Assembly (NCBI RefSeq): GCF_016783915.1
Contig: NZ_JADHVT010000005.1
Span: forward strand, 8,315 to 72,314
Direction: 5' to 3'
Source: Acidovorax sp.
GTDB taxonomy: Bacteria > Pseudomonadota > Gammaproteobacteria > Burkholderiales > Burkholderiaceae_C
Length of the DNA: 64,000 bases
The notes below the pieces were generated by a model. The model was not told the origin of the DNA and did no database searches. It saw only the letters and a list, made by a program, of their open reading frames with translations. The translations under genes were made by a program, and so were the position numbers. Shown piece after piece: positions 1 to 64,000 of the stretch (positions are counted from its first letter, which is position 1; each line of letters begins with the position of its first letter).

Positions 1-1
1 G

Positions 2-676
2 GCCGGCTACCGTGCCGTGGCCTGGGATATGCCCGGATATGGCCGCAGCGCACCGGTGGAGCCCTACACCTTCAAGGCGCTGGCGCAAAGCTGCCTGGCG
101 CTGATCGATGCGCTGCGCTGCGGCCCCGTCACCCTGGTGGGTCATGGCATGGGCGCCATGGTGGCGCTGGAAGCCGCCGTGCGTGATGCCTCGCGGGTGC
201 GCCGTATGGTGCTGTGCGCGGGCGGCCCGGCGCTGGACGCCCAGGCCGTGCAAGACTGGGTGGCACCGCGCGAGCAGGCCCTCAAGGCCCTGGACGCGGG
301 CGGCAGCATGGAGCAACTGGCCCAGACCCTGGTGCCACAGTGCATCGGCACCGGGGCCCTGCCCGAAGGCGTGCGGTTGGCGGGCCACGCGCTGGGCCAG
401 GTGTTTCCGGGCGCTTATCGCCGTGCGCTGGAGGCCCTGCCCACGTTTGACCGGGACGCCGCCGCGCTCGCGCACCTGGCCATGCCCGTGTTGCTGGTGG
501 GGGGCGAGCAGGACCGCTGCACACCACCTGCGGCCTTGCAGGCCCTGGCCCAGGTGCTGCCGGATGCGCAGACGGTGCTGCTGCCTCATGTGGGGCATTG
601 GCCCCAGCTGGAAGACCCCGAGGGGTTTGACGCTGCGCTGCTCGATTTTCTGGCCCAGCGGCGCACGCTGCACTGA
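2..676 (+). CDS. Alpha/beta-hydrolase fold protein (5' end outside window)
   Basis: The frame is open from the window edge (AGYRAVAWDMPGYGRS). It has the nucleophile-elbow region GHGMGA, GEQD acid and GHW histidine motifs. Confidence 0.85.
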   Translation, partial: AGYRAVAWDMPGYGRSAPVEPYTFKALAQSCLALIDALRCGPVTLVGHGMGAMVALEAAVRDASRVRRMVLCAGGPALDAQAVQDWVAPREQALKALDAGGSMEQLAQTLVPQCIGTGALPEGVRLAGHALGQVFPGAYRRALEALPTFDRDAAALAHLAMPVLLVGGEQDRCTPPAALQALAQVLPDAQTVLLPHVGHWPQLEDPEGFDAALLDFLAQRRTLH

Positions 677-715
677 CCCTTTTGATCTTGGCTCGCCCGG
701 CCGCCGCGCCCGGGC

Positions 716-1492
716 ATGAACGCTGCCTTCTCCATGTTGTTTGCCCTCAAGAAAATTCTGTCTGCGCTGCTGTTGCCGCCGGTATCCAGCATCGTGCTGG
801 CGCTGTTTGGCCTGTGGTTGGCGCGCTACCACCGCCGCACCGGCAACACGCTGGTGGTGCTGTCGCTGCTGTCGGTGCTGGTACTGTCCTGGCCGCCGGT
901 GTCGGACGCTCTGGTGCGCAGCCTGGAGCGCTACCCCGCGGTCACGCCGCGCCAGTTGCCCGAGGCGAAGGTGCAGGCCATCGTGGTGCTGGGTGGCGGC
1001 GCCGACACCGTGGCGCCCGAATACGGTGTGGACGTGCTCAGCCGGGGCGCGCGCGAGCGGGTTCGCTATGCCGCCTACCTGCAGCAGCAGACCGGCCTGC
1101 CCATCCTGGCCACGGGGGGCTCCACGGGCGGCACACGGGCCGAGGCCCTGGTGATGAAGGACGTGGTGGAGCGGGAGTTCAAGGGCCGCGTGCGCTGGAC
1201 CGAAGTGGAATCCCTCGACACCCGCAACAACGCCGAAAAATCGGCTGTCCTGCTCAAGGCCTCGGGCATCGAGCGCATTGCGCTCGTCACCCACGGCTGG
1301 CACATGGTTCGGGCGGCGAAGGACTTTGAACACGCCGGGCTGCAGGTGCTGCCTGCGCCCATGGGCTTCAAAGGGGGGCCGTCACGCAAGCTCTATCGCG
1401 TGCTGCCCCGCGCCTCGGCCCTGTCCGACAGCAGCCTGGCGCTGCACGAGTGGCTCGGCATAGTGGCCCAGCGTGCTTCGCTGGACCGCTGA
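716..1492 (+). CDS. YdcF/DUF218 (ElyC/SanA-like) membrane-anchored protein
   Basis: Two N-terminal TM segments, then IVVLGGG, ATGG, E-x-x-S-x-DT-x-x-NA and LVT-x-x-x-HM-x-RA motifs. Confidence 0.85.
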   Translation: MNAAFSMLFALKKILSALLLPPVSSIVLALFGLWLARYHRRTGNTLVVLSLLSVLVLSWPPVSDALVRSLERYPAVTPRQLPEAKVQAIVVLGGGADTVAPEYGVDVLSRGARERVRYAAYLQQQTGLPILATGGSTGGTRAEALVMKDVVEREFKGRVRWTEVESLDTRNNAEKSAVLLKASGIERIALVTHGWHMVRAAKDFEHAGLQVLPAPMGFKGGPSRKLYRVLPRASALSDSSLALHEWLGIVAQRASLDR

Positions 1493-1536
1493 GAGCTCGT
1501 TGACGATCCTCTGCGGATCGTCCACAGGCTCTGAGA

Positions 1537-2112
1537 TCAGCCTGCAGCGGGTGTGACCAGGAAGCGGCTGGCTGCCTCCACCGCCTGCGCATCGGCCTGC
1601 ACGGCGCCCGGGGGGCCGCCCTTGCCCCACAGTGCGCCGCCCCACGTCATGGACAGGAACTGCGCGCACAGCGCCACCGAATCGATCATGGGCTGGGCCT
1701 TGGTGCGGTCGCCGCTGGTGGTGATGAGCGACAGCGTCTTGCGGCCCATGGCGTCCTTGAAGTCCAGGCCTGGCACACGCATCCAGGCGCTCCAGTGGTC
1801 AAGGTACGTCTTGAGCGGCGAGGGAATGCTGTACCAGTACACCGGCGCCACCCAAACGATGTGGCTGGCCGCCAGCGTGGCGTCCAGCAGGGTTTTCATG
1901 TCCCCCTCGGGCGGTGCGTAGGTGCCGGTGGTGTGGCGCTGGTCCACAAAGGGCGGCAACTGCATGCGTGCGAGGTGGTGCCACGTTTGCTCCGTGCCCG
2001 CAGGCAGGGCCGCTGCGGCCTGCCGCGCCAGCCATTCGGTGTTGCCGAGGTGGCCGGGTTCGCGGGTGGAGGTGGTGAGGAAGAGGTAGTGGGGTGCAGA
2101 CATGGCCGGCAT
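1537..2112 (-). CDS. Flavodoxin-fold NAD(P)H-dependent oxidoreductase (FMN reductase family)
   Basis: GNTEWLA and PVYWYSIPSPLKTYLDHW motifs typical of flavodoxin-like reductases. Confidence 0.8.
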   Translation of the reverse strand: MPAMSAPHYLFLTTSTREPGHLGNTEWLARQAAAALPAGTEQTWHHLARMQLPPFVDQRHTTGTYAPPEGDMKTLLDATLAASHIVWVAPVYWYSIPSPLKTYLDHWSAWMRVPGLDFKDAMGRKTLSLITTSGDRTKAQPMIDSVALCAQFLSMTWGGALWGKGGPPGAVQADAQAVEAASRFLVTPAAG

Positions 2113-2160
2113 CGTAGCGGCACCGGCCCGTGTCTGCAGGCGCTGGGTGGGCGCCGTCCC

Positions 2161-3498
2161 TCAGGCCGGGACCACACCGCGCGGCGCGCGCACGGCTTCG
2201 GCACCCAGAAAACCAAAGTTCATCGCAGGCTGCTCGCCGCTGATCAGTTCGGCCAGGGCCTTGCCCGAGCCTGCACCGTGTGTCCAGCCCAGCGTGCCGT
2301 GGCCCGCGTTGACCCAGAGCTTGCCCACGCGGGTGCGGCCGATGAACGGGATGTTGGTGGGCGTGGCGGGGCGCAGGCCGGTCCAGTACTGCGGGTTGCC
2401 GCCTTCCTCGGGCGTGCGGGTGTCGCACACACCGGGCAGGATGGCCTCGATGCGGCGCGAGAGCATGTGGCAGCGCGCGCGGGCCAGGGAGCTGTCGAGT
2501 GTCAGGTCCCAGCCGTTGAGCTCGATGGTGCCCGCCACGCGCAGGTGGTTGCCCAGGCGGCTCATGGCGATCTTCTTGCCGTCGTCGATGGTGGAGACCA
2601 TGGGCGCGCCCTCGGGCCTGAGCAGCGGGAAGGTCGCGCTGTAGCCCTTGCCCGGGTAGATGGGCAGGTCCACGCCCACGCTGCGCAGCAGCGGTGCGCT
2701 GTACGAGCCACAGGCCACCACAATGGCGTCCGCCTTCAATATGAAGTCTTTTTTGCCGCTTGCGCTAGTGGAATTTGGCATGACAGCTACAGAATCAATA
2801 GCATTGCCAATCTTGTTCAGCCGTAGCACATCGTGGCCGTACAGGAACTGCACGCCGCGTGCCGCACAGCGGCGGGCCAGTTCCTGCGTGAACACACGCG
2901 CATCGCCGCTCTCGTCAGTGTTGGTGTAGGTGCCGCCGGTGATCTTGTCGCCGTAGGCCTTGAAGGCCGGTTCGATCTGCAGCAGCTCGTCGCGGCTCAC
3001 CAGACGGCGCTGCACACCGTGCTTGCGCATCAGCTCCACCGCATGGCCTGCGGCGTCAAACGATTTCTGGTCGGTGTAGAAGTGGGCAATGCCGCGTTCG
3101 AGCCGGTTGTATTCGATGCCCGTGGTTTTCACCAGGTCCTTCAGCGCGGCATGGCTGTAGGCGCCCAGCGCCACAATCTGCTGCACATTGCGCTCGAACG
3201 CCGCGTCGTTGCACTGCGCGAGGAACTGCAGGCCCCAGCGCCATTGCTGCCAGTCCATCTGCGGGCGAAACAGCAGCGGCGCTTCCTTGTCGAACATCCA
3301 CTTGAGCGCCTTGAGCGGCGCCTCGCGGTTGGCCCAGGGCTCGCAGTAGCTCACCGAGATCTGTGCCGCGTTGGCAAAACTGGTTTCGAGTGCTGCATCG
3401 GGCTGGCGGTCGATCACGATGACTTCGTGACCGCGTTCCAGCAGGTGCCACGCCGTGCTGATGCCGATGATGCCGGCGCCGAGAACAATGGTTTTCAT
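2161..3498 (-). CDS. dadA: D-amino acid dehydrogenase
   Basis: MKTIVLGAGIIG FAD-binding motif, TSFANA, PGKGYS, GLRPATP and GHGTLGWT motifs. Start taken at 3498 rather than the 3579 ORF start. Confidence 0.9.
   Translation of the reverse strand: MKTIVLGAGIIGISTAWHLLERGHEVIVIDRQPDAALETSFANAAQISVSYCEPWANREAPLKALKWMFDKEAPLLFRPQMDWQQWRWGLQFLAQCNDAAFERNVQQIVALGAYSHAALKDLVKTTGIEYNRLERGIAHFYTDQKSFDAAGHAVELMRKHGVQRRLVSRDELLQIEPAFKAYGDKITGGTYTNTDESGDARVFTQELARRCAARGVQFLYGHDVLRLNKIGNAIDSVAVMPNSTSASGKKDFILKADAIVVACGSYSAPLLRSVGVDLPIYPGKGYSATFPLLRPEGAPMVSTIDDGKKIAMSRLGNHLRVAGTIELNGWDLTLDSSLARARCHMLSRRIEAILPGVCDTRTPEEGGNPQYWTGLRPATPTNIPFIGRTRVGKLWVNAGHGTLGWTHGAGSGKALAELISGEQPAMNFGFLGAEAVRAPRGVVPA
2742..2803. 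repeat. ~62-bp palindromic repeat, copy embedded in dadA coding sequence
   Basis: An AT-rich patch that aligns without gaps to the intergenic copy at 43186 (shared GCGCTAGTGGA, AGCTA and terminal AGC). Confidence 0.7.
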
Positions 3499-3614
3499 AT
3501 GCGGAATGCCTTGTGAGCCTTTGCGTGCCACACGCCCCAGTGCGGGACACGATGGGGCGCAGTGTGCGCGACATTGCATTCAACTAAAAGCAAAATTAAA
3601 CTTACTCCAAAAAC

Positions 3615-3629
3615 ATCAGCGCACCTAAT
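3615..3629. promoter_or_regulatory. Putative LysR (ArgP-type) T-N11-A box between divergent dadA and LysR genes
   Basis: ATCAG-CGCAC-CTAAT, an imperfect inverted repeat with T-N11-A spacing in an AT-rich intergenic region. Confidence 0.45.
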
Positions 3630-3674
3630 GAATAGCGCTGCGGAGACAACCCTCTTTTGTTCGAGTCCGAGACC

Positions 3675-4586
3675 ATGAGCACCTACGATCCCGCCGCCCT
3701 GGAATGCCTTGCCGCCATCGTCGAAGAGGGCGGCTTCGAGCGCGCCGCGCAGCGCCTGAACGTCACGCAGTCGGCCGTCTCGCAGCGCCTGCGCGCGCTG
3801 GAGGCGCAGGTGGGCTCGGTGCTCATCGTGCGCAGCCGCCCGCTGCGGCCCACGTCGGCGGGGCAGTTGCTGCTCAAGCACACCAAGCAGATGCGGCTGC
3901 TGCGCGCCGACCTGGAGCGCGATCTGCAGGAGCTGGCGCCCAGCGCACCAGGGGGCTCGCGCGAGGACGAGCGCATATCGATTGCCATCAACGCCGACAG
4001 CATTGCCACCTGGGCCATGGGCGCGCTGCACGACCTCGTGCGCCAGCGCCTGCCGCTCGAAATCATCGTGGACGACCAGGACTTCACGCAGGAATGGCTG
4101 CGCTCGGGCCAGGTGCTGGGCTGCGTGACCACGCTCAAGCAGGCATTGCGTGGCTGCAAGATGGTGCCGCTGGGTGCCATGCCTTATGTGGCGGTAGCGT
4201 CGGCCAGTTACGCGCAGCAGTACCTGCCGCAAGGACTCACGCCGCACAACTTTCGCGAGGTGTCGTTTTTGTCGTTCAACCGCAAAGACGACATGGCGGC
4301 GGAGTTTGTCGCGCGTGCGTTCGGGCTCAAGCGCGTGGCGCTCAACCATCTGTTTGTGCCAGGCTCCGAGGCACAGATGCGTGCGGTGGCGGCGGGCTGG
4401 GCCGTTGGGGTGATGCCCGAGCTGATGGCGCGGCAGGCGCTGGCTGACGGCAGCATGGTGGACTTGGCCCCCGGGCGTTCGCTCCCGATCCAGCTCTACT
4501 GGCATTGCTGGAACCTGGAGTCCGAGCTGCTGGATGCGTTGTCGGCAGCGTTGACGGGCGCGGCCGCCCAGGCCCTGGTGTCCTGA
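3675..4586 (+). CDS. LysR-family regulator, ArgP/IciA subfamily
   Basis: N-terminal HTH (GFERAAQRLNVTQSAVSQR), plus IAINADS and LYWHCWNLES motifs characteristic of ArgP/LysG. Confidence 0.85.
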   Translation: MSTYDPAALECLAAIVEEGGFERAAQRLNVTQSAVSQRLRALEAQVGSVLIVRSRPLRPTSAGQLLLKHTKQMRLLRADLERDLQELAPSAPGGSREDERISIAINADSIATWAMGALHDLVRQRLPLEIIVDDQDFTQEWLRSGQVLGCVTTLKQALRGCKMVPLGAMPYVAVASASYAQQYLPQGLTPHNFREVSFLSFNRKDDMAAEFVARAFGLKRVALNHLFVPGSEAQMRAVAAGWAVGVMPELMARQALADGSMVDLAPGRSLPIQLYWHCWNLESELLDALSAALTGAAAQALVS

Positions 4587-4701
4587 CACGGGCTCCTGTT
4601 TCCCGGCGGCGGGGTGCAAGGCACGGTTTGTGCTGGCAAAAACGTGAACGACGTAGTTGCATTGCAACTTAGTCATTTATTTTTTTACCGTAATGTATAA
4701 A

Positions 4702-5325
4702 ATGGACTCCATGCAAACGCCGCAACCCAAAGTCTCATTCAAGGAGCAGATGCACCAGGCCCGCGAGGATGCCATCCTCCAGTCCGCCTGCCGCCTGCTG
4801 GGTGAAAAGGCCTTCGACGCCATGACCATGGACGACGTGGCCAACGCCGTGGGTATTGCCAAGGCCAGCCTGTACAAGCATTTCTGCAGCAAGGAAGAGC
4901 TGTGCAGCGCCGCGATGGTGCAGATCCTCGGGCGCGTCCAGGCCTATCTGGCGGGCTTGCCGGCCGACATGCCTCCGCTGGAGAAGCTGCATGCGCTGGT
5001 GCGTTGGTCGCTGGAGCGCCTGCTGACCAACGAGATGCCCCTGCTGCCCAGCCGCAATTCCACGCTGCGTGCCGTGCTGATGGCCAACAAGGACTACCTG
5101 AACGGACTGGTGGCCGTGAGCGACCAGATCGGCGAATGGATCACCCAGGCCCAGGCCCAGGGCGTGATCAGCCCCACGCTGCCACCTCTGGTGGTGCTGT
5201 ACACCCTGTATGCGCGTGCCTGCGACCCGGTGGTGAGTTTCCTCAAGGAAGGCGGCCAGTATTCAGACGCCGAAATCGTGGACTTGGTGGTGCGCACCTG
5301 TTTTGACGGCCTGGCGGCGCGTTGA
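4702..5325 (+). CDS. TetR/AcrR-family regulator
   Basis: HTH MDDVANAVGIAKASLYKHF. Confidence 0.9.
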   Translation: MDSMQTPQPKVSFKEQMHQAREDAILQSACRLLGEKAFDAMTMDDVANAVGIAKASLYKHFCSKEELCSAAMVQILGRVQAYLAGLPADMPPLEKLHALVRWSLERLLTNEMPLLPSRNSTLRAVLMANKDYLNGLVAVSDQIGEWITQAQAQGVISPTLPPLVVLYTLYARACDPVVSFLKEGGQYSDAEIVDLVVRTCFDGLAAR

Positions 5326-5354
5326 GCCTGGTGGCCCGATAAGCCGCACCCATA

Positions 5355-5380
5355 AAAAAGCCCGGCATGCCGGGCTTTTT
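5355..5380. terminator. Bidirectional intrinsic terminator
   Basis: AAAAAGCCCGGC-AT-GCCGGGCTTTTT between convergent genes. Confidence 0.85.
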
Positions 5381-5426
5381 GCTGTGTGGGTGCTGCGCCG
5401 GTAGCCGGGCAGCACCTGCGGTCCTG

Positions 5427-6365
5427 TCACTTGGGCAAGATCACCTTATCCACCACGTGGATCACGCCATTCTTGGTGAACACGTCGGCCGCCACGATCT
5501 TGCTGGTGCGCATGTTCTGGTCGGTGATCACGAGGCTGGAGTTGATGGTGAACGTTTGGCCCTGCACGGTGGTGATGGCGGTATTGACGGGCACTTCGGC
5601 CTTGAGCACGCGCGCGGGCACCACGTGGTAGGTCAGCACCTGGGTCAGCAGGGCCTTGTTGGCCAGCAGCGCTTCCTTGGTGACACCCAGCTCGGTCAAC
5701 AGGGCTGCAAAAGCCGCGTTGGTGGGCGCAAACACGGTGAATGGGCCTGCGCCCTGCAGCGTGCTTACCAGGCCAGCAGCCACGACGGCCTCCACGAGGA
5801 TGCTGAAGTCAGGCAGGGCAGACGCTGTGGCAACGATGTCTTTGTCGGCGGGCAACAGTACCTTGTCCACCAGATGCACCACGCCATTGCTGGCCTGGAT
5901 GTCGGTGCTGGTGACGGTGCTCACGCGGTTTCGGCCATCGGTGATTTTGAGGCCGTTGTTCGATTCGATCTTGAAGAAGCCACCCGACACCGGGGTGATC
6001 GCCTTGCCCAGCGGCACGTCGGCCCGCATCACCTTGCTGCCCAGTACGTGGTAGGTAAGCACAGCGGTCAGCAGGGGCTTGTTGGCCAGCAGCGCTTCCT
6101 TGGTCACGCCCAGTTCGGTCAGCAATGCAGCAAACGCTGCGTTGGTGGGCGCGAACACGGTGAGCGTACCCGTGCTCAGCGTAGGCGCGAGGCCAGCGGC
6201 GACCACAGCCTCGACCAGGATGCTCAGCTCCGGGGTGTTTTGTGCGAGCTCAACGATGTTGCGCTGGGGCTCGTCGTCGCTGCCCCCGCAGGCTTGCAGC
6301 AGGGTGGTGCTGGCGCCCAGGGCGGCTGCCATCAGGACGGTACGGCGATTGAATATGGTGTTCAT
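5427..6365 (-). CDS. Two-domain fasciclin (FAS1) lipoprotein, probable Tat substrate
   Basis: Two TVFAPTNAAF ... NGV(V/I)H domains. The signal has NRRTVL and lipobox LQAC. Confidence 0.9.
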   Translation of the reverse strand: MNTIFNRRTVLMAAALGASTTLLQACGGSDDEPQRNIVELAQNTPELSILVEAVVAAGLAPTLSTGTLTVFAPTNAAFAALLTELGVTKEALLANKPLLTAVLTYHVLGSKVMRADVPLGKAITPVSGGFFKIESNNGLKITDGRNRVSTVTSTDIQASNGVVHLVDKVLLPADKDIVATASALPDFSILVEAVVAAGLVSTLQGAGPFTVFAPTNAAFAALLTELGVTKEALLANKALLTQVLTYHVVPARVLKAEVPVNTAITTVQGQTFTINSSLVITDQNMRTSKIVAADVFTKNGVIHVVDKVILPK

Positions 6366-6420
6366 GGCGGCTTCTCCTCGTGAATGGATGGTGGATGAAA
6401 AGAGCTGTGGTGCGGTGCGC

Positions 6421-6876
6421 TTACTTGGGCATCAGCACGGTGTCGATCGCATGGATCACGCCGTTGCTGGCGGCCACATCGGTTGCTATCACCTTGGACT
6501 GGTCCACCATCACGCCCATGCTGGTGGACACGGTGATCTCTTGGCCCTGCACGGTCTTGACCTTGCCGGCCTTCACGTCCTTGGCCATGACCTTGCCGGG
6601 CACCACGTGGTATGTCAGCACCTTGGTGAGTGCTACCTTGTCGGCCAGCAGGCCATCCAGCGTGGCCTTGGGGATCTTGGCGAAGGCTTCGTCAGTGGGC
6701 GCAAACACCGTGAACGGGCCGGGGCCCTTGAGGGTGTCCACCAGACCGGCAGCCTGCACGGCGGCCACCAGGGTCTTGAAGTTGCCCGCCTTCACGGCGG
6801 TGTCAACGATGTCTTGCGCCATGGCGCTGAAGGTGGCGCCAGCGGTCAGAGCGAGTGCAATCAGGGTCTTCTTCAT
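6421..6876 (-). CDS. Single-domain fasciclin (FAS1) secreted protein
   Basis: Sec signal [13 protein letters not shown], then [13 protein letters not shown] and [13 protein letters not shown]. Confidence 0.9.
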
Positions 6877-6936
6877 GGGTCGTTCCTCTCGGTTTCGATG
6901 GAATTGACACGCCAAGATGGGCGTGGCGCGAATGTA

Positions 6937-6988
6937 TAACCATTTGGTACGAAAGTAAACCGTTTGGTTATTCAATAACTGATTGGTC
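6937..6988. promoter_or_regulatory. Three ~20-bp-spaced ACC-N-TTTGGT-like sites upstream of fasciclin genes (putative operator array)
   Basis: TAACCATTTGGTAC, TAAACCGTTTGGTTA and TAACTGATTGGTC in an AT-rich stretch. Confidence 0.45.
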
Positions 6989-7001
6989 GTAACGAAATGA
7001 A

Positions 7002-7028
7002 AAAAAGCCCTGCAAGGCAGGGCTTTTT
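7002..7028 (-). terminator. Intrinsic terminator after usp gene
   Basis: AAAAAGCCCTGC-AAG-GCAGGGCTTTTT. Confidence 0.8.
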
Positions 7029-7067
7029 GGTGGGTGTTGCGCAGTTGTGCGCCGTGGACCCGTGCGT

Positions 7068-7490
7068 TCAGCGAACGATCAGCAGCGGCACCTTGCTGTG
7101 GGCGAGCACCTGGGTGGTCACCGAGCCCATCACCAGCGTAGCGATGGCGCCGTGACCGTGCGAGCCCATGACCAGCAGGTCGAACTTGCCGGTGTCTGCC
7201 ACCTTGGCAATGGTCTCGCCCACCGCGCCCACCTTGACGCTGCGCTTGGCATCCACGCCGTGGCGACCCAGGAATTTGCACACGGGGGCGAGGATTTTTT
7301 CGGCTTCTTCGGCGTGGTAGTTGTCCACCACTTCCTTGCCCAGCGCAGCGCGCGCGCGCGGGGGCAGAGGGGCCTGCACCGTCAGCACGGTGTAGGTGTG
7401 GGTGCCGCCCAGCAGCTCTTCGTGGGTGGCCAGATAGGCCAGCATCTTCTTGGTGTAAGCGCTGCCATCGACAGCAAGCAGGATGTTCAT
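7068..7490 (-). CDS. Universal stress protein (UspA family)
   Basis: ILLAVDGS ... [11 protein letters not shown] ... GSVTTQVL ... PLLIVR. Confidence 0.92.
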
Positions 7491-7603
7491 GGTGTTCTCC
7501 GAAAAGGGATGAGGCAGACTACTCTGCGCTGGCGCCTGTTGTCTTGACCTGGGTCATGTTGTTTTGTCCGGCGCGTGGCGAATTCGTACGAACTGCATGG
7601 CCA

Positions 7604-8449
7604 TCATACGGTGACCACGCAGCGCGGCTGAAAAGCCACCTGCTCTCCCTTGCGCGCATAACCCAGCGGGTTGGCCACCACCCGGCACTGCCAGGCGGAT
7701 CCGTCGCTGCGCTTGCCCTGGGCGGTGTAGTCGCTGGGCGCATGCAGGTGGCCATGCAGCCACAGCGGGGTGTACATCAGCAGGTCATCCAGCGCATTGC
7801 AAAACCCCGCTGTGCCTGGCACCAAGCCATAGCGGGGATCAGCGCTGCGCAGGCTGGGTGCAAAGTGGGTCACGACCACGGTGGTGCCGTCAAAAGGCTG
7901 CTGCAACACATCGCGCAGCCATTGCTGGCAGGCCAGCGCCTGCTCGCGCATGGGTTCGGCCAGAAATGGCTCTGCATCGCGCGTGCCGCCTGTCTTGCGC
8001 AGGTAAAAATTGGCCGCGCGAAAAGCCTTGTCGCGCAGCTTGAGCCTGCGCGTGAGGTCGGTGGCGCCCTCATGGTCGGCCAGTGCATCAAAGTCGCTCC
8101 AGAGCGTGGTGCCCACAAAACGCGTGCCCTGCAGCACCAGGGTTTCACGCTCCAGCCACGCAATGCCCAGGCGGTCGCAGGTCTGGCGCAGCCGCACATG
8201 AGCGGCATCGAAGTCCTGGGCGTCGTACTCGTGGTTGCCCGGCACAAACAGCACGGGTGTCGGCCAGGCAGCATGTTGGGGCAGGGGCGAAAACCGGGCC
8301 AGGCCGAAGTCGTCGTCGCCCAGTTGCGAGCCTTGCTGGTAGGAGCCAACGTCCCCCGCCAGCACCAGCACGTCGGCGCCAGGGGCGGGTTCAGGCACAA
8401 AGTGCGGGTGCGCCTCCAGATGGAGGTCGGACAAAAGCTGGATGTTCAT
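7604..8449 (-). CDS. Calcineurin-like metallophosphoesterase
   Basis: SDLH, LAGD, GNHE and HGHLH metal-binding motifs. Confidence 0.88.
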   Translation of the reverse strand: MNIQLLSDLHLEAHPHFVPEPAPGADVLVLAGDVGSYQQGSQLGDDDFGLARFSPLPQHAAWPTPVLFVPGNHEYDAQDFDAAHVRLRQTCDRLGIAWLERETLVLQGTRFVGTTLWSDFDALADHEGATDLTRRLKLRDKAFRAANFYLRKTGGTRDAEPFLAEPMREQALACQQWLRDVLQQPFDGTTVVVTHFAPSLRSADPRYGLVPGTAGFCNALDDLLMYTPLWLHGHLHAPSDYTAQGKRSDGSAWQCRVVANPLGYARKGEQVAFQPRCVVTV

Positions 8450-8461
8450 CAGTCGTGCAGT

Positions 8462-9439
8462 CTACGGCGTACCGTGCAGATCCTGCCCCGGGAAGGTGCG
8501 TCGCGCCGAGCGCGCCAGAGCTTGCAGCAGCCAGGTCATCGCGGCCTGCTGCGGGCCACGCCGGCGCCACAGGGCGTCCACGTGCACAGCGGGTACGTCC
8601 AGCGGCAGTGCCCTTTGCACCAGGGCGTCGGCAATGCCGGTCACCGGGACAAAGTGGCGCGGCAGCACTGTCAGCAGGTCCGAGCCCGACACCACCCGCC
8701 CGGCCGTGAAGAATTGGTTGACTGTGATCACCACCTTGCGTTCGCGGCCCAGCGACGCCAGGGCTTCGTCGATGAAGCCGAAAGGGCGCCCCGAAAAACT
8801 CACCAGCATGTGCCGCGCTGCGCAGTAGGTGTCCAGCGTCAGGGGGGCGTCGGCCAAAGGGTGGCCCTGGCGCATCACGCACACGTACTCGCCGTCGTAC
8901 AGCCGGCGGCTTTCAAAGGCCACCACGCCGCCCGATTGCGCCCGCGCCGTGAGGTCGGCCAGCGCAGCGGGAAAGTAGCCCACGGCCATGTCGGCCGCCT
9001 CTTCTTCCAGCAGGCGCCGGGGGTCGCGCGTGGTGAGAGGCAGCACGCGGATGGAGATGCCGGGGGCTTCTCGTTCGATGATCTCCACCAGGGCGGGCAC
9101 CAGCGTCGCCGCCGTGGCATCGGCCATGGCCAGTACAAAGGTGGACTCGGCCGTTGCCGGATCAAAGTGCCCTGGCGCCAGGGACTCCTGCAAATGGGCC
9201 AGGGCCTCGCGCACGGGCGGCCACAGTGCCAGTGCACGCGGCGTCGGCTCCACGCCCTGGCCACTGCGCACCACCAGTTCGTCGCCCACCACGTCGCGCA
9301 GTCGCCGCATGGCGTTGCTGACGGCCGGCTGGGTGATGGACAGCTTGTGTGCCGCCCGGGTAAGGCTGCGCTCGGCCATCACCTCGTCAAAGACGCGCAG
9401 CAGGTTCAGGTCCAGGGAGCGGAAGTTCAAGGGAGTCAT
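8462..9439 (-). CDS. LysR-family regulator (NodD/NahR-like substrate domain)
   Basis: LDLNLLRVFD ... SITQPAVSNAMRRLR HTH. Confidence 0.92.
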   Translation of the reverse strand: MTPLNFRSLDLNLLRVFDEVMAERSLTRAAHKLSITQPAVSNAMRRLRDVVGDELVVRSGQGVEPTPRALALWPPVREALAHLQESLAPGHFDPATAESTFVLAMADATAATLVPALVEIIEREAPGISIRVLPLTTRDPRRLLEEEAADMAVGYFPAALADLTARAQSGGVVAFESRRLYDGEYVCVMRQGHPLADAPLTLDTYCAARHMLVSFSGRPFGFIDEALASLGRERKVVITVNQFFTAGRVVSGSDLLTVLPRHFVPVTGIADALVQRALPLDVPAVHVDALWRRRGPQQAAMTWLLQALARSARRTFPGQDLHGTP

Positions 9440-9453
9440 GGTGACCCAAGAGC

Positions 9454-9476
9454 ATATTCATCACTGGCATGAATAT
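9454..9476. promoter_or_regulatory. Perfect inverted repeat at divergent LysR promoter (putative operator)
   Basis: ATATTCAT-N7-ATGAATAT, 15 bp from the LysR start codon. Confidence 0.55.
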
Positions 9477-9576
9477 CAATGATTCAAAATATAAACTTGA
9501 ACATGCAAAGGGTAAACCCTAATATCACCCCATCGCCCGGCAATCTCGCCACAAGCGTTAGAAAAGGGAAACCGAA

Positions 9577-10017
9577 ATGACCGCCTTTGCACACGTTGAG
9601 TACCCCACCGAACACCCCGGCGTTGTCCGCGCCGAAAACGCAGCCGCCGCCCTGAAGAGCGCTGCCGCCCACTTTGACGGCGCGCGTGGCGCAGCCTCCT
9701 TGCTGCTGGCCGCCGTGGTCTCCGCGCTGCTGGTGGTGGCCAACCAGGTCATCGACACCTGGACCGAAGGCCACCTGCTGGCTGCCTGGATGGTGCTGTG
9801 GCTCGTGGCCTTTGCGGCCCTGGCCCTGTTGACCAGCCCCGCCCGCCGCGCCGGTGTTGCGCTGCGCGGTACTGCGCTGGCATGGGCTGAAAGCCGCCGC
9901 CGCGCTGCCGAAGATCAGCGCACCTGGCAAGTCGCCTTGAAGGATCCCCGGATCATGGCTGAACTGAACCATGCCATGGGCATCCCCACGGTGAACAGCA
10001 TTCGCAAATACTACTGA
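9577..10017 (+). CDS. Hypothetical membrane protein (2 TM)
   Basis: Purine-rich RBS (GGGAAA), typical codon usage, two hydrophobic helices, followed by a terminator. Confidence 0.75.
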   Translation: MTAFAHVEYPTEHPGVVRAENAAAALKSAAAHFDGARGAASLLLAAVVSALLVVANQVIDTWTEGHLLAAWMVLWLVAFAALALLTSPARRAGVALRGTALAWAESRRRAAEDQRTWQVALKDPRIMAELNHAMGIPTVNSIRKYY

Positions 10018-10057
10018 AGCATCCGCGCAGCGCACGCTGCGCAGCTAAGCCGATTCG

Positions 10058-10086
10058 AAGCCGTGGCAAATGCCACGGCTTTTTTT
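10058..10086 (+). terminator. Intrinsic terminator
   Basis: AAGCCGTGGCA-AA-TGCCACGGCTT followed by a T tract. Confidence 0.85.
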
Positions 10087-10136
10087 ATGCCCCGTTGTGT
10101 CCCGTTCGGTGGTGTTCTTGCAGTGCCCCCAGGAGC

Positions 10137-10171
10137 AAAAAAAAGCCGCCCCGCAAGAGCGGGACGGCTTT
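10137..10171 (-). terminator. Intrinsic terminator after pckG
   Basis: A tract followed by GCCGCCCCGC-AAGA-GCGGGACGGC hairpin. Confidence 0.75.
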
Positions 10172-10205
10172 GAATGGTCAGCTTCCTTGATTGAACGCTG
10201 CAGTG

Positions 10206-12077
10206 TCAGGCGGCCAAACGCTTTTCCAGCTGCGCTTTGGTATCGAGCAGCGCCTTTGGCAGGTGGTAGGCCAGCTGTTCGAAGTGCGCATCGTGCAGCT
10301 TGAACTCTTCGGCCCAGGCCGCCTTGTCAATGCTGGTGACTGCCTGGAACTGCTGGGCGCTGAAATCCAGACCCGTCCAGTTGATCTCTGCGTACTGCGG
10401 AGCCACACCGAACATGGTTTCCTGGCCTGGGGCCTGGCCTTCGATGCGGTCGATCATCCACTTGAGCACGCGCATGTTTTCGCCATAGCCAGGCCACACA
10501 AACTTGCCCCCCTCGTCCTTGCGGAACCAGTTCACACAGAACACCTTGGGCGGCGTCTTGCCGGTGGCGGCAATCTTGCCTTCCATGTTGAGCCAGTGCT
10601 GGAAGTAGTCGCTCATGTTGTAGCCGCAGAAGGGCAGCATGGCGAACGGGTCGCGGCGTACCACGCCCTGGGCGCCAAAGGCGGCGGCGGTGGTTTCGCT
10701 GCCCATGGTGGCTGCCATGTACACACCTTCGGTCCAGGTGCGGGCTTCGGTCACCAGCGGCACCGTGGTGGAGCGACGGCCGCCAAAGATGAACGCGTCA
10801 ATCGCCACGCCACTGGCGTCGTCCCACTGCGCATCGAGCGCGGGGTTGTTGGTGGCGGCCACCGTAAAGCGCGAGTTGGGGTGGGCGGCCTTGGCGCCAG
10901 TTTCCTTGGCGATTTGCGGCGTCCAGTCCTTGCCCTGCCAGTCGATCAAATGGTCGGGCAGCTTGCCGGTGTCCTTTTCCATGCCTTCCCACCACACGTC
11001 GCCGTCGTCCGTCAGGGCCACGTTGGTGAAGATCACGTCCTTGTCCAGGCTGCGCATGCAGTTGGGGTTGGTGTGCATGTTGGTGCCGGGGGCCACGCCA
11101 AAGTAACCCGCCTCGGGGTTGATGGCGTACATCTTGCCGTCGGCATGGGGCTTGATCCAGGCGATATCGTCACCGATGGTGGTGACTTTCCAGCCGGCAA
11201 AACCGGCTTCGGGCGGCACCAGCATCGAGAAGTTGGTCTTGCCACAGGCGCTGGGGAAGGCCGCTGCCACGTGGTACTTCTTGCCTTGGGGGTTGGTCAC
11301 GCCCAGGATGAGCATGTGTTCGGCCAGCCAGCCTTGGTCGCGGCCCATGGTGGAGGCGATGCGCAGTGCCAGGCACTTCTTGCCCAGCAGCGCATTGCCG
11401 CCATAGCCCGAGCCGTACGACCAGATCTCGCGCGTTTCTGGGTAGTGGACGATGTACTTGACCTTGGGGTTGCAGGGCCAGCTCGTCGTGTCCTTTTCGC
11501 CTTCGGCCAGGGGGGCACCCACGGTGTGCATGCAGGGCACAAATTCGCCTTCCACGCCCAGCACGTCGTACACGGCCTTGCCCATGCGGGTCATCAGGCG
11601 CTGGTTCACGGCCACGTAGGCGCTGTCGGTCAGTTCTACGCCGATGTGGGCGATGTGGCTGCCCAGCGGGCCCATGCTGAAGGGCACCACGTACATGGTG
11701 CGGCCCTTCATGCAGCCGTCAAACAGCGGCTGCAGCGTGGCGCGCATTTCGGCGGGAGCCATCCAGTTGTTGGTGGGGCCGGCGTCTTCCTTGGCGGCCG
11801 AGCAGATGTAGGTGCGGTCTTCCACACGGGCCACGTCCGACGGGTCGGACCAGGCCAGAAAGCTGCCAGGGCGCTTGGCGGGGTTGAGCTTCTTGAAGGT
11901 GCCAGCGTCGACCAGCTGCTGGCACAGGCGGTCGTACTCTTCCTTGGAGCCATCGCACCAGTAGATGCTGTCGGGTTTGCACAGGGCGGCCATGTCGGCC
12001 ACCCAGGCGAGCAACCGAGCGTTTTTGACGTAAGCGGGGGCGTTGAGATTCAGGCCCTGCATCGTGGGTGCGTTCAT
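10206..12077 (-). CDS. pckG: Phosphoenolpyruvate carboxykinase (GTP)
   Basis: [10 protein letters not shown]-loop, [22 protein letters not shown] and VNWFR motifs. Confidence 0.96.
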
Positions 12078-12371
12078 CGGGGAGCTTCCTAAGTTGAAAA
12101 AACGTTTTTTCAAAGGAAGCGGACCGGGCGGGTCACGGCGAGGCCTGGCGCAGTTGCGGTGCTGAGCGCTGCCTTTGAAAAAACGGCTTTCGTGCTCAGT
12201 CGGCGGGCGGGAGCGTGTGTCAGCCCCACGGGTGGAGGCTAGTTCCACGGATTCCGCGGGTCGGCTGGGATGTCAATTTTATGAATCTGCCGCCGGTTTG
12301 TCTGTCAGACAGGGGTCAAAACCATGCAAAAAAAACATGAGGTTATGCATGACTTTGTCCGCTCCGTTCCA

Positions 12372-13082
12372 TCAAAGGCTGGCCGAATTGCCCTTCCACC
12401 GCTCGTAGCCGCTCCTGCGCAGCGCGCACGCCGGGCAGGTGCCACAGCCATAGCCCCAGGCGTGCAGCGTGTCGCGCACGCCGTGGTAGCAGGTGTGCGA
12501 GTCGTTCACGATCAGATCGACCAACGCCTGCCCACCCAGGGTTCGGGCCAGTTCCCAGGTCTCGGCCTTGTCCAGCCACATGAGTGGGGTGTCGAAGGTG
12601 AAACGCTGCCCCATGCCCAGCGACACCGCCACCTGCAGCGCCTTGAGCGTGTCGTCACGGCAGTCGGGGTAGCCCGAAAAATCGGTCTCGCACATGCCGC
12701 CCACCAGGGTGTGCAGGCCACGCCGGTAGCCGACGGCAGCAGCCAGCTGGAAGAACAGCAGGTTGCGCCCGGGCACAAACGTGTTGGGCAGGCCGGCGGC
12801 GGTCATCTGGATCTCGGTGTCGCTGGTCAGCGCCGTGTCGCTGATGTGGCCCAGCACTGACAGGTCGAGCATGTGGTCATCCCCCAGCTTGGCCGCCCAG
12901 TGCGGGAACTGTGCACGCAGCGATGACAGCACCGTCTGCCGTGCCTGCAGCTCGATGTGGTGGCGCTGGCCGTAGTCAAACCCGATGGTTTCGACATGGG
13001 CAAAGTGTTCCAGCGCCCAGGCCAGGCAGGTGGTGGAGTCCTGGCCTCCAGAAAAAAGGACGAGTGCGTGTCCGGGTCTCAT
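12372..13082 (-). CDS. queC: 7-cyano-7-deazaguanine synthase
   Basis: [23 protein letters not shown], and the zinc motif TCY ... GCGTCPAC. Confidence 0.95.
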
Positions 13083-13125
13083 GGGGGTTCTCCAGGTCAG
13101 ACGGGGATAGGGGTGGTGCGGGACG

Positions 13126-13150
13126 AAAAAAAGCCCCGCTCTGCGGGGCT
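13126..13150 (-). terminator. Intrinsic terminator after the small membrane-peptide gene
   Basis: AGCCCCGC-TCT-GCGGGGCT with an adjacent A7 tract (U tract on the minus strand). Confidence 0.8.
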
Positions 13151-13172
13151 GGTGCGATGGCCGCCGGAGCGG

Positions 13173-13319
13173 TCAGGCCATCATTACGGCGATGAACGCC
13201 AGCAGGAACATCATGATGCCGCCCACCACTGGCAGCACCACGGGCATCACGGAAACGACGTTTTCCACGGGGTCGTTGGATGGCGTGGCGGGGGCGTGCG
13301 AGGTGTTGTGGTCAGACAT
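13173..13319 (-). CDS. Small single-TM peptide, 48 aa (below the ORF-track cutoff)
   Basis: MSDHNTSHAPATPSNDPVENVVSVMPVVLPVVGGIMMFLLAFIAVMMA. GGAG RBS upstream, own terminator, GC3-rich codons. Confidence 0.75.
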   Translation of the reverse strand: MSDHNTSHAPATPSNDPVENVVSVMPVVLPVVGGIMMFLLAFIAVMMA

Positions 13320-13395
13320 GGTGGGCTCCAGATGCTTAAAACTTGCGCAATTCTAGCTGCGACTGTCCCTTCAGGGCGCAAAACCCTGCTGTCCC

Positions 13396-14595
13396 TCAGA
13401 TCAGATCGGCCTGCATGCCCGCCGTGCGCAACTGCGTCAGCACCTCATCCACATGGGTCTTGCCGCGGGTTTGCAGCACCAGTTCGATCTCCACGTTCTG
13501 CGCGGCCAGCATGGTGAAGGCGCGCTGGTGGTGCACCTCTTCGATGTTGGCACCCGCGTCGGCCACGGTGGCGGTGATGCGCGCCAGCACGCCGGGCACA
13601 TCGCGCGCGCTGACCTTGATGCGCGCCAGGCGCCCAGAGCGCACCATGCCGCGTTCGATGATCGCGGCCAGCAGCAGCGGGTCGATATTGCCGCCGCACA
13701 GCACCAGGCCCACGCGCTTGCCCTTGAAGCGTTCGGGGTAACGCACCAGCGCGGCCAGGCCTGCGGCGCCTGCGCCTTCGACCAGGGTCTTTTCGATCTC
13801 CAGCAGCATCAGCACGGCCTGTTCGATGTCGCCTTCGTCCACCAGCACCAGATCGTCGACCAGGCGCTTGACGATCTCCTGCGTGATCTTGCCCGGCGTG
13901 CCCACCGCAATGCCCTCGGCAATGGTGGAGGTGCCCTGCGGGTGGTGCGTGCCCTTCACCGCATTCACCATGGCCGGGAAGCGCATGGTCTGCACGCCGA
14001 TGACCTCGATGCCGGGCTTGATCGCCTTGGCCGCCGTCGCCACACCCGAGATCAGCCCGCCGCCGCCCACGGCAATCACCAGGGTGTCCAGGTCGGGCAC
14101 GGCCTGCAGCATCTCCAGGCCCAGCGTGCCCTGGCCGGCGGCCACGCCTTCGTCGTCATACGGGTGCACAAAGGTCAACCCCTGCGCATCGGCCAGTGCA
14201 TAGGCGTGGGCGCGGGCTTCCTCCAGAGTGTCGCCATGCAGTACCACGTCGGCGCCAAAACCGCGCGTGCGCTCCACCTTCACGCCGGGCGTGAAGCGCG
14301 GCATCACGATCACGGCGCGCAGGCCCAGGCGCTGCGCGTGGTACGCCACGCCCTGCGCGTGGTTGCCGGCGCTCATGGCCACCACACCCCTTGCGCGCTC
14401 CTCGTCCGTCAGCAGCGTGAGCCGGTTGCAGGCGCCCCGTTCCTTGAAGGAGGCGGTGAACTGCAGGTTCTCGAACTTGAGGAACACCTGCGCGCCCACG
14501 ATCTGCGAGAGCGTCTTGGATTCCACACAAGGAGTGTCCAGCACCTGGCCTTGCAGGCGGGTGGCGGCGTCGCGGATATCTTGGAGGGTCAGCAT
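13396..14595 (-). CDS. Threonine ammonia-lyase with C-terminal ACT domain
   Basis: KFENLQFTASFKERGA PLP lysine, SAGNHAQG, GGGGLISG and LCGGNID motifs. Confidence 0.93.
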   Translation of the reverse strand: MLTLQDIRDAATRLQGQVLDTPCVESKTLSQIVGAQVFLKFENLQFTASFKERGACNRLTLLTDEERARGVVAMSAGNHAQGVAYHAQRLGLRAVIVMPRFTPGVKVERTRGFGADVVLHGDTLEEARAHAYALADAQGLTFVHPYDDEGVAAGQGTLGLEMLQAVPDLDTLVIAVGGGGLISGVATAAKAIKPGIEVIGVQTMRFPAMVNAVKGTHHPQGTSTIAEGIAVGTPGKITQEIVKRLVDDLVLVDEGDIEQAVLMLLEIEKTLVEGAGAAGLAALVRYPERFKGKRVGLVLCGGNIDPLLLAAIIERGMVRSGRLARIKVSARDVPGVLARITATVADAGANIEEVHHQRAFTMLAAQNVEIELVLQTRGKTHVDEVLTQLRTAGMQADLI

Positions 14596-14655
14596 GGGCC
14601 GATTGTGGCGCAACGCGGGCCGGTGGAGCACCGTAGCGGGTGCCGGGCAAGAAAA

Positions 14656-14717
14656 TGAATGAAAAGTGCCGCAAGCGCTAGAAATTCATGCGCTGAATGC
14701 TATCAATTTTGATTGCA
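14656..14717. repeat. ~62-bp palindromic repeat overlapping the 3' end of norR
   Basis: TGAATGAAAAGTGCCGCAAGCGCTAGAAATTCATGCGCTGAATGCTATCAATTTTGATTGCA shows the GCGC..GCGC/GCTATCAA pattern. Confidence 0.7.
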
Positions 14718-16282
14718 TATTTGAGGCCCAGCCTGCGCGCCAGTTTGTGCAGGTTGCTCGCGTCCACCTCCAGCGCACGCGCGGCCTGGGCCCAGTTGCC
14801 ATGGTGGCGGGCGAGGGCCTGCGTGATGGTGTGCCGCTGGCAGGCATCTACGGCGTCGCGCAGCGGGCCCTCGGCGGTGGCGGGGGTGGGCGAAGTGGTG
14901 GCCACTGCGGGGGTGCCGGCGTCCGGAGGGTTATGGGCCACGCTGGCGGCGTCGGCATCCAGGTCGAGCAGCGCAGACTCCAGCGTCACGATGTCGGCCC
15001 GGTTCACGCCGCGGCTCAGGGCCTTGAGGGCGGCGCGGCTGACCACATGCTCCAGCTCGCGGATGTTGCCCGGCCAAGGGTAGCGGCGCAGTGCGTCCTG
15101 TGCGCTGGCAGACAAGCGCAGGCTGCGCAGGCCCAGGCGCGCACGGTTCAGCTCGAGAAACCGGCCCGCGAGCAGCAGCACATCGTTGCCGCGTTCGCGC
15201 AGCGGCGGGATAGGCACGGGGTACACCGACAGCCGGTGGTACAGGTCGGCGCGGAATGCACCGTCGCGCACCTGCTCGCGCAGATTGCGGTTGGTGGCGG
15301 CGATCACGCGCACATCCACGCGACGCGGGCGGTCGGCGCCCAGGCGCTGGATCTCGCCGTTCTGCAGCGTTCGCAGCAGCTTGGCCTGCACGGCCAGCGG
15401 CAGCTCGCCCACCTCATCAAGGAACAGCGTGCCGCCATCGGCCGCCTCGAAGCGTCCGGGCCGGTCGGCTACCGCACCGGAGAACGCACCGCGCACGTGG
15501 CCAAAGAGTTCGCTCTCGGCCAGCGACTCGGGCAGCGCCGCGCAGTTCACGTGCACCAGCGGTTTGGTTCGGCGCGTGGATTGGCGGTGCAGCAGGCGTG
15601 CAAACAGCTCCTTGCCCACACCGGTTTCGCCCAGCAACAGCACCGGCAGGTCCGAGCCCGCCACCACCGTGAGCTCGTGCAGCAGACGCAGCAAGGGTTC
15701 GCTCTGGCCAACGATCTCCATGTCGCCATCGCCCGCGCGGGTGGTGCGCTCGTCGTCGGCGCTGCGGGTGTGGGGGGCGCTGCGCAGCGCCTGCACCTCT
15801 CGCTCCAGCCGCGAGATGCGCACGGCCGCCTCCACCAGCACCTTGCAGTCGGCCAGCGCGGCACGTGCGGCCGCGCCAAAGGTGCCGGTCTGCAGTGCGT
15901 CTAGCGTCAGCACACCCCAAGGCTGGCCGTCCACCCACAGGCTCACGCCCATGCAGTCGTGCACGGGCAGGGGCTCGCCCACCAGGGTGTCGAGCAGGCC
16001 GTCGTAGGGGTCGGGCAGGGTGCTGTCGTGGTCGAAGCAAGTCACCTCGCGCCGCGCCAGGATGGCCGCGAGCCGGGGGTGCTGGCCGACCGCAAAACGC
16101 CGGCCCAGCGCCTCGCGCACCAGGCCCTCCACGGCCACGGGGCGCAGGTGGTCTTCTTCCAGCTGCAGCAGGGCCACGGCGCCGCATTGAAAGCGCGTGC
16201 GCAGGTGGTCGGCCAGCCGCTGCAGGCGCACGGCCTGGGGCAGGTCGGTGGCCAGGTCGGCCAGCAGGGGGCTATCGTCCAT
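14678..16282 (-). CDS. norR: Nitric oxide-responsive sigma54 activator
   Basis: GAF domain with VHDCMG, AAA+ GETGVGKE, ESELFGH-x-x-GAFSGA, Fis HTH; divergent from qNor. Confidence 0.93.
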   Translation of the reverse strand: MDDSPLLADLATDLPQAVRLQRLADHLRTRFQCGAVALLQLEEDHLRPVAVEGLVREALGRRFAVGQHPRLAAILARREVTCFDHDSTLPDPYDGLLDTLVGEPLPVHDCMGVSLWVDGQPWGVLTLDALQTGTFGAAARAALADCKVLVEAAVRISRLEREVQALRSAPHTRSADDERTTRAGDGDMEIVGQSEPLLRLLHELTVVAGSDLPVLLLGETGVGKELFARLLHRQSTRRTKPLVHVNCAALPESLAESELFGHVRGAFSGAVADRPGRFEAADGGTLFLDEVGELPLAVQAKLLRTLQNGEIQRLGADRPRRVDVRVIAATNRNLREQVRDGAFRADLYHRLSVYPVPIPPLRERGNDVLLLAGRFLELNRARLGLRSLRLSASAQDALRRYPWPGNIRELEHVVSRAALKALSRGVNRADIVTLESALLDLDADAASVAHNPPDAGTPAVATTSPTPATAEGPLRDAVDACQRHTITQALARHHGNWAQAARALEVDASNLHKLARRLGLKYAIKIDSIQRMNF

Positions 16283-16340
16283 GGTGATATTTACCTTTAA
16301 TGGGTGAATTAAACCCCATTAAGGGATGGTCAAAAAAACC
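16283..16340. promoter_or_regulatory. Three NorR enhancer boxes GGT-N7-ACC
   Basis: GGTgatatttACC (16283-16295), GGTgaattaaACC (16303-16315) and GGTcaaaaaaACC (16328-16340). Confidence 0.88.
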
Positions 16341-16350
16341 ATGACTGGTG

Positions 16351-16363
16351 TAAGTGGTTGATT
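16351..16363 (-). promoter_or_regulatory. IHF binding site
   Basis: The minus strand reads AATCAACCACTTA, an exact WATCAANNNNTTR match, between the enhancer and the sigma54 promoter. Confidence 0.7.
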
Positions 16364-16380
16364 TGATAGGTCTGCGACCC

Positions 16381-16396
16381 TGGCCCGGCGCTTGCG
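16381..16396 (+). promoter_or_regulatory. Sigma54 (-24/-12) promoter of qNor
   Basis: TGGCCCGGCGCTTGCG, with GG-N10-GC spacing. Confidence 0.82.
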
Positions 16397-16520
16397 ATGT
16401 GGGCAGTGACACCGATTCACTCGTTCAGAAAAGCCATGACCACAAGACCCCGACCCCATGCCGTCAGCGCACGCTGGCGCCGCCCTTTCGTTGTTGTTCT
16501 CTTGAAGCAGGAGGCCCGCC

Positions 16521-18818
16521 ATGGGTAACTACCGCAAGCTCTGGTTCACGCTGATTGGCGTGCTCATCGTCACCTTCAGCCTGCTGGGCTACTACGGCGC
16601 CGAGGTCTACCGCACCGCGCCGCCCATCCCCGCCAAGATCGCCACGGCCGGGGGCGAAGTGCTCTACACCCACGACAGCATCCTCGACGGTCAGACCGCC
16701 TGGCAGTCGGTGGGCGGTATGCAACTGGGTTCCATCTGGGGCCACGGCGCGTACCAGGCACCCGACTGGACGGCCGACTGGCTGCACCGCGAGCTGCTCA
16801 ACTGGCTTGACGTCGCGGCCGAGCGCGCGCACGGCAAGCCGTTTGCCGACATCGACGCCGCCGCCCAGGCCGTGCTGCGCGACCGCATGAAGACCGAGTA
16901 CCGCACGAACACCTACAACCCGGAGACGGGAGTGGCCACCGTGTCTTCGGTGCGGGCCGACGCGATCGCGATGACGGCGCTGTACTACGACCAGCTCTTC
17001 AGCGATGCCCCCGCACTGCACAAGACGCGCGAACATTTCGCGATGAAGGAGAACACCCTGCCCAGCGCCGAGCGGCGCGCGCAGATGATGGGCTTCTTCT
17101 TCTGGACGGCCTGGGCCGCCGCCACCGAGCGGCCTGGCAAGGATGGGGGATCCGGTGCAACGTACACCAACAACTGGCCCCACGAGCCGCTGATCGGCAA
17201 CCAACCCACGGCCGAGAACATGGTCTGGTCGGTGATGAGCGTGGTCGTGATGATGGCGGGCGTGGGCTTCCTTGTGTGGGGCTGGTCCTTCCTGCGCAAA
17301 CACGACGAGGTGGAGCCCACGCCACCCCAGCACGACCCGCTCTCGCGCGTGCCGCTCACGCCCTCGCAGCGCGGGCTGGGCAAGTATTTGTTCCTCATCG
17401 TCGCGCTGTTCAGCTTCCAGGTGATGTTGGGCGGCTTCACGGCCCACTACACGGTGGAGGGCCAGCAGTTCTACGGCATCAACGTGTCGCAGTGGTTCCC
17501 GTATTCGCTGGTGCGCACCTGGCACATCCAGAGCGCGCTGTTCTGGATCGCCACGGGCTTCCTGGCGGCCGGCCTGTTCCTCGCGCCGCTCATCAACGGC
17601 GGCAAGGACCCGGCTTACCAGAAGCTGGGCGTGGACATCCTGTTCTGGGCGCTGGTCGTGGTGGTGGTGGGCTCGTTCGTCGGCAACTACCTGGCCATCG
17701 CGCAGATCATGCCGCCCGAGTGGAACTTCTGGCTCGGCCACCAGGGCTATGAATACGTGGACCTGGGCCGCCTGTGGCAGATCGGCAAGTTCACCGGCAT
17801 CGCCTTCTGGCTGGTGCTCATGCTGCGCGGCATCGTGCCGGCGCTGCGCACTCCCGGCGGCGACAAGAACCTGCTGGCGCTGCTGACGGCGTCGGTGGTG
17901 GCCATCGGCCTGTTCTACGGCGCGGGCTTCTTCTACGGCGAACGCACGCACCTGTCGGTGATGGAGTACTGGCGCTGGTGGGTGGTGCACCTGTGGGTCG
18001 AGGGCTTCTTCGAAGTCTTCGCCACCACGGCGCTGGCCTTCATCTTCTCCACGCTGGGGCTCGTGTCGGTGCGAATGGCCACCACGGCCAGCCTGGCCTC
18101 GGCCTCGCTGTTCATGCTGGGCGGTGTGCCCGGCACCTTCCACCACCTGTATTTTGCGGGTACCACCACACCGGTGATGGCGGTAGGCGCAGCCTTCAGC
18201 GCGCTCGAAGTGGTGCCCCTGGTCGTGCTCGGCCACGAGGCCTGGGAACACTGGCGCCTGCAGCACCGCACGCCCTGGATGGCCCGCCTGCGTTGGCCGC
18301 TGATGTGTTTTGTGGCCGTGGCCTTCTGGAACATGCTGGGCGCGGGCGTCTTCGGATTCATGATCAACCCGCCCATCTCGCTGTACTACGTGCAGGGCCT
18401 GAACACCACGCCGGTGCATGCCCACGCTGCGCTGTTCGGTGTCTACGGCTTCCTGGCGCTGGGCTTCACGCTGCTGGTGCTGCGCTACATCCGCCCGCAA
18501 TTGGTGTTCAGCGAACGGCTCATGAAGACGGGATTCTGGTGGCTCAACGCGGGCCTGGTGCTGATGATCGCCACCAGCCTGCTGCCCATCGGCTTGTTCC
18601 AGTTCCACGCCAGCGTGAGTGAAGGCCTGTGGTACGCCCGGGGCGAGGCCTTCATGCAGCAGCCCTTCATCCAGACGCTGCGCTGGGTGCGCACCTTCGG
18701 CGACGTGGTCTTCATCGTGGGTGCGCTGGCCATGGCCTGGCAGGTTGTGAGCGGCGTGTTTGGCTCGCGGGCACCGGCAGCCACCGCAGGGACCTACCTG
18801 GCGGAGGCCCGCCGCTGA
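16521..18818 (+). CDS. norB: Quinol-dependent nitric oxide reductase (qNor)
   Basis: 765-aa multi-TM protein with WWVVHLWVEG, GTFHHLY and HAHAALFG heme/FeB ligands, and GSIWGHGAY. Confidence 0.96.
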   Translation: MGNYRKLWFTLIGVLIVTFSLLGYYGAEVYRTAPPIPAKIATAGGEVLYTHDSILDGQTAWQSVGGMQLGSIWGHGAYQAPDWTADWLHRELLNWLDVAAERAHGKPFADIDAAAQAVLRDRMKTEYRTNTYNPETGVATVSSVRADAIAMTALYYDQLFSDAPALHKTREHFAMKENTLPSAERRAQMMGFFFWTAWAAATERPGKDGGSGATYTNNWPHEPLIGNQPTAENMVWSVMSVVVMMAGVGFLVWGWSFLRKHDEVEPTPPQHDPLSRVPLTPSQRGLGKYLFLIVALFSFQVMLGGFTAHYTVEGQQFYGINVSQWFPYSLVRTWHIQSALFWIATGFLAAGLFLAPLINGGKDPAYQKLGVDILFWALVVVVVGSFVGNYLAIAQIMPPEWNFWLGHQGYEYVDLGRLWQIGKFTGIAFWLVLMLRGIVPALRTPGGDKNLLALLTASVVAIGLFYGAGFFYGERTHLSVMEYWRWWVVHLWVEGFFEVFATTALAFIFSTLGLVSVRMATTASLASASLFMLGGVPGTFHHLYFAGTTTPVMAVGAAFSALEVVPLVVLGHEAWEHWRLQHRTPWMARLRWPLMCFVAVAFWNMLGAGVFGFMINPPISLYYVQGLNTTPVHAHAALFGVYGFLALGFTLLVLRYIRPQLVFSERLMKTGFWWLNAGLVLMIATSLLPIGLFQFHASVSEGLWYARGEAFMQQPFIQTLRWVRTFGDVVFIVGALAMAWQVVSGVFGSRAPAATAGTYLAEARR

Positions 18819-18890
18819 TCCGTGCCACGCGCTGCTGCCACCACCCTCGGCGGCAGCGCAGGCCCTTCATTCATCCCACAAGGACTGACC

Positions 18891-19319
18891 ATGAACCTCG
18901 AAAAATTCAAGCACCAGCACACCGACATCCTGCGCCGCATCGCCACCTTGCGCACCCTGGCCCATGCAGGCGTGGAGGCCAACGCCAGCGCCATCGCGCA
19001 GGGCATCGTGGCGATGAGCGGCACCATCAAGCTGCACCTGGCCGTGGAAGACCAGGTGCTGTACCCCGCACTGCAGCGCGGCGGCAACGCCGAACTGGCG
19101 CGCCTGGGCCGCCAGTACCAAAGCGAGATGGCATCGATTGCCAGCACCTACGACGCCTTTGCGCGTCGCTGGAACACGGCCGAGAACGTGCGCCGCGATG
19201 CGCAGGGTTTCCGCAACGAGGCCAATGTGGTGCTGCGCCGCGTGTTCGAGCGCATGCAGCGCGAAGATCATGACTTCTATCCGCGCATCGAGGAAGAGGA
19301 GGCCATCGCCTGCGCTTGA
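18891..19319 (+). CDS. Hemerythrin-like (HHE) domain protein
   Basis: H, HLAVED-x-x-LYP and RMQRED-x-x-FYP repeats; AAGGA RBS. Confidence 0.8.
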   Translation: MNLEKFKHQHTDILRRIATLRTLAHAGVEANASAIAQGIVAMSGTIKLHLAVEDQVLYPALQRGGNAELARLGRQYQSEMASIASTYDAFARRWNTAENVRRDAQGFRNEANVVLRRVFERMQREDHDFYPRIEEEEAIACA

Positions 19320-19388
19320 AAGACGCAATACCCGCGCGTACCAGGATTTCCCCCCATCCATCGGTAGGGCCTTTGGGCACCTTCCTTC

Positions 19389-19414
19389 ACCGGCCTGACA
19401 GGCCGGTTTTTTTT
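19389..19414 (+). terminator. Intrinsic terminator of nor operon
   Basis: ACCGGCCT-GAC-AGGCCGGT followed by a T tract. Confidence 0.85.
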
Positions 19415-19459
19415 GACCTTGGCATCTGTCGCTGGTTTCTTAGAGCCTTCGACAGAGGG

Positions 19460-21343
19460 TCAGCCCTGCTGGCTGACCCTCAGCACCTCGGTGCCATACG
19501 CCTCCAGCTTCTTCGCCCCCATCCCGCTGATGCCCTGCAGGTCGTCCAGCGATGTGGGGTTGCGCTCGGCAATGGCTGCCAGCGTGGCGTCATGAAAGAT
19601 CACATACGCGGGCAGGTTGTGCTCGCGTGCCACCTCGGCGCGCCAGGCCTTGAGGTTGATGAAGCGCACCTGTGCATCGGGCCCCAGGTTGGCAGCGGCG
19701 GCCGGGGGGGCACTGCCTTTGCGCGTGCGCTTGGCGGGGGCGGACGACACCGATTCGCGCAGCTGCACCGGCACTTCGCCCTTGAGCACCGCGCGCGAGC
19801 CCTCGGTGAGGCACAGCGTGTCAAAGCTGTGGCCGCTGTCCAGCATCACCTTCTGTAAGCCTAACGCGCCGGTGGCGATCAGCTGGCGCAGCACGCCGCG
19901 CAGCTGGGGCTCTGTCAGGTCCGCACCAATGCCGAAGGTGGAGATTTTTTCGTGCCCGAACTGCGCCACCTTCTCTGTTTTCTTGCCGCGCAATATGTCC
20001 ATGATGTGCCCCGTGCCAAAGCTGATGCCGCTGGCCTGGTTCACGCGGTAGATGGTGGACAGCAGCTTGCGTGCCGCATCCGTGGCGTCCCACACCGCCG
20101 GTGGGTTCAGGCAGTTGTCGCAGTTGCCACAGGGCGTGGACTGCTCGCCAAAGTAGGCCAGCAGCCGCACGCGGCGGCAGTCGGTGGCTTCGGCCAGCGC
20201 CAGCAGCGCATCGAGCTTGCCGCGCAGCGCCTGCTTGAACTCTTCGCCCGCCGGGCTCTCGTCGATCATGCGGCGCTGGTTGACCACGTCGTTCAGGCCA
20301 TAGGCCATCCAGGCGTCGGCGTTCAGCCCGTCGCGGCCTGCACGGCCCGTTTCCTGGTAGTAGCCCTCGATGTTCTTGGGCATGTCCACGTGGGCCACAA
20401 AACGCACATCGGGCTTGTCGATGCCCATGCCGAACGCAATGGTGGCCACCATCACGATGCCTTCCTCGCGCAGGAAGCGGTCCTGGTTCTTCTGGCGCAC
20501 TTTCGTGTCCAGCCCCGCGTGGTAAGGCAGGGCGGTGATGCCCGCGTCGCTCAGCGTGGCGGCCAGCTCTTCCACGCGCTTCCTGGACTGGCAATACACC
20601 ACGCCGGCCTCGCCCGCATGCTCGCGTTCGATGAAGCGCAGCAGCTGGGTGGTTGCGTCCTTCTTCTCGACAATCGTGTAGCGGATGTTGGGCCGGTCAA
20701 AGCTGCTGATGAACAGGCGCGCGTCTTCGAGCTGCAGGCGCTCGATGATGTCGGCCCGTGTGAGGTCGTCGGCCGTGGCGGTGAGCGCAATGCGCGGCAC
20801 CCCCGCATACCGCTCGTGCAGCACGGTGAGTGCGCGGTACTCGGGGCGGAAATCGTGGCCCCACTGGCTCACGCAATGCGCCTCGTCAATGGCAAACAGC
20901 GAGAGGTGGCCGCCTTCGTACAGGCTGTCGAGCAGGCCCAGAAAACGCGGCGTGTTCAGCCGCTCGGGCGCGGCGTACAGCAGGGTGATATCACCCGTCT
21001 GCAGGCGCAGCTCCACATCCTGCGCCTCGTCAAAACTCAGCGTGGAGTTGAGAAACGCCGCATCCACCCCCGCCTCGTGCAGCGCGCCCACCTGGTCGTG
21101 CATCAGCGCGATCAGCGGCGAGATCACGATGGTTACCCCGCGCCCCTGCTGCTGGCGCACGATGGCCGGCACCTGGTAGCACAGCGACTTGCCCCCGCCC
21201 GTGGGCATGAGTACCAGGGCGTCGCCGCCAGCGATCACATGCTCAACAATGGCCTGCTGCGGGCCGCGAAACTGCTCGTAGCCAAAAATGTCCTGCAAAA
21301 CGGAATGGGCAGGGGACAGCGCGGGAGACAGGCGAGAGGACAA
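19460..21343 (-). CDS. recQ: ATP-dependent DNA helicase RecQ
   Basis: [41 protein letters not shown] zinc cysteines and C-terminal HRDC. Start uncertain (TTG near 21343). Confidence 0.95.
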
Positions 21344-21348
21344 GCGGA

Positions 21349-21410
21349 TACTCTGAAATTGATAGCTGCCAGCGCATACAAAACAAGCGCTTGGTGCCGA
21401 TAGGGCCAAA
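21349..21410. repeat. ~62-bp palindromic repeat, intergenic copy
   Basis: ACTCTGAAATTGATAGCTGCCAGCGCATACAAAACAAGCGCTTGGTGCCG, in opposite orientation to the 43186 copy. Confidence 0.8.
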
Positions 21411-21504
21411 ATTTTTGGGCGCGCCCGGGCTTGGCCCCGTGCGCGGCAGGCGCATATTGTGCGCTGCAAGAGGGCGAGGGGCTGGCTTTCTACAATAGCG
21501 GGCT

Positions 21505-22569
21505 ATGCAAGCCCTCCACTACACGCGCGCCGCGCAACTGCCCGACATCCTCGCCCAACGCATCGTCATCCTCGACGGCGCCATGGGCACCATGATCCAG
21601 CGCTTCAAGCTGGGTGAGGCGCAGTACCGGGGTGAGGGCTACACCGGCCCCGATGGGGCGGGCGACCGGTTCAAGGACTTCCCGCGTGACGTGAAGGGCA
21701 ACAACGAGTTGCTGAGCATCACACGCCCGGACGTGATCCGCGACATCCACGAGCGCTACCTGGCCGCTGGCGCCGACCTCATCGAGACCAACACCTTCGG
21801 TGCAACGACCATTGCGCAAGAGGACTACAAGATGGCCGAACTGGCGCGCGAGATGAACCTCAAGTCCGCCCAGCTGGCCCGCGCCGCCTGCGACAAGTAC
21901 AGCACGCCCGACAAGCCCCGCTTTGTCGCAGGCGCCCTCGGCCCCACGCCCAAGACGGCCAGTATCAGCCCCGACGTGAACGACCCCGGTGCGCGCAACA
22001 TCGACTTTGAAACCCTGCGCGCTGCCTACTACGAGCAGACCGAGGCGCTGGTCGAAGGCGGCGCCGACGTGCTGCTGGTCGAGACCATCTTCGACACGCT
22101 GAACGCCAAGGCCGCGCTGTTCGCGATTGACGAGTTCTTTGAAAAGAGCGGCGAGCGCCTGCCGCTCATCATCAGCGGCACCGTCACCGACGCCTCGGGC
22201 CGTATCCTCTCGGGCCAGACGGTCACCGCCTTCTGGCACAGCGTGCGCCACTCGCGCCCGCTGGCCATTGGCCTGAACTGCGCGCTGGGCGCCACGCTGA
22301 TGCGCCCCTACATCCAGGAGCTCAACCGCGTGGCCGAGGACACCTTCATCAGCTGCTACCCCAACGCCGGCCTGCCCAACCCCATGAGCGACACCGGCTT
22401 TGACGAGACCCCCGAGATCACCAGCCGCCTGGTGCACGAGTTCGCGGCCGAGGGGCTGGTCAACATTCTGGGCGGCTGCTGCGGCACCACGCCGGACCAC
22501 ATTGGCGCCATCGCCAAGGCTGTGGAAAGCGTGCCTACGCGCAAGATGTTCTACCCTGCCGAAGCCTGA
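21505..22569 (+). CDS. metH: Methionine synthase N-terminal (homocysteine-binding) module as a standalone gene
   Basis: [16 protein letters not shown] and GGCCGTTP zinc ligands; ends before the pterin domain. Confidence 0.93.
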
Positions 22570-22572
22570 ATG

Positions 22573-22632
22573 TGAGTGAAATGGGCTGTTGGCGCTTATT
22601 CCATAAGCGCCAACAGCTATAGAAATAGTAGT
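22573..22632. repeat. ~62-bp palindromic repeat, best-preserved hairpin copy
   Basis: GCTGTTGGCGCTTAT-TCC-ATAAGCGCCAACAGC perfect 15-bp stem, then TATAGAAATAGTAG. Confidence 0.85.
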
Positions 22633-22746
22633 CAATGCCGTACCAGCGCAGTGCGGCAGCCCATTGCAGGGTGGCGCCCGGTGCGGCAACCTTGCAATCC
22701 CCCACCATTGCGCCTCCCCGATACCGCCCCCTGGTCTGCCCACCCC

Positions 22747-23694
22747 ATGCTTGATACCGCCACCCCGCCCGCTCAATCAACCGTTGAAGGCGACGACGCA
22801 CCCGCAGTGGCCGCAAAGGCCGCCGCCCACGCCGCGCTCAAGCTCGAAAAGCGCTTGGTGCGCCAAGTAGCGCAGGCCATCACAGACTTTGGCCTCATTG
22901 AAGACGGCGACAAGGTCATGGTGTGCGTGTCGGGCGGCAAAGACAGCTACGCCATGCTCGACGTGCTGCGCATGCTGCAGCAGCGCAACGGCCACAAGTT
23001 CGAGCTGATCGCCGTCAACCTCGACCAGAAGCAGCCGGGCTTTCCGGCCCATGTGCTGCCCGAATATCTGACGAAAGTGGGCGTGCCCTTCCACATCGAA
23101 ACGCAGGACACCTACAGCGTCGTCAAGGAGCATATCCCCGAAGGCAAGACCATGTGCAGCCTCTGCAGCCGCCTGCGCCGGGGCATCCTGTACCGCGTGG
23201 CCGACGAGCTGGGCTGCACAAAAATAGCGCTCGGCCACCACCGTGACGACATGCTGCAGACGTTCTTTTTGAACATGTTCTTCGGTGGCAAGCTCAAGGG
23301 CATGCCGCCCAAGGTGCAGAGCGACAGGGGTGACCACCTCATCATCCGCCCGCTGGCCTATGTGGCCGAGGACGACCTCACCCGCTGGGCCGAGCACCGC
23401 AAATTCCCCATCATCCCCTGCACGCTCTGCGGCAGCCAGGAGAACCTGCAACGCAAGCAGATCGGCCAGATGCTGCGCGACTGGCAGCAGCTCTACCCCG
23501 GCCGCATCGAAAACATGGCCGTGGCGCTGCGCAACCTGGTGCCCTCGCACTTCATGGACCCGCGCCAGTTCGACTTCAAGGGGTTGGTACCCAACGGCGT
23601 GGCCGACGCCGATGGTGACAAGGCCTTTGACGCCGAAGAACTGCCCGCGCAGGCCGTGGGCATGCTCGCGGGCCTGCCCCTGATGCCCCGCTGA
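22747..23694 (+). CDS. ttcA: tRNA 2-thiocytidine(32) synthetase
   Basis: SGGKDSY PP-loop, [16 protein letters not shown] and IPCTLCGSQ. Confidence 0.95.
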
Positions 23695-23730
23695 ACCCGA
23701 CCCCCGACGATTTTTAGATTGGGCCACCCC

Positions 23731-25170
23731 ATGACCACGCTCAAAGCCCCCGAACTGCTCCTGCCCGCCGGCTCGCTCGACAAGATGCGCGCCGCCTACG
23801 ACTTTGGCGCCGACGCCGTGTACGCAGGCCAGCCGCGCTACAGCCTGCGCGCGCGCAACAACGAGTTCCGCATGGAGCAGATCAAGCAAGGCATTGACGA
23901 GGCCCACGCACGCGGCAAGAAGTTCTTTGTGACCAGCAACCTGATTGCGCACAACGACAAGATCCGCACCTACCTGCGCGACATCGAGCCCGTGATCGAC
24001 TGCCAACCCGACGCCCTCATCATGGCCGACGCGGGCCTGATCATGATGGTCAAGGAGAAGTGGCCCGAGCAGGTGGTGCACCTCTCGGTGCAGGCCAACA
24101 CCACCAACTGGGCGGCCGTGAAGTTCTGGCAAAAGATGGGCGTGGAGCGCGTCATCCTCTCGCGCGAACTCAGCCTGGACGAGATCGAGAAAATCCGCCA
24201 GGAATGCCCCGACATGGAGCTGGAAGTGTTCGTGCACGGCGCGCTGTGCATTGCGTACTCGGGCCGCTGTTTGCTCAGCGGCTACTTCAACCACCGCGAC
24301 CCCAACCAGGGCACCTGCACCAATGCCTGTCGCTGGAACTACGCCACGCACGACGCCGACATCGACCCGACCACCGGCGAAGCCATTGCCCAGAAGATGG
24401 AAGGTGACTTCAACTTCGAGGCCGCGCAGCAGAAGGCGGAACAATCGTTTGCCTCCACCACCGGCAACGGCGAGCGTCATCCCAAGGCCGACAAGGTCTA
24501 CCTGATCGAAGAAGCGGGCCGCCCTGGGCAGATGATGCCCATCATGGAAGACGAGCACGGCACGTACATCATGAACAGCAAGGACCTGCGTGCGGTGGAG
24601 CACGTGGCGCGCCTGGCGCAGATCGGCGTCGATTCGCTCAAGATCGAGGGCCGCACCAAGAGCCTGTACTACGTGGCCCGCACCGCCCAGGTGTACCGCC
24701 TTGCCATCGACGACGCCGTGGCGGGCCGGCCCTTCAACCCCGAGCTGCTGATCGAGCTCGAAGGCCTGTCCAACCGAGGCTACACCGGCGGCCTGCTGGA
24801 GCGCCGCCCCAGCAACGACTACCAGAACTACCTCAGCGGCCATTCGGCCACGCAGCGCAGCCAGTTCGTGGGCGAGGTGCTAAGTGCTGTAGGCCAGGCC
24901 GAGGTGGGGCTGTCAGGCGACTGGGTGCAGGTGGAAACCAAGAACCACTTTGCTGTGGGCGACCTGGTTGAGGTGGTGCACCCCAGCGGCAACATCACCG
25001 TGCGCCTGCAGGAAATGCGCAATGTGGAAGGCCAGCCTGTACAGGTCGCGCAGGGCAGCCCGGTGCGCGTGTGGATCCCGCTGCCCGCGCGCTACAGCGG
25101 CGCGCTGCTGGCTCGGGTGATTGAATCGCAACCGCCTGCTGAAGCGGCAGAGCCCGCTGTGGCGGTTTGA
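23731..25170 (+). CDS. trhP: U32-family tRNA hydroxylation protein (YegQ/TrhP)
   Basis: PELLLPAG, GQPRYSLRARNN, HGALCIAYSGRC, CTNACRW and KIEGRTKS. Confidence 0.9.
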   Translation: MTTLKAPELLLPAGSLDKMRAAYDFGADAVYAGQPRYSLRARNNEFRMEQIKQGIDEAHARGKKFFVTSNLIAHNDKIRTYLRDIEPVIDCQPDALIMADAGLIMMVKEKWPEQVVHLSVQANTTNWAAVKFWQKMGVERVILSRELSLDEIEKIRQECPDMELEVFVHGALCIAYSGRCLLSGYFNHRDPNQGTCTNACRWNYATHDADIDPTTGEAIAQKMEGDFNFEAAQQKAEQSFASTTGNGERHPKADKVYLIEEAGRPGQMMPIMEDEHGTYIMNSKDLRAVEHVARLAQIGVDSLKIEGRTKSLYYVARTAQVYRLAIDDAVAGRPFNPELLIELEGLSNRGYTGGLLERRPSNDYQNYLSGHSATQRSQFVGEVLSAVGQAEVGLSGDWVQVETKNHFAVGDLVEVVHPSGNITVRLQEMRNVEGQPVQVAQGSPVRVWIPLPARYSGALLARVIESQPPAEAAEPAVAV

Positions 25171-25188
25171 TTTTCACAGGGGCTGCGC

Positions 25189-26565
25189 ATGAAGACGCTG
25201 TTGCATGCCACGCAGCCCCGCCGTGTGGCTACTGTTGCTTTGCTGGCTGCGGCCTTGGCGGGCTCCGCCATCGCCCAGGTCCCGGCCGTAGCGCCTGCGA
25301 AGTCGCGCTACGTGCAGGGCTCCTGGGTCAACCTGCGCGAGTCTACGCAGCCGCAGGCGCGCGTGGTGGCCCAGGTGCCCGCCAACACCGTGCTGCAGCA
25401 GCTCACCGAACGCGACGGCTGGTGCGCCGTGCTCTATGCGGGCGATGCCCGCCTGGGGCCCCTGCTGGCGGAGCCGCTCCAGGCCCACATCGCCTGCAAC
25501 CTGCTGGCCGACCAGCCCCTCAGCCTGGCCCAGGCAGGCAAGGACGCTGCCCGCGCCTTCTGGGTCGCGCCATCGCCCAACCGCCTGCGCGCCTACGGCA
25601 ACGCCCTGCCGCGCCCGCCAGCCCTGCAGCTGCCCACGCTGGCCAAGAGCCATGCGCACGAGATGCCAGTGCAGTACCCCACGCGTCCTGAATGGGAGGC
25701 TGCCAAAAAGCTCATGCGCGCTGGCGTACTGCTGCAGCCCGAGCAGGAGATCGACCGTGGCCGCCCGGTGAACCCGCTGGACGACCTGAAGCTGGCCACC
25801 CGCCCCGAGTACGACAACATTCCCGCCGTGGCCCCTTTGGCCGCCAAGCCCGCCCTGCCTGCGATTGCGCCGTCGTACTTTCGCAGCCACACCAGCGTGG
25901 CTCTGCTGCACGAGACCGATGCCGACGGCCTGGCCGCCGTGGCGGGCATCCGCATCAGCGTCATCCCCACGGGCGCTCCCGTGGGCCGGTTCAACCGCCA
26001 CAGTGGGCCTGAGATCGAATACATCACCGGCTTCTGGGATGTGGGCTCTGCCGACCAGGCCTTCGCCCCTGCGCTGACCGTGTATGCCATCACCCACAAG
26101 GGCCTGGTGGGCGCCCACACCGTGCGCCAGCGCTATTGGGACATCAGTAACGAAGAGCACTACTGCGGCGGCCACTACCCCGGCCGTGGGTTCAACGACC
26201 CTGGCGAAGAAGCCCAGCCCGTGCGCGGCTATGCCAAGCTGTCCGACAGTGCCGAGGTGCTGACCCGCCTGGTGCTGCCCGGCAAGTTGCCGCCTGATGC
26301 GGTGAAGGTGAAGACCAGGCGCTATGCCACGAGCTGGATGCAGCCCGCCGACCCGCCCATCCGGGACAAGCCCCAGCGCAAAAATACCGCCGTGCTAGTG
26401 CACGAGATCGACGTGGACCGTGACGGCATTGCGGACATCCTGCGCATCGACACCCCTTCGCCCGGCAGCATGAGCTTCGAGCCGATCTTTGAATGGCGCT
26501 GGTACCTCAATATCGGCGGCCAGTGGTTCCGGGCGGGGGTTTGGGTGGATCAGGAGTGCACCTGA
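25189..26565 (+). CDS. Secreted hypothetical protein with N-terminal SH3-like domain and C-terminal DxDxDG motif
   Basis: Signal peptide, VNLRE ... VVAQVPANT ... GW (SH3b-like), and IDVDRDGIADIL. Confidence 0.7.
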   Translation: MKTLLHATQPRRVATVALLAAALAGSAIAQVPAVAPAKSRYVQGSWVNLRESTQPQARVVAQVPANTVLQQLTERDGWCAVLYAGDARLGPLLAEPLQAHIACNLLADQPLSLAQAGKDAARAFWVAPSPNRLRAYGNALPRPPALQLPTLAKSHAHEMPVQYPTRPEWEAAKKLMRAGVLLQPEQEIDRGRPVNPLDDLKLATRPEYDNIPAVAPLAAKPALPAIAPSYFRSHTSVALLHETDADGLAAVAGIRISVIPTGAPVGRFNRHSGPEIEYITGFWDVGSADQAFAPALTVYAITHKGLVGAHTVRQRYWDISNEEHYCGGHYPGRGFNDPGEEAQPVRGYAKLSDSAEVLTRLVLPGKLPPDAVKVKTRRYATSWMQPADPPIRDKPQRKNTAVLVHEIDVDRDGIADILRIDTPSPGSMSFEPIFEWRWYLNIGGQWFRAGVWVDQECT

Positions 26566-26593
26566 TGGGCACGTGCAGAGGGTCTGCCCGTGC

Positions 26594-27235
26594 TCAAGGG
26601 GATACGCCGTCGTCGTAGGTGTTGCAGTTGAACCCGTTGAGCAAGGCCAGCGAAGGGACTGCAAAGCGCTTTTCTTTGCTGACCTTGACATGGCCCTTGA
26701 CCCGTTCGTAGGTGATGAATTTGCCGGCCAGGTAGTTGACGCTGCTGCGGCCGTATTCCTTGCCTTGAACCTCCCAGACGTTTTCCTTGCCGATCAGTTC
26801 AAAGTCGCCACGCCGTGGGCTGAAGCGGAACTGCAAGGTGGTGGTGGCTGATACATCGCCTTCCGCCTTGTCCACAGCGGTCACCCACAGCGACGTGCCC
26901 TTGGCTTCGAGGTTGTAGAACTTTTGCGCCGTGCAGTAACTGGAAGAGGCAGAAAGAGGTGTGTATGCGCCGCCCGCTTTGCCCGCCAGAACTACAAGGC
27001 GTATTTCCATCGGCCGGTCCACAGGCCCGTCAACTTCGTTGAGGATCAAGGCGAGGTCCTGCACGCCATCGTCGTTCCAATTGCCCGCGGTGGAAGTCCA
27101 TTCGACGAATGTCTGGTTCGGGAACAGTGCAGCTACTGCTGCTTTGGCAGTGGCAAATTCTGGCGGTTGTGCGAAGGCTGCAGCCGCCATGGCCAGCAAG
27201 GCGACTGTGGTCGAAATGTGGTGGGTGATATGCAT
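26594..27235 (-). CDS. Secreted hypothetical protein with an FG-GAP-like motif
   Basis: Signal peptide (LLAMAAAAFA), GNWNDDGVQDLALIL, one cysteine pair; AGAAGG RBS. Confidence 0.7.
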   Translation of the reverse strand: MHITHHISTTVALLAMAAAAFAQPPEFATAKAAVAALFPNQTFVEWTSTAGNWNDDGVQDLALILNEVDGPVDRPMEIRLVVLAGKAGGAYTPLSASSSYCTAQKFYNLEAKGTSLWVTAVDKAEGDVSATTTLQFRFSPRRGDFELIGKENVWEVQGKEYGRSSVNYLAGKFITYERVKGHVKVSKEKRFAVPSLALLNGFNCNTYDDGVSP

Positions 27236-27291
27236 GGGGCACCTTCTGGGCTCACTGGATGTGTGGAGTGGGGATTGTGTCTGTGCAACGG

Positions 27292-27939
27292 TCAGCGTAG
27301 GCTGCCCGGTTGCCGCAGCAATGCCCCGAGCACCAGCGCCTCGGCCACCACTTCCAGCCCTTCTTCCAGCGTGGCCAGCAGCGATGGCATCTCGGGCAGG
27401 CTGGGCCAGTGGGTTTGCACTTCGGGCCATTGGTCCACACCAATCGCCAGCCAGCCCACGGCCAGGCCCGCCCACAGCAGGGCGCGGGTGCCGGTGTGCA
27501 GCAAGGCGCGGTGCAGCCAAGCCATAGTGAGCAGGCCCACCACCGCCACGGCCAGCATGGGGGCTTCGCGCACGGGGGCCCAGCGACAGGCATCCGTCCA
27601 TTCGTGGCAGCGAAACTTCCACAGCTCGTGCAGTATGAACTGCTCGTCCAGCGCCAGCACAAAAAACGCAAGCGCCAGCCAGGCGCCCAGCCGCCGGGGC
27701 AGGGCGCGGTCCCCCACCATCCGAAGGCTCGTGACGCTGAGCGCCAGCAGCAGCGCACTCGACAGCCACGACACCGGCGAGCCGTCCGAGCGGAAGGCGC
27801 GCTCCCACTGCGGCGCATACATCCACCCACTGAACAGCAGGAAGCCCAGCACGGCCAGCAGCAGTGCAGGCGCAACCCCGGTGTGGGGCATGGGGTGGCG
27901 ATCGACAAGGGGTGGGCGTGCTGTGGTGTGCGGGTGCAT
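27292..27939 (-). CDS. Hypothetical multi-pass membrane protein
   Basis: Several hydrophobic helices with LDEQ-x-x-x-HE, DQW and EEGLE motifs. Start uncertain. Confidence 0.65.
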   Translation of the reverse strand: MHPHTTARPPLVDRHPMPHTGVAPALLLAVLGFLLFSGWMYAPQWERAFRSDGSPVSWLSSALLLALSVTSLRMVGDRALPRRLGAWLALAFFVLALDEQFILHELWKFRCHEWTDACRWAPVREAPMLAVAVVGLLTMAWLHRALLHTGTRALLWAGLAVGWLAIGVDQWPEVQTHWPSLPEMPSLLATLEEGLEVVAEALVLGALLRQPGSLR

Positions 27940-28037
27940 GGCGGGGAGGTGGCTGCGCGCTGAGAGGCAACGCGGCGGGCAGTGGAACCGGATTGTGGGC
28001 AAAAAGCGCCGGTAGCGCCTGACTTTATTGCACCTTT

Positions 28038-28095
28038 TGCTATGTAGTTGATAGCTGAAGCGCTTGGCAAGCCAGCCCATACCATGGCCTGTTCA
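28038..28095. repeat. ~62-bp palindromic repeat, degenerate copy
   Basis: TGCTATGTAGTTGATAGCTGAAGCGCTTGG matches the TGCTAT..TTGATAGCT..GCGC end. Confidence 0.65.
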
Positions 28096-28146
28096 CGCCG
28101 TAAGAATCGCTACAGAATCGGACATCCATTCCCCAGGCAGCCCGGC

Positions 28147-29289
28147 ATGACCTTCCCGATCGATCCGTCCCGCACGGCACTGCCGCCCGTGGCCCAGTTC
28201 CTGGCCGAGGCGGCGCTGCAGCGGCAGACGGCGTTGCTGGGGCTGGACAAACCCAAACCTGCTGCACCGGCACCCTTACCTGCCGCAGACCCCAGCGCGC
28301 CGCCGCCATCGGTCGCATCACCCAGCCCGCCCGGCGGGCCGCTGCCTACACCGGCGGACCAGGCCAGCATCTCGCCCCAGGCGCGCGAACAGTTGGCGGC
28401 GGGCTTTGACCCGCGCAGGGCGGGCGGGGCCGATCGCCGCTTGCAGGGCGCCAGGGGCGAGGGCGCCGCGCAGGCTGCGTCCCCGGGGGCATCGGCGCTG
28501 CCCCGTGGCGCAACCCCGGGTACGTCCGGCCATGTGGCGGCGTCCGCAGCCTCCGCCACAAGTGGCGCAGCCTGGCCCGCGTCCGGCCTCAGCACGCCGC
28601 TGCTGCGCATGGTGAGTGCTCTGGTGGCAGAGGTCACGGCCCAGGCCGGGGTGCCGCAGCGCGTGGTGGCCGCGCAGCCCTGGCCCATGGGCATGGCCCA
28701 GGCGCTGGAGAGTGGGGCGCTGGATGCCGAACAGCCGCCCTTGCAGACCTGGCTGGTGCGCCAGGGCGTGGTGGCAACACCCGAGGGGCCGCGCGGGCTG
28801 GCGCTCACCCTGCGCGCGCCGGTGCCGTGGCTGGCGGCACAGGCCTCACCTGCAGCAGCCAGCGTATCGGCAGCGCAGACGGGCGCCGGTGCCAGCGTTG
28901 CGGGCGCGCTGCAGGTGCCTTTTGCCGGGGGCGGGCAGGCGCTGCAATCGGGGGTGATGGCCTTGGTGTTGCAGGGCATGGATGCCGCCGCGCCGCGTAC
29001 CAGCGCGCTGCTGGTGCTGGACCTGCAGCCGCAGCTGGCCACCACCGTGTACGGGCGCGACATGCTGCAGCAGACCACAGGCCGCCTGGACCCTTGGACC
29101 CAGATGGCCGTGCTGCAGGCCAGCGGGCAGGTGCCGCGCGAGGACGAGCGTGCGCGCAATGGGGCATCTGGCCTGTGCGAGACCGTGGGTTGCCCGTATG
29201 CAGCCCGCGCAGAGTGTGCGCAGCCCTTCTGTCTGGCGCTGCGTGGCGTGTTGCCACCCGGGCCGGTGGGGCCTTCGCCGTCTGCCTGA
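28147..29289 (+). CDS. Hypothetical Pro/Ala-rich protein with C-terminal CX4CX7CX4C motif
   Basis: Long ORF with normal codon bias, ending in LCETVGCPYAARAECAQPFC. Confidence 0.65.
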   Translation: MTFPIDPSRTALPPVAQFLAEAALQRQTALLGLDKPKPAAPAPLPAADPSAPPPSVASPSPPGGPLPTPADQASISPQAREQLAAGFDPRRAGGADRRLQGARGEGAAQAASPGASALPRGATPGTSGHVAASAASATSGAAWPASGLSTPLLRMVSALVAEVTAQAGVPQRVVAAQPWPMGMAQALESGALDAEQPPLQTWLVRQGVVATPEGPRGLALTLRAPVPWLAAQASPAAASVSAAQTGAGASVAGALQVPFAGGGQALQSGVMALVLQGMDAAAPRTSALLVLDLQPQLATTVYGRDMLQQTTGRLDPWTQMAVLQASGQVPREDERARNGASGLCETVGCPYAARAECAQPFCLALRGVLPPGPVGPSPSA

Positions 29290-29308
29290 GGGCGCGCCCT
29301 CAGGCTCT

Positions 29309-30784
29309 CTAACGGCTGTGTGCGAAGTCGTGCCCTCCACCGGGCAGGGTGCGTGACGGTTCCCACGCAGGGCGGTGGGTGTGTTCGCTCTGGTGGGCAG
29401 GGGCTGCTGCGCCCACGCCGTGCACCATGGCCGCATGGCGGGCGCGGGTGATGGGGTAGGCCATCAGCAGTGGAATCGCCAGCACCAGGCACAGCGCCGG
29501 CAGCAGCCCCGTCATGGCTGTGATGCCCTGCAGCGCCTGGGCAGACTGGGCCACGTTGGGCACATACCCGGTCAGCTCCAGCATACCGGCCACCAGCACC
29601 GTGGCCAGGGTGCGCGCGAGCTTGTCGACCAGTCCATACAGGCCGTAGTACATGCCGGTCTGGCGCTCGCCCGCCTGCATATGGCCGTGGTCGATGGTGT
29701 CGGGCACCATGGCAAACGGCACGATCCAGTGCGCGCCCATGCCAATGCCCACCACCACCAGGATGCCCGTCACCAGGGCCTGCTGGCCTGGGCCCACCCA
29801 GTACAGCGCCACCAGCCCTGCGCAGCAGAGCACCAGCCCGAGGATGTAGGCCCGGTTTTTCTCCCAGCGGTCCACCACACGCTTCCAGACGAACAGTGAC
29901 ACGCCCACCACCGCGAGCAGGATGCCCATGATGCGTGGCAGATCGCCCTTGTCGCCCTGCAGCTGGTAGATGACGAAATATGCGAGCGAGGCCTGCACCA
30001 GCGTGAGGCCCAGCCGGACCAGACCCGCAGCGCTCACCAGCATCACAAACGGGCGGTTGCGCAGCGTGGCCAGCAGGGTGCTGCGCACCGACACCCAGCC
30101 GGGTTCTGCCGCTGCGGTGGCTGCGGGCGGTGCGTTGACGGTGGTGGCGGGCTCGCGCACGCGCCAGGCCACTACCGCCACGGCCACCCCGGCGGCCAGC
30201 CCGAAACAGGCGCCTGCCAGTGCGTAGCCCGCGCGTGCATCCGGCGCGGCCCGCACCAGCAGAGGCATGAACACGCTGCCCGCAAAAAACCCCAGCAGGG
30301 CACCCATGGATGCAAAAGCCGTGAGGCTGGTGCGCTCGTCGTAGTCCTGTGTCATGTTGGCGGCCATGGCCTGGTAGGGCAGCTGCACCAGCGTCATCAC
30401 GGTGTCGAACAAGGTGTAGGTGACGGCAATCCACACAAACGCTGCCCAGGGGCTCAGGCCTGGCGGCACCATCCACACGGCGGCAGCCACCACCGCCAGG
30501 GGCAGGGCGCCGTAGATCAGGTACACGCGGTGGCGACCGTGGCGCGAGCGCGTGCGGTCGGTCAGCCAGCCAAACAGCGGGTCGTTGATGGTGTCCCACA
30601 CCTTGCCCACCAGCAGCGCTGCACCGGCCACGGCCGGAGGCACCAGGGCCACATCGGTATAGAAGATCATGAGCAGGAAGCTCATGGCTGCAATCAGCAT
30701 CTGCAGGCCGACATTGCCCACGGCGTAGCCGAGCTTGGTGCCCAGGCTGAGCGGAGCGGGCTGTATGTTCATGGGGGCTGTCAT
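29309..30784 (-). CDS. GPH-family (glycoside-pentoside-hexuronide) MFS symporter
   Basis: KLGYAVG, WDTINDPLFG-x-x-x-DRTRSRHGR, PYQAM and PDTID motifs. Confidence 0.88.
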   Translation of the reverse strand: MTAPMNIQPAPLSLGTKLGYAVGNVGLQMLIAAMSFLLMIFYTDVALVPPAVAGAALLVGKVWDTINDPLFGWLTDRTRSRHGRHRVYLIYGALPLAVVAAAVWMVPPGLSPWAAFVWIAVTYTLFDTVMTLVQLPYQAMAANMTQDYDERTSLTAFASMGALLGFFAGSVFMPLLVRAAPDARAGYALAGACFGLAAGVAVAVVAWRVREPATTVNAPPAATAAAEPGWVSVRSTLLATLRNRPFVMLVSAAGLVRLGLTLVQASLAYFVIYQLQGDKGDLPRIMGILLAVVGVSLFVWKRVVDRWEKNRAYILGLVLCCAGLVALYWVGPGQQALVTGILVVVGIGMGAHWIVPFAMVPDTIDHGHMQAGERQTGMYYGLYGLVDKLARTLATVLVAGMLELTGYVPNVAQSAQALQGITAMTGLLPALCLVLAIPLLMAYPITRARHAAMVHGVGAAAPAHQSEHTHRPAWEPSRTLPGGGHDFAHSR

Positions 30785-32499
30785 GGGTGTGCGGATGCCA
30801 TTGCTTCGGCCTGGGGAGCAGTCGCCATCGAGCCCGCCACAGGCTCTGCGCGCGCCGTGTGCGCCGCGCTGCTGCGCGGCGGCATGGCCTCCAGCATCAG
30901 GCGCACCTCGCGCCGCAGCATCTTGTTGAGGAAGCTGCGCGGAATCTCTGTGACCAGGCGCACATCGTCGGGCTGCATCTCAGGCGGCAGGTGTTGCACC
31001 AGAAACTCCGCCAGGTCGTGCTCCAGGGCCTGGGTGCCCCGGTCATTGCGCCAGCTTTGCCGCAGGCTGGCTACCAGCACGGCGGCGGCGCCGTGCTGCA
31101 CCAGGCAGGCTTCCTTGACGGCAGGATGGCAGTGCGCCACTTCCTCGATCTCGCGCGGGTTGAGTGCCTGGCCGTGGCGCACTACGCGGTCGGCGCTGCG
31201 ACCCAGCACATGCAGATAGCCGGCGGCGTCGAAATAGCCCAGGTCCCCCATCACTACCCAGCCGTCGCGCAGGGTTTCGCTGGTCTTTTCGGGGTCCAGC
31301 CAGTAGCCATCAAACCGCACCGGTGTCTGCACGGTGATCAGGCCCATCTGTCCCAGCGGCAGCGGCGCAAACTGCTCGTCGCGGATGACTACGTCCACGC
31401 CCGGCATCACCCGGCCCACGGTGGAGAGGATGTCGTTGCCCAGCGGGTTGCCTTGCGCGTCCACATGCTCTTGGGGCAGCAGCCAGGTGATGGGGGGCAG
31501 GGCCTCCAGGCAGCCGTAGCCCTGCTGGAAGATGGGGCCGAAGCGGCGGATGGCCTCGGCGATCTTGGGCGCGGGCATCATCTCCGAGCCGTAGGGCACA
31601 TGGGTCAGGGACGACAGGTCGTACTGGCCCAGCGTGGGCTCGTCCAGCAGGTCGATGATGGCCGAGGGCGACAGAAAAGCGCGCGACACGCGGTGCTTCT
31701 GGATCAGCCCGGCCAGCGTGGTGGCGCGGAAGTCCTCGGGCATCACCAGCGCCGCGCCCGCCAGCAGCGTGGGCAGCACCAGGCCCGAGCCCGGGCCGGT
31801 GAGCGGCAGGCCCAGCATGTTCACGTCCGGCCCGTTCGCTGGCGGCTTGAAGTCGATGGCGCGCGAGATCAGGCGCACGCTGTCCAGGTACTTGCGGTTG
31901 CTGTAGCCAATAGACTTGGGCAGGCCCGTGGTGCCTGAGGTCATGTGCAGCGCAAATACATCGTCCTCGTGCACATCGGTCGCACCAGCGGACGGGGTCT
32001 GCTGCGCCAGGGCGCGCTCGTATTCATCCCCCAGCGCCAGCATGCGCAGGCCGGGCAGCTGCTCGCGCACGGCCTGCACGATGGGCGCGCTCAGCAGCGG
32101 GTCATGGATGAAGACGGCGGGCTTGACGCGGCCCATGGTCGTGAGCGCTGCCTCGGCCGGCAGGTGCTTGTGGAAGCTGGCAAAGATGGTGCCGTTCTCG
32201 AAGGTGGCCAGCCGGGTTTCGTACTGCTCGCCGGTCTCGGGCAGCCAGGTGAAGACCACATCCCCTTTTTTTACGCCCTGGGCCTGCATCCAGGCTTGCA
32301 GGCGGTACACGCGATCCTGCAGCTGCGCGTAGGTGAGGGTGCCGCGCCGGTCGATGAGCGCGGGTTTATGGGGGTGCAGGCGGTACGCCAGACGGGCCAC
32401 GGAGCGCGCGGTGCGCAGGCGGCTGAGCAGAAAGCGCGCCAGCAGGCTGCGCAGGGATGGAAGGGCCACCAGAATCTCCCGAAGACGGCGTGAGTGCAA
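30781..32499 (-). CDS. Class I adenylate-forming enzyme (acyl-CoA ligase-like)
   Basis: TSGTTGLPK, QGYGCLE and MGDLGYFD motifs; 4-nt overlap with the transporter. Confidence 0.85.
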   Translation of the reverse strand: MHSRRLREILVALPSLRSLLARFLLSRLRTARSVARLAYRLHPHKPALIDRRGTLTYAQLQDRVYRLQAWMQAQGVKKGDVVFTWLPETGEQYETRLATFENGTIFASFHKHLPAEAALTTMGRVKPAVFIHDPLLSAPIVQAVREQLPGLRMLALGDEYERALAQQTPSAGATDVHEDDVFALHMTSGTTGLPKSIGYSNRKYLDSVRLISRAIDFKPPANGPDVNMLGLPLTGPGSGLVLPTLLAGAALVMPEDFRATTLAGLIQKHRVSRAFLSPSAIIDLLDEPTLGQYDLSSLTHVPYGSEMMPAPKIAEAIRRFGPIFQQGYGCLEALPPITWLLPQEHVDAQGNPLGNDILSTVGRVMPGVDVVIRDEQFAPLPLGQMGLITVQTPVRFDGYWLDPEKTSETLRDGWVVMGDLGYFDAAGYLHVLGRSADRVVRHGQALNPREIEEVAHCHPAVKEACLVQHGAAAVLVASLRQSWRNDRGTQALEHDLAEFLVQHLPPEMQPDDVRLVTEIPRSFLNKMLRREVRLMLEAMPPRSSAAHTARAEPVAGSMATAPQAEAMASAHP

Positions 32500-32764
32500 A
32501 GTCCAGGCAGTTTTTCACGCAAGGTCCGGGGGAAAGATCACCATTTGTATGTGTGCGTATCTTTTGGTTTCTGCGGCGGCTGCGCGGTCGTTCTGGGGCC
32601 TTGAACGGCCGTTGCGCTCGCTTGCAGCGTCGCCACGGCGCAACAGCCACGGTGGCTGCGCAAGGCCTGGGCAAATAAAAACCGCCAGGGCTGGATCGCA
32701 GCGGCTGGCGGTGGTGTGGCGGCCTGCCCCGGGTAAGGGGCGGGCCGGTGGGGCGGGCGAGGGC

Positions 32765-34072
32765 TTATGGATACAGGCCGCGCATTTCGCGGGCGTGCAG
32801 GATGCGCTGGCAGGCCACGATGAAGGTGGCGGTGCGCAGGCTCACCTTGTGCTCTTGCGCCACTTGCCAGATGCCCGCAAAGGCCTCCTGCATGATGCGC
32901 ACCAGGCGGGCGTTGATCTCGTCTTCGCTCCAGAAGAAGCTGGAAAAATCCTGCACCCATTCAAAGTAGCTCACCGTCACGCCGCCGGCGTTGGCGATCA
33001 CGTCGGGCAGCACCAGCACGCCCTTGTCGTGCAGGATGTCGTCGGCCTCGGTGGTCGTGGGGCCGTTGGCGCCTTCGATCACGAGCTTGGCCTTGATCTG
33101 GCCCGCGTTGTCCTTGGTGATCTGGCCTTCCAGCGCGGCAGGGATCAGGATCTCGCAGTCCACGCCCCAGAACTCTTCAGCCTTCATCACATCGGCGCCG
33201 GCAAAGCCGCCCACGCCGCCACGGGTCTTCACATGGGCCAGCAGCGCGGGCACATCCACGCCCTTGCTGTTGAAGATGGTGCCGGTGTGGTCTTGCACCG
33301 CCACCACCTTGGCGCCCGCTTCGGCAAACAGCTTGGCGGCAATGCCACCCACATTGCCAAAGCCCTGCACGGCCACGCGGGCACCGTCCAGTGCCAGGCC
33401 GGTCAGCTTGGCGGCTTCCACTCCCACGGTGTACACGCCGCGGCCGGTGGCCTCGACACGGCCCAGCGAGCCGCCCAGGTCCACGGGCTTGCCGGTGACC
33501 ACGCCGGTGGCGGTGGCGCCGGTGTTCATCGAATATGTGTCCATCATCCAGGCCATGATCTGGCCGTTGGTGTTCACATCAGGCGCAGGAATGTCTTTGG
33601 ACGGGCCGATCAGCAGGCCGATCTCGCTGGTGTAGCGGCGCGTCAGGCGCTCCAGCTCACCCATTGACAGCTTCTTGGGGTCCACGCGGATGCCGCCTTT
33701 GGCACCGCCGTAGGGCACGTTCACCGCCGCGTTCTTCACCGACATCCAGGCCGACAGGGCCATCACTTCGGACAGCGTCACGTCCTGGTGGAAGCGCACG
33801 CCGCCCTTGCCGGGGCCACGGCTCAGGTTGTGCTGCACGCGGTAGCCTTCGTAGTGGGCGATGGTGCCGTTGTCCAGCTCAATCGGCACGTCCACGATCA
33901 GGATGCGCTTGGGGCGCTTGAGTGTTTCCACCCAACGCGCCAGGCTGCCCAGGTACGGGGTGACGCGGTCCACCTGCTGCAGGTAGTTGCCCCAGGGGCC
34001 GAGGTGGTCGGCCTGCAGGTACGAGGGCACGGGGTGGGATTGTGCGGCAGGGGCGCCGACGGGTTGCGACAT
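32765..34072 (-). CDS. gdhA: Glu/Leu/Phe/Val dehydrogenase (glutamate dehydrogenase)
   Basis: GPGKGG, GGAKGG, PAPDVNT, GGSLGR-x-EATGRG, QGFGNVG and ANAGGV. Confidence 0.93.
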
Positions 34073-34156
34073 GGTGAATTTCCTTGTGGGATCAGTTCAG
34101 GCTGCGAAGCTTATGCCTCGCCTGAGGCACTGTCCAAGGCCAGTGTGTTTGTGGGT

Positions 34157-34175
34157 TATGCATTGAATGCATAAC
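34157..34175. promoter_or_regulatory. Palindrome upstream of gdhA (putative LysR-type operator)
   Basis: TTATGCAT-TGA-ATGCATAA (ATGC-N7-GCAT). Confidence 0.45.
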
Positions 34176-34219
34176 TTGGCGAAACCCCGGAAATGCTGCA
34201 TTGCCGCATCGCCGCAGTG

Positions 34220-35119
34220 CTATTCCACTGTGAAGTGCTCGAGCTCAGCGTCCCCCGTGGGATAGCGCAGATCCAGATTGCGCAGCACCTCGCGCAGCAG
34301 CGTGGCCACCATCAGGTTGCGGTGGGTTTTGGAGTCGGCCGGCACGATGGTCCATGGCGCCCAAGGCGTGTGCGTGGCGGCCAACAGGGTGTTGTAGGCC
34401 TTGCGATAGTCGGCCCACTGCTTGCGCACTTCGATGTCTCCCATGCTGAACTTCCAGTGCTTGGCCGGGTCGTCGAGCCGCTCCTGCAGGCGTTCGCGTT
34501 GCTCCTCGGGGCTGATGTGCAGCAGAAATTTCAGCACGATGGTGCCTGTTTCGCTGAGCATGCGCTCGAAGTCGTTGATGTGGGCGAGGCGCTGAAGCTG
34601 CTGTTCGGGCGTGATCCAGCCGTTGACCACCGGCACCAGCACATCCTCATAGTGGCTGCGGTTGAACACCGTGATGTCGCCTGCTTGCGGCATCTGCTGG
34701 TGAATGCGCCACAGGTAGTCGTGCGCCAGTTCGGTCTCGGTGGGTGCCTTCCAGCCCACGGCGTGCACGCCCAGTGCACTCATGCGGCCAAACACGCCCC
34801 GGATGGTGCCGTCCTTGCCCGAGGTGTCAGTGCCCTGCAGCACCACCAGCAGCTTGTAGCGCTTGTCCGCGTAGAACAGGTTCTGCAGCGCATCCAGCTC
34901 AGTGGCCAAGGCCTCGACCGCTGCCTTGTCAGCGGCCTTGTTGCCCGCTGAAAGCGGCTTGTCCCCAGGACTGAAGTGGTCCAGCGTGGGCGCTTTGCCT
35001 GCGCCCTGGCCAGGCAGGCGGGGCGGGCCCGGCTGCCACTGGGCCCAGAGCTCGGCCAGGGCTTTGTCGCTGGCCTGAAAAACGGGGGAGGTCTGAACGC
35101 TGGGCAGGTTGTTGGGCAT
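34220..35119 (-). CDS. ppk2: PPK2-family polyphosphate:nucleotide phosphotransferase
   Basis: LQGTDTSGKDG Walker A, HDYLWR, FNRSHYE and KHWKF motifs. Confidence 0.9.
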   Translation of the reverse strand: MPNNLPSVQTSPVFQASDKALAELWAQWQPGPPRLPGQGAGKAPTLDHFSPGDKPLSAGNKAADKAAVEALATELDALQNLFYADKRYKLLVVLQGTDTSGKDGTIRGVFGRMSALGVHAVGWKAPTETELAHDYLWRIHQQMPQAGDITVFNRSHYEDVLVPVVNGWITPEQQLQRLAHINDFERMLSETGTIVLKFLLHISPEEQRERLQERLDDPAKHWKFSMGDIEVRKQWADYRKAYNTLLAATHTPWAPWTIVPADSKTHRNLMVATLLREVLRNLDLRYPTGDAELEHFTVE

Positions 35120-35171
35120 GTAGGGCTCCTTGGGCTGGTGTCGGTGTTTGGTTCGCTGAGCGTAACGTGGC

Positions 35172-35310
35172 TCAGCGAACCCCATGCGCCACACGGTAGG
35201 CCCGCGGCGTTTGTCCCGTGACCAGGCGGAACGCGCGGTGCAGTCCGGCCTCGCTGGCAAAGCCCAGGTCCTCGGCAATGCGCTTGAGCCCCACCACCCG
35301 TGCCCAGGTG
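35172..35310 (-). pseudogene. Remnant C-terminal HTH of an AraC-family regulator
   Basis: GLKRIAEDLGFASEAGLHRAFRLVTGQTPRAYR is an AraC second-HTH signature. There is no room or homology for the rest of the gene. Confidence 0.7.
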
Positions 35311-35405
35311 CGCGCCCTGGCAGCGCGCGGTGGGTGGGTGCACCGCCTGTGGGTACCACAAGATGGCAAGTGCCGGGACTATCGGAAGCCAGCGGTCGAG
35401 GATGA

Positions 35406-35467
35406 TGCTATGAATTTGATAGCTTTTACGACATGATCGACTAGCGCTATCGCCCGGAAATGGTCCA
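35406..35467. repeat. ~62-bp palindromic repeat, copy just after LysR stop
   Basis: TGCTATGAATTTGATAGCTTTTACGACATGATCGACTAGCGCTATCGCC; its distal arm matches the 43186 copy. Confidence 0.75.
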
Positions 35468-35469
35468 TA

Positions 35470-36411
35470 TCACGCCAGGTCAGCCTGCAGTGCCCGGTTG
35501 TCGCGCATCAGCGCCACAAAACGGGCAGCGCCCAGGCCCAGAGGTCGCTCCTTGGACCACACCACATCCACCCACAGCGCGGTGCCGTTGCTCAGGTTCT
35601 CAAACGGCATTTCCACCAGCCTCCCTGCCTCGATGCGCGACTGCACCAGCGCGCGCGGCTGCCAGCCCCAGCCCAGGCCGGCCTCGATCAGTCCCAACGC
35701 GGCCAGGTGGTTGTCGGTGCGCCAGTGGTGGCGGGCAAACACAAAACGCGGGTCGGTCTGTGCCAGGTCGCGGCTGGCCACCACAATCTGGCGCGTCGTG
35801 GTCAGGTGCTCCTCGCGCAGCATGGCGTCCTCGGGCGGTGCACCGCGCGCCTGGACGGCGCTGCGGGCAGCGACCAGCACCGGGTGCTGCGGCGCCATCA
35901 CCGCCACCAGTGTTTCGGTGGCCACTTCCTGAAAACCTTCGCGCCCATCGATGCTGGGCCGCTCGAACACCAGCGCCAGCTGTGCGCGGCCGCTGTGCAG
36001 CAGCGCCAGCGCATCCACCTGAGGGGCGGCCAGCACCTCAATCTGCAGCAGTGGGTGCTCCTGCGCCAGTGCCGCCAGCGCCTCCGTCCAGCGCGAGGCC
36101 AGCAGCTCGGGGGCAATCGCCAGGGTCAGCCGCTCCTCCAGCCCCTGCGTGAGCGCCAGCGCCTGGGCATTGAGCTGCTGCAGTTGCCCCGCCAGCAGCC
36201 GGGCCTGGGGCTCCAGCGCGCGGGCGGCTGCGGTCGGCCGGGGCTCGCGCCCGCTGCGGTCAAACAGCTGTACATCCAGCTCGGCCTCCAGGTGCGCAAT
36301 GGTCATGCTCACCGCCGACGGCACACGCGACAAGGCCCGCGCGGCGGCCGAGAACGAGCCGTGGTCCAGCGCCGCCAGAAACACCTGCACGCTATCGGAC
36401 GAAAAGGCCAT
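35470..36411 (-). CDS. LysR-family regulator (divergent from PACE transporter, AceR-like position)
   Basis: GSFSAAARALSRVPSAVSMTIAHLEAELDVQLFDR. Confidence 0.92.
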   Translation of the reverse strand: MAFSSDSVQVFLAALDHGSFSAAARALSRVPSAVSMTIAHLEAELDVQLFDRSGREPRPTAAARALEPQARLLAGQLQQLNAQALALTQGLEERLTLAIAPELLASRWTEALAALAQEHPLLQIEVLAAPQVDALALLHSGRAQLALVFERPSIDGREGFQEVATETLVAVMAPQHPVLVAARSAVQARGAPPEDAMLREEHLTTTRQIVVASRDLAQTDPRFVFARHHWRTDNHLAALGLIEAGLGWGWQPRALVQSRIEAGRLVEMPFENLSNGTALWVDVVWSKERPLGLGAARFVALMRDNRALQADLA

Positions 36412-36483
36412 GGGGGTCTATCTATCAGTAAATCTGAAATAAGCTGACTTTATATATCAGCATGACGCACATAAAGTAGCTCC

Positions 36484-36948
36484 ATGAATGTTTCTTCGAC
36501 TTCTTCCGCGCCTGGCCTGCAGGGCGTTCGCCGCCGTGTGCTGTATGTCACCTTGTACGAGCTGATCGCCATCGTGGTGGCCACCTTCGGGCTGGCGGTG
36601 CTCACCGGCCAGAGCGCGGCGCACTCCGGTGTGGCGTCGGTTGCGGCCTCGGTCATCGCCGTGGCGTGGAACCTGCTGTTCAACTGGGTTTTCGAGCGCT
36701 GGGAGGCCCGCCAGGCCGTGCGGGGCCGCACGGTATGGCGCCGCATGGCCCATGCAGTGGGGTTTGAGGGGGGGCTGGTCTTTACCCTGGTGCCGCTGTT
36801 TGCCTGGTGGTTTGATGTGACCTTGTGGCAGGCCTTCGTGATGGACCTGGCGCTCATCGTGTTTTTCCTCGTTTACACCTTTGTCTTCAACTGGGGGTTC
36901 GACCGGGTATTTGGCCTGCCTGCGTCGGCGCAGCCTGCCGCTGCCTAA
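36484..36948 (+). CDS. PACE-family (AceI-like) efflux transporter
   Basis: RRVLYVTLYE, WNLLFNWVFE, RRMAHAVGFEGG and YTFVFNWGFD. Confidence 0.92.
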   Translation: MNVSSTSSAPGLQGVRRRVLYVTLYELIAIVVATFGLAVLTGQSAAHSGVASVAASVIAVAWNLLFNWVFERWEARQAVRGRTVWRRMAHAVGFEGGLVFTLVPLFAWWFDVTLWQAFVMDLALIVFFLVYTFVFNWGFDRVFGLPASAQPAAA

Positions 36949-36979
36949 GCTGCTGGCACGTCAGCCGCTAAAATCACAG

Positions 36980-37090
36980 GCTGTCCAAGGAGCGTTGCAG
37001 CGGCCCATCCCTTTCCTCTCGGGGGCGGTCGTCAGGCTTGGGCACGCGGGGCCTGCGCAAGGCCCCAGCCACCACCGCAACGACGCTCAC
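36980..37090 (+). ncRNA. SAH (S-adenosylhomocysteine) riboswitch
   Basis: P1 GTCCAAG/CTTGGGC, conserved GAGGAGCGTTGC and CAGGC, pseudoknot partner GCAACGACGCTC; upstream of metH. Confidence 0.88.
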
Positions 37091-37124
37091 CTGTTTTTCT
37101 GCTGCCCCTGCACAGGTGAGTCCT

Positions 37125-39869
<2,745 letters not shown>

Positions 39870-40003
39870 CGCTGCGCGTGCGACGGCCATGGACAGTTGC
39901 GTACAGAGACAGCGTCGATCGGTCGGGCGGTTAGCAGGCGTGTGGTTGCGCTGTGACGCGGGCGGTGCAGCCGCCGTCGCTTCCTTCTAGCCTGCACGTA
40001 TCC

Positions 40004-41188
40004 ATGGTCGCTACCGTTGTCCTGGGCATGCTCTGCGTGCACCTTCTTTGCTTCAGCGGGATGTTCGTGCTGATCAGCACCCGGCTGCGTGGCAAGAAGA
40101 TGGGCACCGATGTCTTTGCCCTCGGTAGCCTTTTGCTGGGGATCGCCTACGTGTTGCAGCTTCTGGGTGGCGCTGCCCACTGGGGGGTGATGAGTGTCAT
40201 CAACCATACCCTGACGCTTTGCGCCCCCGTGGCCTATGGGCTGGGTGCAGCCCGGTTTTTTGATCGGCCTGTCCCCGTGGCACGTCCCCTGCTCGCCTTG
40301 GCCGGAGGCTACACCGCCGCGCAGTGGCTGGTGCACGCGGTGCTGGGGTCAGAGGCCCGTTATGCGCTGCTGGCCGCTGCGTGCGCTGTGCTCTTTGTGG
40401 CCATGGCAGTGGTTTTGCTCTATGGCACCCGCACCTTCGCCCGGCATCTGCGTGCAGAGATGGCAGTGTTTGCGATCCTGATCGGCGGCCTGGGTGCCAT
40501 GAACGCTGCGAAGCTTGTGATGGTTCTTTCGGGGGGCCTGGAGAGCCTCGATATGGGCACCCCCTTCCAGACGGCGTTTTACATTTACATGTCGTTCCTG
40601 GGGACGGTGCTCCCCCCGGCGGTGGTATGGCTCGTCCTGCACCGCCTGACGGATGATCTGCACGTGATGGCTGCGCACGACCCGCTCACCGGGCTTTTGA
40701 ACCGGCGTGGCCTGATGGATGCGCTGGAGGCGCATTTCCGCTCGCGCCCAGCCGCGACGGCGCATTTGCTGATCGTGGACGTCGATCACTTCAAGCGCAT
40801 CAACGACACCTATGGTCACAAGGTGGGCGATCTCGTCCTGGGCGGTGTGGCCGAGGTCCTTCGACACACGGCTCGCCAGGGCGATCTGGTCTGCAGGTTG
40901 GGCGGCGAGGAGTTCGTGGTCATCGCCTTCGATACGGACGGCACCGGAGCCATGCAACTGGCAGAGCGGGTGCGCGATGCGATTGAATGCAGCCAGGTGT
41001 CTGATGGCCATGCGCACGAGGCCATCCGGTGCACGGCCACCCTCGGCGTTTCAGAGCGCTTTGCCAGTGCAGAAGCGCTGGACGAGAGGCTGCAACAGGC
41101 CGATGCGGCGCTGTACCGGGGCAAGATGTCGGGCCGCAATCGCGTAGAGTGCGCACCGGCATTGCAGGCCCAGGGGTTGCCCGCCTGA
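40004..41188 (+). CDS. Membrane-bound diguanylate cyclase (GGDEF)
   Basis: About 7 TM helices, HDPLTGLLNRR, DVDHFK, RQGD I-site and GGEEF. Confidence 0.92.
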   Translation: MVATVVLGMLCVHLLCFSGMFVLISTRLRGKKMGTDVFALGSLLLGIAYVLQLLGGAAHWGVMSVINHTLTLCAPVAYGLGAARFFDRPVPVARPLLALAGGYTAAQWLVHAVLGSEARYALLAAACAVLFVAMAVVLLYGTRTFARHLRAEMAVFAILIGGLGAMNAAKLVMVLSGGLESLDMGTPFQTAFYIYMSFLGTVLPPAVVWLVLHRLTDDLHVMAAHDPLTGLLNRRGLMDALEAHFRSRPAATAHLLIVDVDHFKRINDTYGHKVGDLVLGGVAEVLRHTARQGDLVCRLGGEEFVVIAFDTDGTGAMQLAERVRDAIECSQVSDGHAHEAIRCTATLGVSERFASAEALDERLQQADAALYRGKMSGRNRVECAPALQAQGLPA

Positions 41189-41215
41189 CGGGCTGCGCGA
41201 GCCCAGCAAGAATCT

Positions 41216-41770
41216 TCAGGTGGGGGTGTTTGGCATGTCGGAGACCCCCGCACTCTCCGCCATTTCCAACTGCATCATCACCATGTTGACCAGCGTGTGC
41301 ACCGACGGCCGCCCGGTCTCGATGACGTAGTGGGCGGTCTCGCGGTACAGGTGGTCGCGCTGGGCGTAGAGGTCGCGCAGCTTGTCCATGGGGTTGCCGC
41401 CTTGCAGCAGGGGGCGGGTCTTGTCGTGTTTGACGCGCTTGAAGATTTCTTCGGGCGACGCGCGCAGGTACAGCACATTGCCGAACTGGCGCAGCACCTC
41501 GCGGTTCTCGGGGCGCAGCACGGCGCCGCCGCCGGTGGACAGGACCATGCCGCCGGGCTGGCGGGCCACGTCGGCCAGCACCTGGGATTCGATGTCGCGA
41601 AAGCGCGCTTCGCCCTCGGCCTCGAAGAAGCTGCGGATGGTGGTGCCCAGGGTCTGTTCCAGCCGGTGGTCCAGGTCGATAAAAGGCACACCCGCCCGGT
41701 GGGCCAGTTGCCGGCCAACGGTGGATTTGCCCGAGCCGGGCATGCCGACCAGTGCGCAGCGAATCTGCAT
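41216..41770 (-). CDS. aroK: Shikimate kinase
   Basis: GMPGSGKSTVG, GEARFRDIE, STGGGAV and RPLL. Confidence 0.93.
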   Translation of the reverse strand: MQIRCALVGMPGSGKSTVGRQLAHRAGVPFIDLDHRLEQTLGTTIRSFFEAEGEARFRDIESQVLADVARQPGGMVLSTGGGAVLRPENREVLRQFGNVLYLRASPEEIFKRVKHDKTRPLLQGGNPMDKLRDLYAQRDHLYRETAHYVIETGRPSVHTLVNMVMMQLEMAESAGVSDMPNTPT

Positions 41771-41909
41771 AGGTTCAAGAAAGAGGTCTGGGGGACGGGC
41801 TTGCCAGCAGGTATGGGAGGCCGCTGCGTGCCGTGACTGGACGCTGAGTGTAAGCCTGCCCCTCTGGCGCCGGGCGTAGAGCGTAGCCTTTGCAACTGGC
41901 GCCGCCCCC

Positions 41910-42010
41910 GCCAGGGACGCCGAGCAAGGGCCGCCCCGCAGCGAGGGCGTCGTCCCCCCGCCCGCGCGCAGCGCGAGAGCGGGGGGAAGCGGCAAAGCCG
42001 CTCAGGGGGG
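41910..42010. repeat. ~100-bp GC-rich structured repeat, copy 1
   Basis: GCCAGGGACGCCGAGCAAGGGCCGCCCCGCAGCGAGGGCGTCGTCCCCC ... GGGGGGAAGC ... GCTCAGGGGGG, near-identical to 45045-45152. Confidence 0.9.
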
Positions 42011-42014
42011 CTAA

Positions 42015-43166
42015 TCACAATGCCGCATACACCAGCGCCGGGTACAGCTCGCACAGATACCGCAGCTGGCCGGGCGCCTGGGTGAGCAGGATCGCGAACA
42101 GGTCTTCCGCAGGGTCCACAAAAAAGAAGGTGCCGCCCAGGCCGCTCCAGCTGTAGTGCCCGGCTGATCCCGGGCGGGTGGCCTGGCCGGTAGCGGTGCG
42201 CACGGCCACACCCAGGCCAAAGCCGTAGCCGGTGGGCAGGATGTCGCCAGCCACAGGCAGGCTGCCCAGGTGGTCAGCGGTCATGAAGTCCACGGTGGCG
42301 CGGCCCAGCAGGCGCACGGGGCCGTCGGGCCCGGGGGCGGTGCCCCGGCCCAGCATGAGCTGCAGAAAGCGCGCGTAGTCGCTGGCGGTGGAGACTAGGC
42401 CGCCACCGGCCGACTCGAACACGGGCGGGGCGGTCACGTCGATCAGCGGCATGCCGAGCCCGGTCTGCGGGTCGCGCTCAAAGGCTTCGGCCAGGCGGTG
42501 CTGCTGCGCTGCGGGCACCGCGAAGCCGGTGTCGTGCATGCCCAGAGGGCCGAACACGCGGCGCTGCAGGATGGCGCCCAGGCTCTCGCCCTCGATCACC
42601 TCCAGCACCGCGCCCAGCACGTCGGTGGCGCGGCTGTATTCCCAGCGGGTGCCGGGCTGGTGGACCAGGGGCAGTGGGCCCAGTGCAGCGACCAGATCAG
42701 CATTGCTGTGGCGGCGCGAGCCGACGCGCGCGGCGCGATAGGCGTCGGGCACGGTGCCAGCCTCCCATGCGTAGCTCAGGCCGGCGGTGTGGCGCAGCAG
42801 GTCGTGCACCGTGGCCTCGCGCTGCACGGGGACGGTGGTGCCGGTGGCCTCGTCGTATACGTGCTGGCCCGCAAACGCGGGCAGGTAGTGCGCCACGGGA
42901 TGCGAAAGCAGCAGGCGGCCTTCTTCCATGAGCATCATCGCCACCAGCGAGGCGATGGGCTTGGTCATGGAGTAGATGCGAAACACCGTGTCGGGCGCCA
43001 TGGTGGGCGTGGCAGATCCTGCGGTGGGTGGGCGCTGGTGGCCCACGGCCGTGTGCAGCACGGTGTGGCCCTGGTGGTGGACGAGGGCCACGGCACCGGG
43101 CAGCAGGCCCCGGTCCACATGGGTTTGCAGTACGGAGCGCAGGCGCGCGAGGGCGGTGGGGTTCAT
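42015..43166 (-). CDS. Serine hydrolase, beta-lactamase/esterase family
   Basis: YSMTK (SxxK), LLRHTAGL and WEYS motifs; no signal peptide. Confidence 0.9.
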   Translation of the reverse strand: MNPTALARLRSVLQTHVDRGLLPGAVALVHHQGHTVLHTAVGHQRPPTAGSATPTMAPDTVFRIYSMTKPIASLVAMMLMEEGRLLLSHPVAHYLPAFAGQHVYDEATGTTVPVQREATVHDLLRHTAGLSYAWEAGTVPDAYRAARVGSRRHSNADLVAALGPLPLVHQPGTRWEYSRATDVLGAVLEVIEGESLGAILQRRVFGPLGMHDTGFAVPAAQQHRLAEAFERDPQTGLGMPLIDVTAPPVFESAGGGLVSTASDYARFLQLMLGRGTAPGPDGPVRLLGRATVDFMTADHLGSLPVAGDILPTGYGFGLGVAVRTATGQATRPGSAGHYSWSGLGGTFFFVDPAEDLFAILLTQAPGQLRYLCELYPALVYAAL

Positions 43167-43185
43167 GGTGGCTGGAAGTGTGTTT

Positions 43186-43247
43186 TGAGGTGAATCTGGC
43201 CGATAGCGCTAGTGGATATTGCGCTAGTAGCTATCAAAAACAGAGCG
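43186..43247. repeat. ~62-bp palindromic repeat, intergenic copy
   Basis: TGAGGTGAATCTGGCCGATAGCGCTAGTGGATATTGCGCTAGTAGCTATCAAAAACAGAGC. Confidence 0.8.
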
Positions 43248-43273
43248 TATATCGCAAACCTTTTGTGGTTGTC

Positions 43274-44974
43274 TCAGGACGCCGCGGCAGCGGCGCGGCT
43301 GCGCTCCTGCTCCTGCAGCTCACGCCACTGCACCTTGCCCGTGCCGGATTTGGGCAGGCTGTCCACCAGCTGCACGATGCGCGGGCTTTTGTAGGCGGCC
43401 ATGTGTTCGTGGCTCCAGTCGATGATGGCCTGCTCGCCCACCTGGCCCTTGAAGGCGTCGCGCAGCACGACCAGCGCCTTCACCGTCTCTCCCCGGCGTT
43501 CGTCGTGCGCGGCGATCACGCACACCTCCTGGATGGCGGGGTGGGCGTACATCATGGCCTCCACCTCGGCGGGCCAGACCTTGAAGCCCGACGCATTGAT
43601 CATGCGCTTCAAGCGGTCCACCATGAAGAAGTAGCCGTCATCGTCCACCTGTGCCAGGTCGCCGGTGCGCAGAAATCGCTTGCCGTCCAGCATCACAAAG
43701 CTGTCGGCCGAGGCCTGCGGGTTGTTCCAGTAGCCCAGCATGACCTGCGGGCCGTGCACCACGATCTCGCCAATCTCACCCGGCGGCAGTTCGGCAAAGG
43801 TGGCAGGGTCCACCACGCGGGAGTCCACGTCGAACACCGGGATGCCCAGGCACTGTGGCTTGGGCCGGTGCGGCGGGTTGATGTGCGTGGCGGCCATGGT
43901 TTCGGACATGCCATAGCCTTCCACGTAGTCCAGCCCGGTCAGGTCCTTCAGCTGCTGCGCCACGGCCTTGGGCATGGCCGCGCCGCCGCCCCGGATGGCC
44001 TGCAGGCTGCTGATGTCGTAATCGGCGATGCACGGGTTGGCCAGAAAGTCCACCACCATGGTCGAGATGGCCTGCCAGATGGTCACCCGGTAGCGCTGGA
44101 TGAGCTGGGCGGCCGCGTCGCGGTCCCAGCGCGGCAGCACGACCACGGTGGCGCCCACAAACAGCGGCCCGTTCATGCTGCCCGACATGCCGGTGACGTG
44201 GAACAGCGGCAGCACGGCGAGGTAGGTGGCGTCTTGCGTGCGCGAAAACCACTGCACACCGCCCACCAGCGTGCTCATGGCGCTGCGGTGGGTGTGCATG
44301 CAGCCCTTGGGGTGGCCGGTAGTGCCCGAGGTGTAGGGCATCACGCACAGGTCGTCGGGCCCGGTGGTGATGGGGCCGGGGGCGCGCTGCTGCGCCAGCA
44401 TGTCGCTCCACAGCGTGACGCCCGGGGCATCGATGGCCTGGCGCGGGGCGCGGACAAAGGCGGGCACGGGCAGGTCGGTGGGCACCTGCAGGTAGTCGCT
44501 GTAGGCGGCCACGATGAGGTGCTGGAGCTTGCCCTCACCACATTCACCTCCTGCCGCATCCACCAGTGGTTGCGCCTGGGCATGCAGGTCCTGCGGCACA
44601 AAGGCCACGGTGGCACCGCTGTCGTGCACGTAGTGGCGCAGCTCGTCAGTGAGGTTCATCGGGTTCACCGGCACTACCACCGCATTGGCGCGCAGGATGC
44701 CGTAGAACGCCAGAATCCACTGCGGGCTGTTCTGCATGTACAGCAGCACGCGGTCGCCCGCCTTCACGCCACACACCTGCTGCAAAAAGCCCGCAATCTG
44801 CTTGACCTGCTCCTGGAACTGCCGAAAGGTCACCAGCGTGTCGTAGAACACCAGAAAGGGCTTGTCCGGGTAACGCGCGGCCGACACCTCGGCGTTGTGG
44901 AACAGATGGGTCTGTGGCAGCGTGAGGTGGCGCGACAGGCCGGGCGGCCAATGGGCGAGGTGGCGGTCGGACAT
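43274..44974 (-). CDS. Long-chain fatty acid--CoA ligase
   Basis: YTSGTTGHPKG, EGYGMSET, RTGDL and DRLKRMINASG. Confidence 0.92.
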   Translation of the reverse strand: MSDRHLAHWPPGLSRHLTLPQTHLFHNAEVSAARYPDKPFLVFYDTLVTFRQFQEQVKQIAGFLQQVCGVKAGDRVLLYMQNSPQWILAFYGILRANAVVVPVNPMNLTDELRHYVHDSGATVAFVPQDLHAQAQPLVDAAGGECGEGKLQHLIVAAYSDYLQVPTDLPVPAFVRAPRQAIDAPGVTLWSDMLAQQRAPGPITTGPDDLCVMPYTSGTTGHPKGCMHTHRSAMSTLVGGVQWFSRTQDATYLAVLPLFHVTGMSGSMNGPLFVGATVVVLPRWDRDAAAQLIQRYRVTIWQAISTMVVDFLANPCIADYDISSLQAIRGGGAAMPKAVAQQLKDLTGLDYVEGYGMSETMAATHINPPHRPKPQCLGIPVFDVDSRVVDPATFAELPPGEIGEIVVHGPQVMLGYWNNPQASADSFVMLDGKRFLRTGDLAQVDDDGYFFMVDRLKRMINASGFKVWPAEVEAMMYAHPAIQEVCVIAAHDERRGETVKALVVLRDAFKGQVGEQAIIDWSHEHMAAYKSPRIVQLVDSLPKSGTGKVQWRELQEQERSRAAAAAS

Positions 44975-45044
44975 GGGGGGTGTTGCCAGTTTTATGCGTT
45001 TATGCGTCTAAGGCGCAAGCTGTGCAAGATAGGGCGCGCCCCAG

Positions 45045-45152
45045 GCCAGGGACGCCGAGCAAGGGCCGCCCCGCAGCGAGGGCGTCGTCCCCCTGCCCGC
45101 AAGCGAAGCGCTGCGAGAGCGGGGGGAAGCCGCGCAGCGGCTCAGGGGGGGG
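45045..45152. repeat. ~100-bp GC-rich structured repeat, copy 2
   Basis: About 49 bp identical to copy 1, same orientation, abutting the SDR stop codon. Confidence 0.9.
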
Positions 45153-45153
45153 C

Positions 45154-45927
45154 TCAAATCAAACTCGCCCCACCATCCACCACGATGCTTTCACCCGTGA
45201 TGTGCCGCGAGGCGTTGGACGCCAAAAACACCACCGCGCCCTTGAGGTCCTCTTCGCCGCCAATGCGGCGCAGGGGCGTGCGCTCGATCATCGCAGGGCC
45301 CAGTTTTTCGATCAGGCCGCTGGCCATCTTGCTCGGGAAGAAGCCGGGGCAGATGGCATTGACGCGAATGCCGTAGTGCCCCCATTCGGACGCCAGCGTG
45401 CGCGCAAAGTGCAGGGCGGCGGCCTTGGAGGTGTTGTAGGCAATCGTGTTCATGCCGGGGGGCGTGCCCTTGAGCGCGGCCACCGAAGCCGTGACGATGA
45501 TCGAGCCCTTGCCGCGCGGGATCATGCAGCGCTTGCCCACTTCGCGCGACAGGAAGAACGGCGCGCTCACGTTCAGGTCCATCACCTTGTGCCAGGCGGC
45601 GTCGGGGTAGTCCTCGGCCTTGGCGCCCCAGGTGGCACCCGCGTTGTTGACCAGGATGTCGATGGTGCCAAAGCGCTCGACCACCTGGTCCACCAGGCCG
45701 GGGATGTCCTCGGTCTTTTGCAGGTCGTTCACCACGGTCAGCACCTCGTAGCCGAGGCCTTCCAGATGCTTTTTGGCTTCGGCCAGTTCGTCGGCCTTGC
45801 GTGCGGTGATGGCGAGTTTGGCGCCCATCTCGCCCAGGGCTTCGGCCATCTGCAGGCCCAGGCCGCGCGAGCCGCCAGTGACCAGGGCGACCTGGCCGGT
45901 GAGATCGAAGAGTTGCTTGACGCTCAT
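45154..45927 (-). CDS. Short-chain dehydrogenase/reductase
   Basis: TGGSRGLG, NNAG and YNTSK motifs. Confidence 0.92.
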   Translation of the reverse strand: MSVKQLFDLTGQVALVTGGSRGLGLQMAEALGEMGAKLAITARKADELAEAKKHLEGLGYEVLTVVNDLQKTEDIPGLVDQVVERFGTIDILVNNAGATWGAKAEDYPDAAWHKVMDLNVSAPFFLSREVGKRCMIPRGKGSIIVTASVAALKGTPPGMNTIAYNTSKAAALHFARTLASEWGHYGIRVNAICPGFFPSKMASGLIEKLGPAMIERTPLRRIGGEEDLKGAVVFLASNASRHITGESIVVDGGASLI

Positions 45928-46231
45928 GGAAAAAACGCTTTCGTGCAGAGAGGGGTGAAGGTGAATGAATGCCAAGACCGGCCCGACGGCTTGTGGCTCG
46001 CAGAGTGGGTGAGGAGGTGCGGCTGGGGCGGCGGTGGCCGCTGTGTCAATGGCGGTCGAGTCAACCGACTGCGCCCCATGCTAGCCCTGCCCAGGCACCG
46101 TGTAAAACCGGTGCTGTCACCTTTGAAACTCTGTGCGCTGCGCCCGGCACGCTGCGTGTGGGACAGCGCCTACCCCGCCTCGCGGCTGCGGCGGATGGAT
46201 GGGGCTGCCGCCAGGCCTTACGCTCGCGGGG

Positions 46232-47230
46232 ATGACCGCGCCCCCTCCGTCCCTGATGGCGACTTCGCTTGCCCGCATCGCCCAGCCCCTGTTGCCGCTC
46301 TGGCGCCTGGTGCAGCCGTTCTGGCGCGCCGCGCAGATGTGGCTGGACGCCGATGGGCTGCGCATGAGCGCGGCCATGTCGTTCTACGGCATGCTCAGCC
46401 TGGCGCCCCTGCTGCTGCTGTTGGTGGGCGTGCTGGGCTGGTGGGTGGACCGCAGCTACCTGGAGAGCAGCCTGGTCGCCCAGGTGCAGTCGGTGATGGG
46501 CCAGCAGGTGGCCGATGTGGTGCGCCAGGCCATGGCCAGCGCCCAGGCGCCGTCCGAGGGGCGGCTGGCATCGGCCATCGGGTTTGTGGTGCTGGTCTCG
46601 GGCGCCACCGGGGTGTTTGTGGAGCTGCAGTCCGCGCTGGAGCGGCTGTGGCGCCGGGATGGCTACACACCGCCCCAGCGGGCCGCGTGGTGGCGCATGG
46701 CGTCGCTGCGGCTGCGGGGGCTGGCCTATGTGCTGGCGCTGGGCTTTTTGCTCATGGTGTCGCTGGCGTTGTCCACACTGATCCACCTGCTGGCGGGCTG
46801 GGCTGGAGAGCGGCTGACCATGGCCCACCTGCCCACCCTGGCGCCCCTGGCACCGCTGCTGCAGGTCGTCAACGAAGCCATTGCCTTCGGGTTTGCGGTG
46901 GCCCTGTTTGTGGGGCTCATGCGCATCGGCGCGGGCCCCAAACCGTCGCTGCGTTACCTGGTGATGGGCGCCGTGGTGGGGGCCACGCTGTTCACGGTGG
47001 GCAAGCAGCTGCTGGCCTGGTACCTGTCCACGGCAGCCGTGGTGTCGGCCTATGGGGCGGCGGGCTCGCTGGTGGTGTTGCTCATGTGGATCTATTTTTC
47101 ATCGGCCATCCTGCTCTTTTCTGCCAGCTGCGCCCAGGCGCTGGAGGATGCCCTGCACTCCGGCCCCCGCCGCCCACCGGCCTGGGCACGGTGGAGGGCA
47201 TTGGCCCGCGCACGGGTGCAGGAGCTGTAA
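46232..47230 (+). CDS. YihY/virulence factor BrkB family membrane protein
   Basis: AAMSFYGMLSLAP, TGVFVELQSAL and YGAAGSLVVLLMWIY. Confidence 0.9.
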   Translation: MTAPPPSLMATSLARIAQPLLPLWRLVQPFWRAAQMWLDADGLRMSAAMSFYGMLSLAPLLLLLVGVLGWWVDRSYLESSLVAQVQSVMGQQVADVVRQAMASAQAPSEGRLASAIGFVVLVSGATGVFVELQSALERLWRRDGYTPPQRAAWWRMASLRLRGLAYVLALGFLLMVSLALSTLIHLLAGWAGERLTMAHLPTLAPLAPLLQVVNEAIAFGFAVALFVGLMRIGAGPKPSLRYLVMGAVVGATLFTVGKQLLAWYLSTAAVVSAYGAAGSLVVLLMWIYFSSAILLFSASCAQALEDALHSGPRRPPAWARWRALARARVQEL

Positions 47231-47542
47231 ATGTTGGCAACAGCATGCAGCAAGCGGGCGCCGGCGCGGCGCCCTGGTCCTGCAGGCCGTCATGGTCGCG
47301 CTCATTGCGCTGCCGGGCTGCGCGGGCAGCGCCCGCACCCTTGGCCTGAGGCGGCAAGCGCCAGCCAAAGAGGTTTACCGCTGCTTACGGCCACTTACAA
47401 ACCGGCCACACCTCAGCGCCTGCCGCTGTGTACCTTTGCACCATCCAGGCCGTTGGAACACTACGGCCCCATTCCGTAGCGGGCGCACAGCGCTTTTTCT
47501 ACACGCCTACCCCCTGCGGACTCCTCTGACCTGAACAAGGAA

Positions 47543-48346
47543 ATGACCATGAACCTGACGGTTTCTTCTCCCAACCCGCCTGCTTCTGTACCTGCTGCAG
47601 CCCCTGCGGGCCCGGCCCTGAAATGGATGTGGGCGGCCATTGGCGCGCTGGGCGTGAGCGTGTTGGCCTTGGGTGCCACCCTGGTGATGCAAAACCGCAC
47701 GCCCTCGGCAGCCGATGCTGCAGCCCCCGCCACCCTGGCGGCGGCCCCCCGCACGCCCGAATCCGAGATCATTGAAGAAAAACGGGCCCAAGCGCCGGTT
47801 AAGCTTGCCCAGAGTGCTATGAATAGCGGAGCAAACTACCGTCCACAGACCGGCGGCAGCGCAGGCCGGTCCGGCGACATGGCGGGTGGCATGGCCCCCG
47901 GGGGCGCTGCCCAGCCCGTGCGTTCTGCAGCGCCCGTGTGCCGCAGCTGTGGTCGCGTCGAGTCGGTGCAGGCCGTTCAACAAGCCGCCCCCGCCACAGG
48001 CGTGGGGGCCGTGGCCGGTGGTGTGCTGGGCGCCGTGGTGGGCAACCAGATCGGCAAGGGCAGCGGCCGCACCGCTGCCACCGTGCTAGGTGCCGTGGGC
48101 GGTGGTTATGTGGGCCACAAGGTCGAAGAGCGCACCCGCACCCACACGGTGTACCAGGTGGCGGTGCGCATGGAAGATGGCTCGCTGCGCCACTTCCAGC
48201 GCACCGAACCCACTGCTGTGGGCACGCCCGTGGTATTGCAAGGCAAGGGCTTCCGCGTGGACCAGGGCGGCTCGGCCCGCGCTGCAGACCCCTATGCGCA
48301 GCCACAGCCCCAGCCGGGTGCGGTGCGGGTGTCGGACACCTACTGA
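47543..48346 (+). CDS. Glycine-zipper 2TM domain protein
   Basis: GAVAGGVLGAVVGNQIGKGSGR ... GAVGGGYVG, plus C-terminal YQVAVRMEDG. Confidence 0.88.
   Translation: MTMNLTVSSPNPPASVPAAAPAGPALKWMWAAIGALGVSVLALGATLVMQNRTPSAADAAAPATLAAAPRTPESEIIEEKRAQAPVKLAQSAMNSGANYRPQTGGSAGRSGDMAGGMAPGGAAQPVRSAAPVCRSCGRVESVQAVQQAAPATGVGAVAGGVLGAVVGNQIGKGSGRTAATVLGAVGGGYVGHKVEERTRTHTVYQVAVRMEDGSLRHFQRTEPTAVGTPVVLQGKGFRVDQGGSARAADPYAQPQPQPGAVRVSDTY
47773..47833. repeat. ~62-bp repeat, degenerate copy embedded in the glycine-zipper gene
   Basis: TGAAGAAAAACGGGCCCAAGCGCC ... GTGCTATGAATAGCGGAGCA, an AT-rich patch matching both repeat ends. Confidence 0.55.
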
Positions 48347-48366
48347 ACCAGTCGGTCGCTTCCCCC

Positions 48367-48398
48367 AAACAAAAGCCCGATAACGCGGGCTTTTGTTT
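48367..48398. terminator. Bidirectional intrinsic terminator
   Basis: AAACAAAAGCCCG-ATAACG-CGGGCTTTTGTTT. Confidence 0.85.
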
Positions 48399-48428
48399 TG
48401 TCCAGCCGATGGCTGACTGGCGGGTGGG

Positions 48429-49616
48429 TTACAGCACCACCGGGATCTCGGTCGCAGGCGGCGTGTTGCGGCTACGCCCACAGCGCACCAGGCCGTCGAT
48501 CATCACCATGCCGATGCCAGGGATGTCGCCGAGCTGCACGCTCTCCAACAGCGTGGTGCCGGCGGTGTGCTGGGCACGGTCCATGAAGACGAAGTCGGCC
48601 GCGCGGCCGACCTCGATCAGGCCGCAGTTCAGGTTGCGGATGCGCGCCGTGTTGCCCGTGGCAAAGCAGAACACCAGCTCGGCAGGAATGTCGGCAAAGC
48701 TCGATATCAGCGCAATCATGCGCAGCATGCCCAGTGGCTGCACGCCCGAGCCGGCCGGGCCGTCGGTGCCCAGGATCACGCGGTGTGGGCACTTGAGTTC
48801 GATGGCCGCCCGCGCGGCCTGGATGGCAATCTTCTCGTTGCCGTTGTGCACCAGTTCGATGGCGCGGGACGACTTCTCGCACAGCTCGCACACATGCTTC
48901 CAGGGCAGCGAGGTGTGGCCGCCGTTGATGTGGCCGATCACGTCGGCATCGGCCTCCAGCACCACGTCCTTGTCGATCAGGCCCGATCCCGGGATGGACG
49001 GGCCGCCCGTGTGGATGGTGCTTTGGATGCCGTGCTTGCGCGCCCACGCCACCATTTGCTGGGCCTCGTAGCCCGCCTTGACGGAGCCCAGGCCCACTTC
49101 GCCCAGCAGCGTCACGCCGGCGTCGGCCAGGTCCTTGAAGTCCTGCTCGGTCATGCCTTTCTCGATGACCGGGGCACCTGCAATCACCTTCACGCCACCG
49201 GGGCGGAAGTTGTCGAACGAGCGCTGCGCGGTGATGGCCAGCGCCTTCAGGCCCACGATGTCCTTGGGGCGGCCGGGCAGGTGCACTTCACCGGCCGAGA
49301 CCATGGTGGTCACGCCGCCGTTCATGGTCGAGTCGATCCAGCCGATCTGGTTCTGGCGCGGCGTCCAGTCGCCGAACACAGGGTGCACGTGGCTGTCGAT
49401 CAGGCCTGGCGCCACGCAGGTCTGGCGTGCGTCGATCACGGTGTTGGCGTGGTCCGTGTCGCACTCCTTGTAGCGGCCCACGGCCACGATGAGGCCGTCG
49501 TTCACCACGATGGTGTCGGCGTCGAGGATGGGGCGGTCCAGGTCGCCCGACAACAAAAGACCGATGTTCTGGATGACGACCTTGCCCGACTTGCCGCCTG
49601 CTGCTGCTTCTGCCAT
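48429..49616 (-). CDS. ena: Enamidase (amidohydrolase of nicotinate catabolism)
   Basis: Collinear with Eubacterium barkeri enamidase as recalled (I-x-NIG..SGD, PGL-x-D-x-HVH, PGRPKD, GEVGLG, HTGG-x-SIPGS, HINGG, SRNTPPA); nicotinate gene context. Confidence 0.85.
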   Translation of the reverse strand: MAEAAAGGKSGKVVIQNIGLLLSGDLDRPILDADTIVVNDGLIVAVGRYKECDTDHANTVIDARQTCVAPGLIDSHVHPVFGDWTPRQNQIGWIDSTMNGGVTTMVSAGEVHLPGRPKDIVGLKALAITAQRSFDNFRPGGVKVIAGAPVIEKGMTEQDFKDLADAGVTLLGEVGLGSVKAGYEAQQMVAWARKHGIQSTIHTGGPSIPGSGLIDKDVVLEADADVIGHINGGHTSLPWKHVCELCEKSSRAIELVHNGNEKIAIQAARAAIELKCPHRVILGTDGPAGSGVQPLGMLRMIALISSFADIPAELVFCFATGNTARIRNLNCGLIEVGRAADFVFMDRAQHTAGTTLLESVQLGDIPGIGMVMIDGLVRCGRSRNTPPATEIPVVL

Positions 49617-49707
49617 GGATTCTCCTCGTGGGGTGTGACACAGGTCCCATCGGACCTCGCTAAGAAAAATCGTTATGTCTGTGGGGCTCGTGTGTGGCGA
49701 AGGGCCA

Positions 49708-50424
49708 TCAGACGGTCGCCTTGCCCTTGGGCAGGCTGGGGCCGGGCGCCACGGTGCGCAGCACGCTGTCGATGACGAAGGACTCCCAGTGCGCCAGCGC
49801 ATCGGGCGTCTCCAGGTCTTCGCCCAGAAAGGCCGACAGCGTGTGCCGGTTGGACATGTAGAAGTAGCCCGTGGCGGCAATCAGCAGGTACACATCGCGC
49901 GCTGAAACGTCCTTGCGGAACAGGCCCTGCGCCTGGCCGCTTTCGAGTACGCGGCGGATCACCTCAATGGCGGGCGACGAGTATTCACGGGCGCGCATCG
50001 ACTTGGAGATGTGTTTGCCCTTGTGCAGGTTCTCGGTGTTGAGCAGCGTGATGAACTCGGGGTTCTTGCGGTAGTAGCCCACCACAAAGCGGATCACGGC
50101 CTGCAACGCCTCCACCGGTTGGGTGGTGTCCAGGTCGAGCTTGGATTCCGCATCGTTCATGCGCCGGTAGGTTTCCTCCAGCACCTCGATGAACAGGCCT
50201 TCCTTGCTGCCGAAGTAGTAATAGATCATCCGGTCGAAGGACTTGGCCGCCTTGGAGATCTTCTCCACGCTGCCGCCTTCGTAGCCGTAGCGGGCAAACA
50301 CCTTGGTCGCCGCCTTCAGGATGTTGTCGCGCGTGGTCTGTGCGGCCTGCTCGCGCACGCCCGTCTTGCGGGCCGATGTGGAACGGGTGGACGCGGTCCG
50401 GGTCTTGGTGGGAGTGGCAGACAT
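49708..50424 (-). CDS. TetR-family regulator (probable nicotinate-cluster regulator)
   Basis: HTH SVEKISKAAKSFDRMIYYYFGSKEGL; C-terminal LLNTENLH. Confidence 0.88.
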   Translation of the reverse strand: MSATPTKTRTASTRSTSARKTGVREQAAQTTRDNILKAATKVFARYGYEGGSVEKISKAAKSFDRMIYYYFGSKEGLFIEVLEETYRRMNDAESKLDLDTTQPVEALQAVIRFVVGYYRKNPEFITLLNTENLHKGKHISKSMRAREYSSPAIEVIRRVLESGQAQGLFRKDVSARDVYLLIAATGYFYMSNRHTLSAFLGEDLETPDALAHWESFVIDSVLRTVAPGPSLPKGKATV

Positions 50425-50474
50425 GGCGGGTCCTGGTGGATGACGCTGGCCCTGCAGAGCGGGCCAGCCGGGGA

Positions 50475-51251
50475 TCACTGCTCTGCGAACGCGCGTTCGA
50501 TCACGAAGTCGCCGGGCTTCGTGGTGTTGCCTTCCTTGAAGCCACGCTCTTCCATCATGTGCTTGAGGTCGCGCAGCATTTCGGGGCTGCCGCAGATCAT
50601 CACGCGGTCTTCGGCGGGGTTGAGCGCGGGCAGGCCCAGGTCGCGCGCCATCTGGCCGTTTTCGATCACGGTGGTCACACGGCCCTGGTGCTTGAAGGGC
50701 TCGCGCGTCACGGTGGGGTAGTACTTGAGCTGCTTGGTGACCATCTCGCCCAGGAACTCGTGCTGCGGCAGCTCCTGCGTGATGTAGTCGTGGTAGGCCA
50801 GCTCCTTCACCTCGCGCACGCCGTGCACCAGGATGACTTCCTCGAACTTCTCGTAGGTCTCTGGGTCGCGGATCAGGCTCAGGAACGGGGCCACGCCCGT
50901 GCCGGTGGAGAGCATGTACAGGCGCTTGGCGGGCAGCAGGTAGTCGATCAGCAGGGTGCCTGTGGGCTTCTTGCCGACCACGATGGTGTCGCCCACCTTG
51001 ATGTGCTGCAGGCGCGAGGTCAGCGGGCCGTCGGGCACCTTGATGGAGAGGAACTCCAGATGCTCTTCGTAGTTGGGGCTCACGATGCTGTAGGCGCGCA
51101 GCAGCGGTTTGCCGTTTTCGCCGCGCAGGCCAATCATCGTGAAATGACCGTTGGAGAAGCGCAGCGCGGTGTCGCGCGTGGTGGTGAAGGAGAAAAGGCG
51201 GTCCGTCCAGTGGTGGACCGTCAGTACGCGTTCGTCAAGAAAGGCGCTCAT
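50475..51251 (-). CDS. fpr: Ferredoxin--NADP(+) reductase, bacterial type
   Basis: RAYSIVS, GPLTSRLQ, TGTGVAPF, MICGSP and IERAF. Confidence 0.95.
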   Translation of the reverse strand: MSAFLDERVLTVHHWTDRLFSFTTTRDTALRFSNGHFTMIGLRGENGKPLLRAYSIVSPNYEEHLEFLSIKVPDGPLTSRLQHIKVGDTIVVGKKPTGTLLIDYLLPAKRLYMLSTGTGVAPFLSLIRDPETYEKFEEVILVHGVREVKELAYHDYITQELPQHEFLGEMVTKQLKYYPTVTREPFKHQGRVTTVIENGQMARDLGLPALNPAEDRVMICGSPEMLRDLKHMMEERGFKEGNTTKPGDFVIERAFAEQ

Positions 51252-51317
51252 GGTGCGTTAGATGGAAAAGTTGGAAGCAAATAAGGAATTTGGCTGAAGA
51301 GCAGGGCCACATGCGCT

Positions 51318-51918
51318 CTACAGCGCAATGTTCAGGCCTGAAAGCTTGTGGCTCACAACCCTCCATTGTTCCGCATCTGGCAAAGCCGCTTTTCTTTTGG
51401 TGATTGTTGGGGAGCGGGGGCGCCAGCTTTTTGTTGAACTGCAGAAAGACTTCCATCCCTTCGGGCAGGTCGTCTTCTGCATAGATGGCGTTGGCCGGGC
51501 ACTCCGGAATACACACCGCGCAGTCGATGCATTCGTCCGGGTCAATGACCAGGGATGGAACCTGCTCAAGGTCTTTTCGGGGTCGCGCAAGTCCCTTCTC
51601 GGGGTGGAATGCAAGGCGCGGTGTGCAGCCAATAGCCCGTGCTATTGGCAAGCGACGCAACGCTGCAGACCGCCCGAAAAGGCACTTGCCCGAAGGGTTG
51701 GAATGAAATCGGGTGATTGGACGCCCCGGCCGCTTGCATGGGCATGAGCCCATGCGGCGCATCCGAAGCATCCACTCATCCCGATTGCATTCCAACGCGA
51801 TCCCCGAAAAGACCTTGAGCAGGTTCCCAGGCCCCTCCTTGAAGCAATCAACAGGGCACACATCGACGCAGTCGGTGTACTTGCACCGAATGCATGCGTC
51901 CGTCACAACGTGCGTCAT
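51318..51918 (-). pseudogene. fdxA: 7Fe ferredoxin (FdxA/FdI type) disrupted by a MITE and a +1 frameshift
   Basis: MTHVVTDACIRCKYTDCVDVCPVDCFKEGP | 91-codon insert | SLVIDPDECIDCAVCIPECPANAIY. The native tail PTITKRKAALPDAEQW..IAL* is in another frame after the G5 run at 51416-51420. AGGAG RBS present. Confidence 0.9.
51557..51827. mobile_element. 271-bp non-autonomous MITE with ~31-bp terminal inverted repeats
   Basis: Ends are GGAACCTGCTCAAGGTCTTTTCGGGG(A)TCGCG and its reverse complement. No transposase ORF. It interrupts a conserved gene. Confidence 0.9.
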
Positions 51919-51984
51919 TTTGGGGCTCCTTGTGCACCATTTTTGGGGGTTCGAAAACACCATTGCAGAGTCTGGTTGATTCCG

Positions 51985-52005
51985 CTACATTGACATCAAA
52001 TGTAG
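51985..52005. promoter_or_regulatory. Palindromic operator candidate between divergent fdxA and hnr
   Basis: CTACATT-GACATCA-AATGTAG, overlapping a TTGACA hexamer. Confidence 0.55.
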
Positions 52006-52093
52006 TGTTCACAACATTTAAGTTAAGTGAATGCTACACAAAATGCAATGCGCGTACAAGCACCTGCAACAATGCAATGAATGGGTTGCCACG

Positions 52094-53725
52094 ATGACTG
52101 AACACACCAAGACCGATGGGCTGCCGGGCATGGACGCGCCAGATCTGCCGCAGGTGCTCGAGCGCGCCCGGCCCCGTAACGAGCGCATGAACGCCGCCAA
52201 GGTAGAGTGCAACGCGTGCCCGGTGCTGTGCCAGATTTCCGAAGGCCGGGCAGGCGCGTGTGACCGTTACGCCAACCATGCCGGCGTGCTCGTGCGGCTG
52301 GATCCGGTGGTGCTGCTGCGCAAAACCCTGGAGGCAGGCGAGGCCACGCTGGTGCCGTTTGTGAGCCGCGCAGGGACTAGCGATGGGCAAGAGGGTGCCG
52401 ACGCAGAGTCTGCGGTCGCGCCGCAGCCCTGGTCTGGCGACTTGCTGTTGAGTGAAGAGGTTTTTGTCACGGGTGTGGGCTCGTCCACCACCTACCCCGA
52501 CTACAAGCCTGCGCCGTTCATCGTAGGCTCCCAAACCGATGGCGTGGACATGGTCACGGTGGTCACCGAAGGCATCTTCAGCTACTGCAGCTTCAAGGTG
52601 AAGATCGATACCGACCGTTTCCTCGGATCCGAGCAGGCCAATGTGCGCTGCAAGGGCGAGGTGGTGGGCCATGTGACCACGGCGGAATACGGCTCGCAGA
52701 TGCTGTCACTCGGTGGCGTGCACCACCTCACGGGTGGTACCAAGAAGGAGGGCCGCATCACCGCCGAGATGATGCAGGCGCTGGGCAACAAGCAGGCCGT
52801 GGAGTTCACCATCGACGGTGGCTCGCAACTGGTGATCCAGGCGGGGCGGGCGCCCATCGTCAACGGTGTGGCCGAACAGCGCATGCGTGTTGGCTGCGGT
52901 TCTGCGGCCATTGGTATCTTTGCGCGCCAGTTCTTCGGCCATGCCGACGAGGTGGTGGTGGTGGACGACCACATCACGGGCGTGCTTACCGAGCATCAGG
53001 CGGGCCGTTGCCTGGACATGAAGCCTTCGGGCATTCGGATGCGTGGACGCAAATCCACGCCAGGCCGTTACTTTCAGGTGGCCAATCCGGGCACAGGCTG
53101 GGGCGGCACCGACATTGCCGATCCGCTGTCCATCATCGAAGGCTGGGACGAATCCGTTGCCTGGCCGGGGCTGCGCCTCTTGATGACCTCCACCACGGGG
53201 GAGCACGCATCCTGGTACGTGCTGGACGAACAACTGAATCCGGTGGAAGCCGAGATGCCTGCCGAGGTGCGCCGTATCGTGGACCGCATTGGCGAAAACT
53301 GCGAGCCCTCGCTGGCCTCCGTGCTGTTCCTTGGTGGAGCCGGCGGCAGTCTGCGCGCAGGGGTTACCGAGAACCCGGTGCTGCTCACCCGCTCCATCAA
53401 GAATGCGCTGGTCAATGTGACTTGCGGCGGCGCACCGGCCTATGTGTGGCCGGGCGGCGGTATCACCGTGATGGTAGACGTGCTGCGCATGCCGGACAAC
53501 AGTTTTGGCACCGTGCCTACGCCCGCCATCGTGGCACCCATCGAGTTCAGCATGCGCCGAGCGGACTACGAGGCACTGGGTGGACACACCGAACAGATCC
53601 GCAGCCTGCGTGAGGTGCTGGAGCGTGGTGCGTGGCACAACGATGGTGCACCGCAGGCGCGCGTCTGGCAGACCTTGCCTGCCGCCAATCCGTGGCCGTT
53701 GGGCCGCCCACCTCTGCTGGGCTGA
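52094..53725 (+). CDS. hnr: 6-hydroxynicotinate reductase (Fe-S flavoprotein)
   Basis: N-terminal CNACPVLC..GACDRY Fe-S motif, TYPDYKPAPFI, TEGIFSYC, MRVGCGSA, GWGGT and GGAGGSLRAGV; clustered with enamidase and a molybdo-hydroxylase. Confidence 0.85.
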   Translation: MTEHTKTDGLPGMDAPDLPQVLERARPRNERMNAAKVECNACPVLCQISEGRAGACDRYANHAGVLVRLDPVVLLRKTLEAGEATLVPFVSRAGTSDGQEGADAESAVAPQPWSGDLLLSEEVFVTGVGSSTTYPDYKPAPFIVGSQTDGVDMVTVVTEGIFSYCSFKVKIDTDRFLGSEQANVRCKGEVVGHVTTAEYGSQMLSLGGVHHLTGGTKKEGRITAEMMQALGNKQAVEFTIDGGSQLVIQAGRAPIVNGVAEQRMRVGCGSAAIGIFARQFFGHADEVVVVDDHITGVLTEHQAGRCLDMKPSGIRMRGRKSTPGRYFQVANPGTGWGGTDIADPLSIIEGWDESVAWPGLRLLMTSTTGEHASWYVLDEQLNPVEAEMPAEVRRIVDRIGENCEPSLASVLFLGGAGGSLRAGVTENPVLLTRSIKNALVNVTCGGAPAYVWPGGGITVMVDVLRMPDNSFGTVPTPAIVAPIEFSMRRADYEALGGHTEQIRSLREVLERGAWHNDGAPQARVWQTLPAANPWPLGRPPLLG

Positions 53726-53737
53726 GTGGGTCGCTCT

Positions 53738-54658
53738 GTGAACGCCTGCCGCAAGCTCTTGTCCGATGGCCGCTGGCATTTCCAGCATGGGCCGATGGAC
53801 CTCATCCTCCAGGCCGAAGGGGAGCGCAATGCCGTAGTGCAGGCGCATGAATGCGCATGGCAACGCTTTGACCGGCTGTTGCAGGAACTGGTGAGTGAAC
53901 TCCCGGGTTTGCGGGCGCCGGTGGGCGAACGCTGTGGTGTGCAGGGCGTGGTGGCGCGTCGCATGTGGGCTGCTTGCAGTCCTTACCGCACGGGCTTCAT
54001 TACATCAATGGCGGCAGTGGCAGGCTCGGTGGCGCAGGAGATTCTGGCGTGCTATGACCAGCCTGGCATTGACCGCGCCTGGGTCAACAACGGGGGCGAC
54101 ATTGCGTTGCACCTGGCGCATGGCCAGTCGGTCACGGTGGGGGTGTACGCTGACATCGCTGCACTGAACGCCGCACAGTTGCGCAACGGCCTGGTGCTGG
54201 ATGGGCAGATCCGCATCGACAGCGCCATGCCGGTGCGTGGTGTGGCCACCAGTGGGTGGCGCGGGCGCAGCCAGTCGCTGGGTATTGCGGACAGTGTCAC
54301 GGTGCTGGCGCGCACGGCGGCGCAGGCCGATGCGGCGGCGACCATTGTGGCCAATGCGGTCAATGTGCAGGACGCGCGCATTGGTCGCATGCCGGCGTGG
54401 CAAGTGCGGGACGACAGTGACCTGGGTGCCATTCCCGTCACTGTGGACGTTCCTGCCTTGCCCGAGGAGCAGGTTCGCAGGGCCTTGCATCAGGGGTTGC
54501 AAAAAGCGCAAGAATTGCAGTCCGGCGGCCTGCTGTGGTTTGCACTGCTGGCGTGCCAGGGGCAGTTTGTGGCGACCGCAGCACCACAAGCCCTGGCGGG
54601 TGCCGTTTGGCTCCCACACGCAGTGATGGAATCGGAAGTTGGTTCGGTATTTGCTTAA
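53738..54658 (+). CDS. UPF0280 family protein (ApbE-like superfamily)
   Basis: HGPMDL, MAAVAGSVA, VNNGGDIA, GVATSGW-x-GRS-x-SLGIADSVTV and ADAAAT. Confidence 0.85.
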   Translation: MNACRKLLSDGRWHFQHGPMDLILQAEGERNAVVQAHECAWQRFDRLLQELVSELPGLRAPVGERCGVQGVVARRMWAACSPYRTGFITSMAAVAGSVAQEILACYDQPGIDRAWVNNGGDIALHLAHGQSVTVGVYADIAALNAAQLRNGLVLDGQIRIDSAMPVRGVATSGWRGRSQSLGIADSVTVLARTAAQADAAATIVANAVNVQDARIGRMPAWQVRDDSDLGAIPVTVDVPALPEEQVRRALHQGLQKAQELQSGGLLWFALLACQGQFVATAAPQALAGAVWLPHAVMESEVGSVFA

Positions 54659-54679
54659 CGAATTGCACAGGTTTACAGA

Positions 54680-55321
54680 ATGATCCAGATACGACGCGTT
54701 TTCACCCATCTTGAGGAAATCCGGCACGAATTCGGGCCGGTGGCCGATGTGCCGTTGCTGCGTGGTGCCATCGGCGCGGTGCTGACCAACCCATTTGCGG
54801 GCCGGTACGAGCCCGACATCCTGCCCATGATGGATGCCCTGCAGGACGTGGGGCTGGACATGGCGCAGCGCCTGCTGAAGGCCATGGCCGTGCCCGCCGA
54901 GCGCATCGAGACCTATGGCAAAGGCGCCATCGTGGGCGCGGCCGGCGAGCTGGAACACGGCGCGCTGTGGCATGTGCCCGGCGGCTACGCCATGCGCGAA
55001 CTGCTGGGCTGGAAGGGCGACCGCAACGCCTACGCCAAGGGCCAGGCCGAAGAGAAGACCGGGCAACCCGCGAATGCGCTGTCTATCGTGCCCTCCACCA
55101 AGAAGGTGGGTGGCCCCGGTGCGGCGCTGGACGTGCCGCTGACCCACATCAACGCCAGCTATGTGCGTAGCCATTTCGACGCGATCGAAGTGCGTGTTCC
55201 GGGCGCGCCCTCCGCTGATGAGATCGTGTTCATACTTGCCATGACCACGGGCCCGCGCATCCACGCCCGTGTCGGAGGACTCAAGGCGGCAGACATCAGC
55301 CAGTGGAACGGCTTGCGCTGA
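54680..55321 (+). CDS. DUF1185 ('amino acid synthesis') family protein, paralogue 1
   Basis: NPFAGRY, YGKGAIVG..GELEHG and VPLTHINASYVRSHFD. Confidence 0.8.
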   Translation: MIQIRRVFTHLEEIRHEFGPVADVPLLRGAIGAVLTNPFAGRYEPDILPMMDALQDVGLDMAQRLLKAMAVPAERIETYGKGAIVGAAGELEHGALWHVPGGYAMRELLGWKGDRNAYAKGQAEEKTGQPANALSIVPSTKKVGGPGAALDVPLTHINASYVRSHFDAIEVRVPGAPSADEIVFILAMTTGPRIHARVGGLKAADISQWNGLR

Positions 55322-55376
55322 GCCGCGCGCCGACCCGCACACCATCGAACAAGACAAGATCCCAAGGAGTCAAAAA

Positions 55377-55961
55377 ATGCCAGCCAAGATTCGAAAGATC
55401 ATCGTCCAGACCGACGAGGTCCGCGTGGAAATGGGGCGTGACGTTCAGCCCCCGGTGCGCAAGGCGCTGGCCATGGCCGTGATCGAGAACCCCTTTGCCG
55501 GACGTTATGTGGAAAACCTCGACGAACTCATTGCCATCGGTGAGGAGCTGGGAGGCCTTCTGGGCGCCCGCTGCGTGCAGGCCCTGGGCATTGCCCCGGG
55601 CGATGCGCACAGCTACGGCAAGGCCGCCATCGTGGGCGAGGCGGGCGAGCTGGAGCACGCCGCCGCCATCCTCCACCCCAAGCTGGGCGCACCACTGCGT
55701 GTGGCTGTCGAGAAGGGTGCCGCGTTGGTCCCATCCAGCAAGAAGATGGGCGGCCTCGGCACGGCCATCGACGTGCCCCTGGGCCACAAGGATGCGGCTT
55801 ACGTGCGCAGCCATTTCGACGCCATGGAAGCCCGTGTAGCCGATGCCCCGCGGGCCAATGAAATCGTGGTGGCCGTTGTCGTGACCGACAGCGGACGGCC
55901 GTTGCCACGTGTCGGCGGCCTCACGGCCTCTGAAATAAAAGGCGTTGACGGCCTGCGCTGA
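55377..55961 (+). CDS. DUF1185 ('amino acid synthesis') family protein, paralogue 2
   Basis: NPFAGRY, YGKAAIVG..GELEHA and VPLGHKDAAYVRSHFD; AAGGAG RBS. Confidence 0.82.
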   Translation: MPAKIRKIIVQTDEVRVEMGRDVQPPVRKALAMAVIENPFAGRYVENLDELIAIGEELGGLLGARCVQALGIAPGDAHSYGKAAIVGEAGELEHAAAILHPKLGAPLRVAVEKGAALVPSSKKMGGLGTAIDVPLGHKDAAYVRSHFDAMEARVADAPRANEIVVAVVVTDSGRPLPRVGGLTASEIKGVDGLR

Positions 55962-56042
55962 GCCCGGCGCGCGTACAACATACACCTGTCCTGTCTCACC
56001 CCCCGTTCGATCTCTCTCCAACCATCCTTCAGGAGTCTCCCC

Positions 56043-57254
56043 ATGACGATGCGACGAAACCTCATGCGTGCCACGGCTGCGGCTGCATTGGCCCTTACCC
56101 TGGCCCCTGTTTTTGCCCAAGGCGTGATCAAGATTGGCGAGGTCAACAGCTACAAGGCGCAGCCCGCTTTCCTGGAGCCCTACAAGAAAGGCATGGAGCT
56201 GGCGGTCGATGAGATCAACGCTGCGGGCGGCGTCAATGGCAAAAAGATCGAACTGATCACGCGCGACGATAACGCCAACCCCGGCGACGCCGTTCGTGTG
56301 GCCGAAGAGCTGGTGTCGCGCGAGAAGGTCGATGTGCTGGCTGGCACCTTCCTGTCGAACACCGGCTTGGCAGTTGCCGACTTCGCCAAGCAGAAGAAGT
56401 TCTTCTTTCTCGCAGGCGAGCCGCTGACCGACAAGATGACCTGGCAAGGCGGCAACCAGTACACCTTCCGCCTGCGTCCCGGCACCTACATGCAGGCCGC
56501 CATGCTGGTACCCGAGGCCGCCAAGATGAAGAAAAAGCGCTGGGCCGTTGTCTACCCCAACTACGAATACGGGCAGTCTGCGGTGGCGGCGTTCAAGCAA
56601 CTGCTCAAGGCCGCGCAGCCCGACGTGGAGTTTGTGGCCGAACAAGCCACGCCACTGGGCCGGGTGGACGCCGGCAGCGTGGTGCAAGCGCTGTCTGATG
56701 CCAAGCCCGACGCAGTCTTCAACGTGCTGTTTGGCGCAGACTTGTCGAAGTTCGTGCGCGAAGGCAACACGCGCGGCCTCTTCAAGGGCATCGAGGTGGT
56801 CAGCGTGCTGACGGGCGAGCCCGAATACATGGACCCCTTGAAAGACGAGGCCCCCAACGGCTGGCTGGTGACCGGCTATCCCTGGTACGGCATCAACACC
56901 CCCGCGCACAAGGCATTCGAGCAGGCGTACCAGGCCAAGTTCAAGGACTACCCGCGTCTGGGCTCGGTGGTGGGCTACAGCATGATCAAGTCCGCCGCAG
57001 CCGGTATTGCCAAAGCCAAGAGCACCGACACCGACAAGCTGGTCGCAGCCTTCAAGGGTCTGCAGGTAGACACCCCATTCGGCAAGATCACCTACCGTCC
57101 TGAAGACCACCAGGCCACCATGGGCGCGTTTGTTGGCCGCACCAAGAACGAAGGCGGCAAGGGCGTGATGGTGGACTACGTCTACCTGGATGGCGCCGAT
57201 GCCAAGTACCAGCCGTCCGCTGCCGACGTGAAAAAGTCACGAAGCGCTGATTGA
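56043..57254 (+). CDS. ABC transporter substrate-binding protein (LivK/J-like), likely for nicotinate or a pyridine acid
   Basis: Signal peptide, IKIGE, RDD-x-x-x-PG and PNYEYG; first gene of a liv-type operon. Confidence 0.88.
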   Translation: MTMRRNLMRATAAAALALTLAPVFAQGVIKIGEVNSYKAQPAFLEPYKKGMELAVDEINAAGGVNGKKIELITRDDNANPGDAVRVAEELVSREKVDVLAGTFLSNTGLAVADFAKQKKFFFLAGEPLTDKMTWQGGNQYTFRLRPGTYMQAAMLVPEAAKMKKKRWAVVYPNYEYGQSAVAAFKQLLKAAQPDVEFVAEQATPLGRVDAGSVVQALSDAKPDAVFNVLFGADLSKFVREGNTRGLFKGIEVVSVLTGEPEYMDPLKDEAPNGWLVTGYPWYGINTPAHKAFEQAYQAKFKDYPRLGSVVGYSMIKSAAAGIAKAKSTDTDKLVAAFKGLQVDTPFGKITYRPEDHQATMGAFVGRTKNEGGKGVMVDYVYLDGADAKYQPSAADVKKSRSAD

Positions 57255-57362
57255 TTCCCTCTGAGGTCTGAGGCGCCTGCCGCGCCTCGGTCCCGGCAGA
57301 CGCTACCGGCAGCCTGGCACAGGCAAATTCTGCGGGTGCTGGCTGGTGTCGGCTGGGGCAAG

Positions 57363-57416
57363 GCCGGCTTCTTTCATGGCCTTCGCGCTGGCAAAAATAG
57401 TGTGAACAGGCCCTAC
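57363..57416. repeat. Solitary terminal segment of an IS5-like MITE
   Basis: ...CTGGCAAAAATAGTGTGAACAGGCCCTA. The reverse complement GGGCCTGTTCACA resembles the fdxA MITE end GGAACCTGCTCAA. No partner end was found. Confidence 0.45.
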
Positions 57417-57430
57417 AGGGTTTATTGAAC

Positions 57431-59338
57431 ATGAGTTTTTCGGGTTTCATCGTTCAGCTCATCAACGGGCTGGCGAGCGCGTCGTCGCTGTTCCTCGTGG
57501 CGGCGGGTCTGTCGCTGATCTTTGGCGTGACCCGCATCGTGAACTTTGCCCATGGCTCATTCTTCATGGTGGGCATCTACGTCGCGTACTCGCTGGTCGA
57601 GCGCCTGAGCGGTGCCCTGGGCTTCTGGGTGGCCTTGCCGCTGGCCGCGCTGATCGTTGGCGTGCTGGGGGCGCTGATCGAGGTGGTGCTGCTGCGCCGC
57701 ATCTACAAGGCGCCCGAGCTGTTCCAGCTGCTGGCCACGTTTGCACTGGTGCTGGTCATCAAGGACGCCGTGCTGTGGCTCTGGGGCCCCGACGAACTGC
57801 TGGGCCCGCGCGCGCCGGGCCTTTCGGGTTCCGTGAGCCTGCTCGGGCGGCAGTTTCCCAGCTACGACCTGTTCCTCATCGTGGTCGGTCCGCTGGTGCT
57901 GGGCGCGGTCTGGCTGCTCCTCACGCGCACCCGGTTCGGCACGCTGGTGCGTGCCGCCACGCAAGACCGCGAGATGGTGAGCGCCCTGGGCGTCAACCAG
58001 GCCTGGTTGTTCACGGCCGTGTTTGCGCTGGGCGCAATGCTGGCCGGGCTGGGTGGCGCACTGCAACTGCCGCGCGAGCCCGCGACGCTGGAGATGGACC
58101 TGCACACCATCGGTGCCGCCTTCGTGGTGGTGGTGGTGGGTGGCATGGGCTCCATCCCGGGCGCGTACGCCGCCGCCCTGCTGATCTCCGAGATCAAGGC
58201 CATCTGCATCTGGCTGGGTGTGGTCGACGTGTTCGGCATGAGCATTTCCTTCTCCAAGCTGACCCTGGTGGTGGATTTTCTGGTGATGGCTGTGGTGCTT
58301 GTCTGGCGCCCATGGGGGCTGTTTGGCCGACCACAGGCACCCAGCCGCTATGTGGGCATGCAGGAGGAGCCATTGCGTCGGCCGGGCAAGGCCTATCTGG
58401 TAGCGGCCGCCGTGCTGGGCCTGCTGCTGGTGGCAGCACCGCTGCTGACCGCGCAGTCGCCGTACACCACGGTGTTGCTGATTGACCTGCTGATCGCAGC
58501 GCTGTTTGCGGCCAGCCTTCACTTCATCATGGGGCCTGCGGGCATGCATTCGTTCGGCCATGCCGCCTACTTCGGGTTGGGCGCCTATGGCGCGGCCCTG
58601 CTGGTGCGCTCGCTCGGGCTACCGATGGAGATCGCACTGGTGGTGGCGCCGCTGGTGGCGGCGGCCGGGGCGTTTGTTTACGGGTGGTTTGCAGTGCGGC
58701 TGTCGGGTGTGTATCTCGCCATGCTGACGCTGGCCTTCGCCCAGATCACCTGGGCCATCACTTACCAGTGGGACAGTTTCACGGGTGGCAGCAACGGCCT
58801 GACCGGTGTCTGGCCTGCGGCCTGGCTGGCAGACAAGCGCATGTATTACTGGCTCACGCTGGCACTGGTGGGGGCAGGGGTGTGGTGGCTGCGCCGCGTG
58901 CTGTTCTCGCCGTTTGGCTATGCGCTGCGCGCGGGGCGCGACTCTGTGCTTCGGGCCGACGCCATCGGCATCGACGTCAAGCGCATGCAGTGGGCGGCGT
59001 TTGTGGTGGCGGGCACGGCTGCAGGGCTGGCAGGGGCGCTGTATGCGTTCTCCAAGGGCAGCATTTCGCCGGAGTCGCTGGCCGTGGGCAAATCGGTGGA
59101 CGGGTTGGTGATGGTGCTGCTCGGCGGCATCCAGACGCTGGCGGGCCCCGTGGTGGGCGCGGTCACCTTCACCTGGCTGCACGACACCGTGGCGCGCAAC
59201 ACCGACTACTGGCGCGCCATGCTGGGCGCCATCATCCTCATCCTGGTGCTGCTTTTTCCGCAGGGCATCGCTGGCACCATCAAACAGATTTTTGACAACA
59301 TGCGCGACGCCAAGAACACCAAGGAGGGCGCAGCATGA
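57431..59338 (+). CDS. Fused LivH-LivM ABC permease
   Basis: GLSLIFG..NFAHG (LivH half), SFGHAAYFGLGAY and GGSNG (LivM half). Confidence 0.9.
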   Translation: MSFSGFIVQLINGLASASSLFLVAAGLSLIFGVTRIVNFAHGSFFMVGIYVAYSLVERLSGALGFWVALPLAALIVGVLGALIEVVLLRRIYKAPELFQLLATFALVLVIKDAVLWLWGPDELLGPRAPGLSGSVSLLGRQFPSYDLFLIVVGPLVLGAVWLLLTRTRFGTLVRAATQDREMVSALGVNQAWLFTAVFALGAMLAGLGGALQLPREPATLEMDLHTIGAAFVVVVVGGMGSIPGAYAAALLISEIKAICIWLGVVDVFGMSISFSKLTLVVDFLVMAVVLVWRPWGLFGRPQAPSRYVGMQEEPLRRPGKAYLVAAAVLGLLLVAAPLLTAQSPYTTVLLIDLLIAALFAASLHFIMGPAGMHSFGHAAYFGLGAYGAALLVRSLGLPMEIALVVAPLVAAAGAFVYGWFAVRLSGVYLAMLTLAFAQITWAITYQWDSFTGGSNGLTGVWPAAWLADKRMYYWLTLALVGAGVWWLRRVLFSPFGYALRAGRDSVLRADAIGIDVKRMQWAAFVVAGTAAGLAGALYAFSKGSISPESLAVGKSVDGLVMVLLGGIQTLAGPVVGAVTFTWLHDTVARNTDYWRAMLGAIILILVLLFPQGIAGTIKQIFDNMRDAKNTKEGAA

Positions 59339-60120
59339 GCCTCCTCAAAGTCACCGGTCTGGGCAAATCGTTTGGCGGCGTCAAGGCGGTGGATGGCATC
59401 CACTTCGAACTGGCGGCTGGCGAGCTGCTGGCACTCATCGGCCCCAACGGCGCGGGCAAGTCCACCACGTTCAACATGGTCAACGGCCAGCTGCCTGCCG
59501 ATGCAGGCTCCATCCAGCTCAACGGCCAGGAGCTGGTGGGCCGCAAGCCCCGCGACATCTGGCGCATGGGGGTGGGCCGCACCTTTCAGATCGCCGAAAC
59601 CTTTGCATCGCTGACGGTGGTGGAGAACGTGCAGATGGCACTGATCTCCAACGACGGTCTGCTGTTCTCCCTATGGCGCAGGGCTGCCGACCACAAACGC
59701 GAAGAAGCCCTGGCGTTGCTCGACCAGGTGGGCATGAAGTCGCAGGCCGACCGGCCCTGTAGCGTGCTCGCTTATGGCGATGTGAAGCGCGTGGAGCTGG
59801 CGATTGCCATGGCCAATTCTCCCAAGCTGCTGCTCATGGACGAACCCACCGCCGGCATGGCGCCCAAGGAACGCAACGAACTCATGGCGCTGACCAAGCA
59901 GCTGGTGATCGACCGCAACATGGCCGTGCTCTTCACCGAGCACAGCATGGACGTGGTGTTTGCCTATGCCGACCGCATGATCGTGCTGGCGCGCGGGCGG
60001 CTGATTGCCGAGGGCAAGCCGCTGGAGCTGCGCGACCACCCCAAGGTGCAGGAGGTCTACTTCGGCACTGGCAAGACCTTCGAGAAGAAAACGGCAGCCG
60101 CTGCTGCTGAGGCCGCATGA
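59335..60120 (+). CDS. ABC ATP-binding protein (LivG-like)
   Basis: GPNGAGKST, LAYGD-x-KR-x-E and LLMDEP. Confidence 0.93.
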   Translation: MSLLKVTGLGKSFGGVKAVDGIHFELAAGELLALIGPNGAGKSTTFNMVNGQLPADAGSIQLNGQELVGRKPRDIWRMGVGRTFQIAETFASLTVVENVQMALISNDGLLFSLWRRAADHKREEALALLDQVGMKSQADRPCSVLAYGDVKRVELAIAMANSPKLLLMDEPTAGMAPKERNELMALTKQLVIDRNMAVLFTEHSMDVVFAYADRMIVLARGRLIAEGKPLELRDHPKVQEVYFGTGKTFEKKTAAAAAEAA

Positions 60121-60869
60121 GCATGACGACGACCAACGAACCCAAAGAACTGCTGCTGCAGGCCAAAGGGCTGCAGGCCTGGTATGGCGCGGCACAAATC
60201 CTGTATGACGTGGACTTGGACGTTCGCCGTGGCGAAGTCGTGGCCCTGATGGGCCGCAACGGCGCAGGCAAATCCACCACGCTGAAGACGCTGATGGGCA
60301 TGCTGGCCAAACGCAAGGGCAGCATCCAGTTCATGGGCCGCGACATCTCCAAAACCGACCCGCACGACGCCGCGCGCCTGGGCCTGGGCTTTGTGCCCGA
60401 AGACCGCCGCGTGTTCACCGACCTCACGGTGATGGAGAACCTGGAGGTGGGCCGTCAGCCCGCCCGCACCTGGCCCGACGGCACCGCTGCGCCTGTGTGG
60501 ACGCCCGAGCGCCTGTTCAAGCTCTTCCCCAACCTGGGCGAGATGCCCCAGCGCCCTGGCGGTCGCATGAGCGGTGGCGAGCAGCAGATGCTCACCGTGG
60601 CCCGCACGCTCATGGGCAACCCCTATCTGGTGCTGCTGGATGAGCCCTCCGAAGGCGTGGCCCCGGTGATCGTGGAGCAGATGGCGCACATGATCCTGGA
60701 GCTGAAGGAGCAGGGCGTGAGCATCCTGCTGTCCGAGCAGAACATGCACTTTGCCGAGCTGGTGTCCGACCGCGCCTATGTGCTCGAAAAGGGCCAGATC
60801 CGCTACCAGGCCAGCATGGAAGAGCTGGCCGCCAACGAAGAGGTGCGGCGCGCTTACCTGAGCGTCTGA
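60117..60869 (+). CDS. ABC ATP-binding protein (LivF-like)
   Basis: GRNGAGKST, MSGGEQQM and LLDEPSEG. Confidence 0.93.
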   Translation: MSMTTTNEPKELLLQAKGLQAWYGAAQILYDVDLDVRRGEVVALMGRNGAGKSTTLKTLMGMLAKRKGSIQFMGRDISKTDPHDAARLGLGFVPEDRRVFTDLTVMENLEVGRQPARTWPDGTAAPVWTPERLFKLFPNLGEMPQRPGGRMSGGEQQMLTVARTLMGNPYLVLLDEPSEGVAPVIVEQMAHMILELKEQGVSILLSEQNMHFAELVSDRAYVLEKGQIRYQASMEELAANEEVRRAYLSV

Positions 60870-60999
60870 ACCCACTGCCGACGCGCGCGTGTGGTGTGTG
60901 GCCCACGTGTGCCGTTGGTTACAAAAAACACCTCTACAAGCACTTGCACGATGTTTGCCCTCGCACGGAAACTTTGGCCTTTGATGTAAGGAGCGCTAC

Positions 61000-62172
61000 A
61001 TGAAGTGTCAAGGAGTGGAGGATGGATGCATCGACCGCCGCAGCGCCATGGTGGGCCTGGCGGCGGCAGGGATGGCCTGGGCAGGCCCGGCTGCTGCCGA
61101 GACCGGTGTGACGGACACCCGCATCAAAGTGGGGCAGTCGGCGGTGTTCACCGGCCCGGCCAAGGATTTTGGGGTGGACTACAAGGCCGGCATTGCGCTG
61201 GCGTTCGACAAGGTCAACAAGACCGGTGGCGTGCAGGGGCGCACGCTGGAGCTGGTGTCGCACGACGACGCCTACGAGCCCAAGAAGACGGCAGAGAACA
61301 CGGCCAAGCTCATTGACGAAGACAAGGTATTCGCCCTGATCGGCTACGTGGCCACCGGCAACCTGATCGCCGCCATGCCCCTGGCTGAAAAGGCCGGTGT
61401 ACCCATGTTCGCGCCACTCGTCGGCACCACCTCGTTTCGCACCACCCACAACCGCTACCTGTTCCATGTGCGCGCCAGCTACGAGACCGAGCTGCGCAAG
61501 ATCGTGGGCCACCTCGCCACGCTGGGCATCAACAACATCGCCGTCATCTACCAGAACAGCGCGTTTGGCAAATCCAACCTCGACACCTGCCTGCAGATCG
61601 CCCAGAGCCTGAAGGTCAAGGTGGTCGATTCCGTGCCCATGGAAATCGCCGCCACCGACGCCAAGCCCCAGGTGGCGCAGCTCACCAAGGCCCAGCCGGG
61701 CGCGGTGGTGATGATCATGGCGGGCAAGATGGTGGAGGTGTTCCTGCGCGACTACCGGGCGGCGGGTGCCGCGTCGCCGCTGTACACCATCTCGGTGGGC
61801 ATCACCGATGCACCGGGGTCTGCCCAGCGCCTGAACGGCGGCATCGAAGGACTGGTCACGGCCAGCATCGTGCCCTCGCCGCAGGCCAGCCGCCTTGCCA
61901 TCGTGGCCGACTACCGCAAGGACCGCGCGGACGCGGGCGAAAAGATCGACAGCTACACCATGCTCGAGGGCTACATCGCCGCGCGCGTGTTTGTGGAGGG
62001 CCTCAAGCGCGCAGGCAAAGCGCTCACGCGCGAAGGCTTCATCAAGGCCATGGAAGACATGGGCACCACCAAGATCGGCGACTTTCCGCTGGTGTACGGC
62101 CCGGGCAACCACAATGGGTCCAACTTTGTGGACCTGGAGATGTACACGCGCAGCGGGTCGCTGCGACGTTGA
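61000..62172 (+). CDS. Second periplasmic binding protein (LivK-like fold), probable Tat signal
   Basis: DRRSAM..WAGPAAA signal, IKVGQSA..TGP and HDDAYEP. Exact start uncertain. Confidence 0.85.
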   Translation: MKCQGVEDGCIDRRSAMVGLAAAGMAWAGPAAAETGVTDTRIKVGQSAVFTGPAKDFGVDYKAGIALAFDKVNKTGGVQGRTLELVSHDDAYEPKKTAENTAKLIDEDKVFALIGYVATGNLIAAMPLAEKAGVPMFAPLVGTTSFRTTHNRYLFHVRASYETELRKIVGHLATLGINNIAVIYQNSAFGKSNLDTCLQIAQSLKVKVVDSVPMEIAATDAKPQVAQLTKAQPGAVVMIMAGKMVEVFLRDYRAAGAASPLYTISVGITDAPGSAQRLNGGIEGLVTASIVPSPQASRLAIVADYRKDRADAGEKIDSYTMLEGYIAARVFVEGLKRAGKALTREGFIKAMEDMGTTKIGDFPLVYGPGNHNGSNFVDLEMYTRSGSLRR

Positions 62173-62193
62173 CTGAGAACAACCCACCGAGAC

Positions 62194-62700
62194 ATGCACG
62201 CGCCCGCTTCACTCTCCCTGGTCGTCGTCAATGGCCAGCCGTTTGCCCTGCCGCAGAGCACCTTGGCCAGCGCCACGCTGCTGCACGTGCTGCGTAACGA
62301 CCTGTCGCTCAACGGGCCCAAGTACGGCTGTGGCCTGGGGCAGTGTGGTGCCTGCACGGTGCTGGTGGATGGCATTGCCGCGCGGGCTTGCGTGATCCCG
62401 GCGCAGGGCGTGGCAGGCCGCGAGGTGACCACGCTGGAAGGGCTGCCCGGGCGCTGCAGCTGCACCGCAGGACTTCACCCGGTGCAGCAGGCCTTTGTGG
62501 ATGAGCAGGCCGCGCAGTGCGGCTATTGCCTGAGCGGCATGGTGATGATGGCCGTGGCCTTGCTGGAGCGCAATCCTGACCCCGACGAAGCCGCCGTGCG
62601 CCGCGAGCTGTCGGGCAACCTGTGCCGCTGCGGCACGCATGTCGAAATCATCCGCGCCGTGCTGCGTGCGGCGGTGCTGATGCGCGAGGCCCAGGCATGA
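62194..62700 (+). CDS. Nicotinate dehydrogenase small 2x[2Fe-2S] subunit (NicA-like)
   Basis: KYGCGLGQCGACTV, QCGYC and NLCRCG. Confidence 0.88.
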   Translation: MHAPASLSLVVVNGQPFALPQSTLASATLLHVLRNDLSLNGPKYGCGLGQCGACTVLVDGIAARACVIPAQGVAGREVTTLEGLPGRCSCTAGLHPVQQAFVDEQAAQCGYCLSGMVMMAVALLERNPDPDEAAVRRELSGNLCRCGTHVEIIRAVLRAAVLMREAQA

Positions 62701-64000
62701 GCGCCACACCTGACAACGCCGCACCCCTGCGCGCCCACAGCCCGCTCACCCGCGCCGACTTCCATGCCGCCCAGGGCGTGCTGCTGGTGGTGCGCAACCC
62801 GCCCCCCGCACCACCGCCCGTCAAGGGCCAGCCCGCGCTCGTGGCGGGCAACCCCGCCGAGGGCGTGGAGATACTGATCGCCGTGTGGGACGACGGCAGC
62901 GTGACTGCGCTGAGCGGCCATGTGGACCTGGGCACCGGCATCCGCACCGCACTCGCGCAGATCGTGGCCGAAGAGCTGGATGTGCCCTTGGCCCAAGTGA
63001 ACATGGTGCTGGGCGACACCACACGCGCGCCCAACCAGGGCGCCACCATTGCGAGCGCGTCCATCCAGATCCACGCAAAACCCTTGCGCACCGCTGCCGC
63101 GCAGGCGCGCCACTGGCTGGTGGCGCAGGCCGCAGAGCGGCTGGGCGTGCCAGTGGATCAGTTGCAGGTGCGTGCGGGGGTGGTGCAGGTCATTGCAGAC
63201 CCGTCGCGGCAAGTGGCTTACAGCGCGCTGCTGGCAGGCGCGCACACCACGCTGGAGCTGGTGGACGCCACGCCCACCAAGGCCGCCGCCGATTACACCG
63301 TGGTCGGCCAGTCCGTGCCGCGCGTGGACATCCCCGCCAAGGTCAGTGGCGAGCTGGTCTTTGTGCACGACATGCGCGTGCCCGGCATGCTGCACGGCCG
63401 CGTGGTGCGCCCGCCGTATGCGGGGGCGGACCATGGCGACTTCATCGGCAACACGCTCGAATCGGTGGACCAGCAGTCCATCGCCCACATCCCCGGCATC
63501 CGCGCCGTGGTGGTGATCCGCGACTTTGTGGGCATCGTCGCCGAGCGCGAGGAGCAGGCCGAGCAGGCCCTGCGCGATTTGAAAGTGCGCTGGAAGGACT
63601 GGCCCGGCTTCCCGCGCCAGGACAGTACCGAGGCGCTGGAACAAGCCATCCGTGCCAACCCCGCCACGCAGCGCCGCCTGGTGGACGAGGGCGATGTGGA
63701 GGGCGCCCTGGCCGCGCTGTCTGCTGACGGCCAGCCCATGCCGCGCACCTATGTGTGGCCGTACCAGATGCATGGCTCCATCGGCCCATCGTGCGCGGTG
63801 GCCGAATGGCGCAGTGATGACAGCACGGGCCGCCCGCGCATGACGGTGTGGGCAGGCACGCAAAACCCCCATGTGCTGCGCGCCGACCTGGCCCGCCTCA
63901 TGGGCCTGGCCGATGTGGACATCGACCTCATCCGCATGGAGGCCGCAGGCTGCTATGGCCGCAACGGTGCCGACGATGTAGCGGCCGATGCCGCGCTGCT
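62697..64000 (+). CDS. Nicotinate dehydrogenase molybdopterin subunit (NicB-like), truncated by window end
   Basis: ATGA overlap with nicA. Reads MSATPDNAA..GHVDLGTGIRTALAQIVAEELDV..PNQGATIAS..RVDIPAKVSG..PYQMHGSIGPSCAVA..AGCYGRNG. Absent from the ORF track because it has no stop in the window. Confidence 0.85.
   Translation, partial: MSATPDNAAPLRAHSPLTRADFHAAQGVLLVVRNPPPAPPPVKGQPALVAGNPAEGVEILIAVWDDGSVTALSGHVDLGTGIRTALAQIVAEELDVPLAQVNMVLGDTTRAPNQGATIASASIQIHAKPLRTAAAQARHWLVAQAAERLGVPVDQLQVRAGVVQVIADPSRQVAYSALLAGAHTTLELVDATPTKAAADYTVVGQSVPRVDIPAKVSGELVFVHDMRVPGMLHGRVVRPPYAGADHGDFIGNTLESVDQQSIAHIPGIRAVVVIRDFVGIVAEREEQAEQALRDLKVRWKDWPGFPRQDSTEALEQAIRANPATQRRLVDEGDVEGALAALSADGQPMPRTYVWPYQMHGSIGPSCAVAEWRSDDSTGRPRMTVWAGTQNPHVLRADLARLMGLADVDIDLIRMEAAGCYGRNGADDVAADAAL

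What the first reader, a model, noticed from the sequence alone, without database searches (positions are those of the whole stretch)
48429..64000. Hybrid nicotinate-degradation island: aerobic-type NicAB feeding the reductive Hnr/enamidase route, with several unassigned genes
Seen in sequence: ena, tetR, fpr and fdxA on the minus strand, divergent from hnr, UPF0280, DUF1185 x2, a liv-type ABC importer, a second SBP and nicA/nicB. Established: in Eubacterium barkeri, 6-hydroxynicotinate is reduced by ferredoxin-dependent Hnr and ring-opened by enamidase to 2-formylglutarate. In Pseudomonas putida, NicAB makes 6-hydroxynicotinate, which is then handled oxidatively by NicC/NicX. Here there is no nicC/nicX, and none of the E. 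barkeri downstream enzymes (hydroxymethylglutarate dehydrogenase/dehydratase, methyleneglutarate mutase) lies in the window. Inference: an aerobic or microaerobic route whose steps after 2-formylglutarate are encoded by uncharacterised genes in the cluster or beyond the window end. Similar proteobacterial clusters have been noted bioinformatically, but the accessory genes are, to my knowledge, unassigned.
Basis: partly seen in the sequence, partly recalled or inferred. Interest (0 to 1): 0.75.

Follow-up and report, generated by a model that had tools for sequence, protein, structure and literature searches.

The report
Known-type nicotinate breakdown gene cluster
This is a well-conserved Acidovorax gene cluster for breaking down nicotinate (vitamin B3) by the reductive route already described in Azorhizobium. 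It is ordinary as a pathway, but three helper genes still lack a proven role, and in this strain a small mobile element has landed inside the cluster's ferredoxin gene.

Summary
Ena matches E. barkeri enamidase (PDB 2VUN) at E 6.6e-109. Hnr is 39% identical over 471 residues to the hnr ORF of the E. barkeri nicotinate locus. NicB is 1251 aa, with molybdopterin domains plus three c-type haem motifs. No nicC or nicX follows it; the only nearby flavin monooxygenase is PobA.

The "hybrid" route is the aerobic Azorhizobium caulinodans pathway: nicotinate, 6-hydroxynicotinate, tetrahydro-6-oxonicotinate (THON), 2-formylglutarate, glutarate. Its proteobacterial cluster was described in 2006 and 2012. 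I found it syntenic in 80 of 80 Comamonadaceae loci, and NCBI already names the reductase.

The unassigned genes (UPF0280 and DUF1185) also sit beside hnr and ena in E. barkeri and most other anaerobes I sampled. They therefore belong to the shared Hnr/Ena module and do not encode aerobe-specific later steps. UPF0280 has an ApbE flavin-transferase fold, so it probably attaches flavin to Hnr.

Proteobacterial Hnr lacks the N-terminal ferredoxin domain of the anaerobe enzyme, and the aerobic clusters carry fpr (with or without fdxA) instead.

In this strain fdxA is interrupted by a 270-bp palindromic mobile element and also carries a frameshift.

Verdict: new member of a known kind, modest interest.

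The parts
48429..49616 (-). ena: enamidase (THON ring-opening amidohydrolase), 395 aa
   Evidence: E 6.6e-109, full-length match to E. barkeri enamidase PDB 2VUN. 47% identity to the E. barkeri locus. Pfam Amidohydro_1. The identical protein occurs on 23 contigs.
49708..50424 (-). TetR-family regulator (TetR_N + TetR_C_29), 238 aa
   Evidence: Pfam hit. Present at this position in 74 of 80 Comamonadaceae loci.
50475..51251 (-). fpr: ferredoxin-NADP+ reductase-type flavoprotein, 258 aa
   Evidence: FAD_binding_6 + NAD_binding_1. NCBIfam Fpr model E 6e-46, below its cut-off. Present in 73 of 80 Comamonadaceae loci. Also in the Neorhizobium and Sulfitobacter clusters at 51-52% identity.
51318..51918 (-). 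fdxA: 7Fe-type ferredoxin gene, interrupted by an insertion and frameshifted
   Evidence: NCBIfam FdxA_Protbact matches in two separate stretches. Three-frame translation shows the C-terminus in another frame. Intact in five sister species.
51557..51827 (.). 270-bp palindromic MITE-like element inserted in frame in fdxA
   Evidence: 26-bp perfect terminal inverted repeats. RNA fold -196 kcal/mol, z -15.4. Absent from L001-L004 and L011; present in L085-L087. Other copies at 83-93% identity in other Acidovorax genomes. Extra contig depth and loose ends inside the element in four runs.
51407..51407 (-). 1-bp insertion that frameshifts the fdxA C-terminal (DUF3470) part
   Evidence: An extra A in the window, L085 and L086. 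It is absent in L087, in sister species and in runs X12/X13/X20.
51999..52018 (.). 20-bp palindrome AATGTAGTGTTCACAACATT in the divergent promoter region; candidate TetR operator
   Evidence: Unique in the window, with 0 expected by chance. Conserved from Acidovorax to Polaromonas, together with flanking GCTACA/TGTAG repeats. The operator role is an inference.
52094..53725 (+). hnr: 6-hydroxynicotinate reductase homologue, 543 aa, without the N-terminal 2x[4Fe-4S] domain
   Evidence: 39% identity over 471 aa to the E. barkeri hnr ORF. Conserved CX2CX3CX9C and G-[AS]-[GS]-T-x-Y-P motifs. NCBI names relatives '6-hydroxynicotinate reductase'. No Pfam, NCBIfam or PDB relative.
53738..54658 (+). 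UPF0280 / ApbE-superfamily protein (PF27030), 306 aa; proposed Hnr flavin transferase
   Evidence: NCBIfam PRK04334.1-2, 386 bits. PF27030 and the JGI name 'ApbE superfamily'. AF2 model pLDDT 77; after DVU1097 it hits only ApbE/Ftp/FmnB structures. Lies immediately after hnr in E. barkeri as well.
54680..55321 (+). DUF1185a (PF06684 AA_synth), 213 aa; paralogue seen only in the alpha/beta-proteobacterial clusters sampled
   Evidence: Pfam E 1.9e-67. Matches PDB 3BYQ and 2QTP. Orthologues at 53-59% identity in Neorhizobium and Sulfitobacter. No a-type copy in the Firmicute loci.
55377..55961 (+). DUF1185b (PF06684), 194 aa; the copy shared with anaerobes
   Evidence: Pfam E 3e-72. 52% identity to the ORF directly after ena in E. 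barkeri. E 6.7e-89 (about 75% identity) to PDB 2QTP (SPO0826).
56043..60869 (+). liv-type ABC importer: SBP 56043-57254, fused permease 57431-59338, ATPases 59335-60120 and 60123-60869
   Evidence: Pfam Peripla_BP_6, BPD_transp_2 and ABC_tran. Syntenic in 67-76 of 80 loci. Called 'putative nicotinate ABC transporter' in PMC3511419.
61000..62172 (+). second Peripla_BP_6 substrate-binding protein, 390 aa
   Evidence: Pfam hit. Found in only 19 of 80 loci, all in the Acidovorax clade.
62194..62700 (+). nicA-type 2x[2Fe-2S] small subunit, 168 aa
   Evidence: Pfam Fer2_2. 42% identity to the E. barkeri ndhS region. 59% identity to the gene annotated nicA in Neorhizobium.
62697..64000 (+). nicB-type large subunit; first 434 of 1251 residues are in the window
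   Evidence: The full protein comes from L081 (99.975% identical DNA). It has MoCoBD_1/2 domains, a TM-like segment at 815-834 and three CxxCH motifs at 868, 1014 and 1152. 51% identity to the annotated NicB of Neorhizobium.

Best explanation
This is a chromosomal catabolic cluster of an Acidovorax species (Comamonadaceae) for using nicotinate by the Azorhizobium-type reductive (THON) route.

Proposed steps:
1. A liv-type ABC importer takes up nicotinate or 6-hydroxynicotinate.
2. NicAB hydroxylates nicotinate to 6-hydroxynicotinate and passes the electrons to the respiratory chain. NicA is a 2x[2Fe-2S] subunit. NicB combines molybdopterin domains, one membrane-spanning segment and three c-type haem domains.
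3. Hnr, an Fe-S flavoprotein, reduces the ring to 1,4,5,6-tetrahydro-6-oxonicotinate (THON).
4. Enamidase opens the ring, giving 2-formylglutarate and ammonium.
5. The remaining carbon goes, by unlinked genes, through glutarate semialdehyde, glutarate and glutaryl-CoA to acetyl-CoA.

Inferred roles of the accessory genes:
- Fpr, with FdxA where it is present, supplies low-potential electrons from NAD(P)H to Hnr. These replace the 2x[4Fe-4S] ferredoxin domain that is fused to Hnr in anaerobes.
- UPF0280, a cytoplasmic ApbE-fold protein, attaches the covalent flavin to Hnr.
- The DUF1185 pair acts on the labile ring-opening product (the enamine, enol or aldehyde form of 2-formylglutarate). The b copy is shared with anaerobes. 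The a copy was seen only in the alpha/beta-proteobacterial clusters sampled and is a candidate for diverting the product to glutarate semialdehyde.
- The TetR protein represses the divergent operons at a conserved 20-bp palindrome.

In this strain fdxA has been inactivated by a MITE and a frameshift, so Hnr must take electrons from Fpr directly or through another ferredoxin. The many related clusters that lack fdxA presumably do the same.

Shown here: the gene identities, their homology to the characterised enzymes, the synteny, the domain difference in Hnr, and the disruption of fdxA. Inferred: the substrate, the electron path, the flavinylation, the DUF1185 role and the operator.
For: - Ena is full-length homologous to crystallised E. 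barkeri enamidase, E 6.6e-109.
- Hnr is 39% identical over 471 aa to the hnr ORF of the E. barkeri nicotinate locus, with shared Cys and Gly-rich motifs.
- The NicA/NicB architecture (2x[2Fe-2S] subunit; MoCo domains, TM segment, 3 CxxCH) matches.
- The cluster order is conserved in 80 of 80 Comamonadaceae loci. More than 551 tblastn-confirmed stretches were found among the GTDB species genomes.
- PMC3511419 reports the homologous cluster in A. caulinodans ORS571, Bradyrhizobium, Rhodopseudomonas and strain SG-6C, which degrades 6-hydroxynicotinate, and proposes (from a 42%-identical Hnr homologue and this cluster) that it goes via THON and glutarate as in A. caulinodans. PMC9304392 describes the same pathway.
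- No NicC: the only nearby FAD monooxygenase is PobA, TIGR02360 at 689 bits against a cut-off of 539.
- fpr is conserved in beta- and alpha-proteobacterial clusters. The ferredoxin domain is present on Firmicute/Delta Hnr and absent from alpha/beta Hnr.
- UPF0280 has an ApbE-like fold and lies directly after hnr in all lineages sampled.
- From my memory of the Alhapel 2006 abstract, E. barkeri Hnr carries a covalently bound flavin.
- PMC7913881, citing Perchat 2018, reports that the DUF1185 homologue TgnF stimulates a semialdehyde-dehydrogenase step in trigonelline degradation.
- The Sulfitobacter plasmid places an acyl-CoA ligase, an acyl-CoA dehydrogenase, an enoyl-CoA hydratase and a 3-hydroxyacyl-CoA dehydrogenase next to ena.
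- The palindrome at 51999-52018 is unique in the window and conserved in relatives.
Against: - No growth, induction or metabolite data exist for this organism. The 'RNA' runs that hold the locus show flat contig depth and cannot demonstrate expression.
- NicAB substrate specificity rests on context and on annotation of homologues. No curated NicA/NicB model matched.
- Genes for glutarate semialdehyde, glutarate or glutaryl-CoA are absent from the whole 64-kb window.
- fdxA is broken here, so the cluster could be partly disabled in this strain.
- The flavinylation idea is untested. The conserved Hnr motif G-[AS]-[GS]-T is not the canonical ApbE target motif (as I recall it), TM-scores to ApbE structures are only 0.4-0.54, and catalytic residues were not examined.
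- The Hnr structure prediction failed (pLDDT 37).
- The DUF1185 role is an analogy only.
Confidence: 0.8

Rival explanations
1. The cluster degrades a different N-heterocyclic carboxylate, for example another pyridine or pyrimidine derivative. On this reading the Mo-hydroxylase, the reductase and the amidohydrolase act on an analogue rather than on nicotinate.
For: No curated NicA/NicB model matched; the best NCBIfam hits are generic xanthine-dehydrogenase-family subunits. The TetR regulator resembles RutR (pyrimidine utilisation) only weakly. The hydroxylase module is interchangeable between lineages. A Rieske oxygenase sits in the Sulfitobacter cluster.
Against: Ena and Hnr are full-length homologues (47% and 39%) of the two enzymes from the E. 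barkeri nicotinate locus. Strain SG-6C, which carries the same cluster, degrades 6-hydroxynicotinate, and the same cluster is present in A. caulinodans, the organism in which the THON route was established.
Confidence: 0.08
2. In this particular strain the pathway is decaying or non-functional, because the cluster's own ferredoxin has been knocked out by a mobile element and then frameshifted.
For: There is a 270-bp insertion in fdxA plus a 1-bp frameshift in the window and in two independent assemblies. A relative carries the insertion without the frameshift, which suggests stepwise decay.
Against: Every other gene is full length and matches its relatives' lengths. At least 30 related clusters (Variovorax, Limnohabitans and others) have no fdxA between fpr and hnr, so the ferredoxin appears dispensable or replaceable. 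The insertion is in frame and free of stop codons.
Confidence: 0.15
3. One reading: UPF0280 and the DUF1185 genes encode the missing aerobic steps after 2-formylglutarate (decarboxylation and oxidation to glutarate).
For: They are unassigned and sit in the operon. The DUF1185 homologue TgnF stimulates a semialdehyde-dehydrogenase reaction. The a-type DUF1185 paralogue occurs only in the alpha/beta-proteobacterial clusters sampled.
Against: UPF0280 and b-type DUF1185 lie beside hnr/ena in E. barkeri and in 15 of the 21 Firmicute/Delta loci that carry an ena homologue, although the E. barkeri downstream chemistry differs from the aerobic route. UPF0280 has a flavin-transferase fold, not an aldehyde-dehydrogenase or decarboxylase fold. 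No aldehyde dehydrogenase is present in the cluster.
Confidence: 0.15

Closest known systems
Azorhizobium caulinodans ORS571 aerobic nicotinate pathway and its cluster AZC_2790-2804 (Kitts 1989/1992; cluster drawn in PMC3511419, Fig. 4)
   Same: It follows the same route: nicotinate, 6-hydroxynicotinate, THON, hydrolytic ring opening, glutarate. The cluster content is also the same: hydroxylase, hnr, ena, an ABC transporter and conserved proteins of unknown function.
   Different: I could not fetch the Azorhizobium locus itself. The regulator here is TetR, whereas the alpha-proteobacterial clusters I did fetch (Neorhizobium, Sulfitobacter) carry MarR. This cluster also has an extra SBP and an fdxA gene, which is broken here.
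Eubacterium barkeri nicotinate fermentation cluster (Alhapel 2006; locus L088)
   Same: hnr (39%), UPF0280 (32-35%), ena (47%), DUF1185 (52%) and 2Fe-2S/Mo hydroxylase subunits are all present.
   Different: E. barkeri Hnr carries an N-terminal 2x[4Fe-4S] domain. Its hydroxylase includes an FAD subunit and a split Mo subunit. Its B12-dependent downstream genes have no counterpart here. It has no fpr, fdxA or ABC importer, and only one DUF1185 gene.
Pseudomonas putida KT2440 nic cluster (Jimenez 2008)
   Same: It shares the NicAB-type two-component hydroxylase with cytochrome c domains.
   Different: There is no NicC, NicX, NicD, NicF or NicE here. 6-hydroxynicotinate is reduced rather than oxidatively decarboxylated, and the only nearby flavin monooxygenase is PobA.
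ApbE/Ftp/FmnB flavin transferases (e.g. PDB 5MGY, 4XGV, 7ESA)
   Same: The UPF0280 model shares their fold: Foldseek probability about 1.0 and TM 0.4-0.54. Pfam PF27030 and JGI file the family in the ApbE superfamily.
   Different: Sequence identity is about 10-14%. The N-terminus has no obvious signal-peptide features (judged by eye), so the protein would act in the cytoplasm. The activity and the target residue are unknown.
In-frame palindromic repeat insertions in coding genes, such as Rickettsia palindromic elements (recalled from Ogata 2000, not checked here)
   Same: It is a short, highly palindromic, non-autonomous, multicopy repeat inserted in frame in a protein-coding gene without introducing stop codons.
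   Different: The family and host differ. Here a secondary frameshift suggests that the host gene is being lost rather than tolerating the insert.

Membership tests
Reductive (THON) nicotinate catabolic cluster, Azorhizobium/E. barkeri type | 6-hydroxynicotinate reductase (Hnr) orthologue | tested here: met
   39% identity over 471 aa to the E. barkeri hnr ORF. Conserved CX2CX3CX9C, MR[VI]GCGSA and GGxGGS motifs.
Reductive (THON) nicotinate catabolic cluster, Azorhizobium/E. barkeri type | Enamidase orthologue | tested here: met
   E 6.6e-109 to PDB 2VUN; residues 11-391 align with 2-382.
Reductive (THON) nicotinate catabolic cluster, Azorhizobium/E. barkeri type | Molybdenum hydroxylase for nicotinate encoded in the same cluster | tested here: inconclusive
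   The architecture is present, with 51% identity to the annotated NicB. Substrate specificity cannot be read from sequence, and no curated model matched.
Reductive (THON) nicotinate catabolic cluster, Azorhizobium/E. barkeri type | Growth on or induction by nicotinate; THON and 2-formylglutarate as intermediates | not testable with these tools
   Only metagenome contigs hold the locus, and their depth is uninformative.
Reductive (THON) nicotinate catabolic cluster, Azorhizobium/E. barkeri type | Glutarate/glutaryl-CoA branch genes | tested here: not met
   None in the 64-kb window or in the 6 kb beyond it. They are present next to ena in Sulfitobacter. They are presumably unlinked here.
Pseudomonas putida-type oxidative nic pathway | NicAB hydroxylase with cytochrome c domains | tested here: met
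   NicA carries Fer2_2. NicB has MoCoBD domains plus 3 CxxCH motifs.
Pseudomonas putida-type oxidative nic pathway | NicC (6-hydroxynicotinate 3-monooxygenase) and NicX (2,5-dihydroxypyridine dioxygenase) in the cluster | tested here: not met
   Neither lies in 48.4-64 kb or in the next 6 kb. The only FAD_binding_3 protein is PobA, 689 bits to TIGR02360. The rest of the genome was not searched.
E. barkeri fermentative nicotinate pathway | Downstream genes of the E. barkeri locus (per Alhapel 2006: Hgd, Hmd, B12-dependent mutase, isomerase, dimethylmalate enzymes) | tested here: not met
   tblastn of all L088 ORFs of at least 120 aa against the window and L081. Only hnr, UPF0280, ndhS/L/M, ena and DUF1185 gave hits.
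E. barkeri fermentative nicotinate pathway | Hnr with a fused N-terminal 2x[4Fe-4S] ferredoxin domain | tested here: not met
   The domain is present in six Firmicute/Delta Hnr sequences. It is absent from the window, Variovorax, Polaromonas and Neorhizobium Hnr.
ApbE flavin-transferase superfamily (for UPF0280) | ApbE-like fold | tested here: met
   AF2 model pLDDT 76.7 and pTM 0.81. Foldseek hits 3-39 are all ApbE/Ftp/FmnB. Pfam PF27030.
ApbE flavin-transferase superfamily (for UPF0280) | Catalytic/Mg2+-binding residues and FMN-transferase activity | not tested
   No residue-level superposition was done. The activity needs biochemistry.
ApbE flavin-transferase superfamily (for UPF0280) | Target protein with a flavinylation motif ending in Thr/Ser | tested here: inconclusive
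   Hnr has an invariant Thr in G-[AS]-[GS]-T-x-Y-P across all lineages. This is not the canonical ApbE target motif (SGAT-type, as I recall it).
MITE (non-autonomous inverted-repeat element) for the fdxA insert | Terminal inverted repeats, small size, no transposase, multiple copies | tested here: met
   26-bp perfect TIRs. 270 bp. Copies in three other Acidovorax contigs. Excess depth and loose ends inside the element.
MITE (non-autonomous inverted-repeat element) for the fdxA insert | Target-site duplication | tested here: inconclusive
   The junctions compared with empty sites allow at most 1-2 ambiguous bases.

The most novel reading that the evidence does not exclude
Hnr, UPF0280, DUF1185 and Ena form a conserved four-gene core across Firmicutes, Delta-, Alpha- and Betaproteobacteria, and two of its proteins would have new biochemical roles. 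UPF0280 would be a cytoplasmic ApbE-type flavin transferase dedicated to Hnr, a first assigned function for the UPF0280 family as far as I found. The DUF1185 proteins would process the unstable ring-opening product, with the proteobacteria-specific a-paralogue steering 2-formylglutarate to glutarate semialdehyde. Aerobes would have replaced the fused ferredoxin domain of Hnr with a dedicated NAD(P)H-Fpr(-FdxA) electron supply.
Probability: 0.3. Interest if true: 0.55.

Novelty: new member of a known kind. Interest (0 to 1): 0.3.

Why it matters
The pathway itself is textbook-level knowledge, from Azorhizobium (1989-1992) and E. barkeri (2006). This locus adds only an Acidovorax member of a very widespread cluster.

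The useful outcome is narrower. Comparison with anaerobes shows that the two unassigned families, UPF0280 and DUF1185, travel with Hnr and Ena in every lineage sampled. That points experiments at Hnr maturation (covalent flavin attachment) and at the chemistry of the ring-opening product, and away from the aerobe-specific later steps.

It also suggests how an oxygen-respiring bacterium feeds a ferredoxin-dependent reductase: through a dedicated Fpr.

Nicotinate and 6-hydroxynicotinate turnover by root-associated bacteria has recently been linked to plant immunity (PMC13510662). Knowing which route a nicAB-carrying strain uses after 6-hydroxynicotinate could therefore matter for that field.

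Tried and rejected
1. AlphaFold2 of Hnr on a 20-sequence alignment (80-93% identity) gave pLDDT 36.8. The model is unusable, so no fold search was run. Hnr has no PDB relative at E <= 1 and no Pfam or NCBIfam hit.
2. I tested whether the element in fdxA is removed at the RNA level. Contigs from three metatranscriptome runs and one DNA run show no joints, and the depth is flat, so nothing can be said about expression. There is no Rfam match in 48-64 kb.
3. I asked whether the AMP-binding and SDR genes upstream (43274-45975) are the glutarate-activating enzymes. The window's AMP-binding protein is only 31% identical to the Sulfitobacter cluster's AMP-binding protein, its SDR had no match in that cluster, and the pair is found beside the cluster in only six of the 80 Comamonadaceae loci, all in the Acidovorax group. 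I rejected them as cluster members.
4. I asked whether the FAD monooxygenase downstream of nicB is NicC. It is PobA, with an AraC regulator beside it.
5. The sigma-70 promoter and terminator scan of 48.3-56.1 kb found nothing above chance.
6. Alhapel 2006, Kitts 1992 and Perchat 2018 could not be read in the library. What I say about them comes from papers that cite them or from memory, and is marked as such.
7. 'Island' in the sense of recent horizontal acquisition is rejected. G+C matches the surroundings and the flanks are syntenic in sister species.

Full report
**Observation**

The window has about 65% G+C throughout.

On the minus strand:
- ena, 48429-49616
- a TetR_N/TetR_C_29 regulator, 49708-50424
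- fpr, 50475-51251
- fdxA, 51318-51918

On the plus strand, transcribed divergently:
- hnr, 52094-53725
- a UPF0280 gene, 53738-54658
- two PF06684 (DUF1185, 'AA_synth') genes, 54680-55321 and 55377-55961
- a liv-type ABC importer, 56043-60869
- a second binding protein, 61000-62172
- nicA, 62194-62700
- nicB, from 62697 off the end of the window

Hnr homologues at 90-97% identity are all Acidovorax, so the window comes from an Acidovorax species.

**Identity of the key enzymes**

- Ena aligns end to end with crystallised E. barkeri enamidase (PDB 2VUN, E 6.6e-109).
- To test Hnr directly, I fetched the E. barkeri nicotinate locus using the 2VUN sequence (L088). The window Hnr is 39% identical over 471 residues to the ORF at L088 1830-3329. 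It shares a CX2CX3CX9C cluster motif, an invariant MR[VI]GCGSA cysteine and several Gly-rich motifs.
- NCBI already names the Comamonadaceae proteins '6-hydroxynicotinate reductase'. The family has no Pfam, NCBIfam or PDB relative.
- A metagenome contig 99.975% identical to the window (L081) supplies the rest of NicB. It is 1251 aa, with molybdopterin-binding domains, one hydrophobic segment at 815-834 and three CxxCH motifs. This is the NicAB-type architecture.

**What is not there**

- Beyond nicB lie a 236-aa hypothetical protein, an EVE-domain gene, a glyoxalase, an AraC regulator and a 390-aa flavin monooxygenase. That monooxygenase is PobA (TIGR02360, 689 bits against a cut-off of 539), not NicC.
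- None of the E. barkeri ORFs downstream of ena/DUF1185 matches the window.
- The other 48 kb of the window is housekeeping: PEPCK, threonine dehydratase, qNOR/NorR, RecQ, split MetH, GDH and so on. It holds no glutarate or glutaryl-CoA genes.

**Is it new?**

No. PMC3511419 (2012) describes this cluster in A. caulinodans ORS571, Bradyrhizobium, Rhodopseudomonas and strain SG-6C. [quoted passage not shown] It also states that A. caulinodans goes on from THON via glutarate (citing Alhapel 2006 and Kitts 1989/1992). PMC9304392 summarises the same pathway.

In my own survey the gene order ena-tetR-fpr-(fdxA)|hnr-UPF0280-DUF1185a-DUF1185b-ABC-(SBP2)-nicA-nicB recurs in 80 of 80 Comamonadaceae loci: Acidovorax, Curvibacter, Polaromonas, Variovorax, Limnohabitans and Rhodoferax. 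At least 551 tblastn-confirmed stretches were found among the GTDB species genomes. Versions of the cluster also occur on plasmids of Rhizobiaceae, Roseobacteraceae and a Comamonadaceae isolate. The left flank is syntenic in sister Acidovorax species, so this is a resident chromosomal cluster and not a recent island.

**The unassigned genes**

The comparison with anaerobes argues against that.

- In E. barkeri, a UPF0280 gene overlaps the end of hnr, and a DUF1185 gene directly follows ena.
- The same quartet (ena, hnr, UPF0280, DUF1185) is present in 15 of the 21 Firmicute/Delta loci that carry an ena homologue, and some of the rest are short contigs.
- The E. barkeri fermentation treats 2-formylglutarate differently from the aerobic route: per Alhapel 2006, as I recall it, by reduction and a B12-dependent rearrangement. 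Genes shared by anaerobe and aerobe clusters should therefore serve the shared segment.

For UPF0280:
- An AlphaFold2 model (pLDDT 76.7, pTM 0.81) matches DVU1097, a UPF0280 member. After that it matches only ApbE/Ftp/FmnB flavin transferases (probability about 1, TM 0.4-0.54).
- Pfam PF27030 and JGI also file the family under the ApbE superfamily.
- E. barkeri Hnr was reported to carry a covalently bound flavin (Alhapel 2006 abstract, from memory).
- The simplest reading is that UPF0280 is the Hnr-specific flavin transferase.
- An invariant Thr in the motif G-[AS]-[GS]-T-x-Y-P is a candidate attachment site. The motif is not the canonical one, and this remains an inference.

For DUF1185:
- Copy b is the one shared with anaerobes: 52% identity to E. 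barkeri, and about 75% to PDB 2QTP (SPO0826).
- Copy a occurs only in the alpha- and beta-proteobacterial clusters sampled.
- A homologue, TgnF, is reported to stimulate a succinate-semialdehyde dehydrogenase reaction in trigonelline degradation.
- I therefore propose that the pair handles the labile ring-opening product, with copy a a candidate for steering it to glutarate semialdehyde. My confidence in this is low.

**Electron supply**

All six Firmicute/Delta Hnr sequences carry an N-terminal 2x[4Fe-4S] ferredoxin domain. The window, Variovorax, Polaromonas and Neorhizobium proteins lack it.

The aerobic clusters instead encode an Fpr-type ferredoxin-NADP reductase. It is present in 73 of 80 Comamonadaceae loci and in the Neorhizobium and Sulfitobacter clusters. 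A 7Fe ferredoxin gene, fdxA, lies between fpr and hnr in at least 43 of 80 loci, mostly Acidovorax and Polaromonas. It is absent in Variovorax and Limnohabitans.

This fits a chain from NAD(P)H through Fpr, then ferredoxin where present, to Hnr. The chain is inferred, not shown.

**Modularity of the cluster**

- The hydroxylase module varies. It is NicAB-type with cytochrome c domains in Comamonadaceae and Neorhizobium. It is XDH-type with an FAD subunit in Sulfitobacter and E. barkeri.
- In Neorhizobium, ena is missing and hyuA/hyuB follow the DUF1185 pair.
- In Sulfitobacter, an acyl-CoA ligase, an acyl-CoA dehydrogenase, an enoyl-CoA hydratase and a 3-hydroxyacyl-CoA dehydrogenase lie next to ena. 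This matches the glutaryl-CoA branch of the Azorhizobium pathway. Those steps are unlinked in Acidovorax.

**Regulation**

The divergent intergenic region holds a 20-bp palindrome, AATGTAGTGTTCACAACATT (51999-52018). It is unique in the window and conserved from Acidovorax to Polaromonas along with flanking TGTAG/CTACA repeats. I take it as a candidate operator for the TetR protein.

**The broken ferredoxin**

- fdxA matches the FdxA model in two separated pieces.
- A 270-bp insertion with 26-bp perfect terminal inverted repeats lies between codons for ...CFKEGP and LVIDPDEC....
- The insertion is in frame and free of stop codons. It folds into an almost perfect long hairpin (-196 kcal/mol, z -15.4).
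- It is absent from five sister species and present in three other assemblies of this lineage.
- Copies at 83-93% identity occur in other Acidovorax genomes. Contigs of four runs break inside it, with excess depth and loose ends. It is therefore a multicopy MITE-like element.
- The window and two of those assemblies also carry an extra A at 51407 that shifts the C-terminal DUF3470 part out of frame. A fourth assembly and three further runs have the insertion without the frameshift.
- The likely order of events is insertion first, then decay.
- All other cluster genes are full length, and many related clusters lack fdxA. I therefore think the pathway still works, but this is untested.

**Verdict**

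The finding is real and the pathway assignment is sound (confidence 0.8). It is a new member of a known kind, not a new hybrid. The residual interest lies in the still-unassigned UPF0280 and DUF1185 proteins and in the Fpr-based electron supply, for which this analysis gives sharper and testable hypotheses.

Noticed in passing
window 51557-51827 (inside fdxA, 51318-51918, minus strand): A 270-bp, almost fully palindromic MITE-like element with 26-bp perfect inverted ends is inserted in frame in the ferredoxin gene. It is multicopy in Acidovorax genomes and absent from the same site in five sister species. It stays free of stop codons in the corresponding frame in the L114 and L116 copies I translated.
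   Followed up: partly
window 51407: A single extra A frameshifts the fdxA C-terminus in the window and in two public assemblies (L085, L086). It is absent from a TARA scaffold (L087) and from three metatranscriptome runs that carry the same insertion.
   Followed up: yes
window 51999-52018: A unique 20-bp palindrome, AATGTAGTGTTCACAACATT, lies in the hnr-fdxA intergenic region. It is conserved across Acidovorax and Polaromonas with flanking TGTAG/CTACA repeats and is a candidate TetR operator.
   Followed up: partly
window 21505-22569 and 37038-39869: Methionine synthase MetH is split into a homocysteine-binding-domain gene (354 aa) and a gene for the remaining domains (943 aa). The two lie about 15 kb apart on the same strand.
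   Followed up: no
window 25189-26565 and 28048-29289: Two long ORFs with high third-position G+C (458 and 413 aa) have no Pfam or NCBIfam match.
   Followed up: no
L112 (Neorhizobium plasmid CP030828.1), locus 12031-19491: In this variant cluster hnr-UPF0280-DUF1185a-DUF1185b is followed by hyuA/hyuB (hydantoinase/oxoprolinase family), and no ena homologue is detectable. An ATP-dependent lactam hydrolase may replace enamidase there.
   Followed up: partly
L117 (Sulfitobacter pontiacus plasmid NZ_CP084962.1), locus 1-14497: Here ena is flanked by acyl-CoA ligase, acyl-CoA dehydrogenase, enoyl-CoA hydratase and 3-hydroxyacyl-CoA dehydrogenase genes. The hydroxylase is an XDH type with an FAD subunit instead of NicAB, and a Rieske oxygenase alpha subunit also sits in the cluster.
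   Followed up: partly
window 55377-55961: DUF1185b is about 75% identical to SPO0826 (PDB 2QTP). That structural-genomics protein of unknown function is therefore probably the Ruegeria pomeroyi orthologue from the same kind of cluster.
   Followed up: partly
window 51240-52000 (runs X1-X20): Near-identical sequence turns up in aquifer, lake, marine (TARA), fermentation and gut metatranscriptome runs, with flat depth over long contigs. This strain may be a widespread water-system organism or a reagent-associated Acidovorax.
   Followed up: no
L081 14427-15137 (just past the window end): A 236-aa ORF with no Pfam match and a signal-peptide/lipobox-like N-terminus (judged by eye) directly follows nicB in three independent contigs. 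It is unclear whether it belongs to the cluster.
   Followed up: no
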